The position numbers were made by a program, and so were the translations under genes. DNA of 64,000 bases from Candidatus Spongiisociaceae bacterium (lineage in GTDB: Bacteria > Actinomycetota > Acidimicrobiia > Spongiisociales > Spongiisociaceae): contig CBDCOH010000002.1 of the NCBI GenBank assembly GCA_965219685.1, positions 2,144,001-2,208,000 on the forward strand, written 5' to 3'. Position 1 is the stretch's first letter. Each line of letters opens with the position of its first letter. Below the pieces are notes generated by a model. It saw only the letters and a program-made list of their open reading frames with translations, did no database searches and was not told where the DNA came from. This document shows, one piece after another, positions 1-64,000 of this stretch.

Positions 1-800
1 CCGATCACGATCTGGGCAGCTACGCGCTCGACTACGGCATGCGCGGGTTCGTCCTCAAGGACCATGACAGCGCTACCTTCCACCGGGCCGCCAACCTCAA
101 GCGCTCCATGCCCGGTATCAATCCGATCGGTGCGATCGTGCTGAACCGATCGGTCGGCGGCATCAACCCTTATGTCGTCGAGGCAGCCCTCCAGTACGGG
201 GCCAAGGTGATCTGGATGCCCAGCAACCACTCCAAGCATCACGACGACTACTTCGGGATACCGGACTACCCGCAACTCGGCCGGATGCAGCGCCAACTCC
301 CCGGGCCCGGTGTCACCGTGCTCGATGCGAATGGCCGCTTGACCGAAGACGCCAAGACGGTGATCAAGCTGGTCGCGGACGCGGGTGCCTGCCTCTGCAC
401 CGGACACCTGAACCTCGACGAGACCCGGCTCGTATTGAAGGAAGCCAACCGGGTGGGACTCGAGAAGGTTCTCGTAACCCACGTCAACTGGGCCCTGACC
501 AAGTACGACCTCGATATCCAGCGGGAACTCGTCGATGCAGGGGCATACCTGGAGATCGTTGCGATAACGTGCACATCGCCGACGTTCTACGAACAGACTC
601 CGGCAGAGCTCGCACCGGTGATCGACGCCCACGGCGGCGAGAGGCTGATCCTCAGTTCCGACCTCGGCCAGGGCTCCGGCCCGCCACATCCCGAGGGAAT
701 CCGTATGGCCGTCTACTCACTTCTCGACGAGGGCGTCGACTACAGCGCCCTGGAGAAGATGACCAAGGAAAACCCCGCTTACCTGACGGGCCTCGGTTGA
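1..800 (+). CDS. DUF6282-like amidohydrolase/phosphotriesterase-fold protein (5'-truncated)
   Basis: Frame is open upstream of ATG39 to the window edge. Motifs GFVLKDH, GAIVLN..VGGINP..VE, TGHL, VTH, SSDLGQ fit a TIM-barrel metallohydrolase of the DUF6282 type. Confidence 0.7.
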   Translation, partial: DHDLGSYALDYGMRGFVLKDHDSATFHRAANLKRSMPGINPIGAIVLNRSVGGINPYVVEAALQYGAKVIWMPSNHSKHHDDYFGIPDYPQLGRMQRQLPGPGVTVLDANGRLTEDAKTVIKLVADAGACLCTGHLNLDETRLVLKEANRVGLEKVLVTHVNWALTKYDLDIQRELVDAGAYLEIVAITCTSPTFYEQTPAELAPVIDAHGGERLILSSDLGQGSGPPHPEGIRMAVYSLLDEGVDYSALEKMTKENPAYLTGLG

Positions 801-904
801 TGGCGGGACGCCCGGCCCGGTTCGCTCCGCCTCCGACAGCCACCCGTTCCCGGCGCACCGGTGACGGTCCGCTGCGGATCCGGTCCTTCCCAGATCGGTC
901 CTGA

Positions 905-2500
905 TTGGCCCGGACGGTGCGCCCGCACGTCCACAACTCCGCTGAGGAAGGGGCGGAACAGGACCGGACCCGATCAGACGCAGGGGAAAACGGCACCGCG
1001 CCGGTGCTGCGAATGGAGGGCATCCGCAAGACCTATCCAGGCGTGGTCGCCAACGACAACGTCGATCTGGACGTGTATCCGGGAGAGATCCACGGCCTTC
1101 TAGGCGAGAACGGCGCCGGGAAGACGACCTTGATGAAGATCCTCTACGGTCTGGCACAGCCCGATGCGGGATCGATCGAGATCAAGGGACGCCCGACCGC
1201 CGTTCGCTCCCCCAAGGACGCCGTAGAGGCCGGCATCGGCATGGTCCACCAGCACTTCATGCTCGTGCCGGACATGACCGTGGCCGAGAACGTGGCTCTC
1301 GGATTCCGAACGGAACGCTATCCGCTCACCGACCTGGGGAGAATCTCGGCTGATGTGACGGAACTGTCACGCATCCACGGACTCGATGTTGACCCGAATG
1401 CCGTCGTCGAAGATCTCTCGGTCGGGACGAGACAGCGGGTGGAGATCCTGAAATTGCTGCACCGGTCGGCCGAAATCCTGATCCTCGACGAGCCTACGTC
1501 GGTACTGACACCCCAGGAGTGGGACGACCTGGCCGAGGTGCTTCGGTCACTCGTGGCGGAGGGTCGGGCCGCGGTGTTCATCACCCACAAGCTGGACGAG
1601 GTGATGGAAGTGGCGGACCGGTGTACCGTTCTGCGCGACGGAGCCGTCGTGGGAACGGTGAACGTGAAAGACACCGACAAGGCCTCCCTCGCGAGGATGA
1701 TGGTCGGTCGCCCGGTCGTCTTCCGGGCCGAGCGCGTTGAGGTGGAGCCGGGTGACCCGGTGCTCGAGGTTCGCGATCTGTCGCTCACCGATAGCGGCGG
1801 CAAGGCGGTCCTCGACAGAATCACGTTCGAGGTTCGGGCCGGGGAGATTCTTGGCGTCGCCGGAGTCGACGGGAATGGGCAGACGCAGCTGGTCGATGTC
1901 CTCACCGGCATGATCCGGCCCACCACCGGACGGATCCTCATCGCGGGCGAAGAGGTGGATCACCTCACTCCGGCCGGATTCCGGCGCCTATCCGGCGGGG
2001 TCATCACGGAGGACCGGCACCACACCGGACTCGCCCTGGATCTCTCCCTACGCGACAACCTGATCATGCGCGACTACCGGGACCGGCCGCTCTCATCCCG
2101 CGGTCTGCTCGACCTGGGTTCCATCCGGGATCATTGCCTCAACCTGATCCGCCGCTTCGATGTAAGGACCCCCGGCCAGACGATCAGGATGCGCCAGCTC
2201 TCCGGGGGTAACCAGCAGAAGTCGATACTGGCCCGGGAACTACACGCGGCCCCGAACCTGCTCGTAGCGTCGCAACCGACCCGGGGCTTGGACGTAGGGG
2301 CCATGGAGTTCGTCTATTCGACCCTGCTCGAACGCAAACGCGCCGGGTCCGCCCTGTTGCTCATCTCCACCGAACTCGACGAGATCCTCTCCCTCAGCGA
2401 CCGGATCGCGGTGATCGCAAACGGGCGATTCCTACGTATCCTTGCTGCAGACGACGCGGATGCCGAGACTCTCGGGCTCCTGATGGGAGGTGCGGTCTAG
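905..2500 (+). CDS. ABC transporter ATP-binding protein (nucleoside/CUT2, YufO-like, two ATPase domains)
   Basis: GENGAGKTT Walker A, LSVG and LSGGNQQK signatures, ILDEPT. The true start may be nearer 1004-1013. Confidence 0.93.
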   Translation: MARTVRPHVHNSAEEGAEQDRTRSDAGENGTAPVLRMEGIRKTYPGVVANDNVDLDVYPGEIHGLLGENGAGKTTLMKILYGLAQPDAGSIEIKGRPTAVRSPKDAVEAGIGMVHQHFMLVPDMTVAENVALGFRTERYPLTDLGRISADVTELSRIHGLDVDPNAVVEDLSVGTRQRVEILKLLHRSAEILILDEPTSVLTPQEWDDLAEVLRSLVAEGRAAVFITHKLDEVMEVADRCTVLRDGAVVGTVNVKDTDKASLARMMVGRPVVFRAERVEVEPGDPVLEVRDLSLTDSGGKAVLDRITFEVRAGEILGVAGVDGNGQTQLVDVLTGMIRPTTGRILIAGEEVDHLTPAGFRRLSGGVITEDRHHTGLALDLSLRDNLIMRDYRDRPLSSRGLLDLGSIRDHCLNLIRRFDVRTPGQTIRMRQLSGGNQQKSILARELHAAPNLLVASQPTRGLDVGAMEFVYSTLLERKRAGSALLLISTELDEILSLSDRIAVIANGRFLRILAADDADAETLGLLMGGAV

Positions 2501-2675
2501 TGGCCTGCCTGCAAGACAACAGGCATCGCCCGGCTTGCCATCGATCGGCCTCGCTGCGTTCCGCCTCCTCGACGTACCGCTGCAGGTACGCCCTCGGCGG
2601 CGGGCCCGGCGAGAAACGGGGCTTCCGGCGCACGTCTCGGTGCCGTTTCACATACAGACCACCGGTGCCAGATCG

Positions 2676-3776
2676 ATGAACCCCGTGGCGCGCAAACTGT
2701 TGCTGAACGGAGCAATCGCCATCGGCCCGGTCTTCGCCGCTCTGATCGTTGCCGCGATCGTGCTGGCGATGGCGGGTGCGCCACCTCTTGAGGCGCTCAA
2801 CGCGCTCCTGGCCGGATCGCTCGGGGGGCGTATCCAACTGGCCCGCACGCTCAGCTTCCTCGTCCCGCTGGTCCTCATCGCGCTGGCCTGGATCATCGCC
2901 TTCAGCACCAAACGCATCAACCTCGGACTCGAGGGTCAGATAATCGTCGGCGGGATCCTCGCCACCCTGGTCGGGCTGCATATCGGTCTCCCCACCGGCG
3001 CCCACATCATGGTCGGGACGGTCGCAGGCGCGGTCGCAGGCGCGCTGTACGCGGGGATTGCAGCCTGGTTCTGGGCGAAGCGGGATGTGAACGAGATCAT
3101 CTCGACCCTGATGCTGACGCTGATCGCCGCGGAGGCTCTCAGTTGGCTGGTGCGAGGACCTATGCAGGAACCGGGGGTCGTATTCCCGAGGAGCAGCGAG
3201 GTCGCGGAGACTGCCCAATGGGGGACGATCGTCGCGAACAGTGCCCTCACCTGGGATATCCTGCTGGTCCCGGTGGCCGTGATCGCGGTCGCCTTCCTGC
3301 AGAACCGAACCACGTTCGGCCTGACCCTCCGCATCACCGGCGCCAATCCGGCCGCTGCGCGGCGCGTTGGTATCAAGACCGTGCGGACCAACGTTCTGTC
3401 CCTGATCCTGTCAGGCGGCATCGCAGGGATAGTCGGTGCATCCCTCGTCCTGGGAGGGGAGACCGCTCGCATGGGCGATGGGTTCTCCGCCGGGTTCGGA
3501 TTCGAGGGAATCGTCGTGGCGCTCGTGGCCCGGAACAACCCGTTCGGGGCTGTGCCGGCGGCACTCCTCTTCGCCGTGCTCGACTCGGGCAGCGGCCTGA
3601 TGGAGACCCGGGTCGGGATCGCTTCGGAACTCGTCTACGTGACCCAGGGTCTGGTGATCCTGTTCGTCGCCGGCACGTCGTACCTCTACAACCGGGCCAG
3701 GCGGACCCGGGTCGATGCTTCCGACGCGAGGCCGGTCGCTCCGGTAGCGGCAACCGAAGTGGCAGGCCCGCGCTGA
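2676..3776 (+). CDS. ABC transporter permease (nucleoside-type, YufP-like)
   Basis: NLGLEGQ, VNEIISTLML and GFEGIVVALVARNNP motifs; hydrophobic. ATG at 2676. Confidence 0.9.
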   Translation: MNPVARKLLLNGAIAIGPVFAALIVAAIVLAMAGAPPLEALNALLAGSLGGRIQLARTLSFLVPLVLIALAWIIAFSTKRINLGLEGQIIVGGILATLVGLHIGLPTGAHIMVGTVAGAVAGALYAGIAAWFWAKRDVNEIISTLMLTLIAAEALSWLVRGPMQEPGVVFPRSSEVAETAQWGTIVANSALTWDILLVPVAVIAVAFLQNRTTFGLTLRITGANPAAARRVGIKTVRTNVLSLILSGGIAGIVGASLVLGGETARMGDGFSAGFGFEGIVVALVARNNPFGAVPAALLFAVLDSGSGLMETRVGIASELVYVTQGLVILFVAGTSYLYNRARRTRVDASDARPVAPVAATEVAGPR

Positions 3777-4852
3777 TGGGAGTGTTCGACGCCTTCTGGC
3801 TGGCCACCACCCTCCGTCTCTCGACGCCGTTGATCCTCGCATCCAGCGGCGAACTGCTCGCCGAACGCACCGGTGTGCTCAACATCGGCCTCGAGGGCTT
3901 CATGCTGGCGGGCGCCTTTTTCGGGTTCCTGGGGACCTACCTGTCAGGGAGTTTCCTGGTGGGGATCGTTTTCGCGATCGTGGCCGGGGTGATCTTCGCA
4001 GCCGCCATGGCGTTTCTATCGATCCGTCTCAGCGCGGACCAGATAGTTGTGGGGATCGGCATCAACATCCTGGCGCTGGGGTTGACCTCATTCGTGTTCC
4101 GCGAAGTGTTCAGCGGGCCGCAGGTGCTCCTGGAGCGTCCGGCGCCATGGAGATGGCCGATCCTGTCCGGCATCCCGGGGATCGGCGAAGCCCTGTTCGC
4201 TCAGCCCGGATGGGTGTACGCGGCCCTGGTCGTCGTGGTGGCCGTGTGGTTCGTCCTGCAGCGCACCACGTGGGGACTCTCGATGAGGGCCACCGGCGAG
4301 TTGCCCGAGGCAGCCGACACGGCCGGCTCCAGCGTCTTCCGCAACCGCTGGGTCGCCACCCTGGTGGCCGGCGGTCTGGCAGGCGCAGGCGGGTCATTCC
4401 TTTCCATCGAACTCGGAGTATTCATCGAGGGAATGACCAACGGGCGAGGCTACCTGGCCCTGGCGGCCGTCATATTCGGACGGTGGCGCGCCCCCGGCGT
4501 CCTGCTGGCGTGCCTCCTCTTCGGAGGGGCCGACGCTCTGCAACTCCGGCTCCAGGCCGAGGCCACCGTTCCCTTGGAGGTCTGGCTGGTGCTGGCCCTG
4601 CTCGGTCCTGCCTACCTGGTGGCCCGAAGGCGGTCGATGAGATCCCACCATCCCCTAGCGCTGGCCGCCATAGCTTGTGTCACTTTGCTCGGCATCGCCC
4701 TCGCGCTAGCCCAACCTCAATTCACCCTTCCCGCACAGCTCTGGCGGACTTTCCCGTTCGTTCTCACGATCGTGGTCCTGGCGGGATTCATCGGGCGATC
4801 GTGGATGCCTTCGACCCTGGCCATCCCGTACAGCCGGGAGTCCGACACCTGA
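3776..4852 (+). CDS. ABC transporter permease (nucleoside-type, YufQ-like)
   Basis: ERTGVLNIGLEG and GRGYLALAAVIFGRW motifs. TGATG translational coupling at 3774-3778. Confidence 0.9.
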   Translation: MGVFDAFWLATTLRLSTPLILASSGELLAERTGVLNIGLEGFMLAGAFFGFLGTYLSGSFLVGIVFAIVAGVIFAAAMAFLSIRLSADQIVVGIGINILALGLTSFVFREVFSGPQVLLERPAPWRWPILSGIPGIGEALFAQPGWVYAALVVVVAVWFVLQRTTWGLSMRATGELPEAADTAGSSVFRNRWVATLVAGGLAGAGGSFLSIELGVFIEGMTNGRGYLALAAVIFGRWRAPGVLLACLLFGGADALQLRLQAEATVPLEVWLVLALLGPAYLVARRRSMRSHHPLALAAIACVTLLGIALALAQPQFTLPAQLWRTFPFVLTIVVLAGFIGRSWMPSTLAIPYSRESDT

Positions 4853-4930
4853 CACACCTCTGCCCGGTAGAGTTCGTCTTTCACGAAGCGAGAGCCAGAT
4901 GTCGCACTGCGGAGACGATCCTAGAATCGA

Positions 4931-4970
4931 ACCGTCTTTCGTGACTCGGGACCGTCTTTCGTGACTCGGG
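4931..4970. repeat. Perfect 20-bp tandem repeat (ACCGTCTTTCGTGACTCGGG x2) upstream of a BMP lipoprotein gene
   Basis: Read directly at 4931-4950 and 4951-4970. Confidence 0.9.
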
Positions 4971-4998
4971 ACGGAAGGCTCGCAACACAGGAGGGATC

Positions 4999-5991
4999 GT
5001 GAGAGGAAAGGCATCGGCATTCCGGAGAGGGTTGCTAGCGGTCATGTTGGCCTTGGCCGTGGTCGCCGCGGCATGCGCCGAGGAAGAGGAGTCGGATGAA
5101 CTGACCGTGGGTATGGCATTGCCCGGTCCGAAGAACGACAAAGGCTTCTCGCAGGCGCACTACGACGGCCTCCTTCTGGTGGAGAGCGAACTCGGCGCGG
5201 TTATCTCCGTGCAGGAGAGCGTCCTGGATCCCCAGGCCCGGGTCGAGGCGCTACGCGACCTCGCCCAGGACAACGAACTGGTCATCGGTGTCGGAGCCGA
5301 ATTCGCCGAGCCGGGCGTGACCGTTGCCCCGCAGTTCCCCGACACCACTTTCATGGTGATCAACGGACAGACCTCCGACGCCGACAACCTCTTCGTGTAC
5401 GGCGTGCGGGAAGGCGTGCCCGCCTACATCGCCGGTGTCGTGGCCGCTCAGTTGACGACCTCCAACCAGGCCGGGTTCGTGGGCGGCGAGGAGATACCAC
5501 CCCTCTACATGGCGGATGACGGATTCTCCGCCGGGCTGAAGTCGGTGAACCCGGACATCGAGATCGCATCGACGATCGTCGGTTCCTTCATCGATCCCCA
5601 GGGGGCCTTCGCGGCCGCGTCGGCTCAGTTGGCAGCCGGAGCGGATGTCATCTACAGCTACGTCGACTCGGGCATCGCCGGAGTCATCGAGGCGATCGGC
5701 GACGCCGGTGGGAATGCGCTGACCTTCGGCATCATCTTCCCCCGTTGCGCCGACTTCCCGGAGATCGTGGGCACTTCCATCCTCAACGCGTCGGGTCTGG
5801 TACTCACCATGACCAACGACTACGTGAACGACACGGTTCCCGATCAGCCCCAGTTCTTCGGGGTCGAGAACCCGGATGTGCAGCGGTTCGAGCTTTGCCC
5901 GGACCATGCCACCGACGAGTTGCAGCAGATCGTCGACGATACGACCGCCGGCATCAACGACGGCTCGATCCAGTTGCCGGCCGGGGTCTGA
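4999..5991 (+). CDS. BMP-family ABC substrate-binding lipoprotein
   Basis: Lipobox VAAAC, GPKNDKGFSQ, and GFVGGEEIP motifs of the BMP/PnrA family. Confidence 0.9.
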   Translation: MRGKASAFRRGLLAVMLALAVVAAACAEEEESDELTVGMALPGPKNDKGFSQAHYDGLLLVESELGAVISVQESVLDPQARVEALRDLAQDNELVIGVGAEFAEPGVTVAPQFPDTTFMVINGQTSDADNLFVYGVREGVPAYIAGVVAAQLTTSNQAGFVGGEEIPPLYMADDGFSAGLKSVNPDIEIASTIVGSFIDPQGAFAAASAQLAAGADVIYSYVDSGIAGVIEAIGDAGGNALTFGIIFPRCADFPEIVGTSILNASGLVLTMTNDYVNDTVPDQPQFFGVENPDVQRFELCPDHATDELQQIVDDTTAGINDGSIQLPAGV

Positions 5992-6136
5992 GCGATACCG
6001 GGAGACAGGTTTATCAGGGTTCGCTGGTTGGCCGACTACCAGGTCTGAGAGCCGTGGGCTGACGGCGAACCCCTACCTGCACGGTCTTACCCTGCCGGAG
6101 CCGGATCATGACGACGGCGACGTCAGCCCTCGACAC

Positions 6137-7228
6137 TCACGGGAAGGAGATCACGCTCCGGATGGTCTCCCCCCGGTTCATGGCGCCGAAGGCTGTACCG
6201 ACGTCGTCGAGTCCGATCTTCTCGGTGACCAGGCCATCCAGGTCAAGTTTCCCGTCGAGGTACCAGTCGATGAGTTGGGGAAAGTCGCGTGATGCGAGCG
6301 AGTCACCATTGAGCGAGACCTTGAGGGTAGTGCCGGGGAAGAAGAAGGCCTGCATGGGGATGGACAGAACCTCTTCCGCGGAAGGAAACCCGATCAGCAC
6401 CGCGGTGCCCCGGTAGTCAATCACCTTTACGCACTGGCGCATGGTGGCGGCGAGACCCACCGCGTCGAAAGCGTAGTCCACTCCCCTGCCGCCGGTGAGT
6501 TCCCGTATCGCTTCGACGGGATCCGCCGAGGAGGCGTCGACGAGGTCGGTAGCGCCGAACGAGCGCGCCCAGTCGAGTTTTCTCGACACCAGGTCCACCG
6601 CGATTATCCGGCTGGCTCGCGCCAGGCGAGCTCCCTGAATCACGTTGATCCCGACTCCGCCGGCTCCGAACACGGCGACGCTCGCCCCGGGTTCGACCCC
6701 GGCCGTTCGAAGCACCGATCCGACGCCTGTCGAAACCGCACATCCGAGTAGGGACGCCTGCTCGGGAGGGCAGTCGGTGGAGACCGGGATCGCTTGTGGC
6801 GCGGCAGCAACCAGGTACTCGGAGAAGGTGCCCAGGCCCAGAGCGGGGGTGAGGCCCCTTCCGTCTACCGTCTCAGGTCGCGTTGCGGCTTCAACTGGCC
6901 TACGACAGTGGTCGACTCGACCGGCCAGGCAGGAAACGCACGCGTGGCATGGTGCCCGGTAGGTGAGCACCACGAATTGGCCGACTCGACGGGTAACAAC
7001 CCCCTCCCCTACCGCCTCGATGTAGCCGGAGCCTTCATGGCCCAGCAAGAACGGGAAGTCGTCTCCCAGGTGGCCGTCCACGTAGTGCATGTCGCTGTGA
7101 CAGACTCCGCTGGCTGCGACCCGTACTAGGACTTCCCCCGGACCGGGATCCCGGCCCCGGAGCTCCTCGACCCTGAAGGGCCCGCCCTTAGCTACGGCCA
7201 CCACTCCACGCCCGGCTCCAGAACCCAC
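6137..7228 (-). CDS. Zn-dependent alcohol dehydrogenase, S-(hydroxymethyl)mycothiol/formaldehyde dehydrogenase-like
   Basis: GVCHSD, DDFPFLLGHEG, structural-Zn CxxCxxC..C, GAGGVG, and RDFPQLIDWYLDGKLDLD. These resemble actinobacterial MscR/AdhE2. GTG start follows GGAGGAG. Confidence 0.82.
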   Translation of the reverse strand: MGSGAGRGVVAVAKGGPFRVEELRGRDPGPGEVLVRVAASGVCHSDMHYVDGHLGDDFPFLLGHEGSGYIEAVGEGVVTRRVGQFVVLTYRAPCHACVSCLAGRVDHCRRPVEAATRPETVDGRGLTPALGLGTFSEYLVAAAPQAIPVSTDCPPEQASLLGCAVSTGVGSVLRTAGVEPGASVAVFGAGGVGINVIQGARLARASRIIAVDLVSRKLDWARSFGATDLVDASSADPVEAIRELTGGRGVDYAFDAVGLAATMRQCVKVIDYRGTAVLIGFPSAEEVLSIPMQAFFFPGTTLKVSLNGDSLASRDFPQLIDWYLDGKLDLDGLVTEKIGLDDVGTAFGAMNRGETIRSVISFP

Positions 7229-7429
7229 GTCTCCTCCCTTCCTGATTGCCTCCGGCTCCCCCTCGGCACGCGACGCTTCGATCGGGCTTCCCGACGATAG
7301 CGACCTATTCACGGCCCAACCCGAGAACGGCGGGGATGGGCAGATGCCTGAGCCGGTCCGGCATCGGCTCGCGTGATACGCTCGCGCAGGGTTGAAGCCC
7401 AGAGGTGCCGAGATCGGAGGGATGCTGCG

Positions 7430-8404
7430 ATGGGCGACGAACTGCGGAACTACTGGCATCCGGTGGCAAGGGTGGCAGCCATCGGCGCGAAGCCTGTACC
7501 GGCCACCCTGCTGGGCGAACAGTTGGTCCTCTTCCGGTCCGGTGACGAGATCGTCGTGCTTCGGGACCTCTGCATCCACCGGGGAACGCCGCTCTCGCTC
7601 GGTTGGCTCGAGGGTGACGAGATAGTCTGCCACTATCACGGTTGGCGGTACGACAAGACCGGTGTCTGCACCCTCATCCCTACGCTTCCCCCCGGTGGTC
7701 GTATCCCACCCGCCGCCAGGGTTCCGAAGTACCGGTGCGAGCAGCGCTACGGGCTGCTCTGGGTGGCTCTCGAGGAACCCAAGCATCCGATTCCCGACTA
7801 CCCGGCATACGAGAGCCGGTCGATGACGACGGTGCTCTACGATGACTTTCGCTGGAAGGCCAACGCTGCCCGGGTCATCGAGAACGTGCTGGACTACACA
7901 CACTTCCCATGGGTGCACGACGGCCTCCTGGGTCAGCGCGACGAGCCCATGTATCCCCATGTGCGGCCGGAGATCTTCGGTGACGGGTTCACCTACGACG
8001 TCCCGGACGACCGCAACAACACCATCCGCACCTACCGCCTGTTCCTTCCGTTCACGGTCACCCTCACCGTGACCACCCGGATACCGGACGAGGAGCGCCA
8101 CACCGAGTCGATGAGCCCCAAGGGCCGGAACTACTCGATGATGTTCACGTGCACCCCGGTGACGTCCAGGGACACCATCCAGTACTTCTTCACCTCGCGC
8201 GACTGGAACCTCACCAAGCCGGATGAGGACTGGTACGCATTCGACGCGGTCGTCATGTCCCAGGACCAGATGGTCGTGGAGAACCAGCGACCCGAAGAAC
8301 TGCCCCTCGACCTGACCGCCGAACTCCATCTGCGCGGTACCGACGCCGGGGCCCTGGCCTACCGCAGGATGCTGCGGGATCGCGGGGTCGCATGGCATCA
8401 CTAG
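7430..8404 (+). CDS. Rieske non-heme iron oxygenase alpha subunit (VanA/NdmA-like demethylase) #1
   Basis: YWHPV, CIHRG...CHYHGW Rieske motif, ENVLDYTHFPWVH mononuclear Fe site, C-terminal ENQRPEELPLD. Confidence 0.92.
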   Translation: MGDELRNYWHPVARVAAIGAKPVPATLLGEQLVLFRSGDEIVVLRDLCIHRGTPLSLGWLEGDEIVCHYHGWRYDKTGVCTLIPTLPPGGRIPPAARVPKYRCEQRYGLLWVALEEPKHPIPDYPAYESRSMTTVLYDDFRWKANAARVIENVLDYTHFPWVHDGLLGQRDEPMYPHVRPEIFGDGFTYDVPDDRNNTIRTYRLFLPFTVTLTVTTRIPDEERHTESMSPKGRNYSMMFTCTPVTSRDTIQYFFTSRDWNLTKPDEDWYAFDAVVMSQDQMVVENQRPEELPLDLTAELHLRGTDAGALAYRRMLRDRGVAWHH

Positions 8405-8409
8405 ACAAT

Positions 8410-8458
8410 TGGTTCCTAGTCGGTAGTCTATAGCTGTTAGGTGGTGATCGGTGGTTAA
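8410..8458 (+). repeat. Degenerate 7-bp tandem repeat tract after stop codon
   Basis: tggttcc tagtcgg tagtcta tagctgt taggtgg tgatcgg tggttaa. Confidence 0.6.
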
Positions 8459-8704
8459 CGTTAGATCAGATCATATGCCATCATCCGTCGCACTGTTTGG
8501 GTCTCACGTCCATGCCGCGGGTAGCTCTTCCCGAAATGGAAGCCCCGGGGGTCCGAGTCCACAACAGGAGCAGTACAAGTTACTGATGTGTTGCGCAGCG
8601 TTGCGTAGCGATCGTAGAGTACGGTCGCTTCCGGTCAGATCCCTTGGAACTACTCGTCTAGAAGGCACGGTTCTGGCGTGCCGCGCCCGCGGGGTGGGAG
8701 TTCC

Positions 8705-9268
8705 GTGCGCAGGCTGATCGTCGGCATTTCCGGATCGAGCGGCGCCATATACGGCGTGAGGCTCGTCGAGGTGCTGTCCACCGTTCCAGATGTCGAGACG
8801 CATGTGATCGTCTCGTCGGGAGCCGAGGCAACCATCTCCTACGAGACTGGCCGTGACCCGGCGCGTGTCCACGCGATGGCGGACCATGTCTACGGCAATT
8901 CGAAGGTCGGCGCCGGCCCGGCGTCCGGAACCTTCGTTACCGACGGGATGATCGTGGCGCCATGCTCGATGAAGACGTTGAGCTCGATCGCCAACAGCTA
9001 CGGCAACACCCTCATAGCCAGAGCAGCCGACGTCTGCCTCAAGGAGCGCCGCAAACTGGTCCTGGTCACCCGTGAGACCCCCCTCCACCTGGGGCACCTG
9101 AGGTTGATGAGTTCGGTCACCGAGGCCGGAGCCGTGGTGCTCCCGCCGGTCCCCGGCTTCTACACCCGACCCGAGTCGGTGGCGGATATCGTCGACCACA
9201 CGGTGACCAAGATCCTCGACCAGTTCGGGATCGAGGCGAACCTCATCGAGAGATGGGCAGGGATCTAG
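8705..9268 (+). CDS. ubiX: Flavin prenyltransferase
   Basis: GISGSSGAIYG, ASG, APCSMKTL, RAADVCLKERRKLVLVTRETP and PGFY are canonical UbiX motifs. Confidence 0.95.
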   Translation: MRRLIVGISGSSGAIYGVRLVEVLSTVPDVETHVIVSSGAEATISYETGRDPARVHAMADHVYGNSKVGAGPASGTFVTDGMIVAPCSMKTLSSIANSYGNTLIARAADVCLKERRKLVLVTRETPLHLGHLRLMSSVTEAGAVVLPPVPGFYTRPESVADIVDHTVTKILDQFGIEANLIERWAGI

Positions 9269-9314
9269 TTGGTGAGTGGTGAATGGTGAATAGTGAATAG
9301 TGAATGGTGATAGG
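9266..9314 (+). repeat. 7-bp tandem repeat tract (TGAATRG-like) beginning at the ubiX stop
   Basis: tagttgg tgagtgg tgaatgg tgaatag tgaatag tgaatgg tgatagg. Confidence 0.85.
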
Positions 9315-9325
9315 AGACGGGAGTT

Positions 9326-10708
9326 TCAGATCTTGGCGAGGCTGGCCAGCCCGTCGCCACTGACTGCCGTTCCTTCCTTGAGGACCGCCCAAGGTCGACG
9401 GAGGCAGGCGAGGTCCTCCAGCGGGTTGCCGTCGACGACCAATATGTCCGCCAGCTTGCCCTTCTCAACGGTTCCGAGATCGCTGTCGACACCCAGTAGT
9501 TCCGCCCCCACCCGGGTGGCGGCTTCGATCACGGCTTGGCGGGGCATCCCCGACGCATGGAGCAGTTGCAGCTCGTCGTGCAGGCCCGATCCCGGGAGTA
9601 TGAAAGGGTTGGGCATGTCGGTCCCTGCCGCGATCCTGACCCCGCGCCGGTACGCCCGGCCTACGAACTCGAGTTGCCGTGACCACTCGGTGGGCGCCGC
9701 ATCCCAGTCCTCGGCGGAGTAATCGTTGATCCAGCCCTTACGTTCCCAGGTGTCGATGACCGCATCCGGCATCCGTTCGATTCCCTCCGGCTCGCGCACC
9801 TGGTCCTCCCGGTTGAGCAGCGCGCTTCGCGACAGGGTCAGGGTCGGAGTGAGGAAGACGCCTCGCTCCACGAGAAGATCCAGCAGGGCACCCGTACGGT
9901 CGGACTCGACGTCGATGTAGCGCCAAGGCCGGAACGACAGCAGGTGATCGTGCGCCCGGACGGGTTGGCGGGCCACTTCGGCGAGTTGCTCGCCGGTCAG
10001 CAGTTCGGCGCCGACCCGGATGTGTTCGAGCGCGTCCACACCGAGGAATACCGCCTCCTCCGCCGTGAGTGAGTGACCGACATGGGCGGCCACCTTCCGA
10101 CCTCGGGAATGCGCCGCCGACACGACCGCTCTCAGGATCTCGCCGGTCATCCACACGTACACCTTTACGAAGTCGGCGCCGTTGTCGAGCAGGTCGAGAG
10201 TCTGGGCTCGGGCCTCCTCGGGAGTCCGCACCACCCGGAGGCCCGGATGCGGACCGCCCGGCGGGCCGTCCAGATTCGGTCCCGAGCCGTAGAACCGCGG
10301 CCACCGGGAGTTCCCCTCCTTCAGAATCCCGAACGACCAGTCGAGGTCCGGGCTCCCCGTACACCTGACCGTGGTCACGCCATACTCGACGAACGCCCTC
10401 ATGAACCGGTCGAAGAGGGGCATCGGGTCTTCGACGCCGAACCGGTTGTACGGAAGCAACCCCAGGTGGACGTGGCTGTCGATCAGGCCGGGAAGGATGG
10501 TCTTGCCGGAGAGGTCGACCGTGTTGCTGCCGGCTACGGGCGGTGCGTCCCCTCGACGGGAGACGTTCGTGATGCGGCCACCGACCACCTCGACCACGGC
10601 GTCGTCGATCGGATTCCGCCCGGTCCCGTCGAAGAGCCTTGCGCCCGTGAGCACCAGAGCGGGAGCCGGTCCGCCTCCGGAACCTCCCGCAGCTACCTCA
10701 GCCGCCAT
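9326..10708 (-). CDS. Metal-dependent amidohydrolase (imidazolonepropionase-like superfamily)
   Basis: PGLIDSHVH, GVTTVR, DFVK, AHVG, EH, AGTD and GTVEKGKLADILVVDGNP motifs. Confidence 0.9.
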   Translation of the reverse strand: MAAEVAAGGSGGGPAPALVLTGARLFDGTGRNPIDDAVVEVVGGRITNVSRRGDAPPVAGSNTVDLSGKTILPGLIDSHVHLGLLPYNRFGVEDPMPLFDRFMRAFVEYGVTTVRCTGSPDLDWSFGILKEGNSRWPRFYGSGPNLDGPPGGPHPGLRVVRTPEEARAQTLDLLDNGADFVKVYVWMTGEILRAVVSAAHSRGRKVAAHVGHSLTAEEAVFLGVDALEHIRVGAELLTGEQLAEVARQPVRAHDHLLSFRPWRYIDVESDRTGALLDLLVERGVFLTPTLTLSRSALLNREDQVREPEGIERMPDAVIDTWERKGWINDYSAEDWDAAPTEWSRQLEFVGRAYRRGVRIAAGTDMPNPFILPGSGLHDELQLLHASGMPRQAVIEAATRVGAELLGVDSDLGTVEKGKLADILVVDGNPLEDLACLRRPWAVLKEGTAVSGDGLASLAKI

Positions 10709-11489
10709 TCGACCGCACCGACGCATGCCAGGGGATCGCGAAGGTCTCGACCAGTTGGACGACCTGGAACCAGACCACGCCGAGGATGGCGACGATGAGC
10801 ATGGATGCGTAGGCATCCGGCGTGTCGAAGGTCTCGAGACTCCGGGTCAGGAGTGTTCCGAGGCCTCTCTGCGAGGTGACGAACTCGGTGACGATCGCGC
10901 CGACGAGTGCCAACGTCACATTGAGTTTGAGGGAAGTGAAGATCCAGGGCAGGGCGCTCGGGATCTTCAGCTTCGTCAACCCGCCCAGCCTCCCGACCGC
11001 CAGTGACTCCAGAAGCTCCTCGGATTCGCGATCGATGGAGGTCAAGCCCTTGTAGACCGAGATGACTGTGGGCGGTACCGACATGAGGACGACCACCGCG
11101 ATGGCGGAGTTCGGACCCAGGCCGAAGTACAGGACCATGAGCGGGGCAGTAGCAAGGATCGGCATTGCCGCAAAGCCGCTGGTCACGGGCAGGAGGTAGC
11201 GACGCAACGCGTCAACCTCGGAGAGCACGATGGCCAAGGTGACTCCCGCGACCGATCCGAGCACGTATCCGACTCCGGCCGCGTAGAAGGTGTCGTACGC
11301 GTGCCTGCGGAAGGTGCGCCACCCCTCGAAGAACGCCTTGACGACCGCGCTCGGATAGGGAACGGTGAAGATCTTGAGATCGAACAGGTTGTGGTACAAA
11401 CCCCGCTCCCAGGTTATGAGCAGCGCGACCAGCACCACCAGGGGAGGGAGGATCCGTAGGGCGGTCAGGCGTATCCGTTTGCGCGTCAT
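10698..11489 (-). CDS. NitT/TauT-family ABC permease
   Basis: KLKIPSALPWIFTSLK..GAIVTEF..GLG motif; six transmembrane segments. Confidence 0.9.
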   Translation of the reverse strand: MTRKRIRLTALRILPPLVVLVALLITWERGLYHNLFDLKIFTVPYPSAVVKAFFEGWRTFRRHAYDTFYAAGVGYVLGSVAGVTLAIVLSEVDALRRYLLPVTSGFAAMPILATAPLMVLYFGLGPNSAIAVVVLMSVPPTVISVYKGLTSIDRESEELLESLAVGRLGGLTKLKIPSALPWIFTSLKLNVTLALVGAIVTEFVTSQRGLGTLLTRSLETFDTPDAYASMLIVAILGVVWFQVVQLVETFAIPWHASVRSNGG

Positions 11490-11496
11490 CGGACCC

Positions 11497-12345
11497 CTAT
11501 CCCCGGAACTCCGGTTGCCACGGGGTGATCAGGCGTTCGAGCAGAGCTGCCCCCCGGTAGAAGATCACCCCCAGAAGGAGGGTCAGGATCACCGCTGCCC
11601 AGAACAGGCTGGCGAACTGGGGCCCGTAGTACTGGGTGATGAGGATCAGGTAACCGACCCCGTCGGTTGCTCCGGACAGCTCCACGACGATCTCCGCGAC
11701 CACGGCGAGCGGGGCGGCGATCTTGAACCCCGTGAAGAAGAAGGGCGCGGCGGCAGGGATCCGGAGCTTCGTCAGCGTCTGCAGCCGCGACGAGTTGTAG
11801 CTGGCCATCAACTCGGCCTCCTCGGGTGGAACGCTCTTGAGTCCCTTGAGCACGTTGAGCGACATCGGGAAGAACGTGATGTAGCTCGCCACCACTATGC
11901 GGGTGATGGTGAAGTCCCTGAGTATCGCCAGCAGGATCGGGGCCAGGGCGATGGTCGGGACCATCTGCCCGAACACCACGTAGGGGTAGAAGGCGCTCTC
12001 CCATATCCGGGAGCGCCCTGCGATGAGTGCCAGCAGCACACCGATGGTGGTTCCGATCACCAGCCCTACCATCGCGCCGCTCGCGGTGGTCCGTACCGCC
12101 GACCACAGGTCGGGCCAGTTCTGCACCATGGCAATCGCCACGTCGTGGAGGAAGGGAAACTTCTTGCCGGCCAGGGGCGTATCGCTCGCCGCCACCCTCC
12201 AGGCGTTCAACTGCCAGAGCCCACCGAAGGCGAGCGCCAGCAACACGCCGACAGTCCATGTCCGTGACCTGGTCCACTCCGACCGTGTCTCGACCGGGGA
12301 AGAAGCCGAACCACTTCCCCGATCGATCACACCCGGCTCGCTCAC
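11497..12345 (-). CDS. NitT/TauT-family ABC permease
   Basis: QMVPTIALAP and KLRIPAAAPFFFTGFK..GVGY motifs. Confidence 0.9.
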   Translation of the reverse strand: MSEPGVIDRGSGSASSPVETRSEWTRSRTWTVGVLLALAFGGLWQLNAWRVAASDTPLAGKKFPFLHDVAIAMVQNWPDLWSAVRTTASGAMVGLVIGTTIGVLLALIAGRSRIWESAFYPYVVFGQMVPTIALAPILLAILRDFTITRIVVASYITFFPMSLNVLKGLKSVPPEEAELMASYNSSRLQTLTKLRIPAAAPFFFTGFKIAAPLAVVAEIVVELSGATDGVGYLILITQYYGPQFASLFWAAVILTLLLGVIFYRGAALLERLITPWQPEFRG

Positions 12346-12381
12346 TTGTACCTCAGGCGTTCGGAACCCTCGGGGCTAGAT

Positions 12382-13461
12382 TCACCCGGTCGCCATCTCC
12401 CAGATCGATGCGTCGTACGCGTCGCCGGCCGGGACCTCGTCGTCGAGCATCCCGAAGCCGAACAGGTCGGTGGAGAGTCGCTCGAATACCGCGACGTCGA
12501 TGCTTCCGTACTCCGACGCGGGGAAGCCCGCCGGGAAGTGCAGGTCCTCGAGCGCGGTGAGCATGTTGGTCTGGTGCAGTTCGGAAGCCTGTACGGCCTG
12601 TTCGAGGATCACGCTGACGGTCTCGTCCGGATTGTCGAAGGCATACTTCCAACCGCGGATGGTCGCCTTGACGAAGCGGGCTATAGCCTCGCCCTTCTCG
12701 GCCAGGATCTCCTCGGTCGTATGCAGCACTCCGTGGGGGCTGCCCACGCCGTAGTCGTCGAAGTCGATGATGACCAGATCGTCCGCGGTCAGGCCCTCCT
12801 CGTACAACGACTGGAGTTCGTTCCAGTAGGTCGGAGTGATGGTGTCGTACTCCCCGTTCAGGAACGGGTCGAGGCTGAAACCCTGCTCCACCAATTCGAA
12901 GTCGACGCCGGGCTCGAGGCCGATCTGGGCGGCGAGCGCCAACAACTCGACCTCGTCACCGCCGCCGTGGAAAGCTGCGACGGTCTTGCCGGCGAGATCC
13001 TCCGGGCCCTGGATCCCGCTGTCGGCCATCGCCACGATGGGGAATCCGGACTTGCGATGGAACTGGGCCACCGCCACCAGTGGGACTCCGCGGCTGCGGG
13101 CCACGAAGATAGAAGCCGCCTTGCCGAGCGTGAGATCGGCCGCTCCGGTGATGATCTGCTGGTCGGGACTGACATCCGGTCCGCCGGGAAGCACCTCAAC
13201 GTCGAGGTTCTCCTCGTCGTAGAAGCCCTTGCGATCGGCCATGATGTAGCCGGCGAACTGCGACTGCGGCACCCAGGTGAGCTGCATCACCAGGCTCACC
13301 CTCTCCGGCCCGGCGGTCGTCGTGGGCCCTGCGGTCGTCGCCGGCGCGGCGGTGGTTGGCGGAGCGGTTGTGGTGGCCGGTTCATCGTCCTCGCCGCACG
13401 CCATTGCGACAAGTGTCAACGCGATAAGTCCGACGAGAATCCTGCCGCGGATACGCTTCAT
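12382..13461 (-). CDS. NMT1/THI5-like ABC substrate-binding lipoprotein
   Basis: Lipobox VAMAC, Thr/Pro linker, LTWVPQSQFAGYIMADRKGFY, and FVKATIRGWKYAFDNP. Confidence 0.9.
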   Translation of the reverse strand: MKRIRGRILVGLIALTLVAMACGEDDEPATTTAPPTTAAPATTAGPTTTAGPERVSLVMQLTWVPQSQFAGYIMADRKGFYDEENLDVEVLPGGPDVSPDQQIITGAADLTLGKAASIFVARSRGVPLVAVAQFHRKSGFPIVAMADSGIQGPEDLAGKTVAAFHGGGDEVELLALAAQIGLEPGVDFELVEQGFSLDPFLNGEYDTITPTYWNELQSLYEEGLTADDLVIIDFDDYGVGSPHGVLHTTEEILAEKGEAIARFVKATIRGWKYAFDNPDETVSVILEQAVQASELHQTNMLTALEDLHFPAGFPASEYGSIDVAVFERLSTDLFGFGMLDDEVPAGDAYDASIWEMATG

Positions 13462-13566
13462 GGTCACCTCCCATGGGTCCAGATCCAGTCCTGGCCGAAT
13501 CAACCACCGGTCCAGGCCGAGTTGACGAGTCAGGGTATCAGCCCGCCCTCCTGTTGTCCCAGACAA

Positions 13567-13611
13567 ACTCACACTGTGGAACCTTCGCCCCGTCCTCCTG
13601 CGGGAGGACGG
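13567..13611. promoter_or_regulatory. Candidate IclR-type operator (ACTCAC-ACT-GTGGAA) and adjacent 9-bp hairpin upstream of the NMT1-like gene
   Basis: 15-bp motif at 13567-13581. Perfect stem CCGTCCTCC-tgcg-GGAGGACGG at 13590-13611. Confidence 0.4.
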
Positions 13612-13677
13612 ACCATGAGTCCGGAGTCCCGCTCGCCGCCGGCCATCCCCGGTCGCGTGACCGGCAACGGATAACGG

Positions 13678-14625
13678 TCAGCGGCTCTCTCTCCGGTAGG
13701 GGGTAGCGAGAGCGGCCGGCGCGCCCAGTTTTCTGGCCAGTCTCGTGTTGCTCGTGAAGAGGATCAGGAACAGGAGGGTGAAGGCGAACGGCATCATCAG
13801 CAAGAAGTCGGATGGGATCGGTATGTCCAGAAGCTGGAAGGTCAGACCCAGGTTGGTCAATCCCCCGAAGGCGTAGGAGGCGAACAGCGCCCTCCACGGG
13901 CGCCAACCCGAGAAGGCCACCATCGCAAACGCTATCCATCCGAGTCCGCCCGAGAAACCCTGCTGCCATGCCCCCACCAGCGCCACCGAGAGATAGCCGC
14001 CCGCCAACCCCGTGAAGGCTCCCCCAACCAGGACATGCACGTATCGCGTCAGAGCGACCGGTACACCGGCCGCGTCGGCCGTGGCGGGATCCTCTCCCAC
14101 TGCTCTCGCCGCCAAGCCCCGGCGCGTCCTGAAGAGGTAGAAGCTGGCCGCGGCGACGAGCAGCCACGATATGTAGACGAGCGGATCGTGCCCCAGAAGT
14201 ATCGGCCCCAGTAGCGGCAGGTCAGAAAGAGCCTCCGGAAACACCGGATCCAGGTCTCGGGGCGGCGACCTGCGGATCAGGGGCGTACTGCCGATCTCGC
14301 CCAGGAATGCCGATAACCCGCTCCCGAGAATGAACAGGCCCAGTCCGGAGACGATCTGGTTGACCCGCAGGCTCACGGACAGCACCGCATGGATCAGAGA
14401 GAAAAGCATGCCCGCCACTATCGCGACCACGAGTCCCAGCCAAGGATTGTCGGTCGCGGACGCAGCCCAGAAGCCGGTCACGCCCCCGACCAGCAACATG
14501 CCTTCGATACCCAGGTTCATCACACCGGAACGCTCGGCCAGGATCTCCCCCACCGATACCAGCACGAGGGTCGTTCCCGAGGCAATCGCCGCGACGATCG
14601 ACAGCACGAAGACGGTGTCGTTCAT
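13678..14625 (-). CDS. ABC permease (nucleoside-type, YufQ-like)
   Basis: ERSGVMNLGIEG, GLGWIAFAMVAFSGWRP and APAALATPY motifs. Confidence 0.92.
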   Translation of the reverse strand: MNDTVFVLSIVAAIASGTTLVLVSVGEILAERSGVMNLGIEGMLLVGGVTGFWAASATDNPWLGLVVAIVAGMLFSLIHAVLSVSLRVNQIVSGLGLFILGSGLSAFLGEIGSTPLIRRSPPRDLDPVFPEALSDLPLLGPILLGHDPLVYISWLLVAAASFYLFRTRRGLAARAVGEDPATADAAGVPVALTRYVHVLVGGAFTGLAGGYLSVALVGAWQQGFSGGLGWIAFAMVAFSGWRPWRALFASYAFGGLTNLGLTFQLLDIPIPSDFLLMMPFAFTLLFLILFTSNTRLARKLGAPAALATPYRRESR

Positions 14626-15785
14626 GTCGCCTTCCCCTGTGGCGCCACGCCTGATCCGGATCGATCGACCACCCGAACCCGGTAGAGCGCGAAGAACTGT
14701 CCCGCCGCCGCGGCGAGGAGGAGCATGCCGTGAAATGCGACCACGACGGAGTTGGGGATTCCGAGCGTCTGCAGGGCTTGGCCGGAGTTCGTGATCGCCG
14801 CCACCACGATGCCCACCGGTATAACCGCGGCCATGTTGAGACGGGCGAGCGCCGCGACGACGATACCGGTGTAGCCCAGGCCTATCGACAGTGCTCCTGG
14901 CTCCAGCGCACGGAGGACCCCTGACACCTCGATCCCGCCTGCCAGACCGGCGAGCCCGCCTGAGAGCAGCAGCACCGCGATAGTCTTGCGGGTCACGTTC
15001 ATCCCCGCATAGCGTGCTGCTTTCGGGGTGTCCCCTATCGCTCTCACCTCGAAGCCCCAGGGGCTATGCCTGATCGCTGACCAGAGACTCAAGGCCAGGA
15101 TGACCGCGATCAGAAAACCGATGTGCAGTCCCCGGCGACCCGTACCCCACAGCAGCGGTAGTTCGGCCACTTCGGGAATGGGTTCCCCGGTGGGGAAGTT
15201 CGGCCGGTCGAGATCCCGCCAGGGGCTGGTACTACCCAGAACGAGGTAGTTCATGACGAAGAGGGCCATGAAGTTCAACATCAGTGTGGATGTCACCTCG
15301 TCGGTTCCGAAGTAGGCGCGCGGAACAGCGGCGATCAACGCCAGAAGACCACCACCGAGCACTCCGGCGGCGAGCACGACCGGGACCGCAATCCAGGTAG
15401 GCCGGCCTTCCAAGAACAGGACACCGATTCCCGACGCAAAGATGGCTCCCAGATACAGCTGTCCCTCGGCGCCGATGTTCCATAGGACCATCTTGAATGC
15501 GAGCGCGGCCGCGAGGCCGGTGAGGATGAGCGGCGTCGCCAGGATCAGCGTCCGCCGCACGGCCAACTCGGAGCGAAAACCTCCGGTGATCATCAGTCTC
15601 AGCGAAGGTATGGGCTCGAAGCCCGTAACGAGAAGCAACACCGCGCCGGCCACCAAGGCCCCGGCCAGGACTCCGAGTAGGAGGGCCAGCTTGAATCGAG
15701 CCGACTGGCGTGGCCGGGGTTCGATCCGTAACGACCGCGCGAACGCGATCAGGCCTGCGGGAGACCGGAAGGAGAGGTCGCTCAT
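14622..15785 (-). CDS. ABC permease (nucleoside-type, YufP-like)
   Basis: WNIGAEGQ, STLMLNF and GYTGIVVAALARL motifs. Confidence 0.92.
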   Translation of the reverse strand: MSDLSFRSPAGLIAFARSLRIEPRPRQSARFKLALLLGVLAGALVAGAVLLLVTGFEPIPSLRLMITGGFRSELAVRRTLILATPLILTGLAAALAFKMVLWNIGAEGQLYLGAIFASGIGVLFLEGRPTWIAVPVVLAAGVLGGGLLALIAAVPRAYFGTDEVTSTLMLNFMALFVMNYLVLGSTSPWRDLDRPNFPTGEPIPEVAELPLLWGTGRRGLHIGFLIAVILALSLWSAIRHSPWGFEVRAIGDTPKAARYAGMNVTRKTIAVLLLSGGLAGLAGGIEVSGVLRALEPGALSIGLGYTGIVVAALARLNMAAVIPVGIVVAAITNSGQALQTLGIPNSVVVAFHGMLLLAAAAGQFFALYRVRVVDRSGSGVAPQGKAT

Positions 15786-15803
15786 CGACCCGGGCCCGTT
15801 GCC

Positions 15804-16991
15804 CTACGTCGGAATGCTCGCTCCCTCGAGGAATGACACCAGCCAGTCGCAGCAGCCCTGGACCTCCACCAGACCCAGGGACTCTCCGTCTGCAACCCTT
15901 TCGACACCCTCGTTGTCCGCTATCGGTCCTCGGAAGACCTCGAAGGTGCCGCTGACCAGCTCCTCCTTCTTCTGTTCGATCGCCTCGAGGACGGCCGAAG
16001 TAACGGCAGGGCCGTAGTTGGCTTCGACAAGCATGCCTTCGGCAATCCCTCCGTAATAGAGCTCCGGCTCCCAGACGCCCGCGATCATGTCCTCCACGGC
16101 CTTCTTGTAATAGGCATCCCACCGGATACGGAAGCCGCCCATCCAGGACTCGGGATTGACGTCCGAGAGATCCTGGTCGTAGCTCGAGAACAACAGACCC
16201 TCACGGTCGGCGAAGGACGGTACCCCCGGCGAACTCATGTCGCTGACGATCACATCCGCGCCAGCCTCGAAGAGCGTACGCGCTGCCTCACGTTCGAGGT
16301 CCGGGTCGTACCACGAGTTGACCCACAACACCTCCATCCGTGCCTCCGGGTTCACAGCTTCCACTCCCAGAGCTACGGCATTGAGCGTCCGCACCTCGAT
16401 CGGCACCGGGAACCCCGAGATGAAGCCGATGACATTCGTTTCGGTCAGCATCCCCGCCATCATCCCGTGGAGGTACCGGATCTCTTCGATCGCGGTGAAG
16501 TACTGGGCGAGGTTGTCCGCGAGCAACGTCCCGCCGACGGTCGCGAACTTCGAGTCGGGGTAGTCCTCGTTGATGGTCAGAATGTCCTCGGTGTGGCTCG
16601 AGCCCGTGGCCAGGATCAACTGGTGGCCCTGCGAGGCCAACTCCTCCAGAGCGAGCTGGGCACGCTGACCGGGGTTGGCTCCCTCGATCCTGGTCACTTC
16701 GATTCCGGGATAGGCCTCCTTCACACGGTCGACTGCGGCGCTGTGCGACTCGTTCCAGCCCCCGTCAAGGAGCGGTCCGTCGAAGATGACGCCGACCTTC
16801 AAACCCGAGCCGTCGGCACCGATGCCGCTACCCGCGGCTTCCGTCGTGGTGGCTGCGGTGGTCGTCGGGGCCTGAGTGGTCGCCGGAGCCTGGGTGGCCG
16901 CCGTCGTCTCGGCGACCTCGTCGCCGCCACAAGCTCCCGCCAACAGGGCGAAAGCCAATGCGAGAACTAGTGGTAGTCGTTTACCGGCCAT
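15804..16991 (-). CDS. BMP-family ABC substrate-binding lipoprotein
   Basis: Lipobox LAGAC, TQAPTT linker, DGGWNESH, and NSWYDP..EREAA. Confidence 0.92.
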   Translation of the reverse strand: MAGKRLPLVLALAFALLAGACGGDEVAETTAATQAPATTQAPTTTAATTTEAAGSGIGADGSGLKVGVIFDGPLLDGGWNESHSAAVDRVKEAYPGIEVTRIEGANPGQRAQLALEELASQGHQLILATGSSHTEDILTINEDYPDSKFATVGGTLLADNLAQYFTAIEEIRYLHGMMAGMLTETNVIGFISGFPVPIEVRTLNAVALGVEAVNPEARMEVLWVNSWYDPDLEREAARTLFEAGADVIVSDMSSPGVPSFADREGLLFSSYDQDLSDVNPESWMGGFRIRWDAYYKKAVEDMIAGVWEPELYYGGIAEGMLVEANYGPAVTSAVLEAIEQKKEELVSGTFEVFRGPIADNEGVERVADGESLGLVEVQGCCDWLVSFLEGASIPT

Positions 16992-17289
16992 CCTGACCCT
17001 CCTAGGTTTGGCGTGACACGTTGGAAACTGGATAGTGCGTCCCAGGGCTTGTGTCAAGCGAATGCAGAAAAACCGCTGGTCCGCCGGATGCGGTCTAACG
17101 CATGATGCGCCTCTAGGAGGAGAACCCCGGATCGGACATCGGGCGACGTAACCCCATAGCGCCGATCGGGCAACCATGTAATAATTGCCGCGATTTGCCT
17201 GGCCTGAAAGACGTGGACCCGGAGCGGCGCGGCTCCAAACCGTCGGCGTTCGGAAGAACCGGAACCGCACGCGGCGCCACGACATCCGG

Positions 17290-18885
17290 ATGGACTTGAG
17301 TAGGGATTCGCAGGACCCTGGCGGACCCGCAACGGGGGGCTCATCGGGAGCCGAGTCCGCAGACCTGCAACCGCGCGCAGGGTTCGCCGCCGAGCTCCAT
17401 TCGATCGAGAAGTCCTTCTTCGGCGTGGCGGCCAATGACAACATCGACTTCGACGTCAGGTGGGGCGAGGTCCATGCTCTGCTCGGCGAGAACGGTGCGG
17501 GCAAGTCGACCCTGTGCTCGGTCCTCGCCGGGCTCTATCGACCTGACGCCGGCCAGATCGTCATCGACGGAACGCCGGTCCAGTTCCGGTCCCCCCACGA
17601 TGCCCTCGCCGCAGGAGTCGGGATGGTCTACCAGCACTTTCGCCTGGTCGACACGTTCACGGTCGCGGAGAACCTCGCCCTCGGCCACGAAACTGAGGGC
17701 CGGCTCTCCCGCCGCAAGATCGAGGCCGACGTAGCGGCTCTCAGCGAGGCTTACCAACTACCGGTCTCCCCCAAGGCCCAGATATGGCAATTGTCCGTGG
17801 GTGAACAGCAACGCGTCGAGATCCTGAAGCTGCTCCATATCGGCGTGCGCGTCCTTATTCTGGACGAGCCGACCGCGGTCCTGACGCCGCAGGAGTCGCA
17901 GTCGTTGTTCCGAACGGTCCGCCTGATGGCCGAGCAGGGCAAGGCCGTCATCTTCGTGTCTCACAAGCTCGACGAGGTTCTAGCCGTTTCGGATCGAGTT
18001 ACCGTGCTGCGAGCCACGAAGAAGGTCGCAGAGCTTCCCACGGCCACCACCGATGCGGGCACCCTGGCCCGATTGATGGTCGGGCGTGACGTCGAGCTAC
18101 CCGAGCGAAGGGCCGGGGAGACAACCGGAAAGCCGGTCTTGGCGGTCCGCGGACTGGCGGTACCGGGTGATCGCGGTTTCGAAGCCGTCCGAGGCGTCGA
18201 TCTGGACGTACGGGGCGGGGAGATCGTCGGGATCGCCGGCGTGGCCGGAAACGGTCAGCGTGAACTGGCCGAAGCGCTTGCCGGGCTACGGAAGGCCGAG
18301 CGCGGGAGGGTGACTCTCGACGGAACCGAGATAACCGGGGCCTCGCCCCTGGATCGGATCCGGATGGGCCTGGGATTCATACCCGAAGACCGGTTGGGTA
18401 TGGGTCTGGTGAGCGGACTCCCTCTGGAGGACAACCTCATTCTGAAGTCCTACAGGTGGCCCCCGCACCGGCGGGGCCCGATTCTGTCATCCCGCGCGAT
18501 CAAGCGAAGCGCTCGGCGCCTGATCGAACGATTCGACATCCGCGGGACCCTCACGGAGTTCCCGGTCCGGTTTCTCTCCGGCGGGAACCTGCAGCGAGCG
18601 ATCCTCGCCAGGGAGATCTCGCAACGTCCCAAGGTATTGATCGCGAGTTCACCGACCAGAGGACTGGACATAGCCGCCATCGGGGCCGTTCGCGAGGTCT
18701 TGCTGGAGGAGCGCGCCAGCGGAACTGCCATCCTCCTGCTGTCCGAAGACCTGGATGAACTACGTTCGATGGCGGATGTCATCCTCGTGATGTTCGAGGG
18801 TCGGATCGTGGGAGAGGTCTCGCCGGATCGATTCGACCGGGAGCAGATCGGGCTGATGATGGCAGGGCGCGCCGACGCGCGCTAG
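17290..18885 (+). CDS. ABC transporter ATP-binding protein (nucleoside-type), divergent from its permease operon
   Basis: GENGAGKST, LSVGEQQRVEI and LSGGNLQR motifs. Confidence 0.93.
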   Translation: MDLSRDSQDPGGPATGGSSGAESADLQPRAGFAAELHSIEKSFFGVAANDNIDFDVRWGEVHALLGENGAGKSTLCSVLAGLYRPDAGQIVIDGTPVQFRSPHDALAAGVGMVYQHFRLVDTFTVAENLALGHETEGRLSRRKIEADVAALSEAYQLPVSPKAQIWQLSVGEQQRVEILKLLHIGVRVLILDEPTAVLTPQESQSLFRTVRLMAEQGKAVIFVSHKLDEVLAVSDRVTVLRATKKVAELPTATTDAGTLARLMVGRDVELPERRAGETTGKPVLAVRGLAVPGDRGFEAVRGVDLDVRGGEIVGIAGVAGNGQRELAEALAGLRKAERGRVTLDGTEITGASPLDRIRMGLGFIPEDRLGMGLVSGLPLEDNLILKSYRWPPHRRGPILSSRAIKRSARRLIERFDIRGTLTEFPVRFLSGGNLQRAILAREISQRPKVLIASSPTRGLDIAAIGAVREVLLEERASGTAILLLSEDLDELRSMADVILVMFEGRIVGEVSPDRFDREQIGLMMAGRADAR

Positions 18886-18983
18886 GTGTGACAGGTCCGG
18901 TGCCTTGCGCGTTCTCCCCGCAAGAGTGCATCATGGACGATCACTCCACCTGAACGAGTTGGTCATACCGAAAGAAGGACGAG

Positions 18984-19739
18984 ATGGGTGCTTTCGATAG
19001 CAAGGTCGTGGTGGTCACCGGCACCGCCATGGGCATCGGCCAGGCATACGCGCTGGGCTTCGCGAGGGAGGGTGCCCATGTGGTCGCCGCGGACATAGCC
19101 GATAACAGCGAAACGGTCGGGCTCATCGAAGCGGAAGGAGGCAGCGTCCTGCCCGTCCACGTCGACGTGACCGACCTCGAGTCGACTGCCGCCATGGCCA
19201 AGACCGCCGGCGATGCCTTCGGCAGGATCGATGTCCTTGTCAACAACGCCGCCTACTACCGGACCCAGCAACTGCTCCCGTTCGACGAGATGTCCGTCGA
19301 GGAGTGGGACAAGGCCTTTGATGTCAACACCAAGGGCTCCTGGTTGTGTGCTCGAGCAGTCTTCCCGTACATGAAGCGGCAGAACTCCGGGAAGGTGATC
19401 AACATCTCGTCGATGACCGCCTTCAAGAAGTACGTGCTTCCCGAGGGTCAGGGGTTCCTGCACTACGTCGCTTCGAAGGCTGCGGTAGTCGGGCTGACCC
19501 GAGGGCTCGCCATCGAGATGGGCCCGCACAACATCTGCGTGAACACCGTGGTGCCCGAGTACATCCCGACCGGCATCTGGGACGACGATGTCGACCGCTA
19601 CGTCATCGAAGAGCGGATCTTCAAGCGCACCCAGACTCCCGAGGATATGGTCGGCGTCGTTCTCTTCCTGGCCGGATCCGGGTCGGACATGGTAACCGGC
19701 CAGACGATCATGGTGAACGGAGGCACGCACCTCCACTGA
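18984..19739 (+). CDS. Short-chain dehydrogenase/reductase
   Basis: TGTAMGIG, NNA and YVASK catalytic motif. Confidence 0.93.
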   Translation: MGAFDSKVVVVTGTAMGIGQAYALGFAREGAHVVAADIADNSETVGLIEAEGGSVLPVHVDVTDLESTAAMAKTAGDAFGRIDVLVNNAAYYRTQQLLPFDEMSVEEWDKAFDVNTKGSWLCARAVFPYMKRQNSGKVINISSMTAFKKYVLPEGQGFLHYVASKAAVVGLTRGLAIEMGPHNICVNTVVPEYIPTGIWDDDVDRYVIEERIFKRTQTPEDMVGVVLFLAGSGSDMVTGQTIMVNGGTHLH

Positions 19740-19745
19740 ACTGAT

Positions 19746-19787
19746 TAGTTCGTAGTCGGTGGTTAATAGTTCGTAGCCGGTGGTACC
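19746..19787 (+). repeat. 7-bp repeat tract with 21-bp higher-order period
   Basis: tagttcg tagtcgg tggttaa tagttcg tagccgg tggtacc. Confidence 0.75.
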
Positions 19788-19795
19788 GGCTTTTG

Positions 19796-20854
19796 TCAGG
19801 GTGCCAGCGCGCTCGCGCCCAGTCCTCGCTCGGCTAGGAGTTTGCGAAGGGCTATCGCCGGAGCGTCTACTCCCTTTATGTGGAGTTCGGCCGTGATGTC
19901 GAGCGGCAATTCCTCCGGTCGCTGTGCCTCGACGATCGGCTGATCCTGCATCGCGACCGTGTGCTGGGTGGACCGGTACTTCTCGTCCGACTCGGGGTCC
20001 AGGTCGTAGTTGCGGGTTATCCACGTGTACCGCCTAGTCCTGGTCTGGCCCATGGGCTGGAGAACGATGTCAAACCGGTAGTGGGCATCCGAAGTCTCCC
20101 CCTCGTCCGGTTGCTCCTCGTCGCCATGGAACACCTTCTCCGTGGGTCTGAACCCCGCCTCGGTGATCATGAACCAGAAGGGCAGCGTGAATCGGTAGAA
20201 GATACCCTCCCGCACCCAACCACCCTCGGCCGTCTCATCGCGAATGTCGGTCTCGACCACGTAGCTGAAGCCTTCGTCGTCGTGCGTCACCGGACCGGTG
20301 TACACCATCGGCCGCTCCGGATCACCGAGCAAGCCGGTGTGGACCCAGGCGAAGTGGCCGGCGTCGAGGAAGTTCTCCATCATCCGGCCGGCGCTCGCCT
20401 GCCATTCGAACGGAGGCAGGAAAATGGTCCGGCATGCCGGGTCGTCCCACTCCGGCATCGGGCCGGGCCCGTTGACCGGGTTTCCCAACGTGGCCCAGAT
20501 GACACCGAATCGTTCGATCGTGGGATAGGTGGGAACTCTCGCCTTGGAAGGGATAGGAGCTGACGGATCCCGCTGTGGGATCCGGACACACGCTCCCGAA
20601 CGATCGTACTGCCAGCCGTGGTAACCGCAGGTGAGTCTCGGCCCTTCGACCCACCCCATCGACAACGGGCTCCCGCGATGGATGCACAGATCCTTGTAGA
20701 CCACCGGCTCGCCCTCGAGCCTGACAACCGCAAGCCTCTCTCCATGCAGGCTGGTTCCCAAGGGCTTGTCGGTCACTTCCGACGACATCGCCACCGGATA
20801 CCAGTAGTCACGCGGGGCCGGGTGGACACCTGGATGCGGTTTCGTCTCGTTCAT
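19796..20854 (-). CDS. Rieske oxygenase alpha subunit (demethylase-like) #2
   Basis: YWYPV, CIHRG..CGYHGW, ENFLDAGHFAWVH, and EAQRPEELPLD motifs. Confidence 0.92.
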   Translation of the reverse strand: MNETKPHPGVHPAPRDYWYPVAMSSEVTDKPLGTSLHGERLAVVRLEGEPVVYKDLCIHRGSPLSMGWVEGPRLTCGYHGWQYDRSGACVRIPQRDPSAPIPSKARVPTYPTIERFGVIWATLGNPVNGPGPMPEWDDPACRTIFLPPFEWQASAGRMMENFLDAGHFAWVHTGLLGDPERPMVYTGPVTHDDEGFSYVVETDIRDETAEGGWVREGIFYRFTLPFWFMITEAGFRPTEKVFHGDEEQPDEGETSDAHYRFDIVLQPMGQTRTRRYTWITRNYDLDPESDEKYRSTQHTVAMQDQPIVEAQRPEELPLDITAELHIKGVDAPAIALRKLLAERGLGASALAP

Positions 20855-20933
20855 GGTCGCACAGCCTCCTATGTCACCTGCCGGTCCCGGAACCACCTCG
20901 GGATCCAACCGCGGGCTCTCTCGTTCGACCTGG

Positions 20934-23330
20934 TCAACTATGCCCCACCGAGTCGGCCCGGCCGGCACGCTGGATGAGACGGAGGACCAGCGGTGGCGAG
21001 ATCGGAGTACGGGTGATCTCCTCGATGTCGAATTCCGCCAGAGCGTCCTCAACCGCCGCAGCGATGGCCGGGGCCGGTCCGACGATCCCCGCCTCGCCCA
21101 CTCCCTTCGCCCCCCACGGGAGGAGGAGCGAGGGTGTCTCGATGTGCTCGATGTGGATGGGGGGCACCTCGGCTGCCGAGGGAAGGTGGTAGTCGAGGAA
21201 CGACGTCGACTGCGGGTTGCCGTATTCGTCGTAGTGGAACTCCTCGAGAATCGCCCCGCCTATGCCCTGGGCAATCCCGCCCGCGATCTGTCCCTCGACG
21301 ATCAGGGGATTGATCAGAGTGCCGCAGTCATGGACGATCAGATAGTCGAGTAGCTCGACATGCCCGGTCGTGATGTCGACCTTCACGACCGCCGCCTGAC
21401 TGGCGTTCGTATACGCCGCGCAGGCGTTCATCTTCCCGTCAGCATTGGGGACGTGGTCCAGTCCGGGCGGGTCGTAGAATGCCGTGGCCTCAAGGCCGGG
21501 ATCGACCTCGTCGGGTAGATTCATCACGAGGATGTTGGCGGTGGTCGCCACTTCCTTCCACGAAACCCGGGAGTCGGGGCTGCCTCTGACACCGAACCCG
21601 CCGTCCTGGATCTCGAGGTCGTCTGGGGAGGCTTCGAGCAGATGGGCGGCTATCAGGCGTCCCTTCCCGAGGATCTCCTCCACCGCCTTCTCGAGCGCCC
21701 CGGACGCTACGTTGGTACTGCGGCTCCCCCACGCGCCCAGGCTGTAGGGGGTGCGATCGGTGTCACCCATCACCACCCGGACGTCGGTGGCAGGAACGCC
21801 GAGGGACTCGGCGGTCAGCGTCGTCAGCATGGAGACCAGGCCTTGGCCCATGGCTTGGACACCTACCAGGACGACCACCGATCCGTCCGGGTTCATCCGG
21901 ACGGAGGCTGCGTCCTGCGAGGCCCAGTGTCCGGTCGTGCCGAAATAGGTGGGTGTGCCCCCCTCGACGTAGTTGGTCGCCGCAGTTCCGACCCGGACCG
22001 TCGGAACTCCCTCATACTCCTTGCGCCAACGCGCCACACTCGAGTCTGCCATCTCGACGAGGCGCTCGAACGCCAGCCGGTGGCTTCCCGAGTCGTATTC
22101 GGATCCCACGGCATTGGTGTAGGGCAGGTCGGACCGCTCGAGGAGATTGCGGCGACGGACTTCGAGACGGTCCAGGCCGAGCTTGTTCGCCGCCTTGTCC
22201 ATGAGACGCTCCATGGCGAATGCCGCCTCGGGAGCGCCGAACCCCCGGTACGCACCGCTGGGTGTCTTGTTGGTGACCACCGACGTGACGCCCACCGCCG
22301 CCAGCGGGATCTTGTACGGGCCGGTGAGCCCGCCCGCGGTGACATGTGCAGGCGCGAACCCGGCGGGTATCGCCTCACCGCTTCCGGCGTCCTGGTACAC
22401 CATTCCCCTGAGGGCCAGGAACCGCCCGCGACTGTCAACCGCGGCCTCCAAATCCACGTATGTCTCTCGAGCATGCACGCTCGAGACCATGTGCTCCCTT
22501 CGATCCTCGATCCAACGCACCGGTCGGCCGAGCCTCATGGCGACCCACGGGATCAACACTTCCTCGGGATAGAACTGGGCCTTGACACCGAAGCCCCCGC
22601 CGATGTCAGGGACCATCACCCGGATCGCGTCCTCGGACAGACCTAGCGTGTAGGACAGCAGGGTGCGGGCGATGTGGGGAAACTGGGTGGAACTCCACAC
22701 CGTCAAGCGCCCGTCCCGGAACTCGGCCAGCACGCCCCGGGTCTCCATGGGCACACCGCCATGACGTTGGAAGCCGTACCGACCGGAAACGACCTGGTGG
22801 GCTGCGAAGGCCTCGTCGACTGCATCGGACTGCGGTGCATATACGGTCAACCGGTTGTCGGCCCACTCCGGGTAGAGGAGCGCCGCCTCCGGGGCCAGCG
22901 CCTCCTCGACGGATGTCACTACCGGCAGGGGATCGACGTCGGGCATGACCGCGTCCCGGCCATCCTCGGCCTGGTAACGGTTTCCGGCCACCACCACTGC
23001 CAGCGGAGTCCCGACGAAACGAACACGTCCCCGGCCCAGCGGGAGGAGCTTCACCGGGTTGACGAACTCCTCGGGGTGAAAGTCGGGGAACGGGCTGACC
23101 TCGGTGAGATCGTCAGCCGTGAAGACACCGATTACCCCTTCGACGGCCAGTGCCTCGTCAACCTCTATCTCCTCCACGATCCCGTGGGCGACGGGACTGC
23201 GGACGATGGCAGCCTCCACCATGCCCGGCATCTTGATGTCGGCAACGTAAGCCGCTTGCCCGGCCAGGAGGCGGTCGTCCTCGAGTCGAGGAACGATTGC
23301 GCCGATCAGGGACGGTCGCAACACGGTCAT
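20934..23330 (-). CDS. Xanthine dehydrogenase-family molybdopterin-binding large subunit #1
   Basis: RLEDDRLLAG, STQFPH, GGGFGVK, AYRGFG and KGVGE motifs. Confidence 0.93.
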   Translation of the reverse strand: MTVLRPSLIGAIVPRLEDDRLLAGQAAYVADIKMPGMVEAAIVRSPVAHGIVEEIEVDEALAVEGVIGVFTADDLTEVSPFPDFHPEEFVNPVKLLPLGRGRVRFVGTPLAVVVAGNRYQAEDGRDAVMPDVDPLPVVTSVEEALAPEAALLYPEWADNRLTVYAPQSDAVDEAFAAHQVVSGRYGFQRHGGVPMETRGVLAEFRDGRLTVWSSTQFPHIARTLLSYTLGLSEDAIRVMVPDIGGGFGVKAQFYPEEVLIPWVAMRLGRPVRWIEDRREHMVSSVHARETYVDLEAAVDSRGRFLALRGMVYQDAGSGEAIPAGFAPAHVTAGGLTGPYKIPLAAVGVTSVVTNKTPSGAYRGFGAPEAAFAMERLMDKAANKLGLDRLEVRRRNLLERSDLPYTNAVGSEYDSGSHRLAFERLVEMADSSVARWRKEYEGVPTVRVGTAATNYVEGGTPTYFGTTGHWASQDAASVRMNPDGSVVVLVGVQAMGQGLVSMLTTLTAESLGVPATDVRVVMGDTDRTPYSLGAWGSRSTNVASGALEKAVEEILGKGRLIAAHLLEASPDDLEIQDGGFGVRGSPDSRVSWKEVATTANILVMNLPDEVDPGLEATAFYDPPGLDHVPNADGKMNACAAYTNASQAAVVKVDITTGHVELLDYLIVHDCGTLINPLIVEGQIAGGIAQGIGGAILEEFHYDEYGNPQSTSFLDYHLPSAAEVPPIHIEHIETPSLLLPWGAKGVGEAGIVGPAPAIAAAVEDALAEFDIEEITRTPISPPLVLRLIQRAGRADSVGHS

Positions 23331-23815
23331 CAGATTCTGCCCCAGGCTTCTTTGACAGCGTCGACGACTCCCACGTAGCCGGTACAACGACAGATGTTGC
23401 CGCTCAGCAGCTCGCGAATGCTCTCCTCGTCCGGGTAGTCGGATGGTTCGACGCCCGAAAGGGTCATCAAGAATCCGGGAGTGCAGAAACCACATTGCAG
23501 CCCATGCTGGTTCTTGAAGGCCTCCTGCAGGCGGTTCAGGCCCGCATCGTCGGAGATCCCCTCGACGGTGAGGATCTCCATCCCGTCGACCTGTGCTGCC
23601 AGCATGATGCAGGACCTGACGGGATCTCCGTCCACCAGCACCGTGCAAGCTCCACACACGCCATGCTCACAACCCAGGTGGGTGCCCGTAAGATCAAGCT
23701 GGTCGCGCAGGAAGTCGGCCAGGAGCAGGCGGCTGTCGACCGTGGCCTCGGTGAGTCTCCCGTTGATCGTCACGCTTACCAGCAGTTTGGACGCAGGTTG
23801 CCTTACCGGCCTCAT
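23330..23815 (-). CDS. Molybdoenzyme 2Fe-2S small subunit #1
   Basis: GCEHGVCGAC, QCGFCTPG and NICRCTGY motifs. Confidence 0.95.
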   Translation of the reverse strand: MRPVRQPASKLLVSVTINGRLTEATVDSRLLLADFLRDQLDLTGTHLGCEHGVCGACTVLVDGDPVRSCIMLAAQVDGMEILTVEGISDDAGLNRLQEAFKNQHGLQCGFCTPGFLMTLSGVEPSDYPDEESIRELLSGNICRCTGYVGVVDAVKEAWGRI

Positions 23816-24666
23816 CGGATCATCTCCACAAGAACACGATACGTGTATTCGCCCACCACCGCCGCACGATACGCTCCGTCCGCGTGCACATCACCGAAGG
23901 AAGGGTCAATCGCGGAGCCGGCAAGTCTCATCGCTTCCGTGAGGAGGTCGGGAGCCGGTTCGCGTCCGCGCACCGCATCCTCCGCTTCCGTCAACCGCTG
24001 AGGCACAGCATCGACTCCGAAGGCGACAATATCCAAGTCGGCGACCCTCCCACCCGACAGGGTGAGCTGGCCGCATACACCCGCCAGTGCAAAGTCTCCC
24101 TTCCGCAGGGAGAGCTCGAGGATGTGAGACCTTGCCGAGGGATTGATCGGGATCCTGATATCACACAGCATCTCGCTATCTCCGAGAACGGTCGTAAAGG
24201 GACCGACAAAGAACTCTTCGGCCGGGATCGAGCGCTCGCCTCCGGCGGATCGGACAACCATTGTCGCCCCCAAGCAGATCATCACGGCGGGCAACTCCGC
24301 AGCCGGGTCGGCATGGGCGAGCGAGCCCCCCACGGTCCCCCTGATCCGGTTCTGAAGATGGCCGATGTGAGAGATGGATTCTGAGAGCAACGGCGAGGCC
24401 GCCGCCACATCGGTAGACAGCTCCGCCACACGTTGCGGAACGCCCGCCCCTATCGAGAGCATGCCGCCCTCGACTCTGATGGCCCTGATCTCTTCAACCA
24501 GTGCGACATCGACCAGAACGGCGGGCCGGGCAAGGCGGAAGTTGAGAAGCGGTATCAGGCTCTGGCCACCTGCAAGGATCTTGGCGTCCGCTCCGTACTC
24601 GTCGAGAATCGACAACGCCTCCTCAAGGGTCTGCGGCCGGGCGTAGAGAAACTGCGGCGGCTTCAT
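23812..24666 (-). CDS. Molybdoenzyme FAD-binding medium subunit #1
   Basis: AGGQSL and RGTVGGSLAHADPAAE motifs. Confidence 0.95.
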   Translation of the reverse strand: MKPPQFLYARPQTLEEALSILDEYGADAKILAGGQSLIPLLNFRLARPAVLVDVALVEEIRAIRVEGGMLSIGAGVPQRVAELSTDVAAASPLLSESISHIGHLQNRIRGTVGGSLAHADPAAELPAVMICLGATMVVRSAGGERSIPAEEFFVGPFTTVLGDSEMLCDIRIPINPSARSHILELSLRKGDFALAGVCGQLTLSGGRVADLDIVAFGVDAVPQRLTEAEDAVRGREPAPDLLTEAMRLAGSAIDPSFGDVHADGAYRAAVVGEYTYRVLVEMIR

Positions 24667-24908
24667 ATCCCGGGCACGGCAGCCGAGCCGAGCACTCGTT
24701 GGAGCGACGTCCTACCCATGCCGCCCTATCCAAGCAGCCATGAGCCGGAGCAGTCGACATATGCTCCGATCCGGTCCGGCTGGAATGTCCCGCTCATACC
24801 AGGCGCTCTCCTGGGTTTGACTGGCGCGCGTCAACACTACTTCGGTCGCGGCTGCAGCCCTTTGACAGACAGACCAATAATCGTCTCTGGACCGATCGGA
24901 CCACTCCG

Positions 24909-25856
24909 CTACCTGCTCTCCCTCGCGAACGGTCTACCCAAAGCGTCCGGTGCTCCCAGGCGGCGGGCGGCCTCCGGGCGGGACGAAATCACCGCGAGCA
25001 CCAGGATGGTCATGATGAACGGAAGCATGGCCAGGAAGTCGGTGGGCACGCCGAACCCGACGATCTGGAACGTGAACCCCAACGTGGTGAGTGCGCCGAA
25101 CACGTACGCGGCCACCATCGCCCGCCATGGCCTCCATCCCGAGAAGATCACGAGACAGAACGCGATCCAGCCCAGCCCGGCGGTCAGGGAGTCCTGCCAG
25201 GTACCGAGTATCTGGATGGAGAGGTACGCCCCTGCCATCCCGGCCAGTGCCCCACCCACCAGCGTCGCGCCGTAACGAATCGCAACCACGGGTATCCCCG
25301 CCGCATCGGCGGTGGCAGGATCATCACCTACCGCCCACAATGAGAGTCCCGGCCTGGTACGGAACAGGAAGTAGCTCGCTACGGCCACGATCGCCCAGGA
25401 GAGGTAGATCACGACATCGTGGTCGAGGACGAGCGGTCCGACGATCGGCAGATCGGTCATGGCCTCCGGGAACAGACTCGAGAATCGGGCGCCGGGAGGC
25501 CGTCCGGTGAGCTTCGGGGTGGTGGCGTCACCGAGAAAGCCGGACAAACCCGTCCCGATGATCACGAGCGCCAAGCCGGAGATGATCTGGTTGACGCGCA
25601 GGCTGACAGCAAGGACAGCATGAACGGCAGCGAGCAGGGTGCCTGCGACTATGCCCACCAGCATCCCGAGCGCAAGGCTCTCTGTCTCGCTCGTGATCCA
25701 GAAGCCGCTCGCGGCTGATATCAGCATCATTCCCTCGATCCCGAGGTTCATGACCCCGGAGCGCTCCGCGAGGATCTCTCCGGTCGCGGCCAACAGCATC
25801 GGGGTGCCGGCAGCGATCATGGAAGCCAACGAGAGGATCAGGACCGTGTCGTTCAT
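24909..25856 (-). CDS. ABC permease (YufQ-like)
   Basis: ERSGVMNLGIEG motif; close paralog of 13678-14625. Confidence 0.92.
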   Translation of the reverse strand: MNDTVLILSLASMIAAGTPMLLAATGEILAERSGVMNLGIEGMMLISAASGFWITSETESLALGMLVGIVAGTLLAAVHAVLAVSLRVNQIISGLALVIIGTGLSGFLGDATTPKLTGRPPGARFSSLFPEAMTDLPIVGPLVLDHDVVIYLSWAIVAVASYFLFRTRPGLSLWAVGDDPATADAAGIPVVAIRYGATLVGGALAGMAGAYLSIQILGTWQDSLTAGLGWIAFCLVIFSGWRPWRAMVAAYVFGALTTLGFTFQIVGFGVPTDFLAMLPFIMTILVLAVISSRPEAARRLGAPDALGRPFARESR

Positions 25857-26956
25857 CAGCGACCGCGCCTTGCGACGAGGGTGACGCGGTAGCGGAGGAA
25901 GAACTCTCCCGCGGCCACGAACAACAGCACGAGACCTTGTAGCAGCAGGACGATGTCGATCGGGATGCCCATCTGCTGGAGCGCTGTCCCGGAACTGACG
26001 AGACCGGAAAGGAAGACCGCCACCGGAACCAGCATCAGGGGATGCAGGCGTGCCATGGAGGCTGCGATTATTCCCGTGAAACCGACCCCTGTCTCCAGCG
26101 CCGTGGGCTGGAGCGTGTGGTTGACGCCGGCCACCTCGACGGCTCCGCCGAGGCCCGCGAGGGCACCGGACACGCACAGCACGGCGATGATGTTTCGCGA
26201 GACGCTCATCCCGGCATATCTGCCGGCCGTCGGTGAGTCGCCTATGACCTTCGTTTCATAGCCCCACCGGCTCGACTTGAGCACCCACCACACCACCAGC
26301 GCGGCGAGAACGGCGACTAGGAATCCGACATGGAGGCGTCCCCAGAATCGGGGAAGCTCGGCTATTTCAGGAATCGGCTTCCCCGTGGCGTAGGCAACGC
26401 TCTCCGGATCCCGCCAGTAGCTGAAGCTCCCAAAGATCAGATACTCCATGAAGTGGGTCGCTATGAACGTCAGCATGAGGGTGGAGATGACCTCATCAGT
26501 GGAGAGGAAGACCTTCAGCGCTGCAGCGATTCCCGCCCACAACATCCCGCCGACGACTCCTGCAACCAGGATGGCGGGTATCAGCACCCAGAACGGTGCC
26601 TGCGGCAGAGCGATGGCAATACCGCTTGCCGCGACCGCTCCCATCATCAACTGGCCGTCCCCGCCGATATTCCAGATTCTCATCCTGAACGAGACGGCTG
26701 CGGCAAGCGCGGTGAACACCAGCGGCGTGGACAGCAGCAGCGTCCTCACTAGGGGATTCCTGCCACCGAAGGCCGACTGAACGAGTTCAACATAGGCTTC
26801 CAGAGGCGAGTGGCCATCGACCGCCAGTACAACTGCGCCGACCAGGGTGGCAGTCAGGACCGAGGCAATCGGAACCACAATCCGGGCCGCCGGCGAGGCC
26901 CTCTCTTTGGGCTCGAGACGCAGGCGAGCCCTCGGCACGTCGAAGGCCGTGCTCAT
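25856..26956 (-). CDS. ABC permease (YufP-like)
   Basis: WNIGGDGQ and EVISTLML motifs. Confidence 0.92.
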   Translation of the reverse strand: MSTAFDVPRARLRLEPKERASPAARIVVPIASVLTATLVGAVVLAVDGHSPLEAYVELVQSAFGGRNPLVRTLLLSTPLVFTALAAAVSFRMRIWNIGGDGQLMMGAVAASGIAIALPQAPFWVLIPAILVAGVVGGMLWAGIAAALKVFLSTDEVISTLMLTFIATHFMEYLIFGSFSYWRDPESVAYATGKPIPEIAELPRFWGRLHVGFLVAVLAALVVWWVLKSSRWGYETKVIGDSPTAGRYAGMSVSRNIIAVLCVSGALAGLGGAVEVAGVNHTLQPTALETGVGFTGIIAASMARLHPLMLVPVAVFLSGLVSSGTALQQMGIPIDIVLLLQGLVLLFVAAGEFFLRYRVTLVARRGR

Positions 26957-26960
26957 GGAC

Positions 26961-28544
26961 TCATGATCTGCGTACCCCGGCCATCATCAACCCGATCGCC
27001 TCGATGTCGAACTCGGTTGGATCCACCTGCCCGACGATCTCGCCCTCGAACATCACAAGGATGGTATCGGCAAGGGCCCGGACCTCATCGAGATCCTCCG
27101 ATATGAGCAAGATCCCGAGTCCACCAAGCGCAGCCTCGAGAAGGAGCCGACGCACAGAGTCTGTTGCGGCGAGATCGAGGCCCCTCGTCGGGGATGCCGC
27201 CAGCAACACGTTCGGGCCCTCCGAGATCTCGCGAGCGAGAATGGAACGCTGCAGGTTGCCTCCCGAGAGGAGGCGGATGGGAAGCTCTTCACGGCCACCG
27301 CGGATGTCGTACTCCTCCACCAGCCGCTCCGCCCTCTTGCGGATCTCCCTGTCCGAGAGCAACAAGCCGCGCGAAATCGGAGGCCGTCGGTAAGCCTTGA
27401 GGGCGAGATTCTCCTTCAGGGACAGATTGGAAGCCAGCCCCATCACCAGCCGGTCTTCGGGGACGAACCCGAATCCCGCCTTGATGCGCGCACGCGGACT
27501 TCTGTGCGTGACATCTTCCCCATCGATCGTAACCGACCCGTTCGCGGTCGGCCGTAGCCCCGCGATTGCCTCAGCCAGTTCGCGCTGCCCGTTACCGGCC
27601 ACACCGGCGATACCGACCACCCTGCCTCTGTGCACATCGATACTCACATCCCTGACGGCGTCCCTCCCGCGGTCACCCAGCACCGACAGCTCCCTGATTG
27701 TGAGAACCGGATCCCCAGGTTCAGGCTTCCGGACGTGCGGCACACTCGGCTCCCTTCCCCGTCCGTGCAAGACGAAGTCTCTGCCCACCATCATCCTGGC
27801 CAGCCGGCTCGCATCGGCTTCAGCGGTGGCCACCTCGCCGGTCTTCCGACCATCGACGAGCACGGACACCCGGTCGGAGACCTCCAACACCTCGTCGAGC
27901 TTGTGGGACACGAAGACGATTGCCCTCCCGTCCTCAGCAAGCTTGCGGACCCTGGCGATGAGCACGTGGGACTCCTGCGGCGTCAGCACGGCCGTCGGCT
28001 CGTCGAGAATCAGCACCCGCACTCCGCGATAGAGCAGCCGAAGGATCTCCACACGCTGTTGCTCGCCGACGGAGAGTTGCCAGGTTCTTGCCGAGGGAGA
28101 AACCGGCAAACCCACATCCTCGATAAACGCGCCGATCTCTGCTTCGATCTGGCTTCTCGGTAGCCGCACCGGCGTGTTGGGATGTCCAAGCACCAGGTTC
28201 TCGGCCACGGTGAACCGCTCCACCAGCCTGAAGTGCTGGTAGACCATGCCGATTCCCTTCGCCAGCGCATCGCTCGGTGACCGGAAGACCACAGGTTGCC
28301 CCTCAACGGTGATCTCACCCGAGTCGGGCCGATACAGACCCGCCAGGACCGAGCACAAGGTGGACTTGCCCGCCCCGTTCTCTCCAAGCAGAGCGTGAAC
28401 CTCACCCCAGCGGAGATCGAGGTCTACGCGGTCGTTGGCCTGGGCACCGTAAAAGGCCTTGGAGATAGACGCCGCGCGGACGGCCGCGACCGGAGCAGCC
28501 AGCGCACTCTTCGTGTCCTCAGCCACAGGAACGCCGCCGGTCAC
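26961..28544 (-). CDS. ABC ATP-binding protein (nucleoside-type)
   Basis: GENGAGKST and LSGGNLQR motifs; close paralog of 17290-18885. Confidence 0.93.
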   Translation of the reverse strand: MTGGVPVAEDTKSALAAPVAAVRAASISKAFYGAQANDRVDLDLRWGEVHALLGENGAGKSTLCSVLAGLYRPDSGEITVEGQPVVFRSPSDALAKGIGMVYQHFRLVERFTVAENLVLGHPNTPVRLPRSQIEAEIGAFIEDVGLPVSPSARTWQLSVGEQQRVEILRLLYRGVRVLILDEPTAVLTPQESHVLIARVRKLAEDGRAIVFVSHKLDEVLEVSDRVSVLVDGRKTGEVATAEADASRLARMMVGRDFVLHGRGREPSVPHVRKPEPGDPVLTIRELSVLGDRGRDAVRDVSIDVHRGRVVGIAGVAGNGQRELAEAIAGLRPTANGSVTIDGEDVTHRSPRARIKAGFGFVPEDRLVMGLASNLSLKENLALKAYRRPPISRGLLLSDREIRKRAERLVEEYDIRGGREELPIRLLSGGNLQRSILAREISEGPNVLLAASPTRGLDLAATDSVRRLLLEAALGGLGILLISEDLDEVRALADTILVMFEGEIVGQVDPTEFDIEAIGLMMAGVRRS

Positions 28545-28573
28545 CGACCCGAAACCCTATCGCCAGGGACTGG

Positions 28574-29743
28574 TCAGGACTCAGCTATCTCACCTTCGAT
28601 GTTCTGGTTCAGCCATGTGCAGCAAAGGACCCGCTCATCCAATGGAATCGTCTCTCCAGCAGCCACTTGGGTGTTTCCCTCATTGTCGACAAGTGGTCCG
28701 GCAAAAACGTCGAACGTGCCGTCGATGATCTGTTGACGTCGCTCCAGAGCCAGGTCAAGTACGTCTTGAGGGATATCAGGATGGAACTTGGATAGACCCA
28801 TGATCCCGTCGGCGAGCACTCCATAGTAGACGTGCGGCTCGAACGTGCCATCGCGTACGGATTCCGCCACCCAGACGTAGTAGGGCCCCCACTCGTACGT
28901 GAAGGCGGTGAGCCAATGGTCCGGCGCCAAGGCCGACTCGTCTTCACCGTAACCGAGGTACCAGGTGTCCTGGGCAGTGGCCACCTGGGCCGTGGCCGGC
29001 GAGTTCAGACCGGATACCAACACGTCGGCGCCCGCCGCCACGAAGGCCTCGGCGGCCTGCTGTTCCTTCGGCGGATCGAACCACGAGTTGGTGAATATGG
29101 CGAGGATCTTGGCGTCTGGATTCACCTCATGAACACCGAAGGCAAACCCGTTCAATTCCTTCACGACGCCCTCAAGCGGGAATCCGAGCACGTAGCCGAT
29201 GATGTTGGACTCCGTCATCGCGCCGGCGATGATCCCGTCGACGTACCTTCCCTCCTCGGCGGCGGCATCATAGGCTCCCGAGTTCTCCGTGTTCTCGTAC
29301 CCGCCCCAATGGAGGAATACCGTATCCGGGTACTGCGGAGCCACCTCTAGGATGTCGGGCTGGAAGAAGCTCGTCAGAATGACAATGTCATAGCCATCCT
29401 CCGCAAGCTCCGCCATCGCAGCCTGGCCGGGCTGACCGGGCAAGATCTGTTCCACGTTGACGGTCTCGATCCCAGGAAGCTGCTCCTCCACGTACTGACG
29501 CGCGCGGTCGTGACCCTGCCCCCAACCACCAACAATGCCCCCATCGTATATCCAAGCCATCCTGAGGCCTTCACCAGGCATAGCCGCCTCAGTGGTCGCC
29601 GGGGCCTGTGTCGTCGGTGCCTGGGTCGTCGGTGCCTGGGTGGTCGGCGCCTGAGTCGTCTCAACTTCATCGTCGCCACACGAAATGGCGACGAGCATAA
29701 CGACCACGGCTACAGCGAACGCCTTGAACATCCGGTTGATCAT
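28574..29743 (-). CDS. BMP-family substrate-binding lipoprotein (copy A)
   Basis: Lipobox VAISC, (TTQAP)n linker, GGWGQGHD and NSWFDP motifs. Confidence 0.93.
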   Translation of the reverse strand: MINRMFKAFAVAVVVMLVAISCGDDEVETTQAPTTQAPTTQAPTTQAPATTEAAMPGEGLRMAWIYDGGIVGGWGQGHDRARQYVEEQLPGIETVNVEQILPGQPGQAAMAELAEDGYDIVILTSFFQPDILEVAPQYPDTVFLHWGGYENTENSGAYDAAAEEGRYVDGIIAGAMTESNIIGYVLGFPLEGVVKELNGFAFGVHEVNPDAKILAIFTNSWFDPPKEQQAAEAFVAAGADVLVSGLNSPATAQVATAQDTWYLGYGEDESALAPDHWLTAFTYEWGPYYVWVAESVRDGTFEPHVYYGVLADGIMGLSKFHPDIPQDVLDLALERRQQIIDGTFDVFAGPLVDNEGNTQVAAGETIPLDERVLCCTWLNQNIEGEIAES

Positions 29744-29815
29744 CTTGACTCCTCCCGTGTCTCGAACCTGCCGTTCACACAGCCGTGTAGTTATGTCGAC
29801 GCGTTCCTCCGGTAC

Positions 29816-29850
29816 GTCGGCGGGTTCCTCCAGAATCGGACACTAGCAAC
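29816..29850 (-). promoter_or_regulatory. Conserved upstream/promoter block of BMP copy A
   Basis: 32/35 identical to 32673-32707. The minus strand contains TGCTAGTGT, an extended -10 like element. Confidence 0.6.
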
Positions 29851-30046
29851 GATGCATCGAGATTAGCCACCGTAAGCCGGTGTCACCGGCGTAGCAGAAC
29901 GTTACGGGAATGGCTTGCGCCAACACGACCACTGTTCCGGCACCCACCTGCCAGCCTCCGGACCTGAATCCCCGATGTGGAGTTCCCCCAGGTGGCCTAA
30001 CCCGGTCGGGCACCGAACTGGCCTTCCCGACCAATCGGGCGATCCT

Positions 30047-30230
30047 CTAATGCCGGTATGGACCGATAGTGAGTTGCACGCGGCCGGCTACGCGCTCGGA
30101 AGCCTGCTGTGCACGCTCCAGCAGTTGCCCCTCCTCCAACTCAGATAGTGCAGTGAGGCGACCCCCGTGCATCAGAATCCTGCCATCGACTACCACGGTG
30201 GCGACCTCGTGACGGACATCGTGACGGCAC
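30047..30230 (-). pseudogene. Orphan C-terminal fragment of an amidohydrolase (MTA/SAH or guanine deaminase type)
   Basis: Manual translation of the minus strand gives HEVATVVVDGRILMHGGRLTALSELEEGQLLERAQQASERVAGR...*. An in-frame stop lies at 30275-30277 upstream. Confidence 0.65.
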
Positions 30231-30365
30231 CGGTACTGGCTCTCCAGGATTAGGCCGGTCCATTCTTTGAGAACCTAATCACGGCGGGGTACCCGCGGTC
30301 GCTTGGCCCACTGGTCCGCCTTTGATCAAGACCCAACACGCGTCAGGTTGGCCGATTGGCTCTAA

Positions 30366-31331
30366 CTATTCGGTCGAAAACGTGACTCCAAGGTCTACGA
30401 GCCACCGACGATACGCTACGGCCAAGCGATCCGACTTGAGGTGAAGTTCAGCCTGGAGATCAAGTGGCAGTAGCTCCGGACGTTGTGATTCCACGATTGG
30501 TACATCCTGGAATGTGACGCTGTCCTGCCACGCCCGGAGTTCTTGGTCGGTGTCATCGGAGAGAGCATCAAACGCTAGGTAGATCCAACCGGTACTCTGA
30601 AGTATGCCTCGCGGGGACACGAAAAGGATCACAGAGTATTTGGGACCTTCATTCTCGCTGATGAGGTATGCCGTGAGGGGCCGATAAACGTGGTAGGTCC
30701 AGAGAACCATCTCATTGCCTGTCCCCAGCATCTCTGGTGCATAGCAACCAACCCCCGTCGCGTGGATACCCTCCGAGCCGAACTCAACCCGGTAGTCAGG
30801 AATCTCTGGTCGTGCAGAGTCACCGAGAATACCGTCATGAACAAAAGACAGGTGGGCGATGTCCAAGAAATTCTCGATGGTGCGCGGTCCGCCGGCATCG
30901 AACTCGTAAGGCCCACAAAGGACCTTACGAAACTCTTGCTTGTACCAGTCGGGATAAGGTGGGATATCCCGATCAGGGTCTCCCAGAGTCACCCATACGA
31001 GGCCATATCGCTCCTTCGCCCTGTACGTATCAACCTTCGCTCGAGATGGGATCCTGGTTTCGGGGTGAGCCGGGATACGCACACATCGGCCGTCGGCGTC
31101 GTAAGTCCAACCGTGATAGGGGCATATCAGGCACGAATCCTGTACGCGCCCTAGGGAGAGTCGAGTGCCACGGTGGACACACAGATCTCGCCATGCCCTG
31201 AGCGCGCCGTTGTCACGCCAGATCACAAGATCCTCATCGAGAAGTCGAGTGCCCAGAACCTCTCCGTCGCCTATGTCCTTGGATCTGCAGACGGGATGCC
31301 AGTCATCAAGGAGTATCGGATCGTCCAACAT
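30366..31331 (-). CDS. Rieske oxygenase alpha subunit (demethylase-like) #3
   Basis: DWHPV, CVHRG..CPYHGW, ENFLDIAHLSFVH, and ESQRPELLPLD motifs. AGAGGA RBS before ATG31331. Confidence 0.92.
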   Translation of the reverse strand: MLDDPILLDDWHPVCRSKDIGDGEVLGTRLLDEDLVIWRDNGALRAWRDLCVHRGTRLSLGRVQDSCLICPYHGWTYDADGRCVRIPAHPETRIPSRAKVDTYRAKERYGLVWVTLGDPDRDIPPYPDWYKQEFRKVLCGPYEFDAGGPRTIENFLDIAHLSFVHDGILGDSARPEIPDYRVEFGSEGIHATGVGCYAPEMLGTGNEMVLWTYHVYRPLTAYLISENEGPKYSVILFVSPRGILQSTGWIYLAFDALSDDTDQELRAWQDSVTFQDVPIVESQRPELLPLDLQAELHLKSDRLAVAYRRWLVDLGVTFSTE

Positions 31332-31467
31332 CAGGTAATCCTCTCTGAACGGTGACACGCGAGACCTGGCAAACTGCCCACCATCGCCACGGTAACAGAG
31401 CGCCGGTGCCGAGGCCTCTCTCCGCTCGGAGCTTTCGGGACCGCCAAGCCCTCTCGCCGGCGACTGG

Positions 31468-32622
31468 TCAGGACTCAGCTATCTCGCCTTCGATGTTCTG
31501 GTTCAGCCACGTGCAACAAAGGACCCGCTCATTCATCGGGATGGTCTCGCCTTCGGCGATCGGCGTGTTTCCCTCATTGTCGACCACGGGTCCGGCGAAG
31601 ATGTCGAACTCGCCGTCGATGATCTGTTGCCGCCGCTCCAGCGCCCTGTCCAAAACGTCCTGGGGGATATCCGAGTGGAACTTGGAGAGACCCATGACCC
31701 CGTCGGCCAGACCCCCGTAGAAGAAGTGTGGCTCGAAAGTGCCATCGAGGACTGATTGCGCAACCGAGAGGTAGTAGGGACCCCACTCGTAAGTGAAGGA
31801 GGTGACCCAATGGTCGGGCGCCAGGCCCGACTCGTCCTCACCGTAACCCAGATACCACTTGTCCTCCGCAGTGGCCACCTGCGCCATGGCCGGCGAGTTC
31901 AGATTGGAGACCAGCACGTCGGCGCCCGCTGCCACGAAGGCCTCCCCGGCCTGCTGCTCCTTGGGCGGATCGAACCACGAGTTGGTGAATATGGCGATGA
32001 TCTTGGCGTCGGGGTTCACCTCCTGAACACCCAACGCAAACCCGTTCAGATGCTTGACCACGCCCTCGAGCGGGAAACCGAGCACAGCGCCTATCACGTT
32101 CGTTTCGGTGATGGCGCCAGCGATCATGCCGTCCACGTACCGTCCCTCCTCGGAGGCGATGTCGAATGCTGCCGAGTTCTCCGCGTTCTCGTACCCGCCC
32201 CAATGGAGGAACACGGTGTCCGGGTACTGGGGAGCTACCTCAAGGATGTCGGGTTGGAAGAAGCTCGTCAGCACGACGATGTCATAGCCATCCTCCGCAA
32301 GCTCGGCCATCGCAGCCTGGCCGGGCTGTCCGGGCAGGATCTGCTCTACGTTGACAGTCTCGATCCCGGGAAGGTGCTCCTCCACATATTGGCGCGCGCG
32401 GTCGTGACCTTGCCCCCAACCGCCGACGATACCGCCGTCGTAGATCCAAGCCATCCTGAGGCCCTCACCAGGCATAGCCGCCTCAGTGGTCGTCGGGGCC
32501 TGGGTCGTAGGTGCCTGCGTCGTCGGCGCCTGAGTAGTCTCAACTTCATCGTCGCCACAAGCGACTGCGACGAGCATCAAGACCACGGCCACAACGAGCA
32601 TCTTGAACATCCGGTGAATCAT
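31468..32622 (-). CDS. BMP-family substrate-binding lipoprotein (copy B, recent paralog of 28574-29743)
   Basis: Long identical stretches shared with copy A. Confidence 0.93.
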   Translation of the reverse strand: MIHRMFKMLVVAVVLMLVAVACGDDEVETTQAPTTQAPTTQAPTTTEAAMPGEGLRMAWIYDGGIVGGWGQGHDRARQYVEEHLPGIETVNVEQILPGQPGQAAMAELAEDGYDIVVLTSFFQPDILEVAPQYPDTVFLHWGGYENAENSAAFDIASEEGRYVDGMIAGAITETNVIGAVLGFPLEGVVKHLNGFALGVQEVNPDAKIIAIFTNSWFDPPKEQQAGEAFVAAGADVLVSNLNSPAMAQVATAEDKWYLGYGEDESGLAPDHWVTSFTYEWGPYYLSVAQSVLDGTFEPHFFYGGLADGVMGLSKFHSDIPQDVLDRALERRQQIIDGEFDIFAGPVVDNEGNTPIAEGETIPMNERVLCCTWLNQNIEGEIAES

Positions 32623-32672
32623 GCTGACTCCTCCCTGCTGTGAGCCTGCAGCACGTACCGCCGTGGAGTCGT

Positions 32673-32707
32673 GTCGGCAGGTTCCTCAAGAATCCGACAC
32701 TAGCAAC
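32673..32707 (-). promoter_or_regulatory. Conserved upstream/promoter block of BMP copy B
   Basis: 32/35 identical to 29816-29850. Confidence 0.6.
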
Positions 32708-33019
32708 AGCACGTCGAGAATGACCCCCCGTTATCCGGCAGATCAAACCCGGCGAATTCCCATACGCCATTGGTGAGTGTACGGAGGCTCGATAGGGTTG
32801 CCGTTCGTGTCACCCGCGTCGCGCTGGAGGAACAGGCGATGAGGGGCCAGACCCAATCCAGTGTTCTGTCACGGATTCCAGCAGGGATTCCGATCTCGGC
32901 CGGTGCAGGCAAACGGCGCCCTGATATGCTCGCCCGAAGCCGGTCATGTCTCGTTCCGGTCCCGACTCCGGTGTCGTCAGCGACCGGAACTGGCTCCTGG
33001 ACGGAGGAGGTTGGCTGCG

Positions 33020-34075
33020 ATGACAAACCACGTCGACCTGCCGGATAGCTCAGTCCGTAACCAACTCGACGTAGACACCGAACTGCGCCTCTATGCCGCT
33101 ATGCGGAACTTCTGGCACCCGGTCATGTACTCGGACGACCTCGGCAACGACCCACAAGCAGCCGTCCTGCTGGGCGAACAAATCGTACTCGCACGTATGG
33201 AGGGCGAGGTGCGGTGCTTTCGCGATCTGTGTTGCCACCGGGGAGCTGCTCTGTCGCTCGGCTGGAACGAGGGGAACCAACTGCGTTGCCTCTATCACGG
33301 ATGGACCTATGGGGTCGACGGTGTCTGCACCTCCATCCCGGCTCGATTCGGTCTTAGGATCCCGACCCGGGCGAGGTTGCAGGCCTTCAGCGTCCGTGAG
33401 GAGGGAGGTCTGATCTGGGTTTGCCTGGCCGACCGACCGATGTTCCATGTCCCCGAGTTCCCGGAGTACAAGGATCCGGAGTTCAAAGTGCTCCGGGGAC
33501 CGTTCTATGACTGGAAGACGAGCGCCCACCGCCGTCTCGAAAACTTCATGGACTTTGCCCACTTCGCCTACGTCCACGACGGTGTGCTCGGCAGCAGGGA
33601 CGATCCCGAGGTCCCAGAACACGACGTTTGGAAGGCAACCGACTCGGAACTCGCTTTCTATCGAACTGTCAAGGAACCGATCGAGGGCCTCACCGGCTAC
33701 GCGTCGGATGAACCACTCGTCGACGTCGACTACACCTACCGGCTGACGATGCCGATCAGCATCCACTTCGACCGGCACTACCTTCCTGGCGAGTCGCGCT
33801 ACGTGCTCTTTTTGGCCTGTTCGCCGGTCGGTCCCAAGCGTGTCCGGTCGTTCTGGTTCTTGGCCAGGAACTATGCCCTCGACGCAGACGACCAGGAGTT
33901 CCTGGGCTTCGAACGTTTCGTCCAGGAGCAGGACCGCCCTGTCGTCGAGAGTCAACGACCCGAGATGCTCCCATATGATCTCACTGCCGAGCTACATGTG
34001 AGAGCAGCCGACAAGGTCTCCGTTGCCTACCGCCGATGGCTGGTCGAGTTGACGAACGAACTCAACCCAGCCTGA
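33020..34075 (+). CDS. Rieske oxygenase #4, methylxanthine N-demethylase (NdmA/NdmB)-like
   Basis: RNFWHPV, CCHRG..CLYHGW, ENFMDFAHFAYVH and ADKVSVAYRRWL closely recall NdmA/B motifs. GGAGGAGG RBS. Confidence 0.88.
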   Translation: MTNHVDLPDSSVRNQLDVDTELRLYAAMRNFWHPVMYSDDLGNDPQAAVLLGEQIVLARMEGEVRCFRDLCCHRGAALSLGWNEGNQLRCLYHGWTYGVDGVCTSIPARFGLRIPTRARLQAFSVREEGGLIWVCLADRPMFHVPEFPEYKDPEFKVLRGPFYDWKTSAHRRLENFMDFAHFAYVHDGVLGSRDDPEVPEHDVWKATDSELAFYRTVKEPIEGLTGYASDEPLVDVDYTYRLTMPISIHFDRHYLPGESRYVLFLACSPVGPKRVRSFWFLARNYALDADDQEFLGFERFVQEQDRPVVESQRPEMLPYDLTAELHVRAADKVSVAYRRWLVELTNELNPA

Positions 34076-34137
34076 GCCTCCCAAGATCGGATCCTTATCC
34101 GGCATCTAAGACTGCGCCATCCGCTTACGCGAGCAAC

Positions 34138-34293
34138 GGCCGGATGGGGGTCGGCCGGCAGCCGTACCGAACCTCCGTCAACGCTCCATACATGTGCGGC
34201 TCATGCTGTCAGCCCGGCGGGTCGATCACGTTCGCTCCCGGTTATAACGCGGTGAACGTGATCGCCGAGGATCTAGGCCTCAAGCGCTGGTGA
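34138..34293 (+). pseudogene. Orphan C-terminal fragment of a phytoene-desaturase-like FAD oxidoreductase
   Basis: YRTSVNAPYMCGSCCQPGGSITFAPGYNAVNVIAEDLG matches the family C-terminus YRTP..LYLCGS..HPGG.ITG.PGYNAA. The rest of the gene is absent. Confidence 0.7.
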
Positions 34294-34473
34294 GCCAAGC
34301 CGAGCTTCCTGGAAGGGTACGGGTTCTTCGAGGACTGGTAGCCGCTCCGCCACCGCCGGTCGCGATAGAGGTCTCGTTCTCACGATACGAAATGATGCTT
34401 TCGGTCTACGGTAGAACAGATGTAGGCTGCCCTCGACAACGTCTGCAGGCGCGCTACGACTCTCGAGGGAAAT

Positions 34474-35922
34474 ATGACGACTCCATCAGTTCTTTCCAAG
34501 ACCGAACTGCCCCTTCGGCCCGACGTGGTGGCAGCCGGCGAGACGCTATCCGGAGATCCCTTGGAGGTACGGTCTCCCTGGGATGGCTCCCTCGTAGGAC
34601 TCGTGCCGACCGGCGGCCGATCGGAGACGGCGGACGCTATAGACGCGGCTCACCAGGCGACCCGTTCGCCCCTTCCGGCCTACCGCCGGGCCGAGATCCT
34701 TGACGGGGCAGCCGCCGGTATCGAAGCCAATCGGGACGCCTTCGCCCGCATACTGGCGCTTGAAATAGGAAAGCCTGTGAGCCAGGCGTTGGTCGAGGTC
34801 GACCGGTGTGTCCAGACCTTCAGGTTCTCGGCGGCCGAAGCCCGCACCCTGACCGGGACCGGCGTCGCCTTCGACGCCCATCCTGCGGGCGTGGGGCATC
34901 GCGGCTTCACCATCCGGGTTCCGATCGGGGTCATAGCCGCGATTACTCCGTTCAACTTCCCGCTGAACCTGGCGGCTCACAAGATAGGTCCAGCAATAGC
35001 GACCGGATGCGGCGTGGTGCTGAAGCCGTCACGGGATGCTCCGCTGGCGGCCACCGCGCTGGCCGGCCTTCTCTACGAGGCCGGCCTTCCCAGGGAAGCC
35101 CTGTCGGTCGTAGTGGGCTCCTCGTCGGAGATCGGTGACGTTCTCATCGCTGACCAGCGCGTGGGAATGATCACCTTCACCGGTTCGAGCGAGGTCGGTT
35201 GGCAACTGGCGGCCAGAGCTCCGCAGAAGCGCGTCAGTCTCGAACTCGGCAACTCCACGCCGCTCGTCGTGTGCGCGGACGCCGATCTGGCCGCGGCAGC
35301 CGGGTCGGTGGCTGCGAGCGGGTTCGCCTTCGCCGGACAGTCCTGCATTTCGGTGCAGCGGGTCATCGTCGAGGAGTCGGTCCACAGCCGCTTCGTCGAC
35401 GAACTGGTCGGAGCGAGCGCCGGCAAGATCCTCGGGGACCCGACAGACCCGGACACGTTCGTAGGGCCCCTCATCAACAGCAGCGCCCGCGAACGTGTCG
35501 CCGCATGGATCGAGGAAGCACAGGAAAGCGGCGCGACGCCCTTGGTCGACTCCACCAACGGTGGGCTCCACCTCGGTCCGACCGTGCTGGATGATGTCGA
35601 TACGGCGAGTCGGGTCTGGCAGGACGAGGTGTTCGGCCCGGTTGTCGGCATCCGGACCTTCTCTCGCTTCTCCGAGGCCATCGAGGCTGCCAACGCCACC
35701 GAGTACGGACTCCAGGCGGGCATCTTCACGACGGACATCCGCAAGGCGCTCGACGCGGCCGAGCAACTCGACTTCGGCGGTGTGACGATCAACGAGACGC
35801 CGACCTTCCGGGTCGACCAGATGCCCTACGGAGGAACGAAGATATCCGGCAACACCAGGGAAGGTCCCAGATACTCCGTAAGGGAGATGACCGAGGAACG
35901 AGTGGTGGTGATCGGAGGATGA
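34474..35922 (+). CDS. NAD(P)-dependent aldehyde dehydrogenase
   Basis: ITPFNFP, FTGS, LELG, GQSCIS catalytic Cys, EVFGP and PYGG motifs. Confidence 0.95.
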   Translation: MTTPSVLSKTELPLRPDVVAAGETLSGDPLEVRSPWDGSLVGLVPTGGRSETADAIDAAHQATRSPLPAYRRAEILDGAAAGIEANRDAFARILALEIGKPVSQALVEVDRCVQTFRFSAAEARTLTGTGVAFDAHPAGVGHRGFTIRVPIGVIAAITPFNFPLNLAAHKIGPAIATGCGVVLKPSRDAPLAATALAGLLYEAGLPREALSVVVGSSSEIGDVLIADQRVGMITFTGSSEVGWQLAARAPQKRVSLELGNSTPLVVCADADLAAAAGSVAASGFAFAGQSCISVQRVIVEESVHSRFVDELVGASAGKILGDPTDPDTFVGPLINSSARERVAAWIEEAQESGATPLVDSTNGGLHLGPTVLDDVDTASRVWQDEVFGPVVGIRTFSRFSEAIEAANATEYGLQAGIFTTDIRKALDAAEQLDFGGVTINETPTFRVDQMPYGGTKISGNTREGPRYSVREMTEERVVVIGG

Positions 35923-36007
35923 CCTGACGGTTTCCGCCGCGTCCCGCAGCTCCCAGCTTGGAGATACCCTTTATCCCCAGGTCACCACGACCGGCTCGGG
36001 TCCCAGG

Positions 36008-36841
36008 GTGCTCGACCGGACGTTCGCGATCCTGCGCCTGTTCACGCCCGAACTCCCCGATTGGACCGTTACCGAGGCCGCCGATGCGCTGGATCTGCCC
36101 GTTCCTACCGTTCACCGCCTGCTGGCCGCTCTGCAGCACCACGGATACGTGGCAAGGGACGAGGTGTCCAAGCGGTACCGGCTCGGCGTCTCCGCGTTCG
36201 AACTGGGCAGGAGGGCAACCGCGTCGACCGACCTGCGGTCGGCCAGTCTGAAGGTTCTGGAGTCGATGGCCTCCGCCAGCGGCGAGACGGTACTGCTGAC
36301 GGCGATCGGTCCCGACCGGCGTACTTCGGTGTGTCTGGAACGGGTGGAGAGCAGGAACCCCCTTCGACTGTCGGTCGTTCCGGGGCTACGGGTTCCGCTC
36401 CACGCAGGGGCTTCCCAAAAGGCTCTGCTCGCCTACATGAGCGATGTCGACTTGCATGCGTTCATAGATGGTGGACTGCCGTCCCTATGCGATGCGACGA
36501 TCACCAACCCGGCTGCACTGAAGAAGGAACTCGAGGCGATACGCAGCCGGGGTTGGGCGACCTCCTACCAGGAGACGAACCTGGGCCTCTGGGGCATCGC
36601 CATCACGTTGCTCGATGCCGGGTCGAAGGCCGTGGCGGCGGTAGGGCTGGCCGGACCCAGGGCGCGCCTGCCGAAGTCGCGGATACCCGAGGTTCTCCAT
36701 GTACTGGACGAGGGTGCCCGCGCCATAGCTGCGAGCAGGGCCTTGACGACTTCGACCCAGTTGACGACAGGCGAATCGCCCCCAAGTGAAGCTCGAAGAG
36801 ATCCAGACCCGGAATACGTTCAAAAGGAGAAGGGCCGTTGA
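36008..36841 (+). CDS. IclR-family transcriptional regulator
   Basis: N-terminal HTH (TVHRLL..YRLG), PLHAGASQKALLA and IRSRGWA motifs. Confidence 0.93.
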   Translation: MLDRTFAILRLFTPELPDWTVTEAADALDLPVPTVHRLLAALQHHGYVARDEVSKRYRLGVSAFELGRRATASTDLRSASLKVLESMASASGETVLLTAIGPDRRTSVCLERVESRNPLRLSVVPGLRVPLHAGASQKALLAYMSDVDLHAFIDGGLPSLCDATITNPAALKKELEAIRSRGWATSYQETNLGLWGIAITLLDAGSKAVAAVGLAGPRARLPKSRIPEVLHVLDEGARAIAASRALTTSTQLTTGESPPSEARRDPDPEYVQKEKGR

Positions 36842-37668
36842 CGACATCAAGCCAGACACTTCTAGATTCGTCGGTACCGACATCGGCGCTGAGCGGGAAG
36901 GTTGCGGTAGTCACGGGAGCCGCAAAGGGACTCGGTGCCGCCATCACGCTCGACCTGGCGCGCCAGGGCGCGGACATCGCTCTCGCGGCAAGGGAGGAGG
37001 ATGCCCTGCGCCATCATGCCGACCGCCTCGACGCCGAGTACGGTCATCGCTCGTCACTCGTCGTCAGAACAGATGTTCTGTCCGAAACCGACGTGGAGAA
37101 TCTGGTGAAGGAGACAGTGAGCCGGTTCGGGGGCATCGACATCCTGGTCAACACAGCGGGTGGTACGGGACCGATCGAAACGCCGGCTCAGAACGTCGAC
37201 GTGCAGGCCTTCAGAGACATTCTTGAGCTGAACGTGCTGGGAACCTTCGTCGTGTGCAAGTACGCCATCCCCAGCATGATCGAACGTCGCGACGGCCGGA
37301 TCGTGAACATATCGGGCACGAGCGGGCTGCGAGGCTACATCAACCGCGCCGGCTACTCGTCGTCGAAGTGGGCGGTCCGGGGTCTCACCCGGACCCTGGC
37401 ACTCGAACTCGGCCAGTACGGCATCACGGTCAACGCGGTGTGTCCCAACGTCACGCACGGCGATCGCATGACGCGGATCGTCAACACCAAGGCCTCCACT
37501 CTGGGGGTTACCCCAGAGGAGGTATATGCCGACTTCGCGTCACAGACCGCTCTGGGCCGGTTCATCGACAGCGGCGACATCGCGGCCGCGGTCTCGTTCC
37601 TGGTGTCGAACGGCGCCCGCAACATTACGGGACATGACATAGTGGTAGATGCCGGCTGGGACGTGTGA
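36838..37668 (+). CDS. Short-chain dehydrogenase/reductase
   Basis: TGAAKGLG and YSSSK motifs. Confidence 0.93.
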   Translation: MTTSSQTLLDSSVPTSALSGKVAVVTGAAKGLGAAITLDLARQGADIALAAREEDALRHHADRLDAEYGHRSSLVVRTDVLSETDVENLVKETVSRFGGIDILVNTAGGTGPIETPAQNVDVQAFRDILELNVLGTFVVCKYAIPSMIERRDGRIVNISGTSGLRGYINRAGYSSSKWAVRGLTRTLALELGQYGITVNAVCPNVTHGDRMTRIVNTKASTLGVTPEEVYADFASQTALGRFIDSGDIAAAVSFLVSNGARNITGHDIVVDAGWDV

Positions 37669-38569
37669 AGCGTTCGGGAGAGCCTTCACCCCGGGGGTCC
37701 GGGTGCGAGTAGCCGGTGTCCAGACCGGTCCGGTCGACGAGCGGCCAGCGGATGCGGTACGCACGGCATTCCGCCAACTCGGTGACACCACACCCGACCT
37801 GGTCGTCTTCCCCGAACTGTTCAGCCTGCCCTTCTGGTGCGTCGGTCACACCCGTCAGGACTTCTTCGCCTGGGCCGAGGACATCGAGGGGGAGACGCTG
37901 ACCACGGCCCGGGAGGAGGCCCGCGACCGTGGATGCCACGCGGTCGTGCCTTTCTTCGAACGGGGCGCCGTCGACGGGGTGTATTTCAACAGCGCAGCGG
38001 TGGTGGGACCGGACGGGGGCATCGTCCCTGGTGTACTGCCCACCGGTGAGGAAGTCCCTGTCTACAGGAAGAACGCCATCTCGTCCTACAACTGGAGCGG
38101 ATCGGTCAACGACGAGAAGTACTACTTCCGCCCCGGAGCCGGATACCCCGTCTTCACAACGAGCATCGGAAGGATCGGCGTGCTGATCTGCTACGACAGG
38201 TGGTTCGCCGAAGCATGGCGACTCCTTGGGCTCGCGGGAGCAGAAGTCATGTGCATCCCCAATGCCTCCAGCGGAACCGTATCAGGGTTGTTCATCCCCT
38301 CCATCAGGACCTGGTCCGCCCAGAACGTCGTCTTTTCGGTCGCCGTGAACCGCTCCGGCCAGGAGACAGTGAACGGTGTATCCACCGAGTTCTACGGTCT
38401 CAGTTGCGTGGCGTCCCCGCGCGGGAAGCTGCTGTCGGCCGCACCCGAGGGCGAGCCCGGTGTCACCTCTGCGACGATCGACCTCCGGGAAGTGGCCGCG
38501 GCCCGGATGGACCAGACCATGTATCGCGATCGGAGGCCCGAACTCTACGCTCCACTCGCCCGATCATGA
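37649..38569 (+). CDS. Carbon-nitrogen hydrolase (beta-ureidopropionase/N-carbamoylase-like)
   Basis: Catalytic triad FPELF, YRK, ICYDR is intact; EKYYFRPG..YPVF motif. Confidence 0.9.
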   Translation: MPAGTCEAFGRAFTPGVRVRVAGVQTGPVDERPADAVRTAFRQLGDTTPDLVVFPELFSLPFWCVGHTRQDFFAWAEDIEGETLTTAREEARDRGCHAVVPFFERGAVDGVYFNSAAVVGPDGGIVPGVLPTGEEVPVYRKNAISSYNWSGSVNDEKYYFRPGAGYPVFTTSIGRIGVLICYDRWFAEAWRLLGLAGAEVMCIPNASSGTVSGLFIPSIRTWSAQNVVFSVAVNRSGQETVNGVSTEFYGLSCVASPRGKLLSAAPEGEPGVTSATIDLREVAAARMDQTMYRDRRPELYAPLARS

Positions 38570-39975
38570 GCATTGCCACCAGCCTGCGGGACGGGCTTGA
38601 CCTGCTCGACCGGAAAGGTGGCCTGGTCCGGATCGGTCGGCCCGTGGATCCGGTCGGCGAGGTGACCGCTGTGCTGACCGCCCTCGAGGAGCAAGGCAAC
38701 TGGTCGGCCGTGCTCTTCGAGTCGGTGAAAGGGTACGAGGGCTGGCGTATCGCCGGGTCGGTCTTCTCAGACCGGTCGAATATCGCGGCGATGCTAGGAG
38801 CAGACCGGGAGCGCCTGGTCGCGGAGTTGAGCGACCGCTTCGCCCACCCGATGCCCACGTCCGACACCACGTCAGCGCCTGTCCACGAGGTGGTCGTGAC
38901 CGGTGACGACGCCTCCCTTGATGACCTCCCGCTCGTCTGGCATCACGAACGGGACGCCAACCGGTACATCTCCATGGGGCTCACCTTCGTGAAGGATCCC
39001 GAGACCGGGAAGCGGAACGCCGGGATCTACCGGTTCATGCAGCGCGACGCCACCACCTTGGTTCCTTCGCTCACCTCAATCTCCAACATCGCGGACATAT
39101 TCCGTCGCCAGGAGGGGCGCGGTGAGCCTCTCGACATCGCCATCGTGCCGTCGGCTTCCCCGGCACTCACGTTGGCGGCCAGCTACAGGGCGGCCCTGGG
39201 AACCGACGAGTGCACACTCGCCGGGGGGCTCCAGCAGGCTCCGGTGGAAATGGTCCCGGCCCGAACCGTCGACGTGGAAGTGCCGGCAGACGCGGAACTG
39301 GTCATCGAGGCCCGCATACAACCCGGCGAACGACACCCGGAGGCCCCGTTCGCGGACATGTCCGGCTCCTACAGCCGCGTCAAGCAGGGCCCCCTGGTCG
39401 TCGTCAGTGCCATCACCCGGCGGAAAGACCCCATCCTCCAACTGGCCTTCTCCGGTCATGCCGACGCCACGAACATGGCGGCGATCGGCCACGAAGTAGC
39501 CATCTGGCGCGCGGTGCAGGCATCCTCTTCCAACGTGGTAGCGGTTCACGTCCCGGCCAGCGGATACGGCTTCCATTGTTACCTGGCCATCCGGAAGGAA
39601 CCGACAGTGGAGGGGGGCGAGCGAGGCGAGCAACGGAACGTGATGCTGGCCGCCTTGGGGGCGGTGCCGCAGCTCAAACTGGTAGTCGCCTTCGACCACG
39701 ACGTTGACATCTTCAACGAGCACCAGGTACTCGGGGCGCTGGCGCGACGCTTCCAAGCCATCGATCCGCGCACAGGACGCAGTCGCATAACGGTCATCGG
39801 AGACGCCAAGGGGGCCACCTACGATCCGAGCAGTTTTCATCGCGAGTACCCGAACTCGAAGCTGATGATCGACGCCACGATTCCCACCGATCTCGATCCT
39901 TCGGTCCGGGCCGCGTTCGAGGAAGCGAAACCCGGATGGCGCGACTCCATCGATCTGACCGAGTATTTCGGTTAG
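38566..39975 (+). CDS. UbiD-family prFMN-dependent (de)carboxylase
   Basis: HHERDANRYI, RNAGIYR, VPADAELVIE, EAPFADMSGSY, DHDVDIF and KLMIDAT motifs. Confidence 0.9.
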   Translation: MSIATSLRDGLDLLDRKGGLVRIGRPVDPVGEVTAVLTALEEQGNWSAVLFESVKGYEGWRIAGSVFSDRSNIAAMLGADRERLVAELSDRFAHPMPTSDTTSAPVHEVVVTGDDASLDDLPLVWHHERDANRYISMGLTFVKDPETGKRNAGIYRFMQRDATTLVPSLTSISNIADIFRRQEGRGEPLDIAIVPSASPALTLAASYRAALGTDECTLAGGLQQAPVEMVPARTVDVEVPADAELVIEARIQPGERHPEAPFADMSGSYSRVKQGPLVVVSAITRRKDPILQLAFSGHADATNMAAIGHEVAIWRAVQASSSNVVAVHVPASGYGFHCYLAIRKEPTVEGGERGEQRNVMLAALGAVPQLKLVVAFDHDVDIFNEHQVLGALARRFQAIDPRTGRSRITVIGDAKGATYDPSSFHREYPNSKLMIDATIPTDLDPSVRAAFEEAKPGWRDSIDLTEYFG

Positions 39976-40000
39976 TTGTTAGTTGGTAGTTATTAGTTAT
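39973..40000 (+). repeat. 7-bp repeat tract beginning at the UbiD stop
   Basis: tagttgt tagttgg tagttat tagttat. Confidence 0.8.
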
Positions 40001-40182
40001 GATCGGGCGGTGGCCACCTCTGTCGCGGACAGCGGACATCAGCCGATGTCCATCGTTGGAGACGAGCTGCCGGGGCGATCAGGACGATTCGAGGTCCCAA
40101 GCCTGATGGTAAGAGTGCGAGAAGATGACGAGACGCTTCCAAGAACCCGCGCGGCGGGGATCGACCAGAGCGGGAGGGTGAC

Positions 40183-40713
40183 GTGCCGCCCTTGCGGGGA
40201 GACCTGATCCGCCTTCGCCTCGTACGCAGTGGCGACATCGATGATCTGCTCGATCTCCTCAACGACCTCGGCACGCGCGGTGCTCTGGGCCACTTTCTCA
40301 AGTCTGAGACCCACGTCCGGCACCGGTTCGAGCAGGACGGCTACTGGTCCGACAAGTCTGGAATGCTGCTCATGATCGATGCCGCCGCCGACATAGCAGG
40401 GTGGATATCGTTCACTCCCGTCGTCTTCTACTTCCACGGCTACGAAATCTCCTACCAGGTGTTCGGCGAGCGGCATTCCGGCAAGGGCTATGCAACCGAG
40501 GCTTTAGGTTTGCTCACCGATTATCTGTTCTCGACCAAGCTGATGCACCGGCTCCAACTCAGCATCAGGCCGGACAATCTCGCGTCGCGGCGGGTGGCGG
40601 AGAAGTGCGGTTATACGCAGGAGGGCGTGATGCGTTCGATCGCGTTCAGCCACGGCCGGTTTCACGACATGGAGCTATGGTCGATCACCCGCCAGATGCA
40701 CGAGGCGATGTGA
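40183..40713 (+). CDS. GNAT acetyltransferase, RimJ/RimL family
   Basis: GKGYATEAL and NLASRRVAEKCGY..EG motifs. Confidence 0.9.
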   Translation: MPPLRGDLIRLRLVRSGDIDDLLDLLNDLGTRGALGHFLKSETHVRHRFEQDGYWSDKSGMLLMIDAAADIAGWISFTPVVFYFHGYEISYQVFGERHSGKGYATEALGLLTDYLFSTKLMHRLQLSIRPDNLASRRVAEKCGYTQEGVMRSIAFSHGRFHDMELWSITRQMHEAM

Positions 40714-40965
40714 TGGCCCTCAAGCAAGTGGCGCGTACCCAGGCAGGATGAGTGCGGGAGATCGCCATCGCACCTAGATTCCACCATATGGAGATTATTC
40801 TCGAACGGTACCCTTTTCTGCTACCTTCACCCGCCATGCACGGCGACGGATCAGAGCCTTTGGGATCAGGTCAGGCACACAGGGCGGCGCGTCACCGCAG
40901 GTCCGTCACGCTCGCTTCCGGAACCGCCCACCCCACCGCCGGCCCGTAGCCGTAGGGGAGCAAGG

Positions 40966-43374
40966 GTGACCACCACAAGCACGCATCGCCACGTCGGAAA
41001 GCCGTATCTCGGCTTGACCAACCGGGAGCTTGCCGCCGGCAAGGGCCTGTTCGTCTCCGACATCGTACTGCCCGGCATGGCTCACCTGGCCATCCTCCGG
41101 AGTCCCCACGCGGCCGCTCGCATCGTCTCGATCGACACCTCGGCGGCCGAAGGACTCGACGGTGTCGTCTACGTGATGACCGGAGCCGAGGCGAAGACCG
41201 GGATGAGCCCCATACCCGAAGCCTGGAACACCAAGGAGATCGGCGCCAAGGGGGTCGACTGGTACGCCCTCGCGCCGGACCGGGTCCGCTACGTGGGCGA
41301 AGCGGTGGCTGCGGTCGTGGCGGAGTCCAAGAACACTGCTTTCGAAGCGGTCGGGCTGATCGATGTCACCTACGAAGTGCTACCTGCCGTGACCGACCCG
41401 AGAGCGGCCCTGGAACCCGATTCGACCCTGGTCGAACCCGACTGGGGAGACAACCTGCTGATAACCCGGGACTGGCGTACCGGCGACATGGAGGGCGCCT
41501 TCGAGCGGGCCGAGCGGATCATCGAGGGTGAGGTCCGCTCCGAGCGGATCACCGGCGTCTCCCTGGAACCACGGGGCTCGGTCGCCCAGTACGACGTCTA
41601 CCAGGACAAGCTGACGCTCTGGGAGTCGACCCAGAATCCCCACCCGCTCAGAACCTTCCTGGCGGAGACGCTCGGCATCCCCGAGCGGACTGTCCACGTC
41701 ATCCAACCGAACGTCGGGGGGGCCTTCGGGCTGAAGCAACCGCCATTCCAGGAGCAACCCCTCATTGCATACCTGGCGAAGAAGCTGGGCCGACCGATCA
41801 AATGGATCGAGGGACGGGACGAGAACTTCGCCACCACCGGTCACTCCCGCGACGTCAGATTCGACTACCGGGCCGCCTTCGACCGCGACGGCATCGTCAG
41901 CGGTCTCGACATCAGGGTCATCGCCGATGTCGGAGCCCCCACGGCTCTCCTGGGTTGGGGCCAGTCGTTCGTTACCGCCTACTGCCTGCCGACCGTGTAC
42001 CGAGTCCCGAACAACCGCATCCGGTTGTCGGTCGTGGTCACCAACAAGACACCCTGGAATGCCTACCGGGGTTTCGGGAAGGACTCCGCAACCTTCCTGA
42101 TGGAGCGGATCATCGACCGGGTGGCTCGCGAGACCGGTCTCGATCGTGCCACGGTCCGGTACAAGAACTTCATCCAACCCGACGAGTTCCCCTACTCGCA
42201 GCCGTCCGGAGCCATGCTGGACAGCGGCGACTACCCGGGATCCCTGGACAAGGTTCTGGAGATGATCGGCTGGGACGAGTTTCCCGAGGTGCAGCGCCGG
42301 GCCCGGGAGGAGGGCCGCTACATCGGCATCGGCCTCAGCCAGGAGTTGACCCCCGAGGGTTGCGCCATGCCGGGCGCGGTCCTGATCTCGGCGTACGACG
42401 GCGCGACGGTACGGGTCGCCCCGTCCGGTGACGTCACGGTCCTAACCGGCGTCACCTCACCCGGCTGCGGTAACGAGACGGCGATGGCCCAGATCGCCGC
42501 GGAATTCCTCGGCTGCGACATGGAACGCATCAAGGTGCTCCAAGGCGACACCGAGTCCTGTCCTTACGGCCTCGGCAACTTCAGTTCGAGAGCCACGATG
42601 TACGGCGGCTCGGCCGTGCAGGCCGCCGCAACAGAACTGCGGGAGAAGATGTTCCGCATCGCCGGCAAGATGCTGGAGGCGGCGCCGGAGGATCTCGACG
42701 CTGCCCATGGCAGGATCTTCGTGCTGGGAGCGGAGAAACGTAGCGTCCGCTTCGACGATGTCGCCAACCAGGTCTACCGGCACACGTTCGGGGAGTACGC
42801 GGATGAGGAGGAGCCAGGACTCGAGTCGACCCGCTACTTCCGGATGGGGAACGTCTATCACCAGCCCGAGAAGCAGGGACGGTTCAGCAACTACCCGGCC
42901 TGGCCGAGCGGTACCGCGGCATGCGTCGTCGAGGTCGATCCGGACACAGGGGGCGTCAAGGTGCTGCGCTTCTGCCTCGTCGACGACGCCGGCACCGTCA
43001 TCAACCCGTTGCTCGTGACCGCCAACCTGCACGGATCCGTGGCCCAGGGCATCGGTGGGACGATGTTCGAGCAATTGGCGTACGACTCGAACGGCCAGTT
43101 GCTGACCGCAACGCTGATGGACTACACGATCCCGACGGCCGTCGAACTCCCGCGCTTCGAGATCGAACACCAGCAGACACCCTCGCCCTTCACACCGTTG
43201 GGCATGAAGGGAGTCGGGGAATCCGGCGTCGGTGTGTGCCTGAACGCTCTGTGCAGCGCCATCGAGGACTCCCTGCCCGAACTGGACCTGGAGATCAACG
43301 AGTTGATCCTGTCTCCCAGCCGGGTATGGCATGCCATCAACGAAGCGCGGCAACGGCAGGGGGTGACCCTTTGA
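40966..43374 (+). CDS. Xanthine dehydrogenase-family large subunit #2
   Basis: STQNPH, GGAFGLK, AYRGFG and KGVGE motifs. Confidence 0.93.
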   Translation: MTTTSTHRHVGKPYLGLTNRELAAGKGLFVSDIVLPGMAHLAILRSPHAAARIVSIDTSAAEGLDGVVYVMTGAEAKTGMSPIPEAWNTKEIGAKGVDWYALAPDRVRYVGEAVAAVVAESKNTAFEAVGLIDVTYEVLPAVTDPRAALEPDSTLVEPDWGDNLLITRDWRTGDMEGAFERAERIIEGEVRSERITGVSLEPRGSVAQYDVYQDKLTLWESTQNPHPLRTFLAETLGIPERTVHVIQPNVGGAFGLKQPPFQEQPLIAYLAKKLGRPIKWIEGRDENFATTGHSRDVRFDYRAAFDRDGIVSGLDIRVIADVGAPTALLGWGQSFVTAYCLPTVYRVPNNRIRLSVVVTNKTPWNAYRGFGKDSATFLMERIIDRVARETGLDRATVRYKNFIQPDEFPYSQPSGAMLDSGDYPGSLDKVLEMIGWDEFPEVQRRAREEGRYIGIGLSQELTPEGCAMPGAVLISAYDGATVRVAPSGDVTVLTGVTSPGCGNETAMAQIAAEFLGCDMERIKVLQGDTESCPYGLGNFSSRATMYGGSAVQAAATELREKMFRIAGKMLEAAPEDLDAAHGRIFVLGAEKRSVRFDDVANQVYRHTFGEYADEEEPGLESTRYFRMGNVYHQPEKQGRFSNYPAWPSGTAACVVEVDPDTGGVKVLRFCLVDDAGTVINPLLVTANLHGSVAQGIGGTMFEQLAYDSNGQLLTATLMDYTIPTAVELPRFEIEHQQTPSPFTPLGMKGVGESGVGVCLNALCSAIEDSLPELDLEINELILSPSRVWHAINEARQRQGVTL

Positions 43375-44216
43375 TAACACGTGAGCTGGAACTCCTCCGG
43401 CCGACCACCACTGCGGAGGCGGTGGAGTTGCTCGCCGAGCGAGGAGATGACATCACGGTCCTCGCCGGAGGGATGAGCCTGCTTCCGATGATGAACCTGG
43501 GCATCGTCCAGCCTGATGTCGTCATGTCCCTCAACCACGTGACGGATCTCGCCGGGGTGACCTACGGGGACAGACTCCGGATCGGCGCCATGGTCAGCCA
43601 CAAGGAGGTCGAGACCAACCCGCTTGTCTCCACCCATGCACCGATGCTCGCCGAAGCGGCGGCGAAGATCGGGGACGTGCAGGTGAGGAACAGGGGCACC
43701 ATCGCCGGTAGCATCTGCCATGCCGATCCCGCCGGCGACTACTCCCCCGTGATCGTGGTGGCGGGGGCCGAGATGGAGTTGGCCAGCCTGGGCGGGACCC
43801 GACGGCTGCCCGCGCACGAGTTCCTTATCGATCTGATGTTCACGGCCAGGGAACCAGACGAACTGGTGACCGCAGTCCTCGTTCCGAGCCAGCCAGACGG
43901 GGCGGGTTCGGCATACGTGCGCTTCGCCCGTGTCGAGGGCAGCTTCGCCATCGTCAACGCCGCGGCGCTGATCGAGCCCGGATTCGCCTCGACCAGAGTG
44001 GCCATCGGAGGGGTAGGGCCCATCCCGGTGGTGGTCGACGCGTCGGACGCCTTCGCCGACGGCCCCGGACCCGCCGCATTCGAGGAGTTGAACGCGAGGG
44101 CCTACGACGCTGCCGTCTATGCATCGTCCGACATCCACTCGGATGCCGAGTACCGGCGCCATATGGCAGGCGTCTTTGCACGGCGCGCCGTGCAGCAGGC
44201 AATCGCGACCATGTGA
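43371..44216 (+). CDS. Molybdoenzyme FAD medium subunit #2
   Basis: AGGMSL and QVRNRGTIAGSICHADP motifs. TTG start overlaps the stop of the large subunit. Confidence 0.92.
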   Translation: MITRELELLRPTTTAEAVELLAERGDDITVLAGGMSLLPMMNLGIVQPDVVMSLNHVTDLAGVTYGDRLRIGAMVSHKEVETNPLVSTHAPMLAEAAAKIGDVQVRNRGTIAGSICHADPAGDYSPVIVVAGAEMELASLGGTRRLPAHEFLIDLMFTAREPDELVTAVLVPSQPDGAGSAYVRFARVEGSFAIVNAAALIEPGFASTRVAIGGVGPIPVVVDASDAFADGPGPAAFEELNARAYDAAVYASSDIHSDAEYRRHMAGVFARRAVQQAIATM

Positions 44217-44232
44217 TCGAGGTGATCGTGTC

Positions 44233-44721
44233 ATGAAGTACCAGGTCAACCTGACGGTCAACGGTAAGGGCAGAACCGTCGAAGTCGACACGCGGACGAT
44301 CCTCGTCGACATGCTCCGTGACGAACTCCGGCTTACAGGCGCCCATGTCGGCTGCGCGACCGGCAACTGTGGGGCATGCACCGTGCTGCTCAACGGCGAG
44401 ACCGTCAAGTCCTGCTGCGTTCTGGCCGCCGATGCCGAGGGCCAGGACGTTCGGACGATCGAGTCATTGAGCACCGGCCCGGACGACCTGCATCCCATCC
44501 AGGAAGCCTTCATCGACAACCAGGGATTGCAGTGCGGCTTCTGCACCCCGGGGATGATCCTGTCGACCCTGGCCCTGCTGGAGGAGAATCCCGATCCGAC
44601 CGAGGCGGAGATCCGCCACGGGATAGCCGGCAACCTCTGCCGCTGCACCGGGTACCACTTCATCGTGGACTCGATCGAAGACGCCGCCGCCCGCCTGCGT
44701 ACAGGTTCAGAGGCTTCGTGA
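44233..44721 (+). CDS. Molybdoenzyme 2Fe-2S small subunit #2
   Basis: GCATGNCGAC, QCGFCTPG and NLCRCTGY motifs. Confidence 0.95.
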   Translation: MKYQVNLTVNGKGRTVEVDTRTILVDMLRDELRLTGAHVGCATGNCGACTVLLNGETVKSCCVLAADAEGQDVRTIESLSTGPDDLHPIQEAFIDNQGLQCGFCTPGMILSTLALLEENPDPTEAEIRHGIAGNLCRCTGYHFIVDSIEDAAARLRTGSEAS

Positions 44722-44780
44722 TCGTGGGCCGCATCTGGGATGATGGCCGAGGCACTTAGAGCAGACCGCAACAATCCGGG

Positions 44781-46037
44781 GTGAACGTGACAAAGTACTG
44801 GCATCCATTTGCAGACATGCGGGCGATAACCCGAGGCCAGGAACTCGTTATCGACCGAGCCGACGGCTACTACGTGTTCGACGCGGAGGGCCGCCGCTAC
44901 CTCGACGCCACCGCGAGCCTCTGGTATTGCAACGTCGGCCACGGACGTACCGAGATCGCGGAAGCAGCGTTCGAGCAGATGCAGAGACTCGAGGCCTACT
45001 CGACCTTCGGGGACTTCACCAACCCGCCCGTCATGGAATTGACGGACCGGCTCGCCGAGATAGCCCCGGTCCCTGACAGCGTGTCGTTTCTGACCAGCGG
45101 GGGCTCGGATTCCATCGACACCGCCATTAAGCTCGCCCGCCTCTATCACAAGGTCAAGGGGGAACCACAGCGCACCTACGTGTTGAGCAGGTTCCGCGCC
45201 TACCACGGGATGCACACCGGCGGCACCAGCATGGCCGGAATCGCGCCCAACCTCGATGGATACGGAGCGCTCCTGTCCGACACGCGTGTGGTCGGCTGGG
45301 ACTCGCACGACGAATTGATCGAAGCCATGGAGGACCTCGGTCCGGAGAACATCGCCGCGTTCGTCTGCGAACCGGTGATCGGGGCGGGCGGCGTGCTGGC
45401 CCCACCTCCCGGTTACCTGGAGAAGGTGCGCGGCATCTGCCGCGACTCCGGAATCCTCTTCATCTCGGATGAGGTGATCACCGGTTTCGGGCGCACCGGG
45501 ATGTGGTTCGCTAGCGAGCGGTGGAACCTGGCCCCGGACCTCATGACCTGCGCCAAGGGAATAACCTCCGGCTACCTCCCGCTCGGTGCGGTGATAGTCG
45601 CTCCGTGGATCGCGGAACCGTGGTTCGAGGGGGGCGCCGGGATGTGGCGCCACGGCTACACATACTCAGGGCACGCCACCGTCGCCGCGGCGGCGAACGC
45701 CAACCTCGACATCATCGAACGGGAGGGCCTGGTGCGGTCGGCCGCGGTTCTGGAGGCCAAGCTGGCGAAGGGGCTCAGCCCTCTGGCGGACCACCACTTG
45801 GTCAGCGAGGTGAGAGCCGGGGTGGGTGCCATGGCCGCCGTGCAGCTGTCCCTGGACGCGGTGGACGAAGACCCGGGGCTACCCGACAGGCTGATGGGCG
45901 CGCTCCGTGAGCACGGCATCCTCACGCGAATCCTGTTCGGCCACGCCGTGCAGGTGTCGCCCCCCTTCACTCTCGACGACAGCGGCGTGGGAGAACTAGC
46001 CGACGGGATCCGCGGCGCTCTGGACGCTGTGGCTTGA
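44781..46037 (+). CDS. Class III PLP aminotransferase (omega-amino acid/beta-alanine:pyruvate type)
   Basis: DEVITGFGRTG, PDLMTCAKGITSGY and HGYTYSGH motifs. Confidence 0.93.
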   Translation: MNVTKYWHPFADMRAITRGQELVIDRADGYYVFDAEGRRYLDATASLWYCNVGHGRTEIAEAAFEQMQRLEAYSTFGDFTNPPVMELTDRLAEIAPVPDSVSFLTSGGSDSIDTAIKLARLYHKVKGEPQRTYVLSRFRAYHGMHTGGTSMAGIAPNLDGYGALLSDTRVVGWDSHDELIEAMEDLGPENIAAFVCEPVIGAGGVLAPPPGYLEKVRGICRDSGILFISDEVITGFGRTGMWFASERWNLAPDLMTCAKGITSGYLPLGAVIVAPWIAEPWFEGGAGMWRHGYTYSGHATVAAAANANLDIIEREGLVRSAAVLEAKLAKGLSPLADHHLVSEVRAGVGAMAAVQLSLDAVDEDPGLPDRLMGALREHGILTRILFGHAVQVSPPFTLDDSGVGELADGIRGALDAVA

Positions 46038-46152
46038 GGCGTGTTCGCGGTTTGCTCCGCGCGTCCGATGGCGGTCTGCCTAGCTCTCCCCGTCAGGCGC
46101 GATAATGGTTCTCAAACCCAAGTAGACGAACAGAACAGGAGATGACCACTCA

Positions 46153-47559
46153 ATGAGCAAGTTCGATCTGGTAATCCACGGCGGGACACTCGTATTCACC
46201 GACGAGGCAATACCGGGTGACATAGGCGTCAGGGACGGGAAGATAGCGGCCATCTCCGCCCCTGGCATGCTCGTCAACGGCACCCGGACCATCGACGCGA
46301 CCGACCTACATGTGTTCCCGGGCGCGATAGACCCGCACGTCCATCTGCAGACATTCCAAAGCCCCTTCGACGTCAACGTGAAGACCGAAACCAGGAACGC
46401 CGCCATCGGCGGATGCACGACCATGGTTCCCACGCTCCTCAACCGTGAGGACGCCTCGGTCTCGTTCCTCGACTATTACCCGTGGGCTCTGGAAGCCGTG
46501 CAGCGTGATTCGGTGATCGATGCCGGATTCAGCGCGGTGATCGGCACCGACCAGCAGATCGAGGAACTACCGGCGATGGCGTACGACTGCGGCATAACCT
46601 CGTACAAGTTCTACATGGCCTACACCCAGGACGAGGCCTCCGTGTTCGGGATCCTGGCGGTCGACGACGCCCAGTTCCTCGCCGGCCTCCGCCAGGTAGC
46701 CGCCATCGGCAAGCCCGCTATCGCCATGGTCCACGCCGAGAACATGTCCATCATCCACAACCTGAAGGCCAAGTACATCGCCGCAGGCCGGGACGACCTC
46801 AAGGCATGGACCGACGCGCGGCCCGACATCGCCGAGGAGGAAGCCACCCGCCGGGCGATCTGGTACACGAAGGAGACCAACTCGCAGCTCTACATCGTCC
46901 ACATGACCATCGGCCGCGGGGTCGACTGGGTCCGCCAGGCCAAGGCGGACGGCGTGGACGTGATAGCCGAGACCTGCCCTCACTACCTGGTGCTCACCAA
47001 GTACGACAACGACAAGGTCGGCAGCCTCGCCAAGGTGAACCCTCCGCTGCGCGACGCCGAGAGCCAGGAGCTGCTCTGGGAGGGTCTCCGTGACGGCACC
47101 GTGACCTGCGTCGGTTCGGACCACTCCACGGTGGTGGCCAAGCCCGACAAGGTAAAGGAGAGCATCTGGGATGCGGTTCCGGGATTCCCCGGGATGGGCA
47201 TGCTGCTGCCGATCATGCTGAGCGAGGGTTACCACAAGGGCCGTATATCGCTGCCGGGTGTCTCCCGGATCCTGGGGCTCCAGAACGCCGAGGTATGGGG
47301 GCTGTATCCGAAGAAGGGTGTGCTGCGGGTCGGTTCGGACGCCGACTTCGCCATCGTCGACCTGGACCGGGAACGGGTGGTGACGCCCGAGTACATGCAG
47401 TCGGCGGCCGACTGGGGCCTGTACGACGGCTGGAACGTCAAGGGGTGGCCGACCCAGACCATCGTGAGAGGAACCGTGGTCATGGACTCCGGCGAGATCG
47501 TCGGCGACCCGTCCTTCGGCCAGTACATTCCGAGGTATCCGTACGACAAGGCGAGCTAG
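46153..47559 (+). CDS. Cyclic amidohydrolase (dihydropyrimidinase/hydantoinase/allantoinase family)
   Basis: DPHVH, SYKFYMAY, HAEN, VH, ETCPHYL, KVNPPLR and SDH motifs. Confidence 0.92.
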   Translation: MSKFDLVIHGGTLVFTDEAIPGDIGVRDGKIAAISAPGMLVNGTRTIDATDLHVFPGAIDPHVHLQTFQSPFDVNVKTETRNAAIGGCTTMVPTLLNREDASVSFLDYYPWALEAVQRDSVIDAGFSAVIGTDQQIEELPAMAYDCGITSYKFYMAYTQDEASVFGILAVDDAQFLAGLRQVAAIGKPAIAMVHAENMSIIHNLKAKYIAAGRDDLKAWTDARPDIAEEEATRRAIWYTKETNSQLYIVHMTIGRGVDWVRQAKADGVDVIAETCPHYLVLTKYDNDKVGSLAKVNPPLRDAESQELLWEGLRDGTVTCVGSDHSTVVAKPDKVKESIWDAVPGFPGMGMLLPIMLSEGYHKGRISLPGVSRILGLQNAEVWGLYPKKGVLRVGSDADFAIVDLDRERVVTPEYMQSAADWGLYDGWNVKGWPTQTIVRGTVVMDSGEIVGDPSFGQYIPRYPYDKAS

Positions 47560-47622
47560 CGGCCGGGGGAGCCGGCTGAGACCGCTACCACCGAACCGGA
47601 AGTCCCGACTGAAGATCGAGCG

Positions 47623-48534
47623 ATGAACGCACCAGCCAATCCCGGGAATCGTTCCTGGCCGGTACACCGCTGGTTCGCCGACGTCCCCGCTGTGCAGGAG
47701 CGGTTGGCCGGTTGCGACTACCTGGCCGATCGAGGGTTGGCCACCGCGATATTCCTCGCTACGTCGCTGAACCTGCCCCTGCTGCTCGAGGGGGAGGTGG
47801 GGGTGGGCAAGACCGAGGTGGCCAAGGCGGTCGCCCAGGCGCTCGGCCGCCGGGTCGTGCGGCTCCAGTGTTACGAAGGCATCGACTCGACCCAGGCGCT
47901 GTACGAGTGGGACTACCCCCGCCAACTTCTCTACCTTCGAGCGGTCGGGGACGCGAGAACTGACAAGGAGGGCGTGGTCGAAGATCTCTACGGGCCCCGC
48001 TTCCTGAAAGAGCGTCCCCTGCTCGAAGCCATCCGGGCCGGTTCGGGAGTGGTGCTCTTGATCGACGAGATCGACCGGGCCGACGACGAGTTCGAGGCTT
48101 TCCTGCTCGAGGTCCTGGCCGACTTCCAGGTCTCCATCCCGGAGATAGGGCCGGTAACAGCTGTCGATCCGCCGTTCGTCGTCCTGACCTCCAACCGGAC
48201 CCGTGAGTTGCATGACGCGCTGAAGCGACGCTGCCTGTACCACTGGATCGACTACCCCGGCCCGGATCGAGAGGTGGCCATCGTGCGGGCCCGGGTCCCG
48301 GAGGTCCCCGAGGACTTGGCCCGACGGATCGTCGAGGCGGTCCACCGATTCCGTCGGCTCGACCTGATCAAGCGGCCTGGAGTCGCCGAGACCATCAACT
48401 GGGCACTCACGCTGGACCTGCTCGATGTCGATGATCTCGAGACCGAGATTGTGACTCCGACCCTCGGTGCCCTGCTGAAGGAACGAGAGGACATCGACCG
48501 CGTCACCCCTCAACTCGACGCAGTGCTGGCTTGA
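47623..48534 (+). CDS. coxD: MoxR-type AAA+ ATPase, CoxD-like
   Basis: GEVGVGKT, RLQCYEG, YEWDY, IDEIDRAD and HDALKRRC motifs. Confidence 0.88.
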   Translation: MNAPANPGNRSWPVHRWFADVPAVQERLAGCDYLADRGLATAIFLATSLNLPLLLEGEVGVGKTEVAKAVAQALGRRVVRLQCYEGIDSTQALYEWDYPRQLLYLRAVGDARTDKEGVVEDLYGPRFLKERPLLEAIRAGSGVVLLIDEIDRADDEFEAFLLEVLADFQVSIPEIGPVTAVDPPFVVLTSNRTRELHDALKRRCLYHWIDYPGPDREVAIVRARVPEVPEDLARRIVEAVHRFRRLDLIKRPGVAETINWALTLDLLDVDDLETEIVTPTLGALLKEREDIDRVTPQLDAVLA

Positions 48535-49751
48535 TCGGCCCTGGTGACGATCCGGCGAGCGTACTGGTGTCGTTCGGCAATGCCCTGCGTGAGCAGGGCG
48601 TCAAGGTGAGCCCCGCCGAGATCGTCACGCTCGGCCATGCATTCTCGCTCCTCGGAACCGACGATCTCGAAGATGTCTACTGGTCGGGGAGAACCTGTCT
48701 GGTGTCGGCGTACGTCGACATCCCGGCATATGACGCGGCGTTCGCTTCGTTCTTCCTCGGCTCGGACCCGGACATGTCGCTCGAAGTCGGCGAGGATCCG
48801 GAAGACGAGGTGACCGATGCGGGAGCCGCCGGGGCGGGGGACGAGCGGGACTCGTTTCTCGACAGCCCCTCGGTCGAGGACGGTGACGGCGGATCCGAGG
48901 AGCCGGAGGCTGACCCCGACCCGGGAGCCGTGGCCTCGCTCTTCGAGATACTCCGGCACCGGTCCTTCTCCGAGTGGACCGACGAAGAGAAGACCAACCT
49001 GGCCACGCTCGTGGGCCGGATCGAGATTCGGGTACCGCGCCGATGCACGCGGCGACTCCGGCCGGCGACGGTGGGCCACAGCCTGGATCTGCGCAGGACC
49101 GTCCGCCGAGCGCTGCAAACGGAAGGAGAGGTCCTCCGGAGATCATGGCGGCGGCGCGTACACACACCACGGCGTCTGCTCCTCCTGGTGGATGTCTCGG
49201 GGTCGATGTCGACCCAGTCCAGAGCAATGCTGCACCTGGGCTACGGGCTCGCGACGAGCACGCTCGACACCGAGGTGTTCTGCTTCGGGACCAGGCTCAC
49301 CCGCACCACGGACCTGCTCAAGGGACGTGACCCCGACCTCGCGGTGCAGCGCGCATCGGCCGGGGTCGTCGACTGGGCCGGGGGAACCAGGATCGGCGAG
49401 TCGATGGCAAGCCTGCTCCGGGATCCGGTCGCGCTGCGCCATGTGCGGGGAGCGCTCGTTCTGGTCGCTTCGGACGGACTCGAAACGGGCGACCCCGAGT
49501 TGATGGCCGACCAGGTTGCCCGCCTGTCCCGGCTGGCCTACAGGGTCGTGTGGATGAGCCCGCTCAAGTCCGATCCGTCCTACCGGCCGCTGACCCGAGG
49601 CATGAGGTTGGCGTTCCCCCATCTCGACCATCTGGTGGGTGCGGACACGCTCGGCGATCTGGAAGCAGTGGCGAAACTCCTTCCCAGGCTCGTCTCCGGC
49701 ACCCGCTCTCTGCCGCGGCAACCAAGAGCCGGCTACCGGGCGAGACCGTAG
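48531..49751 (+). CDS. coxE: VWA-domain protein, CoxE-like
   Basis: DVSGSM MIDAS, FGTRLT, DWAGGTRIG and SDG motifs. Confidence 0.87.
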   Translation: MIGPGDDPASVLVSFGNALREQGVKVSPAEIVTLGHAFSLLGTDDLEDVYWSGRTCLVSAYVDIPAYDAAFASFFLGSDPDMSLEVGEDPEDEVTDAGAAGAGDERDSFLDSPSVEDGDGGSEEPEADPDPGAVASLFEILRHRSFSEWTDEEKTNLATLVGRIEIRVPRRCTRRLRPATVGHSLDLRRTVRRALQTEGEVLRRSWRRRVHTPRRLLLLVDVSGSMSTQSRAMLHLGYGLATSTLDTEVFCFGTRLTRTTDLLKGRDPDLAVQRASAGVVDWAGGTRIGESMASLLRDPVALRHVRGALVLVASDGLETGDPELMADQVARLSRLAYRVVWMSPLKSDPSYRPLTRGMRLAFPHLDHLVGADTLGDLEAVAKLLPRLVSGTRSLPRQPRAGYRARP

Positions 49752-49889
49752 GTCACCTCCACCAGCCGGCGGTGGTCGTGGACCCTCCCTTACATCTCCC
49801 GGATAGGCTCCGGTACATCGTCCCTTACCGCGGCCCACCGGGGGAGGGGACGGTGACACGGCGCCGGCAGCGACCACAGGAGTCCACGG

Positions 49890-50555
49890 ATGGCAACCAT
49901 CAGGAACGACCGCAAGAGAGTCGAGGAGTTCATCATCCCCCGGGGAACCGGCAAGGCGTTCCACCTGGCGGCAGGGCAGATCCTGCGGATCACCGCCCAC
50001 GAGGGCAAACAGGTCGCGGACGTCAAGTTCATCAACGCCCACGACCACAGGGAGCAATTCTGCGCGTGGTGGTCCTCGTGCCTCAACTCCGAACGCCCCG
50101 ATGGCCTGATAACCGGTGGAACCAAGAGGATCACCGAACTGTTCTCCAAACCCCCCTGGGAGCGGGTGATGCTCCGCGTCATCGACGACAAGGTCGGAGA
50201 CCACCTCTTCAACGGCGCCTGCTCACCCCGTATCCGGGAGTTGATGCCCGAATTCGACTATCTGGGTAGCGAGACCTGCGTGGACCTCTTCCAGGAGGTC
50301 CTCGCTCCCCATGGCATCGGGCTCGAAGACCTGGAGGCGTCCGGTACGTTCAACGTTTTCATGCCGGTCCGCTTCAGGGACGACGAAGCCGGAACGTGGG
50401 AGTTCCTTCCGCCGTCCTGTGAGAAGGGTGACTTCATCGAGTTCCAAGCGGAGATGGACATCCTGGTGGCGGCGACCTCCTGCCCGCAGGTCGCCATCAT
50501 CAACGACTACAACCCCAAGGCCATGATGTACCAGATCTTCGAACGGCAGGGCTAA
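49890..50555 (+). CDS. DUF1989 / urea carboxylase-associated family protein
   Basis: GQILRI..EGKQVAD, H...GAC, C, FNVFM, and GDFIEFQAEMDILVAATSCP motifs. Confidence 0.88.
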   Translation: MATIRNDRKRVEEFIIPRGTGKAFHLAAGQILRITAHEGKQVADVKFINAHDHREQFCAWWSSCLNSERPDGLITGGTKRITELFSKPPWERVMLRVIDDKVGDHLFNGACSPRIRELMPEFDYLGSETCVDLFQEVLAPHGIGLEDLEASGTFNVFMPVRFRDDEAGTWEFLPPSCEKGDFIEFQAEMDILVAATSCPQVAIINDYNPKAMMYQIFERQG

Positions 50556-50649
50556 CGACAGGCCCCGTGCCGACCAGTCAAGCCTTAGATCGAGAGTAGG
50601 AACACCACGGCTAACCGCTGGGCGTGCCATGCCGACCTCAGGTGGTCCC

Positions 50650-52815
50650 TTAGAAAGAGGCTTCCTGGGATAGGACCGTCACTGCCAACATGTCTAGGAA
50701 CCTTGCGAGTTCCGGCCATTGGAAATTGACGCCCTGGTAGAAGGAAGACGTCGTACTCCTGGTCAGGAAAACGGCTGTGCTTCCTGCCACAGTGATAGAG
50801 GCCTCATAGGGCCCCTCCGGTGTCCTGGTCACCTCGATCCGGGTGTCTCCTGTATCGAGTTCCCAGGCTCCCCCATGGGTGGCAACCAATTGTCTCTCGG
50901 TCGTTTCGTTCATCGCACGGGGGAGTCGCTCGACAAACGCAGCGACGTGTGCTGTCGACTCCGGCACTCCGTCGTGGGTCATACGCGACTGGGCATCTTC
51001 CGTGATCGTTCTCGCAGAGAGGTTGCCTACCCAAATCGATGCTTCATAGTGTCCTTCCGCGGTTCTGTCCAGAGCGACGTGTACGTCCCCCTTGGAGTGA
51101 TCCCATCGACGCGGGCGTAATACGTAGTGGGTACCGCGCTTTGAGCCGCGGCGTTCCAGTTGGCCATCGCCGACGAGGCGGTTGAGAATCTTGACCACAG
51201 CAATCCGGTCAAGCCCTGTAGCAAGTCTCACGTCGGCGTTCGCAATCGGACCCGCAACCGCGCGCGCCAGTACCTCAGCGTCGAAATCCGTCCCCTTGAT
51301 TCGTGTACCGTCGGGCTTTGCGATTTCTGGGCTCAATGCGTAGGCCGCCCCCGCCCCGGCGCCCTGCTGCTGCAGTAAACCTCTGTCACGAAGCCGTGCC
51401 AGTACCCTGCTTGCCCGGGAAGCATTCACACCCAGGAGGTTCCTGACCACCGTGTTGGTGAGGGCCTCACCGCGGGCGGCTAGGACAAGCAACCGAACAT
51501 CGGACGGTTCAAGGCCCCCAACCAACACGCCGTCACCTACCGAGTACGGCCGGTCCGCAGTGCCAGTGGCTGAGGTGAGGGTCTGAGCGAGCCAGGCACG
51601 CTCCAGTGGCGAAGCCTCCGAGCGCAGCCTGAGCGTGACCGTAACCGACGAGTCATCCGTCTCGAACTTCGGTGGCGCCATCAGGTTCAGCGCCATGTGA
51701 CGGTACATCAGATCGACACCGCGCCCGGCGTCCTCAGCGACACCGAAGTAGCGAAGCGTCCTGATGACCAGCACATTGCGCGGGTTGGACTGCTGCGAGA
51801 GACTATCCAGGGACACACCGTGGGGTAGCCCGCCCGGTGAACGCACGATGACCCGGTCCGGCCGTATCTCAACCCGTACAGCTTCTCCCAGGGCCGCGTA
51901 CGAGCGGTGCGCGACGGCGTTGGTGATTGCCTCGCGCACTACCGGTTCGGGTAGACGATGCAACTCGTGGCGCCAGACACCGATTGTGGCCAAGTCCACA
52001 CCCAGTTCTTCCAGCACAAAGCCTGCGGCGTCGGGCACCTGGTGGTGAAGGGGACCAGTGAACTCCTCGCGGCGGTCGTAGTTGATTCCGTCGTCGGGGT
52101 ACCGGAAAACTTCTACGTGCGCCTTGCCTAACGGTGTACTGGGGTTTGGGAGTAGGAAAAGGGCACCCGCCACGCTGAGCCGATCACAGGCACCACTCAG
52201 CACTACGAAGCCGTTGTCCCGAAGCCGGTCCAGCAATTCAGGCGAGCTACCGCTCCGTTCGGTCCATTGCCATACGCCGGCTAACTGCTGTCCAAGACCA
52301 GGATCGATATCACCGGTAGTCAGCCTCGTAGCGGAGGATTCCGTAGAGCGCCCGAACCGCCTGGCGATGAAATCGGCGAGGTCGGCGCCTAGCAGGGTCT
52401 GATTGGAGGCACCCCGGCGCTGCTTGACCTGGCCGTTGGGCAACTGTGCAAACGAGTGCTTTCGTGGACCCACTGATATCGCGACCACTACGCGACCGTC
52501 GACAGAGAGGCGGTGGATGCGGTAGGGACCGAGTTCCCGAACCTGACCCAACGTCTGACGCAATGAAGTGTCGCTGCTAACGCTCAGGTCGGCACCCTTC
52601 ACGAAGCCCCGGTCGGTCACTCCCACTAGGATCACGCCACCATCGGCGTTCGAGAAGGCCATCGCAGCTTGGGCGATACGGCTGTGGGATGCACCCTCCT
52701 TGAACTCTACGTGCTCACCCTCTGCCGGGAACTCGGCCGCGAACTGTTCGGCAGTCAACTCATCTGCCGGTCGAGAGTGGGAACTCGGATGGAACATAGG
52801 ATATGACATTATCAT
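50650..52815 (-). CDS. AlbA_2 (Schlafen-like) + HATPase-like + HTH protein with a C-terminal duplicated domain
   Basis: EGEHVEFKE..AFSNADGGVILVGVTD, REAITNAVAHRSY, SPGG, RN and GRGV motifs, followed by wHTH repeats. Confidence 0.85.
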   Translation of the reverse strand: MIMSYPMFHPSSHSRPADELTAEQFAAEFPAEGEHVEFKEGASHSRIAQAAMAFSNADGGVILVGVTDRGFVKGADLSVSSDTSLRQTLGQVRELGPYRIHRLSVDGRVVVAISVGPRKHSFAQLPNGQVKQRRGASNQTLLGADLADFIARRFGRSTESSATRLTTGDIDPGLGQQLAGVWQWTERSGSSPELLDRLRDNGFVVLSGACDRLSVAGALFLLPNPSTPLGKAHVEVFRYPDDGINYDRREEFTGPLHHQVPDAAGFVLEELGVDLATIGVWRHELHRLPEPVVREAITNAVAHRSYAALGEAVRVEIRPDRVIVRSPGGLPHGVSLDSLSQQSNPRNVLVIRTLRYFGVAEDAGRGVDLMYRHMALNLMAPPKFETDDSSVTVTLRLRSEASPLERAWLAQTLTSATGTADRPYSVGDGVLVGGLEPSDVRLLVLAARGEALTNTVVRNLLGVNASRASRVLARLRDRGLLQQQGAGAGAAYALSPEIAKPDGTRIKGTDFDAEVLARAVAGPIANADVRLATGLDRIAVVKILNRLVGDGQLERRGSKRGTHYVLRPRRWDHSKGDVHVALDRTAEGHYEASIWVGNLSARTITEDAQSRMTHDGVPESTAHVAAFVERLPRAMNETTERQLVATHGGAWELDTGDTRIEVTRTPEGPYEASITVAGSTAVFLTRSTTSSFYQGVNFQWPELARFLDMLAVTVLSQEASF

Positions 52816-53223
52816 AGTCTCTGTCTAGCCTGGTGCATGATTATATCATAAGTCGAAGTGGCTCCAACGGGAAGTGATGGGAGCCTTGGCGGGGATACAC
52901 CTTGCTGGTATCGGTTGCGTGGTTGTCACGGAGGTCAATCAAGCCGGGCCGAGATTGAGGCTGGGCCAACCTGCTACGGCACCCGGTGAACCCAGCGGTA
53001 GCCGCCCTTGCCTGACCGGTACGCACTGCGAAAGGATCGCTCTCCACTTTCTACAGGAATCGCGCTCAACTCTCACTGGATGGAACGGTCGCCCATCGCC
53101 GTTGTTGGGTTTCTAACCTCGCCGCGGCGATCTGGTACCGACGGAGCACGATGAGGCCTCCAGTCGCTCCAGAAGCGAGTGATAGACTCAAATTGTGGCT
53201 GATAGTCGGGAGGTGAGCAACGG

Positions 53224-54099
53224 ATGACGATGACGCGGTTCGACTACGTCGCGCCTACAAGCATCGAGGAGGTGACCGCACTCCTATCCAGCCACGGGAG
53301 TGACGCGAAGATCCTCGCCGGTGGTCAGTCCCTCGTAATCCTGCTCCGGCAGCGGCTTGTCGCGCCCACCGTTGTCGTCAGCCTGAGCGGGGTCGAGGCA
53401 TTGAGAGGTATCACGGGCAGCGACGGCGGCCTCCAGATCGGGGCGATGACCACCTACTCGGATGTCTCCCGCAGCGCGATGGTCAACCGGGTCGCGCCGA
53501 TGCTGGCGACGGCGGCCGGCTCCGTCGGATCCCGCCACATCCGGAACCGGGGAACCGTAGGCGGCAGTCTCGCCCATGCCGATCCCGCCGGGGACGTGCC
53601 CGTGGCATTGCTCGCCCTGGACGCATCGATCACGCTCGCAGGACCGGGGTCAACCCGCACCTGTGCAGCGAATGACTGGTTCACGGGGCTGTTCGAGGTT
53701 GCGATGTCGGATGAGGAAGTTGTCACCGGCGTGACCGTCCCGCGGCCGCCGGAAACAGCCAGCCACGGATACCACCGGTTCAGCTACCGGGAGGGCGAGT
53801 ACCCCATGATCGTGGCCGCCGCCGTCCTCGGTTGGGACGATGGGCGGTGCGCGTCGGCTCGGGTGGCCATGGGCGGTGTCGGTGCCCACCCACAGCGATT
53901 CCCCGCGGTGGAGGATCGGCTGGTCGGATCCGTGGTGAACTCAGGGGATATCGAAGCGGCAGCTGCCATCGCCGGCGAGTTCATGCATCCGCCGGCGGAC
54001 GTGCGCGGCTCCACAGGGTGGAAGAGAAAGGTAGCGGTGGAATTCATGAGGCGTGCGCTTGCCGGGGCGGGCGAAGGTCAGGGGAACGGCAATGGCTGA
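53224..54099 (+). CDS. Molybdoenzyme FAD medium subunit #3
   Basis: AGGQSL and IRNRGTVGGSLAHADP motifs. Confidence 0.95.
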   Translation: MTMTRFDYVAPTSIEEVTALLSSHGSDAKILAGGQSLVILLRQRLVAPTVVVSLSGVEALRGITGSDGGLQIGAMTTYSDVSRSAMVNRVAPMLATAAGSVGSRHIRNRGTVGGSLAHADPAGDVPVALLALDASITLAGPGSTRTCAANDWFTGLFEVAMSDEEVVTGVTVPRPPETASHGYHRFSYREGEYPMIVAAAVLGWDDGRCASARVAMGGVGAHPQRFPAVEDRLVGSVVNSGDIEAAAAIAGEFMHPPADVRGSTGWKRKVAVEFMRRALAGAGEGQGNGNG

Positions 54100-54565
54100 C
54101 CAGGACATCACCGTAGTCATCAACAACGAGCGGGTGTCAACGAGGGTTGCCGGCAACCGGCTGCTGCGTGACTGGATCAGGGAGGACCTCGGCCTCACCG
54201 GGACCAAGTCGGCCTGCGAGGATGGGATGTGCGGCGCATGCTCAGTCCATCTGGACGGTGACGTGGTCAAATCGTGCCTCATCCTCGCCCTGGAGGCCGA
54301 CGGACGCACCCTGACCACGATCGAGGGACTCGCACCGCCCGACGGCCTTCACCCCGTGCAGGAGGCCATGATCGACAACTTCGGGTTCCAGTGCGGGTTC
54401 TGCACCCCCGGGTTCATCATGACGATCGTCGACATCTTGGATAAGGAGACCGTGGACGACCCCGAATCGCTCCGCGAGGACCTCGTGGGCAACATCTGCC
54501 GCTGCACCGGATACACCAGGATCGTGGCCGCGGCGATGGACGCCGCCAATAGGAGGGACCAATGA
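54092..54565 (+). CDS. Molybdoenzyme 2Fe-2S small subunit #3
   Basis: CEDGMCGAC, QCGFCTPG and NICRCTGY motifs. Confidence 0.95.
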   Translation: MADQDITVVINNERVSTRVAGNRLLRDWIREDLGLTGTKSACEDGMCGACSVHLDGDVVKSCLILALEADGRTLTTIEGLAPPDGLHPVQEAMIDNFGFQCGFCTPGFIMTIVDILDKETVDDPESLREDLVGNICRCTGYTRIVAAAMDAANRRDQ

Positions 54566-56904
54566 AGAAATCCAATGGCTCCACCGGTCTCATCGGAACC
54601 TCCATGCGCAACGTCGACGGGCGGGCACTGGTAACCGGCCGCGCCCAGTACACGGTCGACCTGAGCTTTCCCCGCATGGCCCATGGAAAGATCGTCCGGA
54701 GCACTCTCGCCCATGCGCTCATCACATCGGTGGATGCGGACCTCGCACGCGAGGTGGAAGGCGTGCTGCTAGTCATCACCGGCGAAGACATATCGGAACT
54801 CGGCCCCGTGGCGAACGGCCCGATACTCGACATGCTGCTCCTTGCCACCGGAAAGGTCCGGTACGTGGGCGAACCGGTGGCCGTCGTGATCGGCGCCACC
54901 GAGGAGGCTGCCCAGGCAGGTGCGGACCTGGTCCAGGTCAACTACGAACCGCTCCCCCATCTGCTGGATCCCGAGGAAGCCATGCAGAGTGAGGCTCCCC
55001 TGATCCACGAGGGCCTCGACGGCGTGGAGGGCAATGTCTGCTGGCGGCAGGCCACCAGGGCAGGTGACATCGATGCCGCTCTCGCCGAGGCCGACCTGGT
55101 GATCAGCAAACGGCTGGTGACCTCCAAGGCCCATGCCATGCCCATGGAGACGCATGCTGCCGTCGCCCAATACGATGACGTGTCGGGCACCGTCACGCTA
55201 TGGACCGGCACCCAGCAGCCTCATCTCCTGCGCAACGAGATAGCACGGGTCTTCGGCCTTCCCCAGAGCAAGGTCCGTGTCATCAAGCCCTACATGGGTG
55301 GCGCGTTCGGCCATAAGGAAGGCCTCCATACCAACGAGGCAATGGCAATCTGGGCCGCCCGTGCGCTACGGAGACCGGTCCGCATCGAACTCAGCCGGGC
55401 CGAGGAGTTCGCGGCGACGGTCAGCCGCAATCCTCACATCCGGGACGCAACGATCGCGGTCCGCAGCGACGGGAAGGTACTCGGCTGGAAGGAGACCATC
55501 ACCCAGGACGTCGGGGCCTACACCAACATCAGCCCCGCGGTGCTCGCACTGTCCGAGTGGGTAACTGTCGGGCCGTACAAGACCCCGGCCCTCGATATCG
55601 AAGGTGCGGTCGTCTACACCAACAAGCCTCCATCGGGCGCTTTCCGAGGCTTCGGCAACCCGCAGGCAACCTTTGCCCGCGAGGTCATGTTCGATATCGC
55701 CGCCCGCGAACTGGGGATGGACCCGGTGGAGTTCCGTTACAAGAACTTGATCCGATCCGAGGACCTGCCGACAGCCACGGCCAACGGTCTGAAGCTGATC
55801 ACGCTGCCGATCGAGGAGGCAACCGGAGCGGTGGCCGACGCGATCGGATACGACGCCATGCGCGCCTCCAAACCCGCGTGGCGGGGTGTGGGCATCGCCA
55901 ACATGCTCGAGTGGGGCGGTGGGTGCCGCTGGCACGTGAACTACGACGTGGACATGTCGTCGGTGACCGTCGAGATGAACGCGGACGGCAGCGTGGTGGT
56001 CGCCACCGACGCCGCCGACTCCGGACAAGGCCACGCGACCATCTTCACCCAGATCGTCTGCGATCGTCTGGGAGTGGACCCCGCCACCGTGACGGTGCTG
56101 CAGTCGGACACCGAGAGTTCCCCCTTCGGATTGGGGACGTTCGCCAGCCGAACCGCGGTCGTGCACGGCTCGGCGCTCACCAGGGCATGTGACAACCTGG
56201 CCGAGACGCTCATGCAGGTCGCCGGGTCGAGCTTGGAGGCCGACCCTGCGGACCTCGAGATCGCCGACGGCCAGATCCGCATCCGGGGAACCAATCGCGG
56301 AATGCCTGTGACGACGGTCGCTGCCCTAGCCCACTACGTGCGGGCTGTGCTTCCGGGCGACATGGAATGCACCTCACTCGTGGCGACCGCCAGCTTCGAC
56401 ACCCCGTCCGACGTTCCGGATGAGAACGGCGTGGGCAACTTCGCGGCCAACTACACCACCTCCGCCACCATGGTCGTCGTGGACGTGGACCCGACCACGG
56501 GCAAGGTGACAATCGTGGACTGGGCAAGTGCGGAGGACGTGGGACGGGCGATCAATCCGGACCTCCTGAAGGGACAGCTACAGGGCGGCGTCGCCCAGGG
56601 AATCGGCTTCGCCCTCGGCGAGGACCTGATCTTCGACGAGTCGGGTACCGTCCTGAATCCGTCCATGGCGGACTACCAGGTCCCGACGGCGCCGCAGGTT
56701 CCGCTGATCGAGGACAAGATCATGGCGATCGAGAGCTTCGACCCCACCTATCCCCTCCAGCACAAGGGGATCGGCGAGAGCGGTATCACACCCGCAGCAG
56801 CAGCGATAGCCAACGCCGTCTTCGACGCGATCGGTGTACCCATCACGACCCTGCCGATCACCCCGGAGAAGGTGTTGGCAGCAATCGAGAGCCGGCTCGA
56901 TTAG
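54562..56904 (+). CDS. Xanthine dehydrogenase-family large subunit #3
   Basis: GTQQPH, GGAFGHK, AFRGFGNPQ and KGIGE motifs. Confidence 0.93.
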   Translation: MKKSNGSTGLIGTSMRNVDGRALVTGRAQYTVDLSFPRMAHGKIVRSTLAHALITSVDADLAREVEGVLLVITGEDISELGPVANGPILDMLLLATGKVRYVGEPVAVVIGATEEAAQAGADLVQVNYEPLPHLLDPEEAMQSEAPLIHEGLDGVEGNVCWRQATRAGDIDAALAEADLVISKRLVTSKAHAMPMETHAAVAQYDDVSGTVTLWTGTQQPHLLRNEIARVFGLPQSKVRVIKPYMGGAFGHKEGLHTNEAMAIWAARALRRPVRIELSRAEEFAATVSRNPHIRDATIAVRSDGKVLGWKETITQDVGAYTNISPAVLALSEWVTVGPYKTPALDIEGAVVYTNKPPSGAFRGFGNPQATFAREVMFDIAARELGMDPVEFRYKNLIRSEDLPTATANGLKLITLPIEEATGAVADAIGYDAMRASKPAWRGVGIANMLEWGGGCRWHVNYDVDMSSVTVEMNADGSVVVATDAADSGQGHATIFTQIVCDRLGVDPATVTVLQSDTESSPFGLGTFASRTAVVHGSALTRACDNLAETLMQVAGSSLEADPADLEIADGQIRIRGTNRGMPVTTVAALAHYVRAVLPGDMECTSLVATASFDTPSDVPDENGVGNFAANYTTSATMVVVDVDPTTGKVTIVDWASAEDVGRAINPDLLKGQLQGGVAQGIGFALGEDLIFDESGTVLNPSMADYQVPTAPQVPLIEDKIMAIESFDPTYPLQHKGIGESGITPAAAAIANAVFDAIGVPITTLPITPEKVLAAIESRLD

Positions 56905-57059
56905 CAATCTGGGGCAGTAGCCGGCCCAGGTTCGGGTTTGTGGTAGCCGGTGGCTGGTCGCACAAGACACCGCACTCCTCAATGGGATCAACCGGCTCTG
57001 GAGGCGTCCTGCTCTGACTGACAGGTTGCGCAAACGAGTGAATAGAGCGGAGGACGGGA

Positions 57060-59570
57060 TTGCGGGTACGTTGCGAGCGGTGCGGTTCAGTATTCGACGT
57101 GGTTGGGTCCGGTCTTCACAAGTGCTCCGTCTGTGGCATCTCCGACGAAGTCCGCGCGACCATCCCCGTGGAGCCAGTCGATCGTAGCTTTGGCGATACG
57201 GATGAGTCATCCCCGCCCGCTGGAACTATGAGATCCGGTGGCGGGAAGGTCCGCCCCTTCCTCGGCAGCTGGATGAAGCGGACATATCAGTTCTTGACGA
57301 AGCACTTTCTCGCCGACGAGCCGGAGATACCGACCCCCATACCTACGCCCACTGCATCGCGCCCGGATGAGCCGTTTCCGCCGGCTGGTTTTTTGCCGGA
57401 GATACTTCGACAGGCTGCACATCTCGCGTCCAGCTCCCGGGTCTTGCTCAATGTTCCCCAGACTGCCGAGCGCAACGCCAGATCAGCCTATGAAGCGGAG
57501 TTGGAACGCGTTGTGTCGGAACGGCTGTCGCGAATACCGGTCGATGCCCTGAAGGAGGTTTCCGGGGGAGGGCTCAGGCTACGAGCAATCAAGTCCGCCG
57601 GGTTTCGTACGGTGGCCGAGGTTCGGGCAGCCAGCCGCTCGCGGTTCCAGTTGATACCAGGGGTGGGAGCTATTACCTCTGATGGACTCATCAGGGCTAC
57701 GCATCGAGTAGAGGAGGAGGTCCGTAAGACGACCAGGGTCCGTTTCGATGTTGACGATCGGCCAGCGACCCAAACCGGCCTTCTATCAGCGCTGGCGCGG
57801 CTAGCGGACGCGCGTCGGTATGTCGAGCCTATGCGAACCCGGCTCGAGAGGCTGATTCAGGCCATCAATGCCGACATAAGGGCTGCCCACCTGGAGGAAG
57901 CCGGGCCTGTGCGCCGCTTTCTGGCCGGACCACGTCGCAGGGCAGAAGCGCGAGCAGCTTACGACCGGTTAGCCGGACTGTTGCGCGATCCAGACACGGT
58001 TTCTCTCCTCTCCAGAATCACCGCTATAGAAAAGCGGCTCTTCGCTCCGCGTAGTAGGCGCCAGCGGGTCTGGGACGATTTCACGGCGAGACCCGTTTTC
58101 TACAACGGTCTGCTGGAGGATGTCGGGGGACTGGGTCCCGACGTTGATGTGTCTCAGGGTTTCCTACCGGAAGAGATCGTCCGACGGATCAGGACGTTCC
58201 GCCTGGACATCAGCCTGCTCAACGTGACTCTGCGCGGTTATCAGACATTCGGCGCGAAGTTCGCGTTGGTCCAGCAGCGGACCATCCTGGGTGACGAGAT
58301 GGGCTTAGGCAAGACCATCGAAGCGTTGGCGGTCCTGTGCCATCTCCGGTCACGCGGCGCCAGGCACTTCCTGGTTGTATGCCCTGCCAGTGTTCTGGCG
58401 AACTGGGAACACGAAGTCTGGCGGCACTCACGACTATCGCCCACTTGGCGGCTCCACGGCCCGCAACGGGACCGCCGTCTCCTACAGTGGGCACGCGATG
58501 GAGGTGTCGCCATTACCACGTTCGGCACACTTCGCAGCCTCCAACCCCTAGCGACGCGGATCGCGGCCGTAGTCGTTGACGAAGCCCACTACGTCAAGAA
58601 CCCTATTGCGCTACGCACCAAAGCCGTCCGGTCCTGGCTGAATCTGGCCGAACACAAACTGCTGATGAGCGGCACACCGATGGAAAACCGCGTCGAAGAA
58701 TTCCGCACTCTCGTCAGTCACATCAGACCCGGCCTCGCCTCCCGGATACGCACAACCGACGGAATCGCGGGGGCCAACGCCTTCCGTCGCAAGGTCGCAC
58801 CCGTTTACCTGCGTAGGAACCAGACCGACGTGTTGGACGAACTCCCACCAAGAATCGAAACCGCCGATTGGCTTACTCTCGACGGGCCTGCAGCAGACGA
58901 ATACCGCCGAGCCGTTGCCAGCCGCAACTTCATGGCGATGCGACGCGCCGCTTTCCTCACCCCAGACCCAGGCGACTCGCCAAAACTCCGTCGGCTGGTC
59001 CAGATAGTCGAAGAAGCCGCCGACAACAGCCGCAAGGTGGTCGTCTTCTCGTTCTTCCTCGACGTGATCCAGCTGATTCACACAGCTGTTGGCGCTCTCG
59101 CGGCAGGTTCGATCACAGGTGGCCTGCCAGCCGGCCACAGGCAGGAACTCGTCGAAAGGTTCACGACAACAACAGGACCGGCCGTTCTCATCAACCAGAT
59201 CCAAGCTGGCGGTGTCGGACTCAACATCCAAGCTGCGTCCGTCGTCATCCTGACAGAACCGCAGTGGAAACCCAGCACCGAAGAACAAGCAATCGCACGA
59301 TGTCACCGTATGGGCCAAGTCCGCCCGGTTGAGGTGCATCGGTTACTTACCGAGGACAGCGTGGACGAGCACATGCTGAGAATCCTCGCCCGAAAGTCAA
59401 CCCTCTCTGCCGAGTATGTCCGTGCCAGCACAATGAAGGAGGCTGCACCCGAAGCCACCGATACCACCGTCAGCGACCCCGGACGGTCCGTATCCGTGGC
59501 CGAGCACGAGCGGCGAATCATCGAAATGGAGATCTGCCGACTAGGACTCAAGACTCAGGTGAGGAGCTGA
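57060..59570 (+). CDS. SNF2-family helicase/ATPase
   Basis: GDEMGLGKT, DEAH, SGTPMEN and QAIARCHRMGQ motifs; IPGVG HhH-like motif; N-terminal CxxC..CxxC. Start uncertain. Confidence 0.9.
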   Translation: MRVRCERCGSVFDVVGSGLHKCSVCGISDEVRATIPVEPVDRSFGDTDESSPPAGTMRSGGGKVRPFLGSWMKRTYQFLTKHFLADEPEIPTPIPTPTASRPDEPFPPAGFLPEILRQAAHLASSSRVLLNVPQTAERNARSAYEAELERVVSERLSRIPVDALKEVSGGGLRLRAIKSAGFRTVAEVRAASRSRFQLIPGVGAITSDGLIRATHRVEEEVRKTTRVRFDVDDRPATQTGLLSALARLADARRYVEPMRTRLERLIQAINADIRAAHLEEAGPVRRFLAGPRRRAEARAAYDRLAGLLRDPDTVSLLSRITAIEKRLFAPRSRRQRVWDDFTARPVFYNGLLEDVGGLGPDVDVSQGFLPEEIVRRIRTFRLDISLLNVTLRGYQTFGAKFALVQQRTILGDEMGLGKTIEALAVLCHLRSRGARHFLVVCPASVLANWEHEVWRHSRLSPTWRLHGPQRDRRLLQWARDGGVAITTFGTLRSLQPLATRIAAVVVDEAHYVKNPIALRTKAVRSWLNLAEHKLLMSGTPMENRVEEFRTLVSHIRPGLASRIRTTDGIAGANAFRRKVAPVYLRRNQTDVLDELPPRIETADWLTLDGPAADEYRRAVASRNFMAMRRAAFLTPDPGDSPKLRRLVQIVEEAADNSRKVVVFSFFLDVIQLIHTAVGALAAGSITGGLPAGHRQELVERFTTTTGPAVLINQIQAGGVGLNIQAASVVILTEPQWKPSTEEQAIARCHRMGQVRPVEVHRLLTEDSVDEHMLRILARKSTLSAEYVRASTMKEAAPEATDTTVSDPGRSVSVAEHERRIIEMEICRLGLKTQVRS

Positions 59571-59600
59571 ACCAGGCTGGTGCCCCAGATACTCGATGAT

Positions 59601-59734
59601 GCACAAGGGGATCGGTGAGAGCGGTATCCCGCCCGCCGTAGCAGCGGTAGCCTACGTTGTCTTCGATGCCATCGGGGTACCCATCACAAACCTGCCAATC
59701 ACACCAGAGAAGGTGCTGGCCGCGATCGAAAGCC
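59601..59734 (+). repeat. Diverged 134-bp direct copy of the 3' end of molybdoenzyme large subunit #3 (56760-56893)
   Basis: Ungapped manual alignment gives 21 mismatches in 134 bp. It encodes HKGIGESGIPPAVAAVAYVVFDAIGVPITNLPITPEKVLAAIES. Confidence 0.92.
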
Positions 59735-59870
59735 ACCGCGAGTAACCACATTAGGCACTAACCGACCAAGGTGCCCGGTTGGGCTACGTACGGGCTTTCT
59801 CAGCACCCTCACCAGTTCCGAGGCGGTCCGTCCGACTGGAGGGGATTCTCTTGAGTCGTCCGCTACATGA

Positions 59871-60020
59871 GACGGTGGCCAACGACTCGCGGGTGAACTC
59901 GTCGGACTCCGGTCATGTCGCAGAGGTGACTATCGGATGATCCACGAACTCTACAGGGATGACCATGTCGTCTTGGTTCATCGGGTGCAGGATCGCCGTG
60001 ATGTGTACCGCCAGAGCTGA
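59871..60020 (+). pseudogene. RelE/ParE-family toxin C-terminal remnant
   Basis: GQRLAGELVGLRSCRRGDYRMIHELYRDDHVVLVHRVQDRRDVYR*, with an in-frame TGA at 59868-59870 immediately upstream. Confidence 0.75.
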
Positions 60021-60132
60021 CTGCCGAGAGGATCTTGCGGGATAGCGGCGATCCCGCTCTACGGATGACCGAGGCCCCTCCACGAACACGTGATCGGCAT
60101 CACGACCGCAGAGATACGCGCCCGGCCAGATC

Positions 60133-60164
60133 TAGTTGCACAATTGTAATCGTAGTTGTACAAT
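60133..60164. promoter_or_regulatory. Candidate TA autorepression operator (TAGTTGYACAAT x2)
   Basis: TAGTTGCACAAT at 60133-60144 and TAGTTGTACAAT at 60153-60164, each containing a near-palindrome TTGYACAA, just before the antitoxin ATG. Confidence 0.7.
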
Positions 60165-60171
60165 CTGTGTC

Positions 60172-60462
60172 ATGGGATTGACACCAGACGCCCTGCCAGA
60201 TGTGAAGAGCATCCCGATCAGCGAATTCCGTCGGAAGTGCCTCACCCTTCTCCCGGCGATAGCGGAGAACGGGGGCGAGATCATCGTCACCAGGCGCGGC
60301 AGGCCCTTGGCGGTCGTCTCGCCGATCCGCCAGGGCGGGTCCGGCAGCATCTATGGCCTCTACTCAGCCGGCGACCTAGTATATCCCGACCCCACCGCGC
60401 CTCATTACTCAGACGAGGAGTGGGATGAGATCGTCGATGCCTGGGACGCGAACACCGACTAG
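60172..60462 (+). CDS. Phd/YefM-family antitoxin
   Basis: IPISEFRRKCLTLL..EIIVTRRGRPLAVV and an acidic C-terminus. Confidence 0.9.
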   Translation: MGLTPDALPDVKSIPISEFRRKCLTLLPAIAENGGEIIVTRRGRPLAVVSPIRQGGSGSIYGLYSAGDLVYPDPTAPHYSDEEWDEIVDAWDANTD

Positions 60463-60492
60463 GAACAGGCGTTCAGTGGCGGAGGCTGCTCG

Positions 60493-60930
60493 ATGAAGCG
60501 GTCCGTGGTACTCGATACGCACATCCTCATCGCATACCTGCGGGGCGCTCTTGGCGGAGACGGAAAGCCCAAGACCCTACTCCGTGTCCTGAGATCTGCA
60601 GAAGATGAGAGAAGTTTGCTCGTGTCGGCGGCCACATTCTGGGAAATCGAACTGATCCGCCGAAACCCCAGGAATGACTTGCGAGCACTCCCGCCTACCG
60701 ATTCTCTCGTCTGGACGCTGAGATCGAAGGGTGTCACAACAGTCCCGGTTACTCCCGAACTGGCTGTGCGAGCTGTCCGCCTGCTCGACGAGGGCTTCCA
60801 CAAGGACCCGATGGACCAGTTCATCGCCGCAACCGCGATCGTGGAGGAGAGCATCCTGGCCACACGCGACCGGGCGATCAGAACGTGGGCCGAAGAACGC
60901 GGCATGCCCGAGTTGGCCCCGATGGATTGA
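60493..60930 (+). CDS. vapC: PIN-domain toxin
   Basis: LDTH, SAATFWE, HKDPMDQFIAATA and TRD motifs. Confidence 0.9.
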   Translation: MKRSVVLDTHILIAYLRGALGGDGKPKTLLRVLRSAEDERSLLVSAATFWEIELIRRNPRNDLRALPPTDSLVWTLRSKGVTTVPVTPELAVRAVRLLDEGFHKDPMDQFIAATAIVEESILATRDRAIRTWAEERGMPELAPMD

Positions 60931-60968
60931 CGGGTAGCCCCCCGGCCAGGTCCCATCCTAGGGCGCTA

Positions 60969-61907
60969 TTACCTCTCCTCCCGGGAGTAGGGAATTCCCA
61001 AGGCGGCCGGGGCGCCGATGCGCCTGCGGAGGTCGCCCCGGGCGAGGACGAACAAGGCGGCGATGGTGATCAGGAAAGGCATCATCTTCAGGACCTCGGC
61101 AGGGATCTCATCGAACCCGAGAGCCTGCAAAGTGAAGTTGGTCCGTACGGCCAGACCGAAGATGTAAGCACCGATCAACAGCCGGAACGGTCTCCAAGCT
61201 GCGAACACCACCAACCCGATGGCGATCCATCCCAGACCGGCGACGGTAGCCTCGGCGTTCCATGATGTGACGATCACGGTGATAAGGTTCGCGCCGCCGA
61301 GCCCGGCCAGCGCACCGCCGACTATCGCGTAGACGTAGCGGGTCCTGAGCACGTTGATCCCGACCGTGTCGGCGGTCGCGGGCTCCTCGCCGACCGCCCG
61401 CAACGACAGCCCGAGCCGTGTCCGCGATATGTGGAGGCCGGTCAACGCCACGAGCGCCCAGGAGATGTAGACGAAAATGCTCTGGCGGAACAGGACCGGC
61501 CCCAGCACCGGCACCTGGCTCAAGCCCGGGATCTCGATGGCGGTAACGGCCCTGTTGATCACGGTGAAGCCGTGCGGTTCGCCGATGAAGCGCGCCACTC
61601 CGGAGGCGAAAATGAACAGGGCGAGACCGGACAGTATCTGGTTGGCGCGGAACGAGACTGAGAGCACGGCGTGCAGACCGCCGATCAGCGCTCCCCAGAT
61701 CATGCCGACCACCACGCCCACCACTACGTTGTCGGTCGCCTGAATCGCCGTGAAGGTCCCGATGGCACCGAGCAACATGGTCCCCTCGACCGACAGGTTG
61801 AGAATCCCGGACCGCTCGCTGAGCAACTCCCCCAGTCCAGCCAGGACGATCGGCGTCCCGGCTGTGATGGCGCCGGCGAGGGTGAGGACCAGCACACTCT
61901 CGTTCAT
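60969..61907 (-). CDS. ABC permease (YufQ-like)
   Basis: ERSGILNLSVEG and GLGWIAIGLVVFAAWRP motifs. Confidence 0.92.
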   Translation of the reverse strand: MNESVLVLTLAGAITAGTPIVLAGLGELLSERSGILNLSVEGTMLLGAIGTFTAIQATDNVVVGVVVGMIWGALIGGLHAVLSVSFRANQILSGLALFIFASGVARFIGEPHGFTVINRAVTAIEIPGLSQVPVLGPVLFRQSIFVYISWALVALTGLHISRTRLGLSLRAVGEEPATADTVGINVLRTRYVYAIVGGALAGLGGANLITVIVTSWNAEATVAGLGWIAIGLVVFAAWRPFRLLIGAYIFGLAVRTNFTLQALGFDEIPAEVLKMMPFLITIAALFVLARGDLRRRIGAPAALGIPYSREER

Positions 61908-63085
61908 GTACTCGACTCCTCCCGTGGAACTGTCTCTGCTCCCGGTGTTGCTGCCACGGCGTCCGGGGCATCATCCGGACCGGCGCGGCGCGGTATCCAG
62001 CGCCATCGATAGGACAGAAGGGTTGCACCGCCCACGACGAAGAGGATCAAGGTTCCCTGCACGATTATCGAAACCGAAATCGGGATCGGGTTGGCCATCG
62101 ACTGCAGGGTCAGGGCCGCGTTCTCCACCGCGCCCAGGATCACGGCGGAGACGACAATGCCCAACGGAGTCAGCCTGCCGAGTGCGGCGACCACGATCCC
62201 GGTGTATCCGAGCCCGGCGGCGAAGCCCTCGGGGCTGAAACGCCCACCCCTCCCCAGCAGCTCGATTGCGCCGGCGAGGCCGGCCAGCGAACCGGAGATC
62301 AGCATTACCCGCATCGTGAGAGCACCGATGCTTATCCCGGAATAGTGAGCGGCCTTTGTGGAGCTGTTCATCACGCGCATCGTGAATCCGAGCCGAGTGT
62401 GCCGCAGGATGAAATGCACCGCGACCGCGGCGAGGATGGCGACGAAGAATCCCCAATGCAGCCTGGTCGTCCCGATCCTGGGCAGTTCCAGGAAGGAAGC
62501 CACCTCGCGACCAACCGGATGCCCGATAAGGGTCGTATCACGCCATGGACTGGTCGTGCCATCGACCAGGTAGTAGGAGAATATGACCGCCACGAAGTTG
62601 AGCATCAGGCTGGTGAGTATCTCGTTGACGCCGTACCTGGCCTTGCCGTAGGCCACCAGGGCAACCCAGAACACACCGCCGAACATCCCGGCGATCAGTG
62701 TCATAGGAATCCCGATCTGGGGTGCCATGATGTCGCCTATCCAGACGCCGAACCCGGTAGCGGCAATGGCGCCGAATATGAGTTGACCCTCGGCGCCGAT
62801 GTTCCAGAGCCGGACGCGGAATGCAAAAGCCACGGCGAGGCCGGTGAGGATCAGCGGAGTGGCACTCGTCAGCGTGTCGGCGAAACCGAACCACGATCCG
62901 AAGGCTGTCTTGACGATCTCAACATAGACCTTGAGCGGATCGAACGAGCGGAAGGCGAGAAACGCCGCCACGACCACGAGCGCGAGCGCGATAGACCCTA
63001 TAGGGAGCACAACCTTCAGCCACAGCGGCGCCGCCGGTCGGGGCTCGACGACCACGGGCCAGCGGAAGGCGCGACCGCTGCTCAT
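61904..63085 (-). CDS. ABC permease (YufP-like)
   Basis: WNIGAEGQ and VNEILTSLMLNF motifs. Confidence 0.92.
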   Translation of the reverse strand: MSSGRAFRWPVVVEPRPAAPLWLKVVLPIGSIALALVVVAAFLAFRSFDPLKVYVEIVKTAFGSWFGFADTLTSATPLILTGLAVAFAFRVRLWNIGAEGQLIFGAIAATGFGVWIGDIMAPQIGIPMTLIAGMFGGVFWVALVAYGKARYGVNEILTSLMLNFVAVIFSYYLVDGTTSPWRDTTLIGHPVGREVASFLELPRIGTTRLHWGFFVAILAAVAVHFILRHTRLGFTMRVMNSSTKAAHYSGISIGALTMRVMLISGSLAGLAGAIELLGRGGRFSPEGFAAGLGYTGIVVAALGRLTPLGIVVSAVILGAVENAALTLQSMANPIPISVSIIVQGTLILFVVGGATLLSYRWRWIPRRAGPDDAPDAVAATPGAETVPREESST

Positions 63086-64000
63086 GCGCTGCTCCCGGTC
63101 ATCGCCAACCCGACCATTTCCCGATCAAGATCTTCGATCGCCGTCTCGTATGCGACCGTACCCTCGTAGAGAACCATCACGGTGTCAGCGAGCGCGAGCA
63201 CCTCGTCCAGGTCCTCGGATATGAGCACGATCGCGCACCCCTCCTCGCGCAGACGACCCATCTCCTCGTGCACGAACTGGGCCGAGGCGACATCCAGGCC
63301 TTGGGTCGGCGAAGACAACACAAGCACCTCCGGGGAACCCGAAAGCTCTCGCGCCAGGATCACCCGCTGGAGGTTCCCGCCCGATAGGGTGCCCGTCTTC
63401 ACATCAGGCCCGGCAACCACGATCCCGTAGTCCTCGATGTGCCGGAGCGCCCGTCGTTGCGCGTGCGAAGCCTTGAACCCGCCCCTCGCCGCGTCGGTCA
63501 ACATCAGGTTCTCGGCAACGGAGAGGTCCGGCGCCAAGCCGGTGTGGAGGCGATCACTCGGAATGTAACCGAGACCCTGGTCGCGGGCGGCCCTCGGACC
63601 GCGCCCGGTTGTTTCCTCTCCCCCGATCTCCACTGAACCCGAGTCGGGCGCGACGAGGCCGGCCAGCACGTCGGCGAGTAGTTCCTGACCGTTGCCTGCC
63701 ACACCTGCGATACCGACGATCTCCCCCGAACGCGCGGCAAGCGTGATCCCATGCAGCCCTTCCCGGTCATTCGTCCTGGACACCTCGAGATCTCTCGCTG
63801 CCAAGACCGGTTCTCCGACCTCGACGGAGCCTTCCAGGCGGGAGAACTCGTGCTCCACCGGACGACCGATCATGGCGGTGGCCAGGGCGGCCGCCGTGGT
63901 CTTCTCCGTAGGGACGACCAGTTCAACACGACCGTCTCGCATCACCGTCACGGTGTCCGACACCGCCATCACCTCCCGCAGCTTGTGGGTGATGATCATG
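63082..64000 (-). CDS. ABC ATP-binding protein (nucleoside-type), 5' part outside the window
   Basis: ITHKL, GVAGNGQ, LSGGNLQR and ISEDLDE motifs. Confidence 0.92.
   Translation of the reverse strand, partial: MIITHKLREVMAVSDTVTVMRDGRVELVVPTEKTTAAALATAMIGRPVEHEFSRLEGSVEVGEPVLAARDLEVSRTNDREGLHGITLAARSGEIVGIAGVAGNGQELLADVLAGLVAPDSGSVEIGGEETTGRGPRAARDQGLGYIPSDRLHTGLAPDLSVAENLMLTDAARGGFKASHAQRRALRHIEDYGIVVAGPDVKTGTLSGGNLQRVILARELSGSPEVLVLSSPTQGLDVASAQFVHEEMGRLREEGCAIVLISEDLDEVLALADTVMVLYEGTVAYETAIEDLDREMVGLAMTGSSA

Follow-up and report, generated by a model that had tools for sequence, protein, structure and literature searches.

A conserved gene set around a UbiD-family decarboxylase and a molybdenum hydroxylase that most likely degrades a nitrogen-ring compound

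The 64,000-nucleotide stretch of Candidatus Spongiisociaceae DNA analysed here (the window) carries a conserved gene set whose most likely function is the degradation of a nitrogen-ring compound (a pterin, purine or pyrimidine acid, for example) by ring-opening, decarboxylating and molybdenum (Mo) enzymes in a combination not described before. Tentatively, and at somewhat short of even probability, we read the locus as a regulated two-operon catabolic unit for an N-heteroaromatic with a uracil-type (cyclic ureide) ring that would be opened, decarbamoylated and then decarboxylated, with a Mo-dependent hydroxylation in addition. This ring is most likely fused to a second one, as in compounds of the pteridine/lumazine, purine or alloxazine type.

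Gene organization of the locus

Positions 34474-50555 carry 14 open reading frames, all on the plus strand, and their Pfam families are exactly those listed in the first-pass annotation. They are given here with an intervening hairpin and three other genes of the window.

1..800, +, DUF6282 metal-hydrolase (Pfam DUF6282; the gene starts 82 bases before the window)
8618..9268, +, UbiX-type flavin prenyltransferase, outside the 34474-50555 run (Pfam Flavoprotein, E 1.5e-42)
32861..34075, +, Rieske/VanA_C-type monooxygenase upstream of the ALDH, possibly associated (Pfam Rieske and VanA_C)
34474..35922, +, NAD(P)-dependent aldehyde dehydrogenase, ALDH (Pfam Aldedh, E 5e-142)
36008..36841, +, IclR-family regulator (Pfam HTH_IclR and IclR_C)
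36838..37668, +, short-chain dehydrogenase/reductase, SDR (Pfam adh_short and adh_short_C2)
37649..38569, +, nitrilase-superfamily C-N hydrolase (Pfam CN_hydrolase, E 7e-42)
38566..39975, +, UbiD-family (prFMN-dependent) decarboxylase of a distinct HmfF-related clade (three UbiD Pfam domains)
39955..39975, +, terminator-like hairpin at the UbiD stop, then a promoter-like site at 39976-40003 (a weak indication)
40183..40713, +, GNAT acetyltransferase (Pfam Acetyltransf_3)
40966..43374, +, Mo-hydroxylase large (molybdopterin) subunit (Pfam Ald_Xan_dh_C, MoCoBD_1 and MoCoBD_2)
43371..44216, +, Mo-hydroxylase FAD subunit (Pfam FAD_binding_5 and CO_deh_flav_C)
44233..44721, +, Mo-hydroxylase 2x[2Fe-2S] subunit (Pfam Fer2 and Fer2_2)
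44781..46037, +, class-III (omega) aminotransferase (Pfam Aminotran_3, E 1e-82)
46153..47559, +, binuclear-metal cyclic amidohydrolase of the hydantoinase/dihydropyrimidinase/allantoinase group (similarity to solved structures, motifs)
47623..48534, +, CoxD/MadB-like AAA ATPase (Pfam AAA_5)
48531..49751, +, CoxE-like VWA protein (Pfam VWA_CoxE, E 4e-50)
49890..50555, +, DUF1989 protein (Pfam DUF1989, E 4e-28)

The SDR gene overlaps the IclR stop by four bases, the UbiD gene, whose true start is 38566, overlaps the nitrilase stop through ATGA, and the start of the FAD subunit overlaps the stop of the Mo large subunit. All proteins of the 34474-50555 run score below the NCBIfam equivalog cut-offs, which leaves each specificity a guess.

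Conservation across related loci

The comparison set comprised 38 loci with an orthologous UbiD from sponge Acidimicrobiia, another Actinomycetota family, and marine and soil metagenomes; many are close or duplicate copies, and the counts are not of independent loci. The first-pass annotation had proposed a check of neighbourhood conservation, and the same families do recur around the UbiD ortholog in other lineages: the IclR regulator, SDR, Mo enzyme, ALDH, cyclic amidohydrolase and aminotransferase are all found again in rearranged orders. The gene grouping at 34474-50555 is more than chance. IclR adjoins the UbiD ortholog in 31 of the 38 loci, co-directional with the operon in this genus and divergent in others, while the SDR occurs in 25 and an ALDH ortholog (63-97% identity) in 17. 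The three Mo subunits (L-M-S) are neighbours of the UbiD ortholog in 18-20 loci, their arrangement taking several forms.

Related loci also encode UbiX, a TRZ/ATZ-type deaminase, a DUF6282 hydrolase and transporters of nucleobase type, namely NCS1, Xan_ur_permease, and NMT1- or Bmp-type binding proteins. In one locus of a distant family (L024), IclR, SDR, nitrilase, UbiD, the Mo subunits, aminotransferase, amidohydrolase and CoxDE are found rearranged within 20 kb, together with TRZ, DUF6282, UbiX and an NMT1-type binding protein. DUF6282 genes occur in 15/38 loci and are co-conserved with the cluster in other lineages; the one at the start of the window is 72% identical to the DUF6282 gene adjoining IclR in L039. 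Its AlphaFold2 model (pLDDT 86.7) has phosphotriesterase-like lactonases, PTER and LigI as best folds.

The nitrilase–UbiD pair

The nitrilase-type protein has an intact Glu-Lys-Cys catalytic triad, and among solved structures it is nearest to N-carbamoylputrescine amidase and a Pyrococcus β-ureidopropionase-like enzyme. Residues 139-145 read YRKNAIS, where canonical relatives have YRKSHIP or YRKIHL, and the His-x-Pro canonical after the catalytic Lys is missing. This motif, picked out in the first-pass annotation, is genuine: the variant YRK[NH]A[IV]S[SA] is present in all 32 orthologs read and is a clade signature. In 30 of the 31 loci with enough flank, the UbiD ortholog directly follows the nitrilase gene; L046 has UbiD directly after the Mo [2Fe-2S] subunit gene and no nitrilase. 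The invariant, translationally coupled pair is nitrilase–UbiD, not the amidohydrolase–nitrilase–transaminase unit that had been proposed as a lower pathway.

The UbiD protein matches TIGR00148 (NCBIfam) at 261 bits against a cut-off of 245 and possesses the EAPFAD motif and the invariant Arg156. Its best solved structure is HmfF (6h6v, E 6.5e-61), and in a tree it forms its own clade with a support of 100/100, nearest HmfF. It falls outside the quinone-biosynthesis and phenolic-acid enzymes, since PRK10922, mena_SCO4490 and VdcC (NCBIfam) score far below their cut-offs. The UbiX-type enzyme at 8618..9268 presumably supplies prFMN; it shares 48% identity with the UbiX inside the L037 cluster, a protein that scores above the NCBIfam cut-offs for UbiX.

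Mo-hydroxylase, amidohydrolase and associated enzymes

The Mo large subunit is closest among solved structures to the quinoline 2-oxidoreductase QorL (1t3q, E 3e-140); its loop reads AYRGFGK, and the CODH cysteine is absent. The cysteine motifs of the 2x[2Fe-2S] subunit are present. The CoxD/MadB-like ATPase has a Walker A motif, reaches 281 bits to NCBIfam MadB against a cut-off of 475, and is presumed to be a maturation factor of the Mo enzyme. Its gene is paired with the CoxE-like gene in related loci.

The cyclic amidohydrolase is the most conserved protein of the set (67-97% identity), and its nearest solved structures are the L-hydantoinase 1gkr and D-hydantoinases. The HxH motif, the KFYMAY lysine and the GSDH aspartate were detected as motifs in orthologs, and the remaining metal-ligand histidines were read from the translation. 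The Asn of the IPNG motif of D-hydantoinases is missing in 8/8 full-length orthologs, where the sequence reads VPGFPG. The aminotransferase resembles amine, omega and putrescine transaminases of solved structure. It occurs in 8/38 loci and adjoins the amidohydrolase wherever the flank shows, but it is absent from L030 and L048, and in the soil-type loci neither gene occurs within ±10 kb.

The ALDH retains Glu257 and Cys291. Its best NCBIfam match is lactaldehyde dehydrogenase (455 bits versus a cut-off of 650), and (methyl)malonate-semialdehyde dehydrogenase is not among its 25 best, which speaks against the semialdehyde dehydrogenase role first given to it. The SDR has the TGxxxGxG and YxxxK motifs.

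Proposed route

Two pathways described in 2025 serve as precedents. In lumichrome degradation, ring hydrolysis is followed by urea loss, deamination, heterocycle decarboxylation and xanthine-oxidase hydroxylation (PMC12746152), whereas in lumazine degradation Mo hydroxylation and an isomerase precede the prFMN decarboxylase (PMC12391406). Our reading takes its step order from the former and its enzyme types from the latter. The likeness is one of enzyme types and step order.

We infer the substrate and the following order. The ureide ring would be opened to a ureido-carboxylate by the hydantoinase-like amidohydrolase and/or the DUF6282 enzyme, and the nitrilase-type enzyme would then take off the carbamoyl group. 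In relatives, the TRZ/ATZ deaminase may convert an amino into an oxo group. The HmfF-like UbiD, with prFMN from the UbiX at 8.6 kb, would remove the exposed ring carboxylate, and the Qor-like Mo hydroxylase, with the CoxD/CoxE-like proteins as its maturation factors, could place an oxo group beside a ring nitrogen either before ring opening or after decarboxylation. Amine, aldehyde and alcohol fragments from opening of the remaining ring may pass to the aminotransferase, ALDH and SDR. The nearest solved relatives, namely N-carbamoyl amidases, hydantoinases, a heteroaromatic-acid decarboxylase and a bicyclic N-heteroaromatic hydroxylase, fit these proposed roles. Those of the aminotransferase, ALDH, SDR, GNAT and DUF1989 proteins are loosely assigned. 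Against this reading stand the lack of equivalog matches and of established orthology to the published enzymes, the soil-type loci without amidohydrolase and aminotransferase, L046 without nitrilase, and the possibility of two functions.

Alternative interpretations

The first-pass annotation had proposed a pyrimidine-like route in which a heterocycle is oxidised, decarboxylated and then ring-opened. In its orotate/iso-orotate form, which we consider unlikely, a pyrimidine carboxylate would undergo Mo hydroxylation and UbiD decarboxylation and then be handled like a dihydropyrimidine: the amidohydrolase would open the ring, the nitrilase would act as β-ureidopropionase, the aminotransferase would turn the β-amino acid into a semialdehyde and the ALDH would oxidise it. 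All four "lower pathway" families are present and intact, the aminotransferase, when present, always adjoins the amidohydrolase and has β-alanine–pyruvate and omega-amino-acid transaminases among its solved relatives, and a deaminase and transporters of nucleobase type occur in relatives. A genome-wide search found no dihydropyrimidine dehydrogenase, with only one PF01180 match above cut-off in a genome that is 96.7% complete, so a replacement would be needed. However, no enzyme was identified that could reduce the 5,6 double bond, the nitrilase is invariably paired with UbiD and not with the amidohydrolase, the aminotransferase is missing from the loci named above, and the ALDH matches, the lost IPNG Asn and the lost His-x-Pro all depart from this scheme. 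What survives of the earlier proposal is the co-conservation, the UbiD class, the missing dehydrogenase and the nitrilase motif; its lower-pathway unit is not supported as proposed. Its step order is one option but not the best supported, because of the nitrilase–UbiD pairing, the loci that lack the aminotransferase, the failure to identify a reductase, and the 2025 pathway orders, with ring opening and urea loss coming first in lumichrome degradation.

Less likely still, the nitrilase could be an amidase (or nitrilase) acting on a heteroaromatic carboxamide, for example of the aminoimidazole-, pyrazine- or pyridine-carboxamide types, followed by UbiD, the Mo enzyme and, last, ring opening by the hydantoinase-like enzyme. 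This would suit the tight nitrilase–UbiD coupling, the departure of the motif from N-carbamoyl amidases, the similarity of the amidohydrolase to hydantoinases and the persistence of the core where no amidohydrolase is nearby. Yet both among solved structures and in NCBIfam the nitrilase has only N-carbamoyl amidases, and no aryl amidases or nitrilases, as its closest relatives, and literature searches found no precedent.

It is improbable that ALDH-IclR-SDR-nitrilase-UbiD and GNAT-Mo enzyme-aminotransferase-amidohydrolase-CoxDE-DUF1989 are unrelated neighbouring modules. The hairpin at the UbiD stop and the promoter-like site behind it coincide with a synteny break in close relatives (L002, L004-L006), where an IS110 element, a permease, amidohydrolases and PKS genes follow UbiD, although the total of such terminator- and promoter-like sites is not above that in shuffled sequence. 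The site and the insertions allow two separate functions, as do the soil-type flanks. Against a separation, the Mo subunits recur beside UbiD in varied arrangements, UbiX occupies the GNAT slot between UbiD and the Mo large subunit in L028 and L052, and the gene directly behind UbiD is the amidohydrolase in L055 and L046, a place taken in L029 by the aminotransferase–amidohydrolase pair. Moreover, the second module is retained in each of the four genomes in which a gap separates the halves, with the amidohydrolase ortholog (96% identity) 13-27 kb downstream in three complete ones and on a separate contig in the fourth.

Equally improbable is an actinobacterial pterin/lumazine pathway with the Mo enzyme as lumazine dehydrogenase, DUF6282 as dihydroxylumazine isomerase and UbiD as xanthine-8-carboxylate decarboxylase (XCDC). 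The lumazine study describes a cluster that combines a Mo dehydrogenase and an amidohydrolase-type isomerase with a UbiD/UbiX decarboxylase, a pterin deaminase and transporters of the purine/pyrimidine type, and it reports divergent clusters in Actinomycetota (PMC12391406). The overlap with Cupriavidus cluster I is strong (deaminase, Mo L-S-M, UbiX, UbiD, amidohydrolase-superfamily protein, nucleobase transporters, regulator), but the identity of our UbiD to the XCDC-type gene at the syntenic place in Cupriavidus is only 32.7% and the two lie in separate clades, another UbiD paralog of our genome, adjoining DUF6282, is closer to that gene (37%), the Cupriavidus isomerase subunits are Amidohydro_2 proteins, which this cluster lacks, an HMM search detected no DUF6282-like ORF in the Cupriavidus cluster, and the lumazine pathway has no equivalent of the nitrilase, SDR, hydantoinase-like enzyme or aminotransferase.

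Peripheral genes

The GNAT gene is found in only 3/38 loci, all close relatives, and is outside the conserved core. DUF1989 occurs in 0/38 related loci, many of whose flanks end before its position, and its membership of the pathway is unproven. In L001 and L002 an ortholog of the Rieske/VanA_C gene (83-87% identity) is likewise found upstream, and the L037 cluster includes a related Rieske gene.

Architecture of the gene cluster

The genome (4.4 Mb, 65% G+C) has sponge-associated Acidimicrobiia MAGs as its nearest public relatives. ORF calling identified 14 genes between 34474 and 50555 of the window, all on the plus strand, and their Pfam assignments match exactly, from ALDH through DUF1989, the families listed in the first-pass annotation. 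The cluster encodes, in order, an ALDH, an IclR regulator, an SDR, a nitrilase-type C-N hydrolase (CN_hydrolase), UbiD, a GNAT protein, the large, FAD and 2Fe-2S subunits of a Mo hydroxylase, a class-III aminotransferase, a cyclic amidohydrolase, a CoxD-like AAA ATPase, a CoxE-like VWA protein and a DUF1989 protein. The catalytic motifs of the nitrilase, amidohydrolase and UbiD are intact, as are those of the SDR, ALDH, aminotransferase, 2Fe-2S subunit and ATPase. Of the NCBIfam models, only the one for the general UbiD subfamily was passed, and no cluster protein attained an equivalog cut-off.

Start-codon inspection places the UbiD start at 38566, in an ATGA overlap with the nitrilase stop. 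IclR/SDR, Mo large/FAD and CoxD/CoxE are further overlapping pairs. A terminator-like hairpin occurs at the UbiD stop, in a promoter/terminator scan whose site totals were not above those of shuffled sequence. This hairpin and the insertions seen in relatives suggest two transcription units, one ending with UbiD and one beginning with GNAT, that are nevertheless retained together. Among the sequencing runs listed as covering the stretch, none is recorded as RNA.

A distinct UbiD clade

UbiD matches all three UbiD domains (PF20695, PF01977, PF20696) and scores above the TIGR00148 cut-off. It carries EAPFAD at residues 259-264 and an Arg156 that is invariant in the clade alignment; we take the Arg and the E-x-P-F-x-D/E acid pair to have their assigned catalytic roles. 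A UbiX gene is located at window 8618-9268, and UbiX lies inside the cluster in three related loci (L028, L037, L052).

Among solved structures HmfF comes closest (E 6.5e-61) and outranks the phenolic-acid, indole-3-carboxylate, protocatechuate and ubiquinone enzymes. The clade is monophyletic with 100/100 support and a long stem; the Cupriavidus and Natrinema genes and the other UbiD paralogs of this genome fall outside it. At least 210 homologs were found at E<=1e-40, and none of the best 120 carries the name of a cultured organism. The first-pass annotation would have been refuted by a UbiD of quinone-biosynthesis or phenolic-acid type, and the protein scores below the cut-offs of PRK10922, mena_SCO4490 and VdcC alike.

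Scores of cluster proteins against family models (protein; model; score; cut-off; outcome)
UbiD; TIGR00148; 261.3 bits; 244.85; above
UbiD; PRK10922; 126; 788; below
UbiD; mena_SCO4490; 168; 496; below
UbiD; VdcC; 244; 650; below
Nitrilase; aguB; 159; 410; below
Amidohydrolase; TIGR02033; 308.6; 393.25; below
Amidohydrolase; PRK13404; 326; 647; below
Amidohydrolase; TIGR03178 (allantoinase); 295.6; 357.85; below
Mo large subunit; CO_dehy_Mo_lg; 516; 991; below

Hydrolases, molybdenum enzyme and aminotransferase

The nitrilase is closest among solved structures to N-carbamoylputrescine amidase and a Pyrococcus beta-ureidopropionase-like enzyme. It keeps the Glu-Lys-Cys triad, with FPELF, YRK and ICYD conserved. 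The canonical YRKxH[IL]P segment is absent from all 32 orthologs (32/32), which have YRK[NH]A[IV]S and a 4-residue insertion; the YRKNAIS reported earlier was recovered at residues 139-145. An ESM Atlas query returned only generic 'carbon-nitrogen hydrolase' clusters.

The amidohydrolase most resembles L- and D-hydantoinases, then allantoinases and dihydropyrimidinases. Its binuclear metal site (HxH, carboxylated Lys, His, His, Asp) is complete. DPHVH, KFYMAY and GSDH are kept in every ortholog read in a motif search, and VHAEN and IVHMT were read from the translation; the protein was also aligned to solved hydantoinases. The Asn of the IPNG substrate loop, presumably a functional residue of hydantoinases, is replaced by a gap (VPGFPG) in all eight full-length orthologs.

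The three Mo subunits, which between them carry the MoCo, FAD and two 2Fe-2S domains, form a xanthine-oxidase family enzyme whose large subunit has quinoline 2-oxidoreductase as its nearest solved relative. The loop AYRCSFR with its Cu-binding Cys, which we take to define aerobic CO dehydrogenase, is not present in the large subunit; the loop reads AYRGFGK, and the enzyme is therefore no CO dehydrogenase. The aminotransferase is closest to solved amine/omega-transaminases.

Conservation across related loci

The ALDH-IclR-SDR-nitrilase-UbiD half is kept in all six species-level relatives of the same genus, with UbiD 84-88% identical. Two of them have the Mo-aminotransferase-amidohydrolase-CoxDE half directly adjacent; in another it is 8 kb distant, and in the remaining three it falls outside the 10 kb flank. 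The amidohydrolase, 96% identical, is still present in 4/4 same-genus genomes with separated halves, and in three complete chromosomes of this kind it lies 13-27 kb downstream on the same strand. In L004 (11426-21402), one of the three relatives with the second half outside the flank, the halves are separated by inserted genes for an IS110 transposase, a permease of the xanthine/uracil family, a phosphopantetheinyl transferase and a modular PKS.

A UbiD ortholog occurs in six of the seven other species of the genus and is absent from the family's other genera (0/17 genomes) and the rest of the order (0/16), a patchy distribution that would suit an accessory catabolic trait. Among 400 genomes of the phylum, orthologs (62-63% identity) were found only in four genomes of another family, where the same genes cluster in a changed order and orientation.

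A metagenome scan added 36 further loci. Counts are based on the 38 loci with a UbiD ortholog of at least 55% identity, many of which are truncated by contig ends; several are near-duplicates, and the loci are thus not independent events. The co-conservation for which the first-pass annotation had called is seen here, as the cluster families recur around UbiD. The nitrilase is directly upstream of UbiD on the same strand in 30 of the 31 loci with at least 950 bp of upstream flank, L046 being the sole exception.

Gene families in the 38 loci with a UbiD ortholog (family; number of loci)
Nitrilase; 32
IclR; 31
SDR; 25
Mo 2Fe-2S subunit; 20
Mo FAD subunit; 19
Mo large subunit; 18
ALDH; 17
DUF6282; 15
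Amidohydrolase; 10
TRZ/ATZ deaminase; 10
CoxE; 10
CoxD; 9
Aminotransferase; 8
UbiX; 8
Rieske; 8
NMT1 binding protein; 5
GNAT; 3
NCS1; 1
DUF1989; 0

Soil-type metagenome loci encode a TRZ/ATZ-family aminohydrolase ahead of SDR-nitrilase-UbiD and a DUF6282 protein adjoining IclR; they also have an ABC transporter whose binding protein is of the NMT1/THI5 type. Locus L037 adds an NCS1 permease, a Rieske/VanA_C oxygenase and a UbiX above the UbiX cut-offs. The distant-family locus L024 combines all these extra members with the aminotransferase and the amidohydrolase inside 20 kb.

A DUF6282 gene is located at the very start of the window, and its product is 72% identical to the DUF6282 protein of related locus L039. 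A PDB sequence search returned no match. The structural model (pLDDT 86.7) predicts an amidohydrolase-superfamily barrel, and the fold search placed it nearest to phosphotriesterase-like lactonases, PTER and LigI, all generic lactonases or hydrolases of this superfamily.

Proposed catabolic route

We class the cluster with systems that break down an N-heterocycle by means of a Mo hydroxylase and a UbiD. What we observed are the protein families, their motifs, the coupling of genes and their co-conservation; from here on we infer the substrate and the order of steps. The best-supported reading, which we hold tentatively and at slightly less than even chances, is a hydrolytic-decarboxylative route for a uracil-type ring compound, probably a fused one. 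The hydantoinase-like enzyme and/or DUF6282 would open the ring, and the nitrilase-type enzyme would then remove the carbamoyl group. After an optional deamination by the TRZ/ATZ enzyme, UbiD would carry out a prFMN-dependent decarboxylation, followed by a Mo-dependent hydroxylation. The aminotransferase, ALDH and SDR could process the released fragments.

A bolder version, possible yet on balance doubtful, is that the nitrilase and UbiD act as a new couple for decarbamoylation and decarboxylation, central to a widespread route without oxygenases that uses hydrolases, prFMN and molybdenum only and mineralizes fused-pyrimidine metabolites to small amines and acids. If so, sponge symbionts and soil and marine Actinomycetota would mineralize pterins/lumazines, purines or flavin remnants. 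The UbiD clade would define a new substrate class of amino-/oxo-diazine or imidazole carboxylates, and the hydantoinase-like enzyme would be a hydrolase of aromatic fused uracil rings.

The order proposed in the first-pass annotation, in which the substrate is oxidized, decarboxylated by UbiD and passed to a dihydropyrimidine-like lower pathway, is a less likely possibility. Reductive pyrimidine catabolism proceeds through PydA/PreTA, dihydropyrimidinase, beta-ureidopropionase, beta-alanine transaminase and a semialdehyde dehydrogenase. The cluster resembles it in having an amidohydrolase of the dihydropyrimidinase/hydantoinase group, an N-carbamoyl-amidase relative, a class-III aminotransferase and an ALDH. 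However, none of these proteins passes the family cut-offs, the substrate-side motifs of both hydrolases are altered, and that pathway contains no step for a UbiD or a Mo enzyme. No dihydropyrimidine dehydrogenase was found in the window or elsewhere in the genome (96.7% complete), which has a single PF01180 match above cut-off, far from the window and presumed to be PyrD. The proposed order would thus have to do without a reduction step, and it leaves unexplained why the nitrilase pairs with UbiD and not with the amidohydrolase.

To our knowledge, the degradation of pterins, flavins and many N-heterocycles was unknown until 2025, and each newly solved route has brought unexpected enzymes. A literature search of accessible article text found no UbiD combined with a dihydropyrimidinase, hydantoinase or nitrilase-type enzyme. 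The cluster unites a distinct prFMN-UbiD clade and a Qor-like Mo hydroxylase with an unusual hydantoinase-like enzyme and a nitrilase clade whose substrate loop is altered, and it ranges over sponge symbionts, another Actinomycetota family and marine and soil metagenomes. Identifying its substrate would give functions to several large unannotated protein clades, DUF6282 included. It would also extend the short list of natural UbiD substrates, which is of value for biocatalytic (de)carboxylation.

Comparison with known pathways

The accessible text of Doi, Maeda and Takaya (2025, PMC12391406) attributes lumazine breakdown in Cupriavidus to four enzymes: a three-subunit Mo dehydrogenase, an Amidohydro_2 isomerase, a UbiD/UbiX xanthine-8-carboxylate decarboxylase and a pterin deaminase. 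Their genes adjoin purine/pyrimidine transporters. As described there, cluster I of Cupriavidus sp. LA-1 is similar to ours in its three-subunit Mo hydroxylase, UbiD/UbiX decarboxylase of an N-heteroaromatic acid, amidohydrolase-superfamily enzyme, amino-heterocycle deaminase, purine/pyrimidine-type transporters and regulator, and it needs no oxygenase. On the C. campinensis chromid the syntenic order is Amidohydro_2 twice, UbiD, Xan_ur_permease, LysR, M, S, L, UbiX and CobW.

The differences are numerous. The LA-1 isomerase is Amidohydro_2, neither DUF6282 nor hydantoinase-like, and our cluster has no Amidohydro_2 pair. LA-1 cluster I is without nitrilase, SDR, aminotransferase, ALDH and CoxDE; it is regulated by a LysR protein, not an IclR one, and its CobW GTPase is absent here. 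UbiD was rejected as an XCDC ortholog, being 32.7% identical to the syntenic C. campinensis gene, which stood in for the LA-1 sequence, and belonging to a separate clade (100/100 support). DUF6282 was likewise rejected as a lumazine isomerase: in Cupriavidus the isomerase subunits belong to Amidohydro_2, and a profile HMM of 120 DUF6282 proteins had no match in the C. campinensis cluster, which holds nothing DUF6282-like.

Sinha et al. (2025) reconstituted the breakdown of lumichrome (riboflavin) from a Nocardioides simplex operon (PMC12746152). According to the accessible part of that paper, LumH opens the fused uracil ring, LumI removes the urea group and LumM hydrolyses the amidine, after which the TPP-dependent LumK/L decarboxylates the heterocyclic acid and the xanthine-oxidase-type LumJ hydroxylates the ring. 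The operon also encodes alcohol and aldehyde dehydrogenases and a methyl-oxidizing oxygenase. This is the chemical order proposed here (open, de-urea, deaminate, decarboxylate, Mo hydroxylate), in a comparison that sets the Lum proteins beside the cluster by reaction order and size alone (LumH and LumI are 80 and 24 kDa). As the paper describes them, however, the decarboxylase is TPP-dependent, a P450 oxidizes the methyl group, the xanthine oxidase consists of one 140 kDa polypeptide, and a Rieske dioxygenase and a catechol dioxygenase follow; neither dioxygenase was seen in this cluster. We conclude that the cluster is analogous but not orthologous to the lumazine system, since the C. campinensis UbiD is so distant and that cluster lacks a DUF6282-like gene; by description it is also analogous, and probably not orthologous, to the lumichrome system.

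Clostridial purine fermentation, worked out in the 1950s-60s, leads from xanthine through 4-ureido-5-imidazolecarboxylate and 4-amino-5-imidazolecarboxylate to 4-aminoimidazole. A Mo hydroxylase acts first, followed by cyclic ureide opening, carbamoyl removal and decarboxylation. In this xanthine route the last three reactions come in the sequence proposed here and would fit the gene adjacencies, but it has no role for an aminotransferase, ALDH or SDR. The literature searched yielded no usable genes for it.

The HMF/furoate pathway is similar in that HmfF (6h6v) is the nearest solved relative of UbiD and in that a UbiD/UbiX decarboxylase (HmfFG, with HmfF acting on 2,5-furandicarboxylate) is paired with a three-subunit Mo enzyme, the furoyl-CoA dehydrogenase HmfABC. 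It differs in its CoA ligase, which is absent from the window's cluster, and in the HmfF specificity histidine (H296/H297), described as key to furan specificity in the accessible text of PMC7976604; Ala is aligned there in our UbiD by manual count. A nitrogen heterocycle is indicated by the C-N hydrolases and the aminotransferase that accompany UbiD here. On general chemical grounds, thiamine-pyrimidine, pyridoxine, ectoine, pyrrole-2-carboxylate, thymine-to-uracil and creatinine routes would explain the conserved nitrilase-UbiD-Mo core no better.

Genomic island and neighbouring genes

The cluster is part of a ~90 kb island with four of the genome's UbiD genes, at least seven Mo large-subunit genes, UbiX, four Rieske/VanA_C oxygenases in the window alone and several ABC transporters of the Bmp and NMT1 types. 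Genes of these families and others discussed here are located as follows (window positions; strand where assigned):

905-5991: Bmp (PnrA-like) ABC transporter set
7352-8404, plus: Rieske/VanA_C-type monooxygenase
9329-10846: Amidohydro_1 protein of 506 residues
12382-13677: NMT1/THI5-type binding protein, beside the Amidohydro_1 gene
14622-18885: Bmp transporter set
19796-21052, minus: Rieske/VanA_C-type monooxygenase
20934-23657, minus: Mo large subunit
24909-32622: Bmp transporter set
30366-31358, minus: Rieske/VanA_C-type monooxygenase
32861-34075, plus: Rieske/VanA_C-type monooxygenase
40966-43374, plus: Mo large subunit
50650-52815, minus: 721-residue Schlafen protein
54562-56904, plus: Mo large subunit
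60969-63999: Bmp transporter set

Four of the genome's five UbiD-family genes occur within 57 kb (G000:C2:2125940-2143256 of the chromosomal contig and window 38566-39975). One paralog (2141643-2143256, minus) and the DUF6282 gene at the start of the window are divergently oriented; in the tree this paralog groups with the second UbiD near the cluster of metagenome locus L041. At least seven xanthine-oxidase-family large-subunit genes lie in ~70 kb, including those at G000:C2:2132553-2141413. Two of these large subunits have N-terminal extensions of 130-190 residues ahead of the hammerhead domain, and one has the form-II loop AYRGAGR. CoxL-like genes are expanded in sponge symbionts, for which the accessible text of PMC8941161 suggests organic substrate oxidation as the reason. 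Identification of the cluster's substrate would explain part of this expansion.

A tblastn search with one protein related to the four Rieske/VanA_C enzymes gave 13 matches across the genome. These enzymes may demethylate compounds of the same class or oxidize their methyl groups. The 721-residue protein converges on the cluster end and combines Schlafen AlbA_2, HATPase_c_4 and MarR-type HTH domains; it has no NCBIfam match.

On the Natrinema versiforme plasmid pNVE500 (191745-221007), genes for a three-subunit Mo enzyme, UbiX, UbiD and DUF6282 are grouped with those for an AMP-dependent ligase and a PaaI thioesterase. This haloarchaeal grouping shows DUF6282 accompanying UbiD/Mo clusters in a second, CoA-dependent context. 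The cluster of locus L040 also has an AMP-binding enzyme. Finally, the genome's contig C1 (30458 bases) has 59% G+C, compared with 65% for the chromosome, and may be a plasmid or a contaminant.
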